Notes: generated by a model not told the origin, from the sequence alone. Positions 1 to 32,000 are shown, numbered from the stretch's first letter. The stretch is 32,000 nt of DNA from Aliivibrio fischeri ES114 (GCF_000011805.1 NC_006841.2); one strand, 5' to 3'. Translations and numbers: made by a program.

Positions 1-2264
1 GATGTTAATACATTAATAGAACCACTATTGCATCGCCCTTGACTATCAAATTGCAGCCAAGCTCCCTCTTCTAAACTAATGACTCCGGGCATGATCTGAT
101 CAGATACTTTTGCACCCGCAATAACACGTCCTCGCTCATTGTAGATTTCCACTAACTGCCCTGAACGAATACCGTGTTTTTGTGCATCCATGTCATTAAT
201 CAGTACATACTGACGTCCTTGAACACTTTCATATTTACGAACCTCTGTATTTGCCAGCTGGGAGTGTAATCGCATGTAAGGATGAGGGCTCACAACATGA
301 ACTTGGTTTGGTTTTGCGTTTCCTAAATATTCAAACGGTTCTAAAAATGTTGGCATTGGTGGACAATTTTTCACATCAAAATTTGCAATATCTTGGCAGT
401 AAAGCTCTATTTTTCCTGATGTGGTATGCAAAGGATGCTTATCTGGATCTTGATAAAAATCACCATGTCTTACCCACTGATTTGCCTCTTGAGGTACAGG
501 TAATAAAGCGACTCCATTTTTCCAAAACTCATCAAATGATAAGGTTGCTGATGAGGCGTGATAAGCACGTTTCAAAATATCATCAAACGCTAAACCATCT
601 GTAAATTTCTCTTCAACATTGAATATCTCGGCTAATTTACGAAAGATTTCGAAATCATCAAGACTTTCACCGTAAGGCTTAATGACCTGACGCATAGCAT
701 AAATTTTATCGTTACTGTACGTACCACCAGAAGAAAGATCATTACGCTCTAACGTACTGGTTGCAGGCAATACAATATCGGCATATCGAGAAGAAGCACA
801 CCACCATGGGTCTTGGCAGACAAACGTTTCAACCTTTTCATTAAGTGCATTAATAAGTTCATTCGTATCTTGCTGATGAGAAAGAAGATTATTGCCTGCG
901 TTATACACCATTTTGATATCAGGGTACGTGTATTCAATACCATCTCTAGTAAAGCTTTTTCCTGGATTCATCAGCATTTCAGAAATACGAGATGCAGGAC
1001 AAATCGCACTCACTGGATTTTTACCTTGAGATAAGCCAATAGGAAGTGTTTTCCCTGATTGTGGCATACCACCATTACCATAATGCCAACTAAAGCCAAC
1101 CCCTTCTCCCGGCTTACCAATTTTGCCTAGCATAGCTGCAAAATTAATGATCGCCCAATGGATCATCTCACCATGATCGGCTCTTTGTAATGACCAACCC
1201 GCCGCAAATTGGGTTTTACTGGTTGCGAATCGAATGGCCATTTTTTGAATATCCTCAGCAGGAATACCCGTGATCTTTGCAGCCCATTCTGGTGATTTTA
1301 CGATGCCATCATTTTTTCCCATTAAATGGTCGATGTATTTGTCAGCCCCTACGGTATAACGAGCCAAATAAGCGGTATCATGAAGATCGTTAACATAAAC
1401 ATGCTGTGCCATGGCTAAAAATAAAGCGGTATCTGTATTTGGAACAATTTTCACCCACTCCGCATCCAATTCATCATCGGTACGGGTCTGTTGTGGGTTA
1501 ATTGAAATAAACTGAATGCCATTTTCAGCAAACTGCTTCCAATGAGAATACATTTGATGATCCGCAACACGAAATTCAATGCGGTTGTTTTTCCAAGGAT
1601 CACAGCCTATCAGAACAAAGATTTCTGTGTTCTCTTGAATTACAGGCCATGCGGTTTGTGGTGAGTATACTTCCATATCACCAATAACATGAGGAAGAAT
1701 AACTTGTGAGGCACCACCAGAATAATCACCCGTCGTCGTACTCTGTCCACCAATTAGATTGAAAAAACGCCCTTGTAATACTTGAGGACGCATTAAACCA
1801 GCATGCGACCATCCACCATAAGAACTACTGAAAATAGCTTCATTCCCATGTTCTGTTGCAGTAGTTTGAATTGCATCAGCAACCAAAGATAAAGCGGTAT
1901 CCCAGCTAACTCGCACAAAAGGTTCTTTACCACGCAAGTGCGGTTTCGTATCCCCTTTTGGATCGGCTAAATAGGAAGCCCTTACCATCGGGTATTTAAC
2001 GCGAGTTTTATCATAAACTCGACCGATTAAACCTTCTGTCAGCATTTCGGTAGGCATAGCATCGAGCTCTTTACGAGGTTGAATACCAACAAGAACACCC
2101 GCCTTTACAATTGCGTTAAATGGTCCCCAATGGCTAGCATGAGGAATGACTTCTACATCCTCATCATCAAAAAATTTAGAAGCGGGATAAACCATTAAAC
2201 CACCACCCGCAACAATAGCAGTCGCAATGGAGGTTTTTAAAAAAGTACGTCGAGAAAGAGTCAT
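1..2264 (-). CDS. Tat-exported bis-MGD molybdoenzyme, TMAO/DMSO/S-oxide reductase family (TorA/TorZ/DorA-like); partial, C-terminal ~10% lies beyond the window start
   Basis: It is not in the ORF track because the frame never closes inside the window. My translation from ATG 2264..2262 gives MTLSRRTFLKTSIATAIVAGGG (SRRxFLK twin-arginine signal), then GDYSGGASQVILPHVIG (Mo-ligand Ser region), SPHPYMRLHSQL, and EGAWLQFDSQGRCNSGSINVLT at the edge. 2264 nt is 754 codons plus 2 nt. No stop-bounded minus-strand ORF is listed in this span, consistent with a single open frame. No N-terminal Cys cluster, so it is TorA/TorZ-like rather than DmsA-like. Confidence 0.8.
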   Translation of the reverse strand, partial: MTLSRRTFLKTSIATAIVAGGGLMVYPASKFFDDEDVEVIPHASHWGPFNAIVKAGVLVGIQPRKELDAMPTEMLTEGLIGRVYDKTRVKYPMVRASYLADPKGDTKPHLRGKEPFVRVSWDTALSLVADAIQTTATEHGNEAIFSSSYGGWSHAGLMRPQVLQGRFFNLIGGQSTTTGDYSGGASQVILPHVIGDMEVYSPQTAWPVIQENTEIFVLIGCDPWKNNRIEFRVADHQMYSHWKQFAENGIQFISINPQQTRTDDELDAEWVKIVPNTDTALFLAMAQHVYVNDLHDTAYLARYTVGADKYIDHLMGKNDGIVKSPEWAAKITGIPAEDIQKMAIRFATSKTQFAAGWSLQRADHGEMIHWAIINFAAMLGKIGKPGEGVGFSWHYGNGGMPQSGKTLPIGLSQGKNPVSAICPASRISEMLMNPGKSFTRDGIEYTYPDIKMVYNAGNNLLSHQQDTNELINALNEKVETFVCQDPWWCASSRYADIVLPATSTLERNDLSSGGTYSNDKIYAMRQVIKPYGESLDDFEIFRKLAEIFNVEEKFTDGLAFDDILKRAYHASSATLSFDEFWKNGVALLPVPQEANQWVRHGDFYQDPDKHPLHTTSGKIELYCQDIANFDVKNCPPMPTFLEPFEYLGNAKPNQVHVVSPHPYMRLHSQLANTEVRKYESVQGRQYVLINDMDAQKHGIRSGQLVEIYNERGRVIAGAKVSDQIMPGVISLEEGAWLQFDSQGRCNSGSINVLT

Positions 2265-2475
2265 AATGCATTCCGTATTTTTAGTCTATTTATCACTTAT
2301 CAATAGTGAATAAATCCTTAACAGATGCATTCTAAACCTATAAAGATTCATTTTATATGCACATTATAAATAAATAAGAACATACGTAACTTAAAACAGA
2401 ATCATTCTTACACGTTATCTACCATTTCTTCTATTTTGAAAGATTTTAGCTTCTCTTTTCATGAAATATTGAATT

Positions 2476-3993
2476 TTAAAAGAATGATTCCATTTTGGAT
2501 GAGTAGCAAGTTATCCCTTTTCTTAATAAATTATTCTTTGGTCTGTTTGCCCGTCCGGTTATTTTCTCTATTGTTTGCTCCCATCGAGATGGTGCAAGTA
2601 AGCGTCTACTAAGCGGAGATTGATCTTGAGTATATTCATTTTTAAATATAGCTATCACTTCTTGAGTTTCATATACACCCAGTATTTTCATATTAATAGC
2701 AGAAATATCTAACTCAAAATTGCCTTGCTCAATTGCTAGTGGGGCTTCTTCAGCTTGCCAAAGGTTAATTTTTTCTCCGCAAAACAAAGCGATATTCAAT
2801 GCTCTTAATGACCATAAACTACTAGCAGGGCCACTGTAATTATCAACCAAACGAACATCTTCATCAAACAACCCTTGTGTGGGTAATCCTGCTTTTAACG
2901 CTCCGTTACTAATAAAGTATTTCAAGTTACAATGAAAAGCTCTTTTCGCTTCACCAATCGTTATTTTGTCGCTTTGTAGATCCACAGCCGCTAATAATGG
3001 AGCAGCAGCAGCTAAGCGATAGCAAGCACTACGCCCAAAAAAAGGGAACCCTTCTTTACCAAAGAAATAACGATAATTACCAACAAAATCAGATAATGCG
3101 TTGTTTATAAAAGTAGAATCAAAATCAACATCTATTTGAGTAAACCAATACAAACTGTAATGAAAAGCCCACGCATTATAGTAGTCGTAATTTCCTTTTG
3201 CTCCATCACGAAACCACCCATCACCGACATAAAACTCTTTTACTCTTTCGTATTTGTCGTATTGGACTTCATCTTCACCAGTTAACGCTTTCAATACGAT
3301 TTGCACGGTAAGTACAAACAAGTGCCAATTATTATCAACGGTTTCACACTGATTAACCTGTTTAAACCAAGTTATGATTTGACACTTTTCATCGATTGAA
3401 AAACAGTCCCAAACCCACTCTTTGCTCATCCATAGTGCCAGAGCTAAATCTGCACCTTCACATACTCTTTGATCACAATGGTGCAGCGTTCCCCAGTAAC
3501 CTTTATGTTGTGGGTTGGTTCCAGCTAAAAAGGCTTTACGTAAAATCTCAGGTACTAAAATGGGTTGTTGGTTCAATCCGGTAATAATCGTATTAGATCT
3601 CCCGTTAGCGTGTAACCATGCAGCTAATGTTGGTAACGTTCGACTCGTTCCTTCCAATGCATCAGTTCTGGCTGTTTGTTGACTTGGTCTTCCCGGATAA
3701 TAAGCATGGCTATGATCCCATACTGAATAATGTATAAAAGCTTCTGCAATATAGCTAACAATAGATTCACAGTGATATTTTAAATTGACTCTTTCATCCA
3801 TAAATACGTTTTTTATATACTCATCATGTTGAGTATAGAGTGACTTTTTATTTGCAAATCTGATGATATTTTCTTTCATCGATTTTAAATAGGTCAGCGC
3901 ATTTGGATGCTCATAAGCAATCGTAGGGCGCTTCGTTTCTCTTATTTCCTTGGGCTGATACCGCAACGTTTGTGGTTCAATTTCTACCTTCAT
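2476..3993 (-). CDS. Cytoplasmic uncharacterised protein, DUF2264-like (possible alpha/alpha-barrel carbohydrate-active fold)
   Basis: Track ORF 2476..4026. I prefer ATG 3993 (MKVEIEPQT...) because AAGGA lies 9 nt upstream. No signal peptide. The protein is aromatic-rich, with GYWG, DQRVCEGADLALALW, DGWFRDG and YYNAWAFHYSLYW segments that I associate from memory with Pfam DUF2264. The family call needs an HMM search. Confidence 0.5.
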   Translation of the reverse strand: MKVEIEPQTLRYQPKEIRETKRPTIAYEHPNALTYLKSMKENIIRFANKKSLYTQHDEYIKNVFMDERVNLKYHCESIVSYIAEAFIHYSVWDHSHAYYPGRPSQQTARTDALEGTSRTLPTLAAWLHANGRSNTIITGLNQQPILVPEILRKAFLAGTNPQHKGYWGTLHHCDQRVCEGADLALALWMSKEWVWDCFSIDEKCQIITWFKQVNQCETVDNNWHLFVLTVQIVLKALTGEDEVQYDKYERVKEFYVGDGWFRDGAKGNYDYYNAWAFHYSLYWFTQIDVDFDSTFINNALSDFVGNYRYFFGKEGFPFFGRSACYRLAAAAPLLAAVDLQSDKITIGEAKRAFHCNLKYFISNGALKAGLPTQGLFDEDVRLVDNYSGPASSLWSLRALNIALFCGEKINLWQAEEAPLAIEQGNFELDISAINMKILGVYETQEVIAIFKNEYTQDQSPLSRRLLAPSRWEQTIEKITGRANRPKNNLLRKGITCYSSKMESFF

Positions 3994-4010
3994 TATTGAT
4001 TGTCCTTTCA

Positions 4011-4049
4011 AAACGAAAAAAGCCACAAAACGCGGTGGTCATGTGGCTT
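4011..4049 (-). terminator. Rho-independent-type hairpin between the sulfatase and the DUF2264-like gene
   Basis: On the minus strand the stem is AAGCCACA (rc of 4042..4049) / TGTGGCTT (rc of 4020..4027) with a 14-nt loop, followed by TTTTCGTTT. It sits 15 nt after the sulfatase stop at 4064. Confidence 0.5.
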
Positions 4050-4063
4050 AAAAAAACGTTAAC

Positions 4064-5677
4064 TTAGTCTTTTGCTGATTCAGTTAAGATTTGATAACGA
4101 TCTTGGCCCCAAGCAACTGGTTTTGGTTTATCTTTAATCCAGTTATAGAAAGCATTTTTCATCTCTTTCACTTTTTCAGGGTATTTTTTAGCTAAATCAA
4201 TCGACTCTGAAGGATCTTCTTTATCATTAAATAGCTTCACCTTATTTGAACCATCATCATAGAAATACAACGCCCAATCTTGATCACGAATCGCCCATGA
4301 GCCTTTAGACAGTTTTTCTAAATTTGGGTTATTCGGAATTGTATTGGTTTCATAGGTGATCCACTTCCAATAGCCATACCAGAACGCATCATTTTCTTCA
4401 CTGTAATGTTTCGCTCCAGGGCCTGCCCAGTATAAGTATTGGTGAGGTGATGTTTCTGTCTTCCCTTCTAAAACAGGCATAATGTTTTTACCATCCACCT
4501 GCATATCTTCTGGAATATCAATGCCTGCCGCAGCTAGAGCCGTTGGTAAAATATCCAATGCTGAGATCAGTGAATCGCTTTCACCACCAGCTGGAATGTG
4601 TTTTGGCCAGTAAGCGACAAATGGGACTCTGACACCACCGTTATACATTTGCCCTTTAAAGCCTTTATCCATTCCATTCATTGGCATTGGCGACTCATGA
4701 ACGGCTCCGTTATCAGATAAGAAGAATATGATGGTATTATCTAACTCTCCTTTCTTCTCTAAGTTATCCATAATAATACCAAGACTTTCATCTGCCGCAT
4801 TAATCGCCGCAAAATACTTGTCCGCCTCAACATTACCAGTATTAAATCTATCCATGTATTTTGCAGGAGATGCTTCTTCTAATGGAATATGAGGTACGCT
4901 AAATGCGAGGTTAACAAAGAAAGGTTTGTCACCACTTTCATCAATAAACTTCAGTGCTTGCTCGGTTAAATTATGCGTTAAATAACCCGGAGCAGAGATA
5001 TTTTTACCATTTTGCCAAATAGCTGGTGAATCCCATAAAGCGGCACCCGATGCGTAAAAACTGTATGAATAATCGAAACCACGCTCTTCTGGGCCATAGC
5101 CTTTTGGCGTTACTGTGATTTGGTTGTCATGATAATCGCGTGTACGCTTATCTTCATCAACCAAGTTTTTGCCTTTAATCTTGGCATTATGCCATTTACC
5201 GATTGTCGCTGTTCGATAACCATTTTCTTGGAAAAGTGCTGGCAATAATTTGATATCTAAAGGGATACCCAATTTTGCATCATCATTACTGTATGTACCA
5301 AAACTAGTTGGATGACGACCAGTAAAAATCCCTGCACGAGATGGGCCACAAACAGGGTGTGCCACAAATGCGTTAGTCATTTTAACGCCATTTGCGGCCA
5401 GTTTTTCAACATTTGGCATTGCCCGCTGAGCAGCGTCGATCATTTTATCTAAATCCCCCTGATAACGAACAGGGACAGAACGCTTAGCTAATTCAGACTT
5501 ATCCAAACTGTCTAGGGCAAAATTAAGTTGGCCCGTGCCTAAATCATCCATAACGACAAGTAATACGTTAGGTTGATCAGGATTGTGATTTGCAGCATAA
5601 GAAAGCGAAGGTGCAGCTACACAGGCAGCAGCAACTAGGCTTGCAATTACTGTCTTCTTCGATGAGGACAGGTTCAT
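4064..5677 (-). CDS. Exported (Sec signal) Cys-type sulfatase, S1 formylglycine-dependent family
   Basis: 537 aa. Signal peptide MNLSSSKKTVIASLVAAACVAAPSLSYA. PNVLLVVMDDLG metal-site segment. CxPxR formylglycine motif in HPVCGPSRAGIFTGRHP. GKWH and FFLSDNG segments typical of sulfatases. Confidence 0.9.
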   Translation of the reverse strand: MNLSSSKKTVIASLVAAACVAAPSLSYAANHNPDQPNVLLVVMDDLGTGQLNFALDSLDKSELAKRSVPVRYQGDLDKMIDAAQRAMPNVEKLAANGVKMTNAFVAHPVCGPSRAGIFTGRHPTSFGTYSNDDAKLGIPLDIKLLPALFQENGYRTATIGKWHNAKIKGKNLVDEDKRTRDYHDNQITVTPKGYGPEERGFDYSYSFYASGAALWDSPAIWQNGKNISAPGYLTHNLTEQALKFIDESGDKPFFVNLAFSVPHIPLEEASPAKYMDRFNTGNVEADKYFAAINAADESLGIIMDNLEKKGELDNTIIFFLSDNGAVHESPMPMNGMDKGFKGQMYNGGVRVPFVAYWPKHIPAGGESDSLISALDILPTALAAAGIDIPEDMQVDGKNIMPVLEGKTETSPHQYLYWAGPGAKHYSEENDAFWYGYWKWITYETNTIPNNPNLEKLSKGSWAIRDQDWALYFYDDGSNKVKLFNDKEDPSESIDLAKKYPEKVKEMKNAFYNWIKDKPKPVAWGQDRYQILTESAKD

Positions 5678-5717
5678 TGTTTACTCCTTGTTATTATTTT
5701 CAATTTATCGTGTTGCG

Positions 5718-6950
5718 TTAAATACGTAGGGTATTTTTAATCAGAGGTACGGCATCAATCGCGGTTCCTCCTTGTTGAATGGCTTGAGACATTAAATGCA
5801 TGGCAGATGCGGTTTGCGTAAAAATTTGCTGATAGGATTTACAAAGATAATTGTGCTTATGCTTTTCTCCATCAAGAGAAACGAGGCGATGTTTAGGGCA
5901 ACCACCATAACACAAACGATACACATCACATGCTTCACATTGGCCAGTTAACTTAAGGGATTTCGCTGAGCCAAAACGCTTCTGTTGTTTACTTGTAGCC
6001 ATTTGAGCTAATGACGTTTGTTCAATATTTCCTAATTTATTTGCCGGATAAACATAATGATCACAAGAATAAACATCACCATTTGCTTCTATTACCATGG
6101 CTTGCCCACACTCTTTTGATTGCACACAAGTAGAAGCTGGGTATCCCATCCAACTGCCTAAAATACTATCGAAAATACGAACAAAAACCTGGCCGACATC
6201 CTCTTTAACCCACTGATTAAACACAGCTATCATAAACTGCCCATAACCATCAGCAGGCACACTAAAATGGGTTAACTCTGCATCTTGTGAAGGAGAATAA
6301 TGTCCATTTGTTGATTGCTGACAATTCGCATTAACTTCAACAATTGGAATAAATTGCATATGAGTTGAACCTAACTCTTTTAATGCTTGATACGTTTCTT
6401 TACCACGTTGCCAATTTTGATCGTTGATCACCGTTAATGTATTAAACTCAACCTTGTACTCTTTCAATAATTCAAGTGATCGCTTAACTCTTTCAAACGT
6501 TGGTTTACCATTAACTGAAATACGATATTTATCATGAACCTCAGCAATGCCATCAATAGAAACACCAAGCAGAAAATTGTGTTGAGAAAAGAACTCTGCC
6601 CATTGACGATTAATGGCTACGGCATTAGTTTGAAAGCTATTGGTGACAATTTTACCTTCAGCATACTGCTGCTGATATTTCACTGCATTTCGATAAAAAT
6701 CTAAGCCAGCTAATGTTGGCTCCCCACCCTGCCAAGAGAAATCAACCTCTTGCCCTTGATGTGAGCGGATATAATCACGCACATAACACTTTAACATTCC
6801 ATTAGACATATTTTCACTTGGCTCAGATGTCGTCTTATTCACCACACCATCTTTTTCTAAGTAGAAACAGTAATCGCATTTTAAGTTGCAATGAAAACTG
6901 GTTGATTTTGCCATCATATGAAAAGCAGCATATTGTGCATTAGAAGCCAT
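5718..6950 (-). CDS. Anaerobic sulfatase-maturating enzyme (radical SAM/SPASM, AslB/ChuR-like)
   Basis: Track ORF 5718..6995. I prefer ATG 6950 (MASNAQYAAFHMMAK...), which has AGGA 6 nt upstream. CNLKCDYC radical-SAM CX3CX2C motif. C-terminal Cys clusters CVQSKECGQ...YSCDHY and CEACDVYRLCYGGCPKHR (SPASM). It lies 40 nt upstream of the sulfatase and is probably co-transcribed with it. Confidence 0.9.
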   Translation of the reverse strand: MASNAQYAAFHMMAKSTSFHCNLKCDYCFYLEKDGVVNKTTSEPSENMSNGMLKCYVRDYIRSHQGQEVDFSWQGGEPTLAGLDFYRNAVKYQQQYAEGKIVTNSFQTNAVAINRQWAEFFSQHNFLLGVSIDGIAEVHDKYRISVNGKPTFERVKRSLELLKEYKVEFNTLTVINDQNWQRGKETYQALKELGSTHMQFIPIVEVNANCQQSTNGHYSPSQDAELTHFSVPADGYGQFMIAVFNQWVKEDVGQVFVRIFDSILGSWMGYPASTCVQSKECGQAMVIEANGDVYSCDHYVYPANKLGNIEQTSLAQMATSKQQKRFGSAKSLKLTGQCEACDVYRLCYGGCPKHRLVSLDGEKHKHNYLCKSYQQIFTQTASAMHLMSQAIQQGGTAIDAVPLIKNTLRI

Positions 6951-6960
6951 AACGATTCCT

Positions 6961-7125
6961 ATCGAAAGTATTTGAAAGCAAGAGCAACAATACACGAAAG
7001 TAAATTAAGATTTAAAGATCGATATCACAAACAAACGAAAGAAAACAAAAATAAATAATTTGCGATATTGATCGATAAATAACCAATTCATTTTCGTTAA
7101 TCTACGAACGTAAAATATCGAAAGT
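6961..7125. promoter_or_regulatory. Divergent promoter region (maturase/sulfatase vs lyase) with repeated CGAAAG (=CTTTCG) motifs; candidate AgaR/DeoR-type operators
   Basis: CGAAAG occurs at 6963..6968, 6995..7000, 7036..7041 and 7119..7124, and TGAAAG at 6973..6978. The 9-mer ATCGAAAGT (rc ACTTTCGAT) occurs at 6961..6969 and 7117..7125. CAAACGAAAG (rc CTTTCGTTTG) is at 7032..7041. The same 9-mer and 10-mer recur in the agaR/sulfatase intergenic region. Confidence 0.4.
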
Positions 7126-7170
7126 GATTTTGCATCTTACAAATTCATTAATATTTAAAGGGAATCAATT

Positions 7171-9579
7171 ATGTATATGATCAAAAAACATCGTTTGAAT
7201 ACGATTGCTCTCTCTATGTTATTTCTATTTACGGGAAACGCTTACGCTGCAAAAAATACCCAAACACCACAATATTTACCGAGTGATTTTGAGCAAGTAA
7301 GAGAAAACTGGGCTGAAAATTATTTAGGTGATCCTGCTATAACGTTTGATCAAACGCTAAAAAATATGGTGACCAGCACCAATAGTTCGGCGCAAAAACA
7401 TTGGGATAGCATGACACCACAACCAAACGCTTCTGGAATTTGGGATGATTTACCATTAATAGATAAAGATACAACACTCGGTCCTAATATACGTAACTCC
7501 TATCAACGTTTATTTACCATGGCAAAGGCTTATCGTTTACGTGATGGCAATTTAGAAAATAATCAATTAATGCTAAATGACATCATGACGGCCATGAACT
7601 ACATAAATCAAAATTTCTACTTTGTTAATCAATTAGAATATGGAAATTGGTGGCAATGGGAGTTGGCAATACCAAAAGATATTCATAACATTTTAGTGCT
7701 ACTTTTTGATGATATTAAAGACAATTACCAAACCATTATAACCAATCACCTTAATGCTACTCGCTATTTCACACCAGACCCAACTCACTTAGGAGTCAGC
7801 CCTGGTGCTGCTGAATCAACGAATCCTAACTATCGAGAATCCACTGGCGGCAATCGAACCGATAATGCTCAAGTTGTACTTATTCGTGGCATGCTTGAAA
7901 ACAATAGTGAAGAAATCAGCCAAGCTATTGCTGCTCTTCCTGCGGTTATTGAATATGTGAGCGAAGGGGATGGCTATTACACTGATGGGTCATTCTTACA
8001 ACACTCTGATATTGCCTATAACGGTACATATGGCAATGTATTACTTGGTGGTTTAGGCATTCAAATGAACGCAGTCGCAGGCTCACCGTGGAGTATGGAT
8101 AACCAAACCATTAGCAACGTTTACAATATCATTAACCAATCGTATGAACCTTTGCTGTATAAAGGAGCAATGATGGATATGGTCAATGGTCGCTCGATTT
8201 CTCGAAGCGCTGAACAAAATCATGATGTTGGATTAAATATTGTCAACTCTATGTTGTTCTATACCAATGGACCAGATAGCGATAAAAATAAACAACTGTC
8301 ATCACTGATCAAAACCCAAATAACCGATGATACTTATCAAAACTTCTTTGATAAAATTTACTATGTATCCACGTATCAGGCTGCTCAGCATATTGTTAAT
8401 GATCCAACGGTTTCGCTTAAAGATCCTCTGATTGGTAACTTTAGCTACCCTTCAATGGACCGTATTGTGCACCGTCGAACTGATTGGGCTTTCGCTTTAG
8501 CGATGCACTCATATCGTATTGGTAACTACGAATGCATGAATGGTGAAAACCTTAAAGGCTGGTTTACTGGCGATGGCATGATCTATTTATATAACGATCA
8601 GCTTGATCATTACACAGGATATTGGCCAACCGTTAATGCATCTCGTATGCCGGGAACAACCGTAGATAGCCAAATCATGGCTGATTGTAGTGGTGAACGT
8701 GTAGGTGGAAATGTAAATACCAATATGCAATGGGTTGGTAGTACTTCATTAAACAACTATGGAATTGCTGGTATGCAATTTTATAATTGGAGTGACACAC
8801 TAAGTGCCTATAAATCTTGGTTTATGTTTGATAATGAAGTTGTCATGCTTGGTTCTAACATTAAAGACCAAAGCAATGCAAATAACATAACTACGATTGA
8901 GAACAGAAAGCGTTTAGCAGAGACGAAATTATTTATTGATGGTACAGAGCAAGCTGCATTGCCATATCAAGGTGCACCAGCTACTTTTAGCATTCGTAAT
9001 AAAACACTCGCTAACAGTGATTTAAGCTACGTTATGTTAACACCTAAAACCATATCAATAAGCCAAAATGATGTAGATGGTAATTGGAGTGATATTGGCA
9101 ATAGCAAAGGTGATGTTTCAGACTCGTACTTACAAGCGACATTAACTCAAGTAGATCAGGCAGATTATCAATATGCCCTACTTCCTAATCAAAACAATGA
9201 TACTGTACAAAACTACGCTCAACATCCTGATGTTACTGTTCTACGTCAAGATGAACAAGCACACGCGGTACAAGAAAACACCTTAAATATCATTGCTGCA
9301 AATAATTGGAAAAATAATCCCGTTAATATCACAGACACTATTACACTGAACTCAATGATGGGCTTTATGATTAAAGAAGAAAGTTCAAATACGTTCACTG
9401 TTGCAGTTAGTGAACCAATTCAGACTATTGATAGCGTAAACTTTACCTTTGATAAACAAGGTATTGTAATTAAAGAAGATATTGAAAATCGTGTGGTACT
9501 AAATGGCACAACACTTACCATTAATACCTCTGGTTTACAGGGACAATCTTATTCTTTCCAAGTAACAATTCAAGACTAA
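7171..9579 (+). CDS. Exported polysaccharide lyase family 8 (chondroitin AC / hyaluronate lyase-like)
   Basis: 802 aa. GGGA lies 7 nt before ATG 7171. Sec signal ...LFLFTGNAYA|AKN. PL8-type catalytic region GGNRTDNAQVVLIRG ... DGSFLQHSDIAYNGTYGNVLLGG (Asn/His/Tyr pattern as in streptococcal hyaluronate lyase and chondroitin AC lyases, recalled from memory). The C-terminal region is beta-rich. Confidence 0.8.
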   Translation: MYMIKKHRLNTIALSMLFLFTGNAYAAKNTQTPQYLPSDFEQVRENWAENYLGDPAITFDQTLKNMVTSTNSSAQKHWDSMTPQPNASGIWDDLPLIDKDTTLGPNIRNSYQRLFTMAKAYRLRDGNLENNQLMLNDIMTAMNYINQNFYFVNQLEYGNWWQWELAIPKDIHNILVLLFDDIKDNYQTIITNHLNATRYFTPDPTHLGVSPGAAESTNPNYRESTGGNRTDNAQVVLIRGMLENNSEEISQAIAALPAVIEYVSEGDGYYTDGSFLQHSDIAYNGTYGNVLLGGLGIQMNAVAGSPWSMDNQTISNVYNIINQSYEPLLYKGAMMDMVNGRSISRSAEQNHDVGLNIVNSMLFYTNGPDSDKNKQLSSLIKTQITDDTYQNFFDKIYYVSTYQAAQHIVNDPTVSLKDPLIGNFSYPSMDRIVHRRTDWAFALAMHSYRIGNYECMNGENLKGWFTGDGMIYLYNDQLDHYTGYWPTVNASRMPGTTVDSQIMADCSGERVGGNVNTNMQWVGSTSLNNYGIAGMQFYNWSDTLSAYKSWFMFDNEVVMLGSNIKDQSNANNITTIENRKRLAETKLFIDGTEQAALPYQGAPATFSIRNKTLANSDLSYVMLTPKTISISQNDVDGNWSDIGNSKGDVSDSYLQATLTQVDQADYQYALLPNQNNDTVQNYAQHPDVTVLRQDEQAHAVQENTLNIIAANNWKNNPVNITDTITLNSMMGFMIKEESSNTFTVAVSEPIQTIDSVNFTFDKQGIVIKEDIENRVVLNGTTLTINTSGLQGQSYSFQVTIQD

Positions 9580-9589
9580 ACTACCATTA

Positions 9590-9624
9590 AGGCTACAAGA
9601 ATTGTCTCTTGTGGCCTTTCTCTT
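9590..9624 (+). terminator. Rho-independent terminator of the lyase gene
   Basis: Stem AGGCTACAAGA (9590..9600) / TCTTGTGGCCT (9607..9617) with one G-U pair and loop ATTGTC, followed by TTCTCTT. It begins 11 nt after the stop codon. Confidence 0.6.
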
Positions 9625-9682
9625 ACCTTTCTACTTATTCTTTATTTTATCAATATAAGTTTTCATAAATACAAATGAAATT

Positions 9683-9701
9683 GATAATGATTTGCATTAC
9701 T
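9683..9701. promoter_or_regulatory. Candidate Fur box upstream of the FTR1-type permease
   Basis: GATAATGATTTGCATTACT compared with the Fur consensus GATAATGATAATCATTATC. The first 9 positions are identical and about 14 of 19 match overall. It lies 33 nt upstream of the preferred start at 9734. Confidence 0.5.
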
Positions 9702-9733
9702 ATGATTTTACTCAATGAAATAGGATGTTTTTT

Positions 9734-10564
9734 ATGTTTGCCAGTATAACGATTGTATTTAGAGAAGGCTTAGAAATGGCCATTATTGTTTCTTTGCTTT
9801 TAGCCGCAACAAGAGATATACCCAACAGATCAAAATGGATTTTAGGAGGAACAGGAGCAGGAATTCTTCTCTCTGTATTGCTAGCCATTTTAGCGTTAAA
9901 CAACGCAACTATTACGACACTAATTGAAGGGAAAATAACAGGAGGAATCATCCTAGCGTTATCTAGTATTTTAATTGGTTATACCGTTATTTGGATGAAA
10001 TCAAACGGAATGAAAGCTTCTCAAGATATAAAAGCTTCTGTAAATAATATCAAAGAAAACAATAAACCTTTATTTTCATTAAGTTTGGTCGCTTTCTTTT
10101 GTGTTTTCCGTGAAGGTATTGAAGTTGTATTATTTCTTTTAGGTCTAACAAGTGATAGTGAAACAACGGGGCTTGCAATCTTAAGTGGCAGTTTAATTGG
10201 AGCTGCTGGTGCGATTGCAGCAGGCATTGCAATGTACTTTGGTTTCATCAGAATCAATCTTGGTAAAGTATTCAACTTCTTTGCAGTCTTAATGTCATTT
10301 TTAGCTGCGGGTATGGCAATGAATGCTGTAAGTAAATTTACTTCAGCAGGATTAATTAATCCAATTATCAATCCATTATGGAATAGCACCGCCTTACTTG
10401 ATCATCATTCAAATTGGTTTGGCTTATTTATTCACGTAATGTTTGGATATACAGAAAAGCCGAGCTTAGCTCAGTTGATCGCTTATATTGCTACATTAAG
10501 TATTCTTTTTGTATTAACCAAAAATCAAACAAATAAATTAATGAAAGCAAAAAAAGTAGCTTAG
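9734..10564 (+). CDS. FTR1/EfeU-family high-affinity iron permease
   Basis: Track ORF 9725..10564. I prefer ATG 9734 (AGGA 8 nt upstream), giving MFASITIVFREGLEMAIIV. Two REGxE motifs (FREGLE and FREGIE), the family signature. Multiple hydrophobic helices. Confidence 0.85.
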   Translation: MFASITIVFREGLEMAIIVSLLLAATRDIPNRSKWILGGTGAGILLSVLLAILALNNATITTLIEGKITGGIILALSSILIGYTVIWMKSNGMKASQDIKASVNNIKENNKPLFSLSLVAFFCVFREGIEVVLFLLGLTSDSETTGLAILSGSLIGAAGAIAAGIAMYFGFIRINLGKVFNFFAVLMSFLAAGMAMNAVSKFTSAGLINPIINPLWNSTALLDHHSNWFGLFIHVMFGYTEKPSLAQLIAYIATLSILFVLTKNQTNKLMKAKKVA

Positions 10565-10595
10565 TGATTAAATAAAACCACGCAGAGTCAATAAA

Positions 10596-10625
10596 TAAAA
10601 AAGCCGATCACATGATCGGCTTTTG
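10596..10625. terminator. Bidirectional rho-independent terminator (FTR1 gene on + strand, catabolic operon on - strand)
   Basis: AAAAAA GCCGATC ACAT GATCGGC TTTT. Stem is 10603..10609 / 10614..10620, with an A-run on one side and a T-run on the other. It lies between converging stops at 10564 and 10650. Confidence 0.75.
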
Positions 10626-10649
10626 GTATTCAACACATCAGAGAAATAT

Positions 10650-11699
10650 TTATTCAGCTAATTTTGCAACCTCTGTTGCTGCTAGCATGAAAGCACCCGC
10701 ACCATAATCGATGTTATGCTCAAACTTAACGTCACGTGGATTAAAGGCTGGTAGCTGTACCCAACCAATCATGCCGTTATCGTGAATACATTCAAGTAAG
10801 GCTACCCACGCTTTTTCGATAACTGGTAAGTAAGTTTCTTTATCCAACTCACCAGTATTAACGCCCCATGCTAAACCATAACAAAACAGAGCAGTTGCAC
10901 TGCTTTCAGGTGCAGGGAAGTTTTCAGGAGCTAATAGGCTAGTACGCCAAAAACCATCGTCTTGCTGGTATTTAATTACTTCAGCCGCTAAATGTGTAAA
11001 TAGAGTAATGTACTCAGAACGATTCATGTAGTCTTCAGGCATATTCGCTAGAATACGAGGAACTGATGCTAGTACCCATCCAATACCACGACTCCAAAAT
11101 ACCTTATTGCCGTTTTCTTCTCGTAACTCTTCACCATTTCCATTTGGAATATAGCGATAGTCACGATAATACAAACCCGTTTCTGTATCTAATAAATGCT
11201 CTGCTGAATCCCAAAAAGCAGTATTCATGTAATCCAAGTATTTTGAATCACCTGTTTGCTTTGATAATGCAACAAAAGCTGGCGGCGCCATAAATAATGA
11301 ATCACACCACCACCAATCTTTGCGACCTAGCTCTGGTTCATTAACCATAATATCAAGCGCTTTAATGGTTGGCTCTAAGGCTTCGGGTTGGTTAAATTCA
11401 GAATAAATATCAAGGTAGGCTTGGCAACAAACATGGTCATCAGCAAAACGAGCATTAGGTCCAGTTCTGAATCCAGTATGTAGAGCGTAATTTTTTACAC
11501 CATCCAGATATTCAGTGTCTCCCGTCGCTTTCCATGCCGCGGCAACACACGACCAAAAAACACCACGTTCCCAATCAGTATCTTTAATAAAACGGGTCTT
11601 ACCACTGCGTCTTACTACACTTCTTGTTTGGTTTTCAGCTTGGTAGCGATAAACTCGCTTCATCGCTTGTAATACGTCTTGCTTTGTTCCTAATGTCAT
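10650..11699 (-). CDS. Cytoplasmic unsaturated uronyl hydrolase (Pfam Glyco_hydro_88 superfamily; GH88/GH105)
   Basis: 349 aa with no signal peptide (MTLGTKQDVLQAMKRVY...). AAGGA lies 7 nt upstream. Segments DTDWERGVFWS, WWWCDSLFMAPPAF, FWSRGIGWVLAS and DYGAGAFMLAATE resemble remembered YteR (GH105) and UGL (GH88) sequences. Confidence 0.75.
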   Translation of the reverse strand: MTLGTKQDVLQAMKRVYRYQAENQTRSVVRRSGKTRFIKDTDWERGVFWSCVAAAWKATGDTEYLDGVKNYALHTGFRTGPNARFADDHVCCQAYLDIYSEFNQPEALEPTIKALDIMVNEPELGRKDWWWCDSLFMAPPAFVALSKQTGDSKYLDYMNTAFWDSAEHLLDTETGLYYRDYRYIPNGNGEELREENGNKVFWSRGIGWVLASVPRILANMPEDYMNRSEYITLFTHLAAEVIKYQQDDGFWRTSLLAPENFPAPESSATALFCYGLAWGVNTGELDKETYLPVIEKAWVALLECIHDNGMIGWVQLPAFNPRDVKFEHNIDYGAGAFMLAATEVAKLAE

Positions 11700-11724
11700 T
11701 TTGCTGTTCCTTCTGTTCTTTAGA

Positions 11725-12480
11725 TTAACGAGCTAACCAGCCACCATCAACCGCAATCGTATAACCATTAATATAGTCACTTGCAGGTGATGCTAGGAAG
11801 ATTGCAGGTCCTTCAAGATCAGAAGGTAATCCCCAACGATTTGCAGGAATACGCTCTAAAATAGCGGCATTTCGATCTTCATCTGCGCGTAATGCTGCCG
11901 TATTATCCGTTGCCATGTAACCCGGAGCAATCGCATTAACATTGATATTATGTTCTGCAAGCTCAGTCGCTAGGGCACGGGTTAACCCCATAACCGCTGA
12001 TTTACTTGCGGTATAAGAAGGAACGCGGATCCCTCCTTGATATGACAACATAGAAGCAATATTGATGATTTTGCCGCCATTTCCTTGCTTAACAAATTGC
12101 TTAGCGACTTTCTGAGAAAGGAAGAATAACGTCTTTTGGTTAATATTAATTACGTCATCCCAATCTTGCTCTGAGAATTTGAGTAAATCTTCACGACGAA
12201 TAATACCTGCATTATTAATTAAGATATCAACGTGCCCCATTACTTCAACCGCTTCAGCAACCAGTTCTTCTAATCCTTCTTGCTTCATTAGGTTTGCAGT
12301 AATGTAATGAAACTTACGACCTAATGCTTTCACTTGCTCTTCAGTTTCGGGAGCGGCTTGATGGCCAACACCAACAATATCTGCACCCGCTTTCGCTAAA
12401 CCAAGTGCCATGCCTTGACCAAGACCCGTATTACACCCTGTAACAATGGCAACTTTGCCAGTTAAATCAAAAAGTTTCAT
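11725..12480 (-). CDS. kduD: 2-dehydro-3-deoxy-D-gluconate 5-dehydrogenase (SDR)
   Basis: 251 aa. TGCNTGLGQG Rossmann motif, NNAG, and an S...YxxxK catalytic triad (YTASK). It sits immediately downstream of kduI, the classic kduI-kduD pairing. Confidence 0.85.
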   Translation of the reverse strand: MKLFDLTGKVAIVTGCNTGLGQGMALGLAKAGADIVGVGHQAAPETEEQVKALGRKFHYITANLMKQEGLEELVAEAVEVMGHVDILINNAGIIRREDLLKFSEQDWDDVININQKTLFFLSQKVAKQFVKQGNGGKIINIASMLSYQGGIRVPSYTASKSAVMGLTRALATELAEHNINVNAIAPGYMATDNTAALRADEDRNAAILERIPANRWGLPSDLEGPAIFLASPASDYINGYTIAVDGGWLAR

Positions 12481-12549
12481 ATTCTTTCCTACTATTCTTG
12501 ATATATGCTGCCGATAGACATCAGCAACATAACAATAAAATTAAAATGA

Positions 12550-13380
12550 CTACTTAATATCAGTCATTGCTACATGGTCCATATCATGAAAAGTTTGGTT
12601 TTCACCGACCATGCCCCAAATAAACGTATATGACGATGTACCAACGCCTGAATGAATAGACCAACTAGGGCTAATAACGGCTTGTTCATTTCGAACAACC
12701 ATATGACGTGTCTCTTGAGGCTCACCCATGTAATGGAAAACAATGTTGTCGTCTTTCATATCAAAGTATAAATACACTTCCATACGACGTTCATGAGTAT
12801 GACAAGGCATGGTGTTCCATAGACTGCCTGGTGCTAATTCAGTCATTCCCATTAATAGTTGGCACGTTGGCAGTACTGATGGGTGCAAGTATTTGTAAAT
12901 GGTTCGAACGTTGCAGTTTTCTTGATTACCCAATGTTTCAGGAGAGGCTTCTTCACGTGTAATTTTACGAGTTGGATAAGCATGATGTGCTGGTGCACAA
13001 TTTAAATAAAAACGAGCGGGGTCTTGTTGATCAACGCTTTCAAAGCTGATCTCTTCAGCTCCCATGCCTACATACATGGCTTCACGAGCAGCAATATCAT
13101 AAGTCACACCATCAACAATCACTCGGCCAGCTTGCCCAATATTAATAATGCCTAGTTCACGGCGTTGCAAAAAGAAATCCACACCAATTTCTTTTCCACC
13201 TTCAAATGGAACACTTTCTGATGTAGGTACAACACCACCAACAATAATGCGGTCAATGTGACTGTATGTAAGAGTAATTTGGTTTTCTTGAAACATCCCT
13301 TCAATAAGGAATTGTTCACGCAATCCTGCTGTATCTAGTTGTTTTGCGTGATCGCTATGAATCGGTTGACGAATTTCCAT
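12550..13380 (-). CDS. kduI: 5-dehydro-4-deoxy-D-glucuronate isomerase (cupin)
   Basis: 276 aa. N-terminus [26 protein letters not shown] and the metal-site region [18 protein letters not shown] match the KduI family as I remember it. Confidence 0.9.
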
Positions 13381-13388
13381 TTTAAACC

Positions 13389-13407
13389 TCTAAAACATTG
13401 TTTTGTG
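13389..13407. promoter_or_regulatory. Candidate KdgR-type operator in front of kduI
   Basis: Perfect 13-bp palindrome AAAACATTGTTTT at 13392..13404. The 19-mer matches about 14 of 18 specified positions of the remembered KdgR consensus AATRAAAYRNYRTTTYATT. It lies 9-27 nt upstream of the kduI ATG, next to a TATAAC -10-like hexamer (rc of 13407..13412). Confidence 0.3.
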
Positions 13408-13409
13408 TT

Positions 13410-13456
13410 ATAGCTATCTAAATAATTCATTATTAGATGTTTATTTAGATAGCTAT
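13410..13456. repeat. Perfect 16-bp inverted repeat with 15-nt spacer between agaA and kduI
   Basis: ATAGCTATCTAAATAA (13410..13425) and its exact reverse complement TTATTTAGATAGCTAT (13441..13456). It starts 25 nt downstream of the agaA stop on the minus strand, and no U-run follows. Possible functions are an intra-operon terminator/processing hairpin or a protein-binding dyad. Confidence 0.6.
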
Positions 13457-13481
13457 GAATCTTTAATAAAAATGACGAGAG

Positions 13482-14624
13482 TTAATAAACCCACTCACCT
13501 TTAATCATGGTGTTCTGAACAGCGAAATCTTGATTTACCACCACAAAGCTTGCTTCCATTTCTGGTGCAATGCTTCCTAAGCGATCATCAATGCCTAAAT
13601 ATTTGGCAGGAACCAATGTTGCCATTTGCACCGCCTCCCATTCTGGTACTTCACTTAGCTGAATCATATTTCTTAACGCACTATCTAAACTGCATGTGCT
13701 TCCAGCAAGCGAACCACATTTTGTTCTCGCTTCCCCTTTAGCTACAGTGATAGTTTGCGCACCAAGTTGGTACTCACCATCCTCTAAACCACCAGCTCGC
13801 ATACAGTCCGTAATAAGTGCGATTTGCTGATACCCTTTCATGCGATAAGCGAGCTGCATCATTACAGGATGAACATGCACACTATCAGCAATTAATTCAG
13901 CAAGCATGTCATGATATAAAACAGCCCCTGTACAGCCGGGTTCTCTATGGTGTAAACCACGCATACCATTAAACAAATGGACACCACAATCGGCACCTAA
14001 TTGATGTGCTTGGGTAACTTGCTCGAACGTTGAATCAGTATGAGCGACAGAGGTTTTGATGTTTTGACTTTGCAGCCATTGAATAGCTTCCATTGCACCA
14101 TCAGCTTCAGGTGCTATCGCTACTCGTAATAGTGAATGCGCCGCTACGTCATAAAGTTCTTCTAACTCTTGAATGCTTGGTGATTTTAAATAAGCGGTTG
14201 GATGCGAGCCTCGATGCACTTCTGTAAAATATGGACCTTCTAGAAAGCTACCTAATAACTCAGCACCACACTGTTGAGGTTTATCTAACCACGTTTTTAC
14301 AGTATCGATTGAGCTAACAATGCTATCCCAAGGTGCCGTTACCGTTGTTCCAACCCAAGCAACAACCCCTGTTTGAAGCAAAGCATCAGAAATGGTTTGC
14401 AATGCTTCTGGCGTCGCGTCCATAACATCAGCGCCTGCTCGCCCATGGATATGAATGTCGATAAACCCCGGTAACAAGGTTTTTCCTTCTAATGGCAAAA
14501 TCTCGCAATCTGTTGGTTCACATGCTGTTATTGCTTCTATTTTCCCATCATTCACTATGACGTAATGATGTTCTTTAATGCCATCAGCAACAAACACACG
14601 TTGTGGATATAAAGCGTAGCGCAT
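13482..14624 (-). CDS. agaA: N-acetylgalactosamine/N-acetylglucosamine-6-phosphate deacetylase (amidohydrolase)
   Basis: Track ORF 13482..14672. I prefer ATG 14624 (MRYALYPQRVFVADG...), which follows the IIA stop by one nt (TAATATG). DIHIHG metal motif. Position after the IIA gene is as in the E. coli agaVWEFA arrangement. Confidence 0.85.
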   Translation of the reverse strand: MRYALYPQRVFVADGIKEHHYVIVNDGKIEAITACEPTDCEILPLEGKTLLPGFIDIHIHGRAGADVMDATPEALQTISDALLQTGVVAWVGTTVTAPWDSIVSSIDTVKTWLDKPQQCGAELLGSFLEGPYFTEVHRGSHPTAYLKSPSIQELEELYDVAAHSLLRVAIAPEADGAMEAIQWLQSQNIKTSVAHTDSTFEQVTQAHQLGADCGVHLFNGMRGLHHREPGCTGAVLYHDMLAELIADSVHVHPVMMQLAYRMKGYQQIALITDCMRAGGLEDGEYQLGAQTITVAKGEARTKCGSLAGSTCSLDSALRNMIQLSEVPEWEAVQMATLVPAKYLGIDDRLGSIAPEMEASFVVVNQDFAVQNTMIKGEWVY

Positions 14625-14625
14625 A

Positions 14626-15063
14626 TTACAACCCATCTTCACATTCAGGTTCTGGTTCCATGAACAATTCAAGCTGTAATCGCATGTCTTGCATACATGA
14701 AGAGCCTATTTCTAATAATGTCGTTACTAATTCTTTTACTGTTGTATCATCACGTTCAAATGCAGCATTTGCTACCATTGGTAGGTTTGCACCGCCAATC
14801 AACTCAACATTTTCAGTATCCATTAAAATAGTTAAAGCACGATTTGCAGGTGAACCTCCAGGGATATCAGTTAAGAAAAGTACCCCTTCACCAGAATCAA
14901 CACGCTTTGCAGCAGCTCGTAATGCTTGTTCTAATTCATCTGTCGACATAGATTCAACAAAATCGACAAACTCCATTTGTTCTTGTTCACCAGCAATGGC
15001 TTTTACTGCTGACTCAACCCCTGTAGCAAAATTAATATGGCCTGAAACTACAATACCAATCAT
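14626..15063 (-). CDS. agaF: PTS mannose-family EIIA component
   Basis: 145 aa. MIGIVVSGHINFA carries the conserved phospho-His near the N-terminus. AAGGA lies 7 nt upstream. Confidence 0.85.
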   Translation of the reverse strand: MIGIVVSGHINFATGVESAVKAIAGEQEQMEFVDFVESMSTDELEQALRAAAKRVDSGEGVLFLTDIPGGSPANRALTILMDTENVELIGGANLPMVANAAFERDDTTVKELVTTLLEIGSSCMQDMRLQLELFMEPEPECEDGL

Positions 15064-15106
15064 GATTTAATCCTTGTTACCAATGCTTTTATAATGCTTT
15101 GAAATT

Positions 15107-15128
15107 AAGGGGATGGGAAAATCCCCTT
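15107..15128 (-). other. Intra-operon stem-loop between the IID and IIA genes
   Basis: AAGGGGA (15107..15113) / TCCCCTT (15122..15128) with an 8-nt loop, inside the 88-nt IID-IIA gap. No U-run follows. Possibly an mRNA stabiliser or processing site. Confidence 0.4.
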
Positions 15129-15151
15129 ATACGACTTCATTTCTTTTTGTG

Positions 15152-16069
15152 TTACAAAATACCTAGGTAGTGACCAATAACACCACCGGCTAACGTTGAG
15201 AAAATCAACACAGGAGGTTTCGCCCAAAAACCAGTTCCTTTCACCATTTTTAACATAAAGAACACCAATGCTAGTGGCAAAATATTAGGCATTATCTTGT
15301 CAAACAGTGCGGTTTGAAGTTCAACGACTTTCCCTCCGAGTTCGAGAGATAAGGTGGTTTGAACTTTAATAAAGGATGCCGACAATGCACCAATAACAAA
15401 GATACCCATGATATTTGCCGCTTTGGCTAATTTCTCAGTCGCATCGCTCATGTTAACCATGGCTGCTGTACCGGCTTTATATCCCATAAACATCAAACCG
15501 AAATACACAAAGAAGTGCACAATTTGATACAAAATGAAGAAAACAAACGGTCCTGCAATAGAGCCTTGCATTGCAATTGATGCACCTAACGCCAACGTTA
15601 ACGGCATAAGAGTCATATGGTCAATTGCATCACCAATACCACCAGTAGGTCCCATACCCGCTACTTTCATTACATTTACTGTAGACGGTTTTTCCTTGTT
15701 TTCTTCCATTGCAATGGCAGTACCTAGCAAGAAAGTAAACAGTTTAGGACTCGCATTAAAGAACTGAAGATGGTTCTTAGTTGCCGTTGCTAAATCACGT
15801 TTGTTATTACCATGAATCTTCTTTAGTGCAGGAACAATTGAGTAAGCAAAGCCACCACCTTGCATACGTTCAAAGTTGAAGTTCCCTTCCATGAAAAGGC
15901 CACGAATTGCACATTTCCAAAGATCTTTTTTCGAGATAACTTTACGAACTTCCTTGTCTTGATATTCGTCGATACCATCAACCAAGCTCTTAGGATTCGC
16001 CACTTGAGTACCTTGAAACTCATCAATGCCATCAATTAGAGCGTTCGGATTTTCTGTTTTAGATACCAT
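15152..16069 (-). CDS. agaE: PTS mannose-family EIID component with unusual N-terminal extension
   Basis: Track ORF 15152..16117. I prefer ATG 16069 (MVSKTENPNA...), which overlaps the IIC stop by 11 nt. Core NFNFERMQGGGFAYS is the EIID signature. The ~45 aa before ISKKDLW contain a duplicated motif. Confidence 0.8.
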   Translation of the reverse strand: MVSKTENPNALIDGIDEFQGTQVANPKSLVDGIDEYQDKEVRKVISKKDLWKCAIRGLFMEGNFNFERMQGGGFAYSIVPALKKIHGNNKRDLATATKNHLQFFNASPKLFTFLLGTAIAMEENKEKPSTVNVMKVAGMGPTGGIGDAIDHMTLMPLTLALGASIAMQGSIAGPFVFFILYQIVHFFVYFGLMFMGYKAGTAAMVNMSDATEKLAKAANIMGIFVIGALSASFIKVQTTLSLELGGKVVELQTALFDKIMPNILPLALVFFMLKMVKGTGFWAKPPVLIFSTLAGGVIGHYLGIL

Positions 16070-16829
16070 CTTCAAAGTCCTCAAATTCTTGATTTGAATT
16101 TTTGTTTCCATTTCCACTAAAGAAGTAATATAGAGCGGCTGCTGATGCCCCTAAAATTGCCACGGCCATGATCGGAAGCTGTAAATACGTTGTCATTACA
16201 AAACCGATAAAGAACACACCCGCCACTTCTTTTGACCACATAATTTTCAATAGCATTGCAAAACCAATTGCAGGAACCATTTTCGCCCCGATACCTAATC
16301 CTTCTAATAGAGTTTTCGGAGCATTAGCATCAATCCAAGCTGCGCCATGTTCACCAAAATAAACGGTCAAGAAGGCAATCACAGCGTAGAGCATTGAACG
16401 CATTGTAATCGTGGAAAGTAAGAGAAAATCAATGCCATTTGTATTCGCTTCTTCAGCGTATTTATCTGCTTTACCCATGGTAAATGAGGTCATAGCAAAG
16501 AAACCGATAACAAGCATTTGCATTAATACTGCGATAGGCATACCAACACCCATAGCAACTTCTGGTGATTGTCCTGTCATTACAGCGAATGCTACAGCAG
16601 CAATCGTACCCATAGTTACATCTGGCGGCTGTGCCCCAGCGTTAGGCACTAGACCTAACCATGCGAGTTCCAGCGTTGCACCAGCGATTAAGCCAATTTG
16701 CATATCGCCCATAATTAGACCAACAACAGGTCCTGTGATAAGTGGTCTATGGATATTCAATGCGACATCGTATTTATCGATACCACAGAAGAATGCCCAC
16801 ACTGCCACTAAACTTGCTTCAAATAACAT
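16059..16829 (-). CDS. agaW: PTS mannose-family EIIC component
   Basis: 256 aa, polytopic membrane protein. Its position between IIB and IID and its size match AgaW/ManY-type EIIC. Confidence 0.85.
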   Translation of the reverse strand: MLFEASLVAVWAFFCGIDKYDVALNIHRPLITGPVVGLIMGDMQIGLIAGATLELAWLGLVPNAGAQPPDVTMGTIAAVAFAVMTGQSPEVAMGVGMPIAVLMQMLVIGFFAMTSFTMGKADKYAEEANTNGIDFLLLSTITMRSMLYAVIAFLTVYFGEHGAAWIDANAPKTLLEGLGIGAKMVPAIGFAMLLKIMWSKEVAGVFFIGFVMTTYLQLPIMAVAILGASAAALYYFFSGNGNKNSNQEFEDFEDGI

Positions 16830-16839
16830 AAGTACCTAC

Positions 16840-17340
16840 CTAGGCTGCTGTTTTTGCTAGTTCAAGAACGTTAATTGGTGTTTGATCTGGTGTATTTTGA
16901 ACCGTGCATGTCACGCCCTTTTCCACCATTTTTTCAAACGCTAAAATATCGGTTTTATCTACAGAAACGGTTTTCGCAATTTGACGTTTACCATCGTGGT
17001 AATGCATATTGCCTACATTACAATGTGTAATTGGAACGCCGCCTTCTACCAAACGAGCAACGTCAGTAGGGTTATTACATAAGATAAAAATCTTCTGTTT
17101 TGGCGATGCTTTATGAATCACATCAATGGTTTTTTGAATTGAAAAGAAACGCACGGCATATTCACCGCCTGCAGAGGCTTTCATGCCTGCTTGCATAAAC
17201 GCAGCATTAGGGCCCTCAGCAGCTTCATCATTAGCAACAAGAATCAAATTAGCTTCGGAATGTTTTCCCCAAGTAATTCGAATTTGTCCATGCAGTAAAC
17301 GCTCATCAATACGCGTCCAAACGATTTGTGGTCCAGTCAT
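16840..17340 (-). CDS. agaV: PTS mannose-family EIIB component
   Basis: 166 aa. IVWTRIDERLLHGQ carries the conserved phospho-His of sorbose/mannose-family EIIB. Confidence 0.85.
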   Translation of the reverse strand: MTGPQIVWTRIDERLLHGQIRITWGKHSEANLILVANDEAAEGPNAAFMQAGMKASAGGEYAVRFFSIQKTIDVIHKASPKQKIFILCNNPTDVARLVEGGVPITHCNVGNMHYHDGKRQIAKTVSVDKTDILAFEKMVEKGVTCTVQNTPDQTPINVLELAKTAA

Positions 17341-17354
17341 AATATTTCCCTGCT

Positions 17355-18524
17355 TTAATCTTTATTATTAAAAGTATGAATATTGACGCCTTGAACAACA
17401 CGATTAACTTCACCTGTAGGGCACGGGTTGTCAGGAGTATTTCCTAGTGCAACAGAACGATGGAATGCGTAAGCTTGAGCAAACAACATGTAAGGAAACA
17501 GCAACTCAACATCTGACGCGTTTTCCATCATAGGTACACGAATTACGTTTTCATCTGCAACTACGTCATTAAGTTGAGCGGTAATTGCGATAACTTTTTT
17601 AGCGATATTGTCACGACGAAGTTCAGCTAAAAGATCCAAATCGTATTGACGGGTGTATGGGTCATTTGAAATGAAAACAACAATCATGGTTTCATTATTA
17701 ACAATGGACTTTGGACCATGACGAAAGCCAAGTGGGGAATCAAAACAAGCAACAACTTTACCCGCAGTCAGTTCTAATAATTTCAATGCAGACTCTTGTG
17801 CTAATCCCTTCAAACCACCGCTACCTAAATAAATAACCCTACTAAAATCATGGGAAGCAGTATCTCTAACATTGGAATTAATTTCTTTGATCAACTCCTC
17901 AGAACACTTACAAATACTTTCGATTTCTTTCGAATTGTTATTTTTGTGCGTTAAAACAGAAAAACAAGCTAAAGTCATTGACGAAAAACTAGAGGTCATT
18001 GCGAATGACTTATCATTAGTTTCTTCTGGCATCAGTAATACAAGAGCGTTATCTTGATGCTGAAATTGACTAAATAACGCCCCTTCACCATTGCAAGTTA
18101 AAATAAGATGATGACAATTAGTTAAACATTGATTAGCTAAATCAACTGCTGCAACACTTTCTGGACTATTACCAGAGCGAGCAAAAGAGACCAATAACGT
18201 AGGAATATCTTCTGCAAAATATTCTGCCGGATTAGAGACAAGATCAGTCGTTGAAATCGCTTCCACACGTTGGTGTAATACTTTTGATAATGCCGGAGCA
18301 ACCGCTTGTCCTGCGAATGCTGAAGTACCCGCTCCCGTTAATATAATTCGACGCTCAGAATTCGTATTCCACTTATCTATAAACGACGAGATTTCCGCTA
18401 TATTGTCTTGAATGATTAAGTCAGTTCGGCGCCAACTTTCCGGTTGTTGAGTAATTTCTTTCGCAGTCCAAAAACCAGAAAGCGTTTCTAATTCTGATTC
18501 TGAGTAACCAAGGTAGTGATTCAT
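17355..18524 (-). CDS. agaS: SIS-domain galactosamine-6-phosphate deaminase/isomerase (tagatose-6-phosphate forming)
   Basis: 389 aa. N-terminus ...[12 protein letters not shown] and tandem SIS domains (GAGTSAF..., [18 protein letters not shown]). The start overlaps the kbaZ stop (ATGA). Confidence 0.85.
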
Positions 18525-19822
18525 AATGCAACGCCTTCTTCTTTATTTTGTTTACAAGCCTTCGCATAACTACGAAGTGTTTGACGGATCTTATCGAGAA
18601 CAAGCTCTTTGGGTTCTAAGCTCAATTGCCCTTCACGAACCGAGCGAAATTGGGATGATAAATGCTGACTAAGTAATGGAAGCGGAATGCCATTACGAGA
18701 TAAATTAGTAAACAAAGTATTCTGCGCCTGATTAATTTTTTCATCTGGCCAGTAATAACGAATGCGATCACTAAAGCTGTAGCTACGAGAGAAACGTTGC
18801 TGGGCTTCATTACCTTGATAATATGGTTGCCAATATTCTGGAGAGTCACACATTTCTTTTTCGATATGTTCACGCAAATCTGAACAATGTGCTTTTGGTA
18901 TCAATTGTTCTTCGATATCACATAGGTTGTATAACGCTTCACGCAAGGCAAAGGTCAGCGCGGGGCCCACTTTCAAAATAGCAAAATGGTCTCTTACAAG
19001 AGCTTGATACGCTTTATCTGTTTGATAATCTGTAGAGTGCGCTTCAAAAACCATGTGTTCAAAGTCATCAACTACTTTACTTAACTCCAAAGCTTCTTCT
19101 GAACGATAATCAATAACACCAGTATGATCAAATTCAACACCTGGCTGTACAACTAAACCAACCACACGTTGCCAACAATCAGCTACGCCTGCTCGTTCAA
19201 ATGCAAATTGATGGGATTGAATGGTTTTTCTTGCGGCCTCTGGTGAAGTAACTTGAAGTGTATCTAACTCCTCAGCAGCACCACCCGGTACCGGAACTTC
19301 TGTACCAATAACATAAACAAGATCGCTATGACCAAAAGAAGAAACTGCCGTATCTTCTGCTATTTTAGCCAATCTAGCAGCACGTTCAGCGACGATTTCA
19401 TCAGATAGAGGGGTTGGATCATCGGCACAAGACATACTGCAGTCTAAATGGATCTTCTTAAATCCAGCAGCAACATAAGCGGCGATAAGATCATCAGCAT
19501 TCACCATTGCTTCTGCAGCTGTTAGTTTCTGCCAACGATTAGGACCAAGGTGATCACCACCAAGAATGAGTTTTTCGGTTGGGAAATTAAGTGATTTTGC
19601 TAGCTGTAGTACAAAGTCTCGAAAATCAGCAGGCTTCATTCCTGTATAGCCACCAAATTGATCAACTTGATTAGAAGTTGCCTCAATAAGTAGCAAGGAG
19701 TCATCACTTAAAGCTTGAGAAAGCGCCGCTTCGATAACTAACGGATGAGCAGAACAAACTGAATAAATTCCGTTTTGCTCACCCGCTTTGTGACGCTGTA
19801 CAAGATGTTGAAAGGTGTTCAT
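18521..19822 (-). CDS. kbaZ: D-tagatose-1,6-bisphosphate aldolase accessory subunit (AgaZ/KbaZ/GatZ family)
   Basis: 433 aa. N-terminus [34 protein letters not shown] closely parallels the remembered E. coli KbaZ N-terminus (..[24 protein letters not shown]..). Confidence 0.85.
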
Positions 19823-19825
19823 TTA

Positions 19826-19864
19826 CTAACTCCATACTGCATCCGAATGCAGCTATGGAGTTAG
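19826..19864 (-). promoter_or_regulatory. Very stable 17-bp hairpin filling the agaR-kbaZ gap and sequestering the kbaZ Shine-Dalgarno
   Basis: Minus-strand RNA reads CUAACUCCAUA-G-CUGCAU-UCGG-AUGCAG-UAUGGAGUUAG, then UAA AUG. The outer stem is 11 bp (19826..19836 / 19854..19864), the inner stem 6 bp, with a 1-nt bulge and a 4-nt loop. The 3' arm contains the GGAG that sits 7 nt before the kbaZ ATG. No U-run follows. Confidence 0.6.
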
Positions 19865-19869
19865 GTCGG

Positions 19870-20646
19870 TTACTTTTCTTTTTCGACAATGATTACTTCA
19901 ACTTTCATTTCACGGAGACCTTGTAGGTACTCTTCAGGAATATCAGAATCAGTAACTAAGATATCAATATTTCCGAATTCTCTGATCATATGACAGCTGC
20001 GTTTACCAAATTTGGTTGAATCTGCAACTGCGATCACTTGCTCTGAAATATCACACATAAGTCGGTTAAGGCTTGCTTCTTGTTCATTATGTGTAGTGAT
20101 ACCCGATCTCAAATCAAAACCGTCAACACCCAAAAACACTTTATCAAAGCGATAATTTTTTAGGCTAGCTTCAGCTTGAGAGCCAGAAAAAGAGAGAGCC
20201 TTCTTACGAAGAACTCCACCCGACATCAATACTTCTATACCAGAAGCTGATGCTAATTCCATAGCTACATCCAGACCATTAGTCATGACTACCGCTTGCT
20301 CTAACGACTTTAAGTTAGATGCAATTTCTCGCGTAGTCGTACCAGAATCCAGAATAACGGTGTCACCATTTTCAATCAGTTGTGCCGCTGCGTAACCAAT
20401 AGAAGACTTTGTTCCAATATTTTGATGACGTTTCTCATGAACCGTAAGTTCAGCAATCACACCAGTATTTGGAATAGCCGCTCCATGAGAACGAACAACA
20501 TACCCATTCTTTTCTAAAAAGCTCAGGTCACTGCGAATAGTGACACTAGAGACATCAAATCGTGCAGCAAGGTCCTCTACACGTGCTTTACCATCTTGAT
20601 TAACCACGTTTACGATTTCCATGCGCCTTTCGACAGCACTCATCAT
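19870..20646 (-). CDS. agaR: DeoR-family transcriptional repressor (AgaR-like)
   Basis: 258 aa. N-terminal wHTH ([36 protein letters not shown]) and a C-terminal DeoR sugar-phosphate sensor domain. AAGGAG lies upstream. It is the first gene of the aga-type operon. Confidence 0.9.
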   Translation of the reverse strand: [258 protein letters not shown]

Positions 20647-20678
20647 TTTTTACTTGTCTCCTTAAATCAACGAAATCT

Positions 20679-21002
20679 CTTTCGTTTGATTTCGAATTAA
20701 CCTTACACCTAAAAATTATTCCTACAATATGGAAGTATGAAACTTTTGATCTCTTTCACATTCTTTCGATAATCTTCGCTTTGTTTTTATCTTACGTTAT
20801 TTTTCGTATTTCTTCATATATTACTCTTTGAAAGCAAAAATACCAAATAAATCCCATAGTTAATGCGACTTGCCTTTCATTTATTTTTAGATCTGTAAAA
20901 AAGGAAAATAGTGGACGGTTAAAAATTCATCAGCACTCTCAGATTTTGTGATCACTAACACAGCAAGTTAACTTTCGATCACTTACGATCCGCAAGCTTT
21001 CG
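20679..21002. promoter_or_regulatory. Divergent control region (agaR operon vs Tat-sulfatase/porin) with repeated CTTTCG motifs; candidate AgaR operators
   Basis: CTTTCG occurs at 20679..20684, 20763..20768, 20972..20977 and 20997..21002, and CTTTCA at 20753..20758 and 20874..20879. TTTCGTTTGATTTC (20680..20693) matches 13 of 14 positions of the remembered E. coli AgaR core TTTCRTTTYRTTTY. ACTTTCGAT (20971..20979) and CTTTCGTTTG (20679..20688) are shared with the 6961..7125 region. Confidence 0.45.
20947..20962. promoter_or_regulatory. Candidate cAMP-CRP site
   Basis: TGTGA-TCACTA-ACACA compared with the consensus TGTGA-N6-TCACA (9 of 10 half-site positions). It lies about 95 nt upstream of the sulfatase ATG. 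A TACAAT -10-like hexamer is at 21030..21035. Confidence 0.35.
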
Positions 21003-21056
21003 AAGAAAAATAAACAATAACGAAAACCCTACAATTCAATTTAGTAAGGAGACTCA

Positions 21057-22613
21057 ATGTCTATTACACGTAGAGACATATTGAAAGGTGCAGCCGCGAC
21101 AGGAGCTATTGCTGCAACATCAGTACTGTCTGGTTGCCAAAAAACAGGGGCAACTAACTCAATGGCCGACTTGGCACATAAGATTAAACGTCCAAATTTG
21201 TTAATCATATTTCCTGATGAAATGAGAGCACAAGCACTTGGCTTTATGGGGGAAGACCCATCTCTAACGCCAAACTTAAATCGATTTGCTAAAGATAGTG
21301 CCGTTCTTAAACAAGCAGTATCTAATTTTCCGTTATGTACTCCATTTCGTGGAATGTTGATGACAGGACAATACCCTTACCGCAATGGGATCCAAGGAAA
21401 TAGCCATACAGCCACACCAGGAATGTTTGGCGGTAAAGATTTCGGTATTGAATTAAAAAAGAATCAATCTACATGGTCTGATATTTTAAGCCAACAAGGC
21501 TACAGCATGGGTTATATCGGCAAATGGCATTTAGATGCACCAGAAGCCCCTTTTGTTCCAAGTTATAACAATCCAATGGAAGGTCGCTACTGGAATGACT
21601 GGACAACACCAGATCGTCGTCATGGTTTTGATTTTTGGTATTCATACGGCACCTATGATAAACATTTAACACCAATGTATTGGACGAACGATACACCTCG
21701 AGATCAGCCTCTTCATATTAATCAATGGAGTCCTGAACATGAGGCCGATATAGCCATTAAATATTTACGCAATGAAAACGGTAACTATCGCAATAATGAT
21801 AAGCCATTTACGCTTGTTGTTTCGATGAACCCTCCTCATTCTCCTTATGATCAAGTACCTCAAAAATATCTTGATAGATTCAAAGAAAGTTCAAGAACAT
21901 TAAACTCTCGTCCAAATGTTCAATGGGATAAAGAATACCTAGAAGGATATGGCCCTGAATATTTCAAAGAATACATGGCGATGGTCAATGGCGTTGATGA
22001 ACAATTTGGTCGTATTGTCGATGAACTAGATGCCTTAAATCTTGCGAAAGATACCTTAGTTGTTTTCTTCTCCGATCACGGCTGCTGTATGGGTTCAAAT
22101 GGCAATCCGACCAAAAATGTACATTATGAAGAAGCGATGCGAATTCCAATGATGTTCCGCTGGCCGGGAAAAATTGCACCCAAATCCGATGATCTTCTTT
22201 TTTCAGCACCTGATATCTACCCAACCCTATTTGGATTAATGGGTATGGACGATTTAATTCCAGATACCGTAGAAGGTACTGATTTCTCAAAAACAGTTAA
22301 AAGTGAAAGTGGCGATATTAAACCCACCTCTCAATTTTATACCTTTATGCCTTATGGCGGACAATCTTACGGTCGTCGTGGAATTCGAAATAAACAATAC
22401 ACACTGATGATCGATAGAAAAATAGGTAAGCCATTAACTTATGTTCTTCATGATAATCAAGTAGATCCTTATCAAATGAAAAACATTGCTGAACAACAAC
22501 CCGAACTCATCTCTCAATTAATTCAGAACGAACTCATGCCTTGGCTTGAGCATACTGGTGACCCGTGGCGTCCAACAGAAGTACCTAAAAACACCGCCAA
22601 TGCGTACACCTAA
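21057..22613 (+). CDS. Tat-exported lipoprotein Cys-type sulfatase (S1 family)
   Basis: 518 aa. AAGGAG lies 6 nt upstream. MSITRRDILKGAAATGAIAATSVLSGC combines a twin-arginine motif with an LSGC lipobox. PNLLIIFPDEMR metal-site segment. CxPxR motif in LCTPFRGMLMTGQYP. GKWH and FFSDHG segments. Confidence 0.9.
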   Translation: MSITRRDILKGAAATGAIAATSVLSGCQKTGATNSMADLAHKIKRPNLLIIFPDEMRAQALGFMGEDPSLTPNLNRFAKDSAVLKQAVSNFPLCTPFRGMLMTGQYPYRNGIQGNSHTATPGMFGGKDFGIELKKNQSTWSDILSQQGYSMGYIGKWHLDAPEAPFVPSYNNPMEGRYWNDWTTPDRRHGFDFWYSYGTYDKHLTPMYWTNDTPRDQPLHINQWSPEHEADIAIKYLRNENGNYRNNDKPFTLVVSMNPPHSPYDQVPQKYLDRFKESSRTLNSRPNVQWDKEYLEGYGPEYFKEYMAMVNGVDEQFGRIVDELDALNLAKDTLVVFFSDHGCCMGSNGNPTKNVHYEEAMRIPMMFRWPGKIAPKSDDLLFSAPDIYPTLFGLMGMDDLIPDTVEGTDFSKTVKSESGDIKPTSQFYTFMPYGGQSYGRRGIRNKQYTLMIDRKIGKPLTYVLHDNQVDPYQMKNIAEQQPELISQLIQNELMPWLEHTGDPWRPTEVPKNTANAYT

Positions 22614-22692
22614 ATACACATCTAAAAAGTAACAATGAACACAAATTCAAGATTTAGCAGTGAAACACCCATAACAATAAATAGGGAATATT

Positions 22693-23421
22693 ATGAAACA
22701 ATCTTACAAAGTTATTATCGCTTCTGGTTTAGCAATATTTGCAGCACAAGCCCTAGCCAATGACTATAAAACAACAGTGGAATATCGCCATGAATATAAA
22801 GATGGCAATAATAAGCATGCAGACAGAGTGAAAATGTTCTTAGATACAGGGAAGAATATCGGCTTTGAATTGGATGCAAGATACAACAATAAAGATCAAG
22901 ACCAAATGTACGATGAAATGAGTATGAATGGTTCAGAACTTTCGATTTTCTACTACGATAAAATAGCAGAAAACACGACAGGGCTATTAGGTTCATCACT
23001 CGATTTTAACCCTGATGGTTTAGTGTATGTTCCTTATGTTCGTGTAAACCACTCTTTTGATAATGGATTTAGAGCACAAGCACGTTATAAATGGAAAATC
23101 TGGGATTATTCACAAACTAACGCAGCAGGTGAAAAATACACATCAAAAATCCAAGAGTTAGATACATGGCTTGGTTACAACACGGGAAAATGGGATTTCC
23201 AATACGAGTTTCAGATTTGGAATGAAACCGATGATGATGCAAAACCTCAATTTGATAATGAAAGCTACGACTATCTCCACAATTTCCGCATCATGTATAG
23301 TTTTGTAAACCCTGATGGTACGAAATGGCGCCCATTTGTTGAAGTAGGTAATGTACGCCAAGACAGCTACAGCGATAACCGTCAAACTCGTTACCGTGTT
23401 GGTATCAAATACACATGGTAA
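22693..23421 (+). CDS. KdgM/NanC-family small outer-membrane oligosaccharide porin
   Basis: 242 aa. Signal peptide MKQSYKVIIASGLAIFAAQALA|ND. Alternating amphipathic beta-strand pattern, rich in Tyr/Asp/Asn. C-terminal YRVGIKYTW aromatic terminus. Size matches 12-stranded KdgM-type porins. Confidence 0.7.
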   Translation: MKQSYKVIIASGLAIFAAQALANDYKTTVEYRHEYKDGNNKHADRVKMFLDTGKNIGFELDARYNNKDQDQMYDEMSMNGSELSIFYYDKIAENTTGLLGSSLDFNPDGLVYVPYVRVNHSFDNGFRAQARYKWKIWDYSQTNAAGEKYTSKIQELDTWLGYNTGKWDFQYEFQIWNETDDDAKPQFDNESYDYLHNFRIMYSFVNPDGTKWRPFVEVGNVRQDSYSDNRQTRYRVGIKYTW

Positions 23422-23474
23422 TTATCGACTTAAATAAACACATAATATATTTGTTTATATAAGCCAATAAAAAA

Positions 23475-23501
23475 ACGGCACTTCTATAATAGAAGTGCCG
23501 T
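23475..23501. terminator. Bidirectional rho-independent terminator (porin on + strand, hexosaminidase on - strand)
   Basis: AAAAA ACGGCACTTCT ATAAT AGAAGTGCCGT TTGATT. An 11-bp perfect stem between converging stops at 23421 and 23541. Confidence 0.75.
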
Positions 23502-23540
23502 TTGATTATTTAATGACTGAATTTATGTTTCTAATGTAAA

Positions 23541-26186
23541 TTACTTAACGCTAGTTACACGGCTAACACGCTCACCAGTAAATGATGCTGAACGAATTTG
23601 AACGTCACCAGTTACTTTTGGTTTGTTTGCATTGTCGTATTCAGCCCATGTTTTACCGCCATCTACAGAGTATTGTAGCGTTACGCCTGGGAATGAAATG
23701 TTCATGCTTAGCTCACCGTTCGCAATTTCTGCACCTGGGATTGGTAGACGGTAATCAATGCCCGCTCTTTCAAGCTTAGCTAATTCACGTTGACCCATTG
23801 TGTTTGCAAACTTAGTCCAATCAGCTAATTGTGCTTTCTTATCTACTAGGTTTGTTTGTAGAGAGTACTTAACACCTGCTTTGTATTCATTTTCCCAAGA
23901 TGCTTCATGCCATGCACGCTCAGCCGCTGCAATAACACGTGGGAACACCATGTATTCATATTGCTCATCAGTACGTACTGTTTCAGACCAAAGTTGAGCA
24001 GATAGACCGTAGAAAGGTTTCTTAGGTGTTACTGTACCCGCACTTTCAAAGCCATTACCGTCACGGTCTACTGATGTTTCCGCATTTTGAGGTAGGTTTT
24101 CTGGTGCAAAACCAAACATCTTACGAGTGTCTGTTGCACGTGTTGCCCAGTAGTAACCACGCTCTTTTGCATCCACTTCGTATGGGAAGTCCATGTAAAC
24201 GTAATCTGGGTTAGAGATAACTACGTCGTAACCTTTTTCAGCCCATTCGTAAGCTGAAGCACCACCGCCCCAGTACAATGTGTCCCAGAAGTTAGCACGT
24301 ACTGATTCCGTTGCGAATGCGCCTGCATCTTCAGAGTGTTTTAGGCCATCTTGCCATGCTTGGAAGTGTGGGATACCTTGCTTAGCAACGATCTTAGATA
24401 CTTGCTCTGCGAAGTGGCTTGGTAAATGTTCGAAATCAGCAACTTCACCGCTTGCGATCAGAGACTGACACTGTGGCGATTTTGCAAATGGGAAATCTTG
24501 TTTAGATAGATCTAAATCTCCTTTCCATGCAATTTTCTCTTCATCGTTGATGTCTTGGAAACCAGCGTGAAGTTTGATGTTTTTCGCTTCATCACCACCG
24601 AAGTGCCATGTTGATAGAGGAACACCTGCCGCTTTATGCATTGCTGCAACTTCTGTGATTACTTTATCTACAAACGTTGCAGATGAATCTAGACATGGGT
24701 TGATAAAACTTTGTTTGTTGTAGAACTGAACCGTAGTTACGTTTGATTCATCTTTTGGATCCATCAGACGGTATTGATTCGCTTCTTCCATCTTACCTTC
24801 AGCAGCAAGACGTGCGTAACGCGCTTCCATTGACATAACTGCTGCACGTGAGTGGGCTGGCATATCGATTTCTGGAATCACTTCAATGTTACGGTTTTTC
24901 GCGTAAGTTAAGATTTCTAGGTAATCTTCTGTTGTGAAGTAGCCAGAACCAAAGTTATCTGAATCAGCACCAGAACCTAGTTGAGGTAATAGACAAGAGG
25001 TTTCTGTCTCATCAAAACAACGATTACCACCAATATCCGTTAGCTCAGGAAGACCAGGGATCTCTAAACGCCAACCTTCATCATCAGTTAAGTGAAGGTG
25101 TAGTTTGTTCAGCTTGTATGCCGCCATTTGATCAACAGTTGCTAGAATCGCTTCTTTTGAGTGGAAGTTACGAGCTACGTCAACCATTACACCACGGTAT
25201 TCAAAACGTGGAGCATCTTCTACGTTTAACGTTGGGATTTCTGAGTTATCTAAACTTACTAGAGCAAGTAAAGATTGTACGCCGTAGAATGCGCCCGCTT
25301 GGTCAAATGCTACAACCGTTGCTTTACCTTCAGTCACATCTAGTTTGTATGCACCAGATACACCGTCTTTAAATTGTTTCTTATCAACAGAAACTGATAC
25401 TGGGTACTCACCCGCAGTTTCAAGGCCAAGTAGTTCTGCACGTTGATTTAACGCTGCAAGTTGGTCAGCATCAATTCCGTTTGCAGTAATAGAGATACCT
25501 TTAGCTAAATCTACCGTTTTGTTCGTTAGTGTTGTTTTTAATGGTGTTGGAATAATGTGACCTGCCACATTCTCTTCAACAACATCGGCGTTCTTCTCAA
25601 AACGTGTGTTTGCTGTTGCTACAACGTTATTATCAGCAAGAGTACGTTTTAGTTGAACACCGATGATTTCATCTACGTATTCGCCTGTATCTTCTGTATC
25701 TAAAGAAATGATATTACGAGCTTCTGCACCTGGAGCCGTTACAAATGCACCCGGCATAAAGTCAGTTTCAAATAATTGCCAGTATTCAGCGATCAGTGGA
25801 ATAACCACTTCTTCACCTGCCGCAAAACCATCAAACTTTTCAGTTGGTTCAAGTTTATGCAAATCACCCGTTACGCGAGTAATTTTAAATTGGTCGTTTT
25901 CAACATCTAAAATTAAACGGATGCTGTGGAAATAAATTGTCCAATCTTTTGAATCAATAGCTTCACCTGTATTAGTTAACGTCATGTTTACTTTGTTACA
26001 TGATGCCCATTCAGCTTGAAGCTCTTTACATGCAAGACCGTCATCAGCACCTTGGTTTGTAATAACTGTGTAGTTAATATCTAGGTTTTCAGCTAGTTGA
26101 TTAACCGCTGACTGCTCAGATGATGTTGATGAACAGCCTGCTAGGCCAGCTAGTATTAGGGTTGATAAAAGCGTTTTCTTAAACAT
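23541..26186 (-). CDS. GH20 beta-N-acetylhexosaminidase (chitobiase-like) lipoprotein
   Basis: Track ORF 23541..26276. I prefer ATG 26186 (MFKKTLLSTLILAGLAGCSS, with LAGC lipobox). Catalytic HxGGDE region STWHFGGDEAKN. HLHLTDDEGWRLEI segment. The ~880 aa size is like the Vibrio/Serratia chitobiases. Confidence 0.85.
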   Translation of the reverse strand: MFKKTLLSTLILAGLAGCSSTSSEQSAVNQLAENLDINYTVITNQGADDGLACKELQAEWASCNKVNMTLTNTGEAIDSKDWTIYFHSIRLILDVENDQFKITRVTGDLHKLEPTEKFDGFAAGEEVVIPLIAEYWQLFETDFMPGAFVTAPGAEARNIISLDTEDTGEYVDEIIGVQLKRTLADNNVVATANTRFEKNADVVEENVAGHIIPTPLKTTLTNKTVDLAKGISITANGIDADQLAALNQRAELLGLETAGEYPVSVSVDKKQFKDGVSGAYKLDVTEGKATVVAFDQAGAFYGVQSLLALVSLDNSEIPTLNVEDAPRFEYRGVMVDVARNFHSKEAILATVDQMAAYKLNKLHLHLTDDEGWRLEIPGLPELTDIGGNRCFDETETSCLLPQLGSGADSDNFGSGYFTTEDYLEILTYAKNRNIEVIPEIDMPAHSRAAVMSMEARYARLAAEGKMEEANQYRLMDPKDESNVTTVQFYNKQSFINPCLDSSATFVDKVITEVAAMHKAAGVPLSTWHFGGDEAKNIKLHAGFQDINDEEKIAWKGDLDLSKQDFPFAKSPQCQSLIASGEVADFEHLPSHFAEQVSKIVAKQGIPHFQAWQDGLKHSEDAGAFATESVRANFWDTLYWGGGASAYEWAEKGYDVVISNPDYVYMDFPYEVDAKERGYYWATRATDTRKMFGFAPENLPQNAETSVDRDGNGFESAGTVTPKKPFYGLSAQLWSETVRTDEQYEYMVFPRVIAAAERAWHEASWENEYKAGVKYSLQTNLVDKKAQLADWTKFANTMGQRELAKLERAGIDYRLPIPGAEIANGELSMNISFPGVTLQYSVDGGKTWAEYDNANKPKVTGDVQIRSASFTGERVSRVTSVK

Positions 26187-26704
26187 GATATACAATTCCA
26201 TTATGAGTAATTTAATTTCGAATCTGGAATTACAATACGAAACTTTTTTGACTTTACAAATTAAGTAAATTCGCAATTTTGCTCTAAATCACACTTATTT
26301 TTATATTTTGCGGTATAAATTATTTTAATGCGATTCACGTCAACTTATAACAGAATGCAATTCCATTTATTTATTAAAAATATAATTATCATTATGTGAT
26401 TCAAAGCACATTTACTGTTAAGTTGGTAATTATCAATACAAAACTTTACGACAAGCACTGCATATAATTGGTGTTAATAGACTTAATTCACTTTGAAATA
26501 AAGTTTTACAACTATATGAAATTTTATTCCAAAATAACTCAATTATATTCATAAATTAATTTAACTCACTCCGTAATCGATTGCTATCTCAATTCAAAAG
26601 AAAACAGATGTAAGCGTAACTACTTTAAGAGAGTTACATCACTAAAATAATTTCAATAAATCACTATTATTACTAATTAGCAAACAGACAACACAGGCAA
26701 AGTT

Positions 26705-27184
26705 ATGAGCACATTGATTGCAATCGCAATTACTACAGGTATTCTTTCAGGAGTTTGGGGCTGGGTAGCCATAAGCTTAGGTTTATTAAGTTGGGCGGGG
26801 TTTTTAGGATGTACTACCTACTTCGCCTCCCCTATTGATGGCATTAAAGGTATTGGATTAAGTATTGCGACTAATTTAAGTGGTGTTTTCTGGGCTATGG
26901 TAATCATAAAATTATCATCCATGATGAGCTTAGAGATCATTGGTTATATCATTACTGCCATTGTTGCCTTCTTTATGTGTGCTCAAGCTAAAAAATCATG
27001 GCTAAGCTTTATTCCTGGTACATTTATTGGTTCTTGCGCTACTTTTGCTTCCAATGGTAATTGGCAACTTGTTATTCCATCACTAGTTTTGGGTGTTATA
27101 TTTGCTTATGCGATGAAAACATCTGGTTTATGGTTAAAAGAAAAATTAGAAACAAACAAATTAATTGAAGCCAATAAAAATTAG
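26705..27184 (+). CDS. Small inner-membrane protein, DUF1097 (YcdZ)-like
   Basis: 159 aa with 4-5 hydrophobic helices. N-terminus MSTLIAIAITTGILSGVWGWVAISLG resembles my recollection of YcdZ-type proteins. The family call is unverified. Confidence 0.5.
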   Translation: MSTLIAIAITTGILSGVWGWVAISLGLLSWAGFLGCTTYFASPIDGIKGIGLSIATNLSGVFWAMVIIKLSSMMSLEIIGYIITAIVAFFMCAQAKKSWLSFIPGTFIGSCATFASNGNWQLVIPSLVLGVIFAYAMKTSGLWLKEKLETNKLIEANKN

Positions 27185-27216
27185 TCACACCAACACTATT
27201 CATTAGATACAAAAAA

Positions 27217-27251
27217 GCCTCTTACTTATGCGAGTAGTAAGAGGCTTTTTT
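27217..27251 (+). terminator. Rho-independent terminator of the DUF1097-like gene
   Basis: GCCTCTTACT (27217..27226) / AGTAAGAGGC (27236..27245), followed by TTTTTT (27246..27251). Confidence 0.8.
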
Positions 27252-27283
27252 ATTTATTTTTCATTATACAATAACTCAAATGC

Positions 27284-27318
27284 AAAAACGCCGCTTGATA
27301 TAACTATCAAGCGGCGTT
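27284..27318 (-). terminator. Rho-independent terminator of the tRNA operon
   Basis: On the minus strand the stem is AACGCCGCTTGATA / TATCAAGCGGCGTT (14 bp; 27287..27300 / 27305..27318), followed by TTTTT (rc of 27284..27288). It lies 9 nt after the tRNA-Asn 3' end. Confidence 0.85.
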
Positions 27319-27326
27319 CTTAAATG

Positions 27327-27402
27327 TGGCTCCCTTTGCTGGACTTGAACCAGCGACATACGGATTAACAGTCCGCCGTTCTACCGACTGAACTAAAAGG
27401 GA
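27327..27402 (-). tRNA. tRNA-Asn (GUU)
   Basis: The reverse complement reads TCCCTTTTAGTTCAGTCGGTAGAACGGCGGACTGTTAATCCGTATGTCGCTGGTTCAAGTCCAGCAAAGGGAGCCA. It folds as a full cloverleaf with anticodon loop CTGTTAA and an encoded CCA. Confidence 0.95.
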
Positions 27403-27430
27403 ACAGATTGTCTCTCATAAAGAGAAAAGA

Positions 27431-27506
<76 letters not shown>

Positions 27507-27553
27507 ACACTTTATCTTTTTACTATCAAGCTACAAGCTCAACAGTGTAATAG

Positions 27554-27644
27554 TGGCGGAGGGATAGGGATTTGAACCCTAGAAGGGCTATTAACCCTTG
27601 CCGGTTTTCAAGACCGGTGCTTTCGACCACTCAGCCATCCCTCC
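27554..27644 (-). tRNA. tRNA-Ser (UGA), long variable arm
   Basis: The reverse complement reads GGAGGGATGGCTGAGTGGTCGAAAGCACCGGTCTTGAAAACCGGCAAGGGTTAATAGCCCTTCTAGGGTTCAAATCCCTATCCCTCCGCCA. Anticodon loop is CTTGAAA. Class II variable arm, encoded CCA. Confidence 0.95.
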
Positions 27645-27687
27645 GCAGGACTATCTGAAGCAATTGCCTCATCAAGTGATGGTGCGC

Positions 27688-27715
27688 ATTATAGAGAAAA
27701 TGAGATCGGGCGCAA
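27688..27715 (-). promoter_or_regulatory. Sigma70 promoter of the tRNA Ser-Thr-Asn operon
   Basis: On the minus strand: TTGCGC (-35, rc of 27710..27715), a 16-nt spacer, then TATAAT (-10, rc of 27688..27693), followed by a GC-rich discriminator GCGCACC. An A/T-rich UP-like tract lies upstream (27717..27735). It is about 40 nt upstream of the tRNA-Ser 5' end. Confidence 0.7.
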
Positions 27716-27802
27716 GTGTTTTTTGAAAAAAAATGTTCGTTTGATTAAAAATAAAGCGAAGTGACTAAATTTAAGCAAATTTGAACAAATAACCTTCATT
27801 TA

Positions 27803-28702
27803 TCAAATGGTTATTGTTGATACACAATTTCTTCCTTGTTTTTTTGCTTTATATAACTGCTGATCCGTAATTTCTAACAGGTAAGGTATCGGCTGAATTT
27901 GTTCTGCATTAATCAAAGTAGCGCCAACACTAATACTTATTCTTTTATGAAATGAAAAGTCATGAGTGATATTCAAATCATAGATACATTGACGTAGTAA
28001 TTCCGCTGTTTGCCTTAATTGCTCAAGGTCAGTATCGAATTGAATTAAAATAAACTCTTCTCCACCGTATCGGTAAACTCTATCTGTTTTTCTTTGTAAG
28101 GTTTTCATTAACGCTTTCGCGACTCTAACAAGCACCTCATCCCCAGCAGAGTGTCCATAGTTATCGTTATAGAGTTTAAAATGGTCAATATCAAACATGA
28201 TTAAACTAAAATTAGCCTGTAATCGTTGGCTTTCGGCCCATCGATTTTCTAAATCAAAATCAAACATACGACGATTGAGCAAATTAGTTAATCCATCTAA
28301 AGATGCATGTTTTTCTAATAAATCCGATTTGAGCTTAAGCGCTAACTGATTACGAATACGTTTTTGTAAAATAACAGCGTGAAATGGTTTAGTTACAAAA
28401 TCAACAGCACCAAGATCTAAGGCACGAATTTCATCTTCCGTAGATTGATTCACAGTAATCACAATAATGGGAATGTCTTTCGTTGTTTCACTATTTTTAA
28501 GTTTTTCTATTACCTCAAACCCTCCCATGATAGGCATATGAATATCCAATAACACCAAGTCGATACGTTCTTGGTGAATAACATCAAGAGCTTCCTGTCC
28601 ATTTGTAACTGAAATACATGTGAATGCCTTTAATAACCGCTGCAGTACAAGACGGCTCACAGGTTCATCTTCTGCAATTAAAATTTTTTGGTCAGTTAAC
28701 AT
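27803..28702 (-). CDS. Response regulator with REC-GGDEF architecture (PleD/WspR-like diguanylate cyclase)
   Basis: 299 aa. REC domain: ILIAEDEPVSR..., phospho-acceptor context DLVLLDIHMPIMGG, and ...VTKPF. GGDEF domain with an intact GGEEF active site, and an RxxD I-site exactly 5 residues upstream (RKTDRVYRYGGEEF). Confidence 0.9.
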   Translation of the reverse strand: MLTDQKILIAEDEPVSRLVLQRLLKAFTCISVTNGQEALDVIHQERIDLVLLDIHMPIMGGFEVIEKLKNSETTKDIPIIVITVNQSTEDEIRALDLGAVDFVTKPFHAVILQKRIRNQLALKLKSDLLEKHASLDGLTNLLNRRMFDFDLENRWAESQRLQANFSLIMFDIDHFKLYNDNYGHSAGDEVLVRVAKALMKTLQRKTDRVYRYGGEEFILIQFDTDLEQLRQTAELLRQCIYDLNITHDFSFHKRISISVGATLINAEQIQPIPYLLEITDQQLYKAKKQGRNCVSTITI

Positions 28703-28868
28703 ACATCACCAACTTCCATAGTAAGAACCTCTGCTTTATTGATACCATAATTTTCATAGAAAGAATGTGATTCATAAAAAGAAATCTTAACCTATTGTTT
28801 ATAAATGATATGTTTTTTATTATTTATCTTCTATAGTTAAAATATATAAAATCAATGGGTGAGTAATA

Positions 28869-29198
28869 GTGATTAATATTAGCATATTAGAAGAAATGTT
28901 TGATGGCGATAAAGATATACTCCGCCAATTGTTCGAACTCTATCTAGAAGAGCACTCAACACTTTCAGATACAATAAATGAACAATATAAAAACAATAAG
29001 TTACCTGAATTATTTCGCACTTTTCATACCCTTTATGGGGCATTAAGCAATTTATGTGAAGAAGATATTTTACCTTTAATTAAAGCAATTGAAGCCAATG
29101 CCAAAAACCATGAGACACCGCCTCAACACTCTATAGATTCAGTAATAGCTGAACTAGCGAAAATAAAACAACAAATGACAGATTATTTAAATGATTAG
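28869..29198 (+). CDS. Stand-alone histidine phosphotransfer (Hpt) protein
   Basis: 109 aa from GTG 28869, with GGGTGAG upstream (an alternative ATG is at 28896). Four-helix-type sequence with the Hpt signature context FRTFHTLYGALSNL (compare HxLKGxxxxxG). Confidence 0.7.
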   Translation: MINISILEEMFDGDKDILRQLFELYLEEHSTLSDTINEQYKNNKLPELFRTFHTLYGALSNLCEEDILPLIKAIEANAKNHETPPQHSIDSVIAELAKIKQQMTDYLND

Positions 29199-29204
29199 CA
29201 TAAA

Positions 29205-29235
29205 TTCTCCCATACCTCTTAACGATATGGGAGAA
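29205..29235. terminator. Shared hairpin between the converging Hpt and EAL genes
   Basis: TTCTCCCATA (29205..29214) / TATGGGAGAA (29226..29235), a 10-bp perfect stem with an 11-nt loop. On the minus strand it is followed by TTTATG. A second 7-bp stem, TATGACT/AGTCATA, lies at 29244..29268. Confidence 0.5.
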
Positions 29236-29268
29236 GAGTCGCATATGACTTATAACTGAGCAGTCATA

Positions 29269-30849
29269 CTAAGCAATAGCTGACATTTTTTCCCTTTCAA
29301 TTAACTTTAATGACCAATTTATAATACTATCAATATCTTGAGGTTTACTAATATAATAACCCTGCACATAATCACAGCCTAATTCTTGTAATTCAGCAAA
29401 CAAATGTTCATCTTCTACCCCTTCGGCTACCACATTACAGCCCAAACTATGTGCAAGATAAATCGTCGATGCCACTATTGCATAGTCACTATTACCAACA
29501 GCCATATTCCTAATAAATGATTGGTCAATTTTAATTTGATTAAATGCCAATATTCTTAACAAGGATAAAGAGGAGTACCCTGTACCGAAATCATCAATAC
29601 TGATATAAAAACCCAACTCTGACAATTTAGATAACATCAAATAGGCTGCATCTACATCAGACATTAACGCACTTTCCGTGACTTCTAAAATCATACTCGA
29701 TGGTTCAAGATGCTTATTTACTACCATATCAAATAATTGGTTATACAAATCATCATCATATAGGTCCAATGTGGAGATATTGATATGAACTTGAAAGTTT
29801 AAATTATCGTTCTTTAATCGAATAATATCTGAAGCTACTTGACTCACAACCCACTGAGTGATGCCTTTGATATAATTGTTTTTTTCAGCAATTGAAATGA
29901 ATTTATCTGGAGGGATCATACTGCCATCTTTTTGTGGCCAACGGATCAGCGCTTCATAACCATGTAGAGTTTTATCTATACTATTTACAATAGGTTGATA
30001 ATAAAGCTCAAATTCTTTATTCGGAATAGCATGAACTAATTTACTCAAAATATCGACTTCATCATTAATAGATTGCGCATAATTTTCTGAATAAAAATCA
30101 ATAACTAAACCCAGTTTTTTCGCTTTGTAACAAGCAATATCTACTCGTTTAAGCATTTCATCCGCATTATCAATATCATTCGAGTAGATCACATTACCTA
30201 TAATTGGCTGTAATATGAAATTTTTACCTTTCATTTTAATAGGTTGAATGAGTAGTTCATACACCTCTAAAGCAATATTGTTAATTTTGTCCTTATTCGT
30301 TAAATTTCCAATAATTATAATTTCATTAGTATCGTAAAAAATAGACACATTCCTATCATTACGATGCTTCTTAACTAATAGGGATGCATAAGATAAAATG
30401 CTATTAAATGTTTTATCCGATGAATACTCAATTAGTGTTCTATAATTTTGTATTTTAATCTTTGTTAAGTTAAATAAATCACCATTATTAATTTTATCTT
30501 CAATAAGAGTTTTATATATTTTTACTTTATTAGTTATGACTTCTATTTCATCATTATTAGATACCGTTTTAGCTATCTTGTTTGTTATCAAAATAAAAAT
30601 GAATGCTAATTGAGTGAAAAAAGTAACACTAATTAACATCGAGATATCTACATAGTCTTTTAGTCCCTTTTCTAAAAGCATATTTTCAATATATACAAAT
30701 CCAATAAAATATATGAATAAAAGTATATAAGTTAATATTCTCTTTGATAGTTCATTATTCTTAACAAGATCATAAATTCCTTTAGATAACAAAACTAAAG
30801 AAACAACATTAGCAAACAACAACAATTTTAAAATAACGCCATCATCCAT
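29269..30849 (-). CDS. Membrane-anchored degenerate-GGDEF/EAL protein, predicted c-di-GMP phosphodiesterase
   Basis: 526 aa. About three N-terminal TM helices. The middle domain has a GGDEF fold, but the active-site position reads DTNEI (SIFYDTNEIIIIG) while the ...DIACYKAKKLG tail is retained. The EAL domain has all signature elements: ELYYQPIV, YEALIRW, HINIS, LEVTES, DDFGTGYSSL, KIDQSF, EGVEDE, QGYY. Confidence 0.9.
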   Translation of the reverse strand: MDDGVILKLLLFANVVSLVLLSKGIYDLVKNNELSKRILTYILLFIYFIGFVYIENMLLEKGLKDYVDISMLISVTFFTQLAFIFILITNKIAKTVSNNDEIEVITNKVKIYKTLIEDKINNGDLFNLTKIKIQNYRTLIEYSSDKTFNSILSYASLLVKKHRNDRNVSIFYDTNEIIIIGNLTNKDKINNIALEVYELLIQPIKMKGKNFILQPIIGNVIYSNDIDNADEMLKRVDIACYKAKKLGLVIDFYSENYAQSINDEVDILSKLVHAIPNKEFELYYQPIVNSIDKTLHGYEALIRWPQKDGSMIPPDKFISIAEKNNYIKGITQWVVSQVASDIIRLKNDNLNFQVHINISTLDLYDDDLYNQLFDMVVNKHLEPSSMILEVTESALMSDVDAAYLMLSKLSELGFYISIDDFGTGYSSLSLLRILAFNQIKIDQSFIRNMAVGNSDYAIVASTIYLAHSLGCNVVAEGVEDEHLFAELQELGCDYVQGYYISKPQDIDSIINWSLKLIEREKMSAIA

Positions 30850-30895
30850 ATAAATACAACCTCAACATATCCATGACATTAAATATGAAACAATA

Positions 30896-31780
30896 TCAAC
30901 CCAGTGCTATTTCTAAATCCAATTTGTTTTTCTTAAAAATAGTATTCAACTTAATGAGTGTTTCAGATTGTATTTGTCGAACTCTTTCTTTTGATAAATC
31001 CAGATCTTTACCTAAATCCTCTAATGTCTTAACTTTACATCCAAACAACCCATAGCGATTGATGATGATCTCTTTCTCTCTGTAATTTAAAGAATCAATC
31101 CAAGACGACAAATTCATTTCTAAGTTATTTTGAGATAAAGAACTATCAGGCTCTAATGCTTTATTATTTGATGAAAGTTCAAAAAACTTCGGAGACAACT
31201 CATCACTACATGCAGAATGGCAAGTCAGTTGGTTAGGTATCAAACTTATAATCTTACTTACTTTAATTTGTTCTTCTTCACAGTAAGTCGAAATGTCTCT
31301 AATAGAAGGTTCACGTTTTAATGATTTAGATAACTCACGAGCTGCTCTAAGGTAAGTATTTAGCTCTTTAGTTATATGGACAGGAAGACGAACAGTTCTA
31401 GAATGATTAAACAACGCACTTTCAATGGATTCTCGAATCCACCAAACAGCATAAGTTGAAAAGCGATACCCTAATTCGGGATTAAATTTATCAATTGCTT
31501 TGATTAATCCCAAATTACCTTCTTCAATAATGTCTAAAATTGCTAAATCAGTCTGGTTTCTTTTTCGATATTTATTCGCAACTTTAACAACAAGCCTCAG
31601 ATTTGATTCAATTAATGTATTCCTTGCTGAAACATCCCCTTTTTTATAAAGTCGACTATAGGCCAACTCCTCTTCTGCAGTAAGTAACTGATAGCGATTT
31701 ATTTCCTTTAAATATAAAGAATATGAATCGTTTAAACCCTGTTCTTCGCAGACTCTCATATCTAACTTTGCATAAGCCAT
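30896..31780 (-). CDS. Short RpoS-like group-2 sigma-70 factor (second, RpoS-paralogous sigma; resembles what has been called RpoQ/RpoX in Vibrionaceae)
   Basis: 294 aa. AAGGA lies 6 nt upstream. Regions 1.2-2.4 nearly parallel RpoS: YLKEINRYQLLTAEEE, IESNLRLVVKVANKY, IEEGNLGLIKAIDKFNPELGYRFSTYAVWWIRESIE, RTVRLPVHITKELN. Region 4.2 reads TLEDLGKDLDLSKERVRQIQSETLIKL. The N-terminus is about 35-40 aa shorter than E. coli RpoS, and the region 3-4 linker is divergent. Confidence 0.85.
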   Translation of the reverse strand: MAYAKLDMRVCEEQGLNDSYSLYLKEINRYQLLTAEEELAYSRLYKKGDVSARNTLIESNLRLVVKVANKYRKRNQTDLAILDIIEEGNLGLIKAIDKFNPELGYRFSTYAVWWIRESIESALFNHSRTVRLPVHITKELNTYLRAARELSKSLKREPSIRDISTYCEEEQIKVSKIISLIPNQLTCHSACSDELSPKFFELSSNNKALEPDSSLSQNNLEMNLSSWIDSLNYREKEIIINRYGLFGCKVKTLEDLGKDLDLSKERVRQIQSETLIKLNTIFKKNKLDLEIALG

Positions 31781-32000
31781 AACATATCCTTGTACCTAGC
31801 TGTTTTATATCTCTAGCTATTTTATATTTATTGTTATCAACTGTTTTTCAGTTGTAAATAAACTATGGTATAAAGACTAACAAGCGGCAATACCGTAAAT
31901 TAATTTTCATAAAAAAAAATAAAGATTTGTTATTAAGATCACAAGTAATTTAATTAAATTCTCACATATAAGACGACAATATATTGACACATAACTACTT

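Follow-up and report, generated by a model that had tools for sequence, protein, structure and literature searches.

The streptococcal/Firmicute cluster for glycosaminoglycan (GAG) utilisation, described by the Hashimoto laboratory, contains the PL8 lyase HysA, a mannose-family PTS, the GH88 enzyme UGL, DhuI/DhuD or KduI/KduD, and KdgK/KdgA (PMC6837340, PMC5430744). In Bacteroides caccae, the chondroitin locus PUL25 contains PL35, GH88, BcGDH, and GH109 (PMC12269599); published work assigns to BcGDH the role of priming saturated GlcA for GH88. Within the Vibrionaceae, a hyaluronan (HA) locus of V. alginolyticus has been described by bioinformatics only (PMC8222515), and the co-location of such genes in Aliivibrio is covered by one sentence (PMC12327903). 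Beyond these two sources, our literature search found no integrated pathway in the Vibrionaceae, in agreement with a preliminary description that had called it uncharacterised there; the search also found no growth, induction, or transport data on the locus considered here.

One enzyme of this locus is well known. EroS, the "aphrodisiac" enzyme of A. fischeri, is a lyase active on chondroitin sulfate (CS) and HA, and not on dermatan sulfate (DS) or HS. It is secreted into the medium, reportedly constitutively in both rich and poor media, and acts on S. rosetta at picomolar levels. The window analysed here, 32,000 nucleotides, was placed on chromosome II of A. fischeri ES114. We conclude, with a probability of roughly three in four, that the locus within it is the CS/HA catabolic regulon of this strain, representing a Gram-negative, PTS-based form of GAG utilisation. 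What is new is the proposed uptake-and-breakdown pathway, complete in outline, around EroS.

Gene content of the locus

Profile searches of the window verified the gene content of the preliminary description: the PL8 lyase, the sulfatases, their maturase, the porin, the PTS, the uronyl hydrolase, KduI/KduD, and AgaA/AgaS/KbaZ are all present where it had placed them, between 4064 and 23421. The lyase gene (7171..9579, plus strand; Lyase_8_N, Lyase_8, and Lyase_8_C) encodes a secreted PL8 chondroitin AC/hyaluronate lyase that matches AAW88064.1 (VF_A0994) exactly. It is thus EroS, an already famous and characterised enzyme that the preliminary description had not recognised, and it carries the AQUA peptide TQITDDTYQNFFDK with the catalytic His278 and Tyr287.

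The Sec-exported Cys-type sulfatase (VF_A0992 by accession numbering; 4064..5677, minus strand; PF00884) shows 68% identity, with 100% of its length covered, to P0105, whose record is titled 'chondroitin sulfate N-acetyl-galactosamine 6-O-sulfatase [Photobacterium sp.]'. This protein is PB_3285, a characterised CS GalNAc-6-O-exosulfatase (PMC8819143). The residues C110-G-P-S-R correspond to Cys109/Pro111/Arg113, which were mutated in PB_3285, and the C-P-R triad is kept. The A. fischeri protein is therefore likely to be a CS GalNAc-6-O-exosulfatase; among solved structures, carrageenan S1_19 sulfatases are its closest relatives. The second sulfatase (VF_A1007; 21057..22613, plus strand; PF00884) is an exact match to AAW88077.1 and a predicted Tat-exported lipoprotein, with a TAT_signal match, an LSGC lipobox, and C94-TPFR. 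Over its full length it is 79.8% identical to endoVB4SF (6J66), a CS/DS 4-O-endosulfatase from Vibrio sp. FC509 whose crystal structure is known, and it is also related to BT_3349 (6S21). It is a putative CS/DS GalNAc-4-O-sulfatase, whose exact role cannot be read from sequence because its very close homologues are split between endo and exo enzymes. Both sulfatases would depend on the radical-SAM/SPASM anaerobic sulfatase-maturing enzyme, anSME (5718..6950, minus strand), which scores 528 bits against TIGR03942 (cut-off 349) and has its CX3CX2C motif as CNLKCDYC at residues 21-28.

The closeness of both sulfatases to characterised CS enzymes (80% and 68% identity), together with the published activity of EroS, strongly supports the claim that the substrate is CS or HA rather than pectin. 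The extension of that claim to DS is not supported: EroS does not cut DS, and an ABC-type lyase is absent from the locus.

The uronyl hydrolase (10650..11699, minus strand) matches PF07470 ('Glyco_hydro_88') with 264 bits. No signal peptide was found in its maximal ORF, consistent with the cytoplasmic location proposed earlier. It is not a canonical "GH88" enzyme: the nearest solved structure is the ulvan GH105 enzyme 4CE7 (237 bits), and a sequence search of solved structures returned no canonical GH88 UGL even at E<=10. Homologues that are 66-75% identical adjoin the PTS in all related loci. Next to it lie KduD, 2-dehydro-3-deoxy-D-gluconate 5-dehydrogenase (11725..12480, minus strand; NF006528 442 bits, cut-off 430; TIGR01832 428 bits), and KduI, 5-dehydro-4-deoxy-D-glucuronate isomerase (12550..13380, minus strand; NF002091 460 bits, cut-off 250). 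The GalNAc branch, also on the minus strand, consists of an AgaA/NagA-family N-acetylhexosamine-6-phosphate deacetylase (13482..14624; TIGR00221 317 bits, cut-off 226), the GalN-6-P deaminase/isomerase AgaS (17355..18524; TIGR02815 582 bits, cut-off 529), and KbaZ, the non-catalytic tagatose-bisphosphate aldolase subunit (18521..19822; NF012002 807 bits, cut-off 707). Each of these family calls, like that of AgaR below, exceeds its NCBIfam equivalog cut-off.

The PTS genes, again on the minus strand, encode an AgaF-like EIIA (14626..15063; NF040761 161 bits, cut-off 130), EIID (15152..16069; PF03613 266 bits, with only 245 bits against the AgaE equivalog, cut-off 500), EIIC (16059..16829; PF03609, with 336 bits against the AgaW model, cut-off 300), and EIIB (16840..17340; PF03830, with NF008508 184 bits, cut-off 180). 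Thus, three of the four subunits (IIA, IIB, and IIC) pass the NCBI equivalog thresholds for a GalNAc monosaccharide PTS. Sequence identity of the components, however, is 63-87% with the PTS found in CS loci and 48-61% with that of the PL8-linked HA type, falling to only 40-50% with AgaVWEF of E. coli; EIIC, for example, is 84% identical to the IIC of the Salmonella/Edwardsiella CS loci and 41% identical to AgaW. The outer-membrane protein VF_A1008 (22693..23421, plus strand; PF06178 128 bits) is a 12-strand KdgM-family porin, matching KdgM (4FQE) in the PDB at E 1e-13 and NanC more weakly. We propose that it is the entry channel for anionic CS oligosaccharides. KdgM-family genes also occur in the CS loci of Salmonella and Edwardsiella, at 59% and 51% identity, respectively.

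The boundaries drawn earlier require revision. Just left of 4064 lies a functionally linked gene that had been overlooked, VF_A0991 (2476..3993, minus strand), which is an exact match to AAW88061.1 and encodes a DUF2264 protein (PF10022, 'BcGHD', former GH154; 287 bits), a Pfam family now named after BcGDH. Sequence matches in the PDB are 9O4U/9NWF (BcGDH) and 8OI4, and the AF2 model (pLDDT 83) has GH154/BcGDH as its top Foldseek matches. Although the protein is only ~18-20% identical to the B. caccae β-glucuronate dehydratase and has roughly 100 extra residues, it keeps 9 of the 10 residues that mutation has shown to be essential for BcGDH activity (E114, R118, N221, N222, W223, F226, Y272, R321, and Y325), all invariant in 25 homologues; the tenth, Y354, has no alignable counterpart. 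No signal peptide was found in the maximal ORF, and in six genera the gene accompanies those for the uronyl hydrolase and PTS. VF_A0991 is thus a putative cytoplasmic β-D-glucuronate dehydratase, which would turn saturated GlcA-GalNAc ends into substrates for the uronyl hydrolase. Inside the interval, an FTR1-like permease gene (9725-10564) is a passenger rather than a conserved member, being absent in the related locus L003.

The "complete route" claimed for 4064-23421 does not lie wholly within it: kbaY, the KDG kinase gene (kdgK), and the KDPG aldolase gene (eda) are missing from the interval and from the window. A sister strain, 97% identical, has kbaY and the gene for a KdgK-like kinase just past the position of the window's left edge, and L003 has a kbaY-type gene at 1334-2188; eda was not seen.

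Regulation and conservation

The DeoR-family repressor AgaR (19870..20646, minus strand; NF040755 421 bits, cut-off 260) is the only regulator in the locus. Between the divergent genes anSME and eroS, the control region at 6951..7170 contains four CGAAAG (CTTTCG) AgaR-type half-sites, including TTTCTTTCGTTTGTTTG at 7040, in a cluster that is kept in four other Aliivibrio loci. That between agaR and the 4-O-sulfatase-porin operon (20647..21056) contains four CTTTCG motifs, including TCTTTCGTTTGATTTC at 20678. CGAAAG/CTTTCG is the top enriched hexamer of these two regions, with 8 observed against 0.45 expected (Poisson 3e-8). A CTTTCRTTT core lies upstream of anSME in four genera, at a distance of at most 100 bp in Photobacterium, Salmonella, and Edwardsiella; in the sister strain, four CGAAAG/CTTTCG motifs precede kbaY. 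These candidate operators suggest that four kinds of operon (lyase, sulfatase/maturase/dehydratase, sulfatase/porin, and catabolic) are under the common control of AgaR. Constitutive secretion of EroS fits with tight AgaR repression loosely, at best. Induction by free GalNAc had been named as a result that would refute the GAG reading; because AgaR is the sole regulator and AgaR-type operators precede the lyase and sulfatase operons, such induction would not count against the model.

The genes of the locus stay together in four Aliivibrio species, and a core (PTS, uronyl hydrolase, and DUF2264, with or without the sulfatases and maturase) is found in Photobacterium, Salmonella, Edwardsiella, some E. 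coli, and a conjugative Vibrio plasmid, with 57-87% amino-acid identity in Salmonella and Edwardsiella. Carriers of the module include Aliivibrio species, Endozoicomonas, P. damselae, Salmonella, and E. ictaluri, as well as a conjugative V. navarrensis plasmid and an IS-flanked E. coli island. The PTS is always beside the uronyl hydrolase, even in loci without aga catabolic genes (Salmonella L081, the E. coli island L084, and the HA-type Vibrio loci). Given that the genes remain together in Aliivibrio and that the core recurs in Salmonella and Edwardsiella, their clustering is not chance.

A proposed pathway and its alternatives

In the pathway that we propose, secreted EroS cuts CS-A/C and HA to unsaturated oligo- and disaccharides, a step already shown in the literature. 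The KdgM-family porin would then pass the anionic fragments into the periplasm. There, the sulfatases, predicted to be activated in the cytoplasm by the maturase, would take off the 4-O-sulfate (the Tat-lipoprotein) and the 6-O-sulfate at the reducing-end GalNAc (the Sec enzyme), as their 80% and 68% identities to characterised enzymes suggest. On mechanistic grounds the 6-sulfate has to be removed, since the step that follows acts on the GalNAc 6-OH: as an analogy with the streptococcal HA-disaccharide PTS suggests, the mannose-family PTS may bring in the desulfated disaccharide while phosphorylating GalNAc at C6. Such import is suggested by the cytoplasmic location of both disaccharide-acting enzymes and by the PTS being the sole conserved transporter in the locus. 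A saturated non-reducing-end GlcA would first be dehydrated by the DUF2264/GH154-type enzyme; if so, disaccharides from the original chain ends also become hydrolysable. KduI and KduD would turn the uronate into KDG, AgaA and AgaS would turn GalNAc-6-P into tagatose-6-P, and the last steps (KbaY with KbaZ, KdgK, and Eda) would be encoded outside the window. AgaR presumably senses an intracellular GalNAc-derived phosphate.

The PTS might instead be an ordinary GalNAc monosaccharide transporter, with the aga genes serving free GalNAc from mucin or CS. Unsaturated disaccharides would then need a transporter whose gene lies elsewhere, or other glucuronides would be the substrates of the hydrolase and DUF2264 protein, and the genes of the locus would be associated more loosely than those of one linear pathway. 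IIA, IIB, and IIC do exceed the NCBIfam thresholds for AgaF, AgaV, and AgaW, the nearest solved relative of the hydrolase is an ulvan GH105, and disaccharide import by the PTS is argued by analogy. However, no enzyme of the locus could free GalNAc outside the cytoplasm, since the sole uronyl hydrolase has no signal peptide. The constant adjacency of PTS and hydrolase even where aga catabolic genes are absent, the 40-50% identity to AgaVWEF, and the import of unsaturated HA disaccharide by a related streptococcal PTS (PMC6837340) also make this arrangement unlikely.

We consider it quite improbable that EroS and the sulfatases serve chiefly in interactions with hosts or prey (for tissue spreading, matrix remodelling, sulfate scavenging, or signalling to eukaryotes) and simply lie beside a GalNAc operon, with chondroitin carbon catabolism not the selected function. 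The constitutive secretion and picomolar action of EroS would suit such a role, and a chondroitinase/arylsulfatase island of V. vulnificus has been discussed as a virulence trait. Yet the lyase and sulfatase genes are interleaved, and have AgaR-type motifs in common, with those for the hydrolase, KduI/KduD, DUF2264, and AgaA/AgaS, which make sense only for intracellular catabolism of lyase products, and this interleaving persists across distant genera and on a plasmid. Another marine sulfated uronic-acid polymer (ulvan-like or fucosylated chondroitin-like) as the target, with chondroitin cleavage a side activity of EroS, is harder still to credit and has only a very slight probability. The match of the hydrolase to an ulvan-specific GH105 (about 237 bits) and the carrageenan S1_19 relatives of the 6-O-sulfatase point that way; however, the latter resembles a characterised CS enzyme (68% identity) much more closely than it does any carrageenan sulfatase, profile searches found no ulvan lyase or rhamnose, fucose, or galactose catabolic genes in the locus, and GalNAc-6-P catabolism specifically suits chondroitin.

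Comparison with known systems

Read as a CS/HA regulon, the locus resembles the streptococcal cluster in its extracellular PL8 lyase, its mannose-family PTS beside a cytoplasmic unsaturated uronyl hydrolase, and its isomerase/reductase pair leading from the uronate to KDG. It differs in that the Gram-negative envelope adds a KdgM-family porin and periplasmic steps, in its two CS sulfatases with their radical-SAM maturase, and in the putative DUF2264/GH154-type dehydratase. In addition, the hydrolase resembles GH105 enzymes and is not a canonical GH88, and GalNAc-6-P (aga) catabolism with AgaR replaces the streptococcal regulator.

PUL-HA of V. alginolyticus LWW-9 (PMC8222515), also from the Vibrionaceae, shares PL8 lyases, a DeoR regulator, a mannose-family PTS, KduD, the absence of SusCD, and a PF07470 hydrolase 66-70% identical to that of A. 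fischeri. This HA-type architecture, also seen in loci L006 and L009-L012, has two tandem PL8 genes and lacks the sulfatases, the maturase, DUF2264, the aga genes, and the KdgM porin. To account for transport across the outer membrane, the authors of PUL-HA turned to an unlinked TonB-dependent transporter. The PTS subunits of this type are only 48-58% identical to those of A. fischeri. Because Aliivibrio sp. EL58 has both types (L002 and L009), the HA type and CS type are distinct systems.

The chondroitin PULs of Bacteroides likewise combine desulfation by S1 sulfatases, lyase cleavage, and the pairing of an unsaturated uronyl hydrolase with a glucuronate dehydratase of the GH154 family; the CS PUL of B. 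thetaiotaomicron has the sulfatases BT_3349 and BT_3333, and the A. fischeri 4-O-sulfatase is homologous to BT_3349 (6S21). The contrast with SusCD-type PULs drawn earlier holds, as profile searches found no SusC/SusD or TonB-dependent receptor in the locus. In Bacteroides, import is by SusC/SusD and the hydrolase and dehydratase are periplasmic, whereas in A. fischeri both are cytoplasmic, behind a PTS, and so would meet a 6-phosphorylated disaccharide.

With E. coli aga/gam (agaR, kbaZ-agaVWEF-agaA, agaS-kbaY-agaBCD-agaI) the locus shares AgaR, KbaZ, AgaS, AgaA, a four-subunit mannose-family PTS, and CTTTC-type operator repeats, at modest identity (48%, 63%, 49%, 41%, and 40-50%, respectively, for the proteins). 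The gene order differs, agaR and kbaZ point in the same direction, kbaY is displaced, and the regulon is enlarged by the lyase, sulfatases, maturase, porin, uronyl hydrolase, and kduID. Finally, the pectin system of Dickeya/Erwinia likewise takes in anionic oligosaccharides through a KdgM-family porin and handles the 4,5-unsaturated uronate with KduI/KduD. The A. fischeri locus, however, has no pectate/oligogalacturonate lyase, TogMNAB/TogT, or KdgR, and its polymer, unlike pectin, is an animal or protist GAG.

EroS and the genes around it

The PL8 lyase encoded at 7171-9579 (+) is identical to AAW88064.1, the product of VF_A0994, known as EroS. Together with exact matches for three further proteins (the DUF2264 protein VF_A0991, a Tat-lipoprotein sulfatase, and a porin), this identity places the window on chromosome II of Aliivibrio fischeri ES114. 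Mating of the choanoflagellate Salpingoeca rosetta is induced by EroS, a secreted chondroitinase whose lyase activity on chondroitin sulfate (CS) and hyaluronan (HA) has been published (10.1101/139022). The window's protein contains the Pfam domains Lyase_8_N, Lyase_8, and Lyase_8_C, carries the catalytic residues His278 and Tyr287 at the published positions, and includes the EroS quantification peptide TQITDDTYQNFFDK. A preliminary description of this DNA had pointed to chondroitin/dermatan sulfate (CS/DS) or HA as the substrate; the published EroS assays support CS and HA, but the same work speaks against DS. A lyase inactive on CS/HA, an outcome named there as refuting, is thus already answered by experiment in favor of that reading, DS excepted. 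EroS has been characterized alone, as have homologous sulfatases of other strains, and no metabolic context for EroS was found in the searchable literature. Its neighbors indicate that eroS is the first gene of a coherent, probably AgaR-controlled, chondroitin-eating pathway. Thus, a protein known so far only as a sex-triggering cue for animals' closest relatives gains a metabolic home.

Gene content was read from a six-frame ORF listing together with Pfam and NCBIfam scans of the window, and every gene named in the preliminary description is present where it had been placed. The eroS gene is divergent from a minus-strand operon (6950-4064) encoding a radical-SAM sulfatase maturase (anSME, 5718-6950) and a Sec-exported sulfatase (4064-5677). 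A second minus-strand array, running from 20646 down to 10650, comprises agaR, kbaZ, agaS, the mannose-family PTS genes IIB-IIC-IID-IIA, a NagA/AgaA-type deacetylase gene, kduI, kduD, and a PF07470 uronyl hydrolase gene. A plus-strand gene pair divergent from agaR (21057-23421) encodes a Tat-lipoprotein sulfatase together with a KdgM-family porin. Directly 3' of the Sec sulfatase gene lies VF_A0991 (2476-3993), which encodes a DUF2264 protein of 505 residues; the preliminary description, whose interval began at 4064, had missed it.

Two perfect inverted repeats are present in the minus-strand array. One, at 13410-13456 between agaA and kduI, has 16-nt arms (ATAGCTATCTAAATAA / TTATTTAGATAGCTAT); the other, at 19826-19864 with 11-nt arms, occupies the greater part of the 47 bp that separate agaR from kbaZ. 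Either could act as an attenuator, a processing site, or an operator where two modules join.

The locus had been thought to hold a complete route to central metabolism. Judged by the presence of AgaA, AgaS, tagatose-6-P kinase, and KbaY/KbaZ, and of KduI, KduD, KdgK, and KdgA, it does not, since kbaY and the genes for KDG kinase (kdgK) and KDPG aldolase (eda) are absent even from the whole window. The left end of the window is occupied by a gene for a TorA/BisC-family molybdopterin S/N-oxide reductase (1-2264, -), of which the C-terminal 754 of 882 residues are encoded before the gene runs off the edge. The stretch 605-2475, empty in the ORF list, was considered as non-coding or a pseudogene; this was rejected because the molybdoenzyme gene crosses the window's left edge. 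In the sister strain A. fischeri emors.2.1, whose locus (L003) is 97% identical in nucleotide sequence to the left-edge stretch, a kbaY-type tagatose-bisphosphate aldolase gene (TIGR01858, 522 bits) and a KdgK-like kinase gene lie just past this edge. The reductase gene thus separates the DUF2264 gene from kbaY-kdgK in Aliivibrio. In Photobacterium damselae, Edwardsiella ictaluri, and a Vibrio navarrensis plasmid, kbaY directly follows the DUF2264 gene, with kdgK-eda present or not, and for this reason the Aliivibrio reductase gene seems to have been inserted between genes that were once contiguous.

Two other genes are not counted among the members of the locus. An orphan FTR1/EfeU-like iron permease, without an EfeO/EfeB partner, is encoded at 9725-10564 (+) between eroS and the uronyl hydrolase gene, with hairpins on either side. 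The gene is present in ES114, A. sifiae, Aliivibrio sp. EL58, and A. finisterrensis, and is missing from the otherwise collinear L003 and from all other genera; it is therefore treated as a passenger. Its product was considered as the inner-membrane importer and rejected given its iron-permease family and this distribution. Directly after the porin gene is a gene (23541-26276, -) for a GH20 chitobiase-type beta-N-acetylhexosaminidase (CHB_HEX, GH20b, GH20, CHB_HEX_C) with a lipoprotein-like leader. This enzyme may trim odd-numbered oligosaccharides for the chondroitin locus or may serve in chitin use; it was left out because the compared Aliivibrio loci end before it. Farther on, a tRNA-Asn/Thr/Ser cluster (27327-27644, -) is followed by a low-GC (25-33%) block at 27803-31780 that encodes response-regulator-GGDEF, Hpt, and GGDEF-EAL proteins and a sigma-70-family factor, and which is distinct in composition and unrelated to the locus.

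A proposed route from sulfated chains to phosphorylated disaccharides

Both sulfatases are of the Cys type, with the motifs C94-TPFR in the Tat enzyme and CGPSR in the Sec enzyme. The Tat-lipoprotein sulfatase (VF_A1007, 21057-22613), identical to AAW88077.1, aligns end to end, at 1009 bits and 79.8% identity over 518 residues, with 6J66, the CS/DS 4-O-endosulfatase of Vibrio sp. FC509, and is also related to 6S21, the endo-4-O-sulfatase BT_3349 of B. thetaiotaomicron (E 7e-93). Its C-x-P-x-R maturation motif and full-length homology place it in the CS/DS GalNAc-4-O-sulfatase group of S1 formylglycine sulfatases, for which endoVB4SF, exoPB4SF, PB_3262, and BT_3349 served as references. Homologous 4-O-sulfatases that are 83-86% identical to one another are split between endo and exo action (PMC6581707, PMC8819143), and so the mode of the Tat enzyme cannot be inferred from its sequence.

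A search of a large protein collection indicated that the Sec-exported sulfatase is 68% identical, at 100% coverage, to a 535-residue Photobacterium protein. This protein is PB_3285, deposited as "chondroitin sulfate N-acetyl-galactosamine 6-O-sulfatase". PB_3285 acts strictly exolytically on CS oligosaccharides, stripping their reducing-end GalNAc of its 6-O-sulfate (PMC8819143). The window's enzyme has a Sec-type leader of 28 residues, and its C110, P112, and R114 lie opposite the essential Cys109, Pro111, and Arg113 of PB_3285. The homology, the triad, and the export signal together suggest a CS GalNAc-6-O-exosulfatase of the PB_3285 type. The best solved relatives of the Sec enzyme are S1_19 structures (about 190 bits), raising the possibility of a carrageenan-type sulfatase, which was rejected given the 68% identity to a CS 6-O-sulfatase. 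Since both sulfatases are nearest to characterized CS enzymes, a grouping with non-glycosaminoglycan (non-GAG) substrates, named in the preliminary description as counting against its reading, is not borne out. The anSME itself scores 528 bits against TIGR03942 (cut-off 349), contains PF04055 and PF13186 (SPASM), and has its CX3CX2C motif as CNLKCDYC.

The porin (VF_A1008, 22693-23421), identical to AAW88078, has the signature of a small 12-strand barrel and a signal peptide, as is typical of the KdgM family (PF06178, 128 bits; KdgM 4FQE, E 1e-13; N-terminal leader ending in ALA). We infer, from conserved linkage only, that it admits CS oligosaccharides. A porin of this type is a candidate for the missing outer-membrane step in Proteobacterial GAG utilization. 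No match to the TonB-dependent receptor or SusD families was found in any window ORF of at least 100 residues, and with no SusC/SusD pair among these ORFs, the locus does differ from a Bacteroidetes SusCD-type PUL, as had been proposed.

The PTS is the only conserved transporter of the locus. Its IIA, IIB, and IIC subunits score above the NCBIfam cut-offs for the E. coli GalNAc PTS, but IID falls below (245 vs 500), and the subunits are 50/41/41/40% identical to E. coli AgaV/W/E/F. Identity is 48-61% to the PL8- and hydrolase-linked PTS of HA-type Vibrio loci and an E. coli island, and it reaches 63-87% when the CS-type loci of Salmonella, Edwardsiella, and the Vibrio plasmid are compared. Several of the compared loci pair the PTS with the hydrolase without any aga catabolic gene. 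In addition, a streptococcal mannose-family PTS imports the unsaturated hyaluronan disaccharide (PMC6837340). These identities, the pairing, and the streptococcal precedent support the idea that the PTS imports the CS disaccharide and would phosphorylate O6 of its GalNAc. Hydrolysis of the phospho-disaccharide would then yield GalNAc-6-P directly, accounting for the lack of a GalNAc kinase; phosphorylation at O6 would also explain the need for a reducing-end 6-O-exosulfatase in the periplasm.

The N-terminus of IID (about 15955-16051, -) contains a 13-residue tandem repeat, NPNALIDGIDEFQ / NPKSLVDGIDEYQ, before the conserved domain. In the Salmonella and Edwardsiella loci, IID has 296 residues and is about 10 residues shorter.

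The uronyl hydrolase (VF_A0996) matches Pfam Glyco_hydro_88 (PF07470), a model that spans both GH88 and GH105. By phmmer against all PDB sequences, its matches are 4CE7 (237 bits), 5NOA (BACCELL_00875), 4Q88, YteR, and other GH105 entries. 4CE7 is the unsaturated 3S-rhamnoglycuronyl hydrolase of Nonlabens ulvanivorans, a GH105 member in CAZy (Collen et al. 2014). The canonical GH88 UGLs of Bacillus GL1 and Streptococcus gave no match in this search, even at E<=10, and thus, the enzyme is not filed as a canonical GH88; PGAP names its homologues 'GH88' or 'GH88/105'. Neither the hydrolase nor VF_A0991 has a signal peptide, and consequently, their substrates must pass the inner membrane intact.

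VF_A0991 is identical to AAW88061.1 and matches PF10022 at 287 bits, a family formerly called GH154 and labelled "BcGHD" in precomputed Pfam annotations. Its characterized member, BcGDH of Bacteroides caccae, is a beta-D-glucuronate dehydratase and not a hydrolase (PMC12269599, 2025). BcGDH converts the saturated non-reducing-end GlcA of chondroitin fragments to a 4,5-unsaturated uronate that is removable by GH88, and members of the family vary in aglycone specificity. Alanine substitutions indicate that BcGDH residues E74, R78, N176, N177, W178, F181, Y229, R285, Y289, and Y354 are essential for activity (PMC12269599). VF_A0991 is a distant relative (E about 1e-11 and 18-20% identity to BcGDH structures 9O4U/9NWF). 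However low this identity, nine of the ten essential residues are matched in the HMMER alignment by E114, R118, N221, N222, W223, F226, Y272, R321, and Y325, Y354 being outside the alignment. The matched set includes the proposed catalytic residues Y229, R285, and Y289 of BcGDH, and none of the nine varies among 25 aligned homologues. An AlphaFold model of VF_A0991 (pLDDT 83, pTM 0.88) has as its top Foldseek matches 8OI4 (GH154), 9O4U, and 9NWF, with TM about 0.7 on target, and the GH154 structure and BcGDH are its only strong structural neighbors. Together, the Pfam match, the (alpha/alpha)-toroid fold, and the nine residues place the protein in the PF10022/BcGDH family, making VF_A0991 a putative cytoplasmic beta-D-glucuronate dehydratase. 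Such an activity would be attractive, as a lyase leaves the original non-reducing end of each chain as a single saturated disaccharide that is closed to an unsaturated-uronyl hydrolase. This provides a concrete candidate cytoplasmic function for a large DUF2264 subfamily whose annotation goes no further than "domain of unknown function" in many pathogens (Edwardsiella, Photobacterium damselae, Vibrio vulnificus, Proteus, Yersinia, avian E. coli).

Probable control by AgaR

AgaR, which scores 421 bits against its model (cut-off 260), is the only regulator of the locus. The hexamer CGAAAG/CTTTCG occurs 23 times in the whole window (12.3 expected). The two divergent promoter regions, 630 bases in all, contain 8 of these copies against 0.45 expected (Poisson about 3e-8), and no other hexamer is as enriched there. 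A CTTTCRTTT core is found no more than about 100 bp upstream of the anSME gene in Aliivibrio, P. damselae, Salmonella (four copies), and E. ictaluri, and upstream of the DUF2264 gene in Endozoicomonas. In addition, four CGAAAG/CTTTCG motifs precede kbaY in the sister strain. The core resembles the E. coli AgaR operator (Ray and Larson 2004). With two mismatches allowed, the 16-mer E. coli consensus was found 8 times against 3.2 expected, barely above chance, and promoter and terminator scans gave nothing beyond shuffled expectation. As evidence for the predicted operators, only the enrichment of the short core and its cross-genus position are convincing.

From these motifs we infer that the lyase, sulfatases, maturase, putative dehydratase, porin, and catabolic genes would constitute one AgaR regulon. 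Under such a regulon, induction by free GalNAc is to be expected, and an outcome that had been held to tell against the locus becomes instead its predicted behavior. EroS is detected in culture supernatant under rich and poor conditions alike (10.1101/139022). Constitutive secretion, as reported, is in mild tension with an AgaR regulon; basal expression could account for it.

Three CGAAAG/CTTTCG motifs also cluster within the agaS coding sequence (17722-17932), about 400-600 bp upstream of IIB, and are conserved in other Aliivibrio loci. The cluster could be an internal AgaR site or could reflect coding conservation alone.

Distribution and relation to known systems

The full arrangement is conserved in A. 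sifiae, A. finisterrensis, Aliivibrio sp. EL58, and other A. fischeri strains. Elsewhere, genes for anSME, the 6-O-sulfatase, and the DUF2264 protein are accompanied by PL8 and an ABC-type lyase in P. damselae; by the PTS, hydrolase, 4-O-sulfatase, and KdgM in Salmonella enterica; and by the entire aga-PTS-hydrolase block and KdgM in E. ictaluri. A human isolate of V. navarrensis has a complete chondroitin locus (NZ_CP065219.1, 12713-46979) on its conjugative, 180-kb MOBF/MPF_F plasmid pVN20-VB00237, with genes for four chondroitinase-family lyases, three sulfatases, anSME, DUF2264, KbaY, a kinase, Eda, DJ-1, the hydrolase, KduID, NagA, the PTS, and AgaS. The presence of a complete locus on a conjugative plasmid is direct evidence of horizontal mobility. 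An IS3-flanked island of E. coli APEC O2-211 (NZ_CP006834.2, 4287948-4312459), related to the ES114 locus but without sulfatases, encodes a DeoR regulator, a mannose-family PTS, GH88/105, DUF2264, a PL8 lyase, an autotransporter, and one hypothetical protein. Of 5426 complete E. coli genomes, 158 (about 3%), many of them poultry-derived, have a detectable DUF2264 segment. Long-form DUF2264 homologues also occur in Proteus, Providencia, Yersinia, Aeromonas, Moritella, and V. vulnificus, and a chondroitinase/arylsulfatase island of V. vulnificus has been on record since 2007. In Aliivibrio sp. EL58, two loci share a scaffold: one is of the CS type and has sulfatase, DUF2264, and aga genes, and the other is of the HA type and has a DeoR regulator, PTS, hydrolase, KduD, and a tandem pair of PL8 genes. 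Thus, these are separate systems and not mutually replacing variants.

A single reading can join these observations, to which we would give somewhat less than even odds (about 0.45). It holds that the loci form a widespread, undescribed gammaproteobacterial class of GAG locus, whose core would be a mannose-family PTS that imports the GAG disaccharide and phosphorylates its hexosamine, plus a cytoplasmic GH105-like hydrolase and long-form DUF2264 dehydratase acting on the phospho-disaccharide. The sulfatases with their maturase, the KdgM-type porin, and the aga genes would be plug-in modules, all under AgaR. EroS-induced choanoflagellate mating would then be a by-product of a bacterial foraging regulon that plasmids and IS-flanked islands have carried from one animal-associated bacterium to another (Photobacterium, Edwardsiella, Salmonella, Proteus, Yersinia, and avian E. 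coli).

Gene by gene, the annotation is ordinary and largely predictable; what has value is the integrated model, which can be tested, and the metabolic home that it gives to EroS. PMC12327903 remarks in one sentence that in some Aliivibrio the PL8 gene lies together with uronate and amino-sugar genes. In the searchable literature, neither KdgM porins nor DUF2264 were found to be tied to the use of chondroitin by Proteobacteria, and searches with the neighboring locus tags found nothing. Testable in a genetically tractable model are whether V. fischeri feeds on the chondroitin of squid tissue or protists, whether eroS is controlled by its own breakdown product, and whether a PTS imports a GAG disaccharide across a Gram-negative inner membrane.

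In its working principle, the ES114 locus is like the streptococcal PTS-type GAG clusters and the V. alginolyticus PUL-HA, which has been described bioinformatically, and in its chemistry it parallels the Bacteroides chondroitin PULs. Unlike any of these, it combines a KdgM-type porin, two periplasmic CS sulfatases with their maturase, a GH105-like hydrolase, a cytoplasmic long-form DUF2264 putative dehydratase, and GalNAc-6-P catabolism under AgaR.
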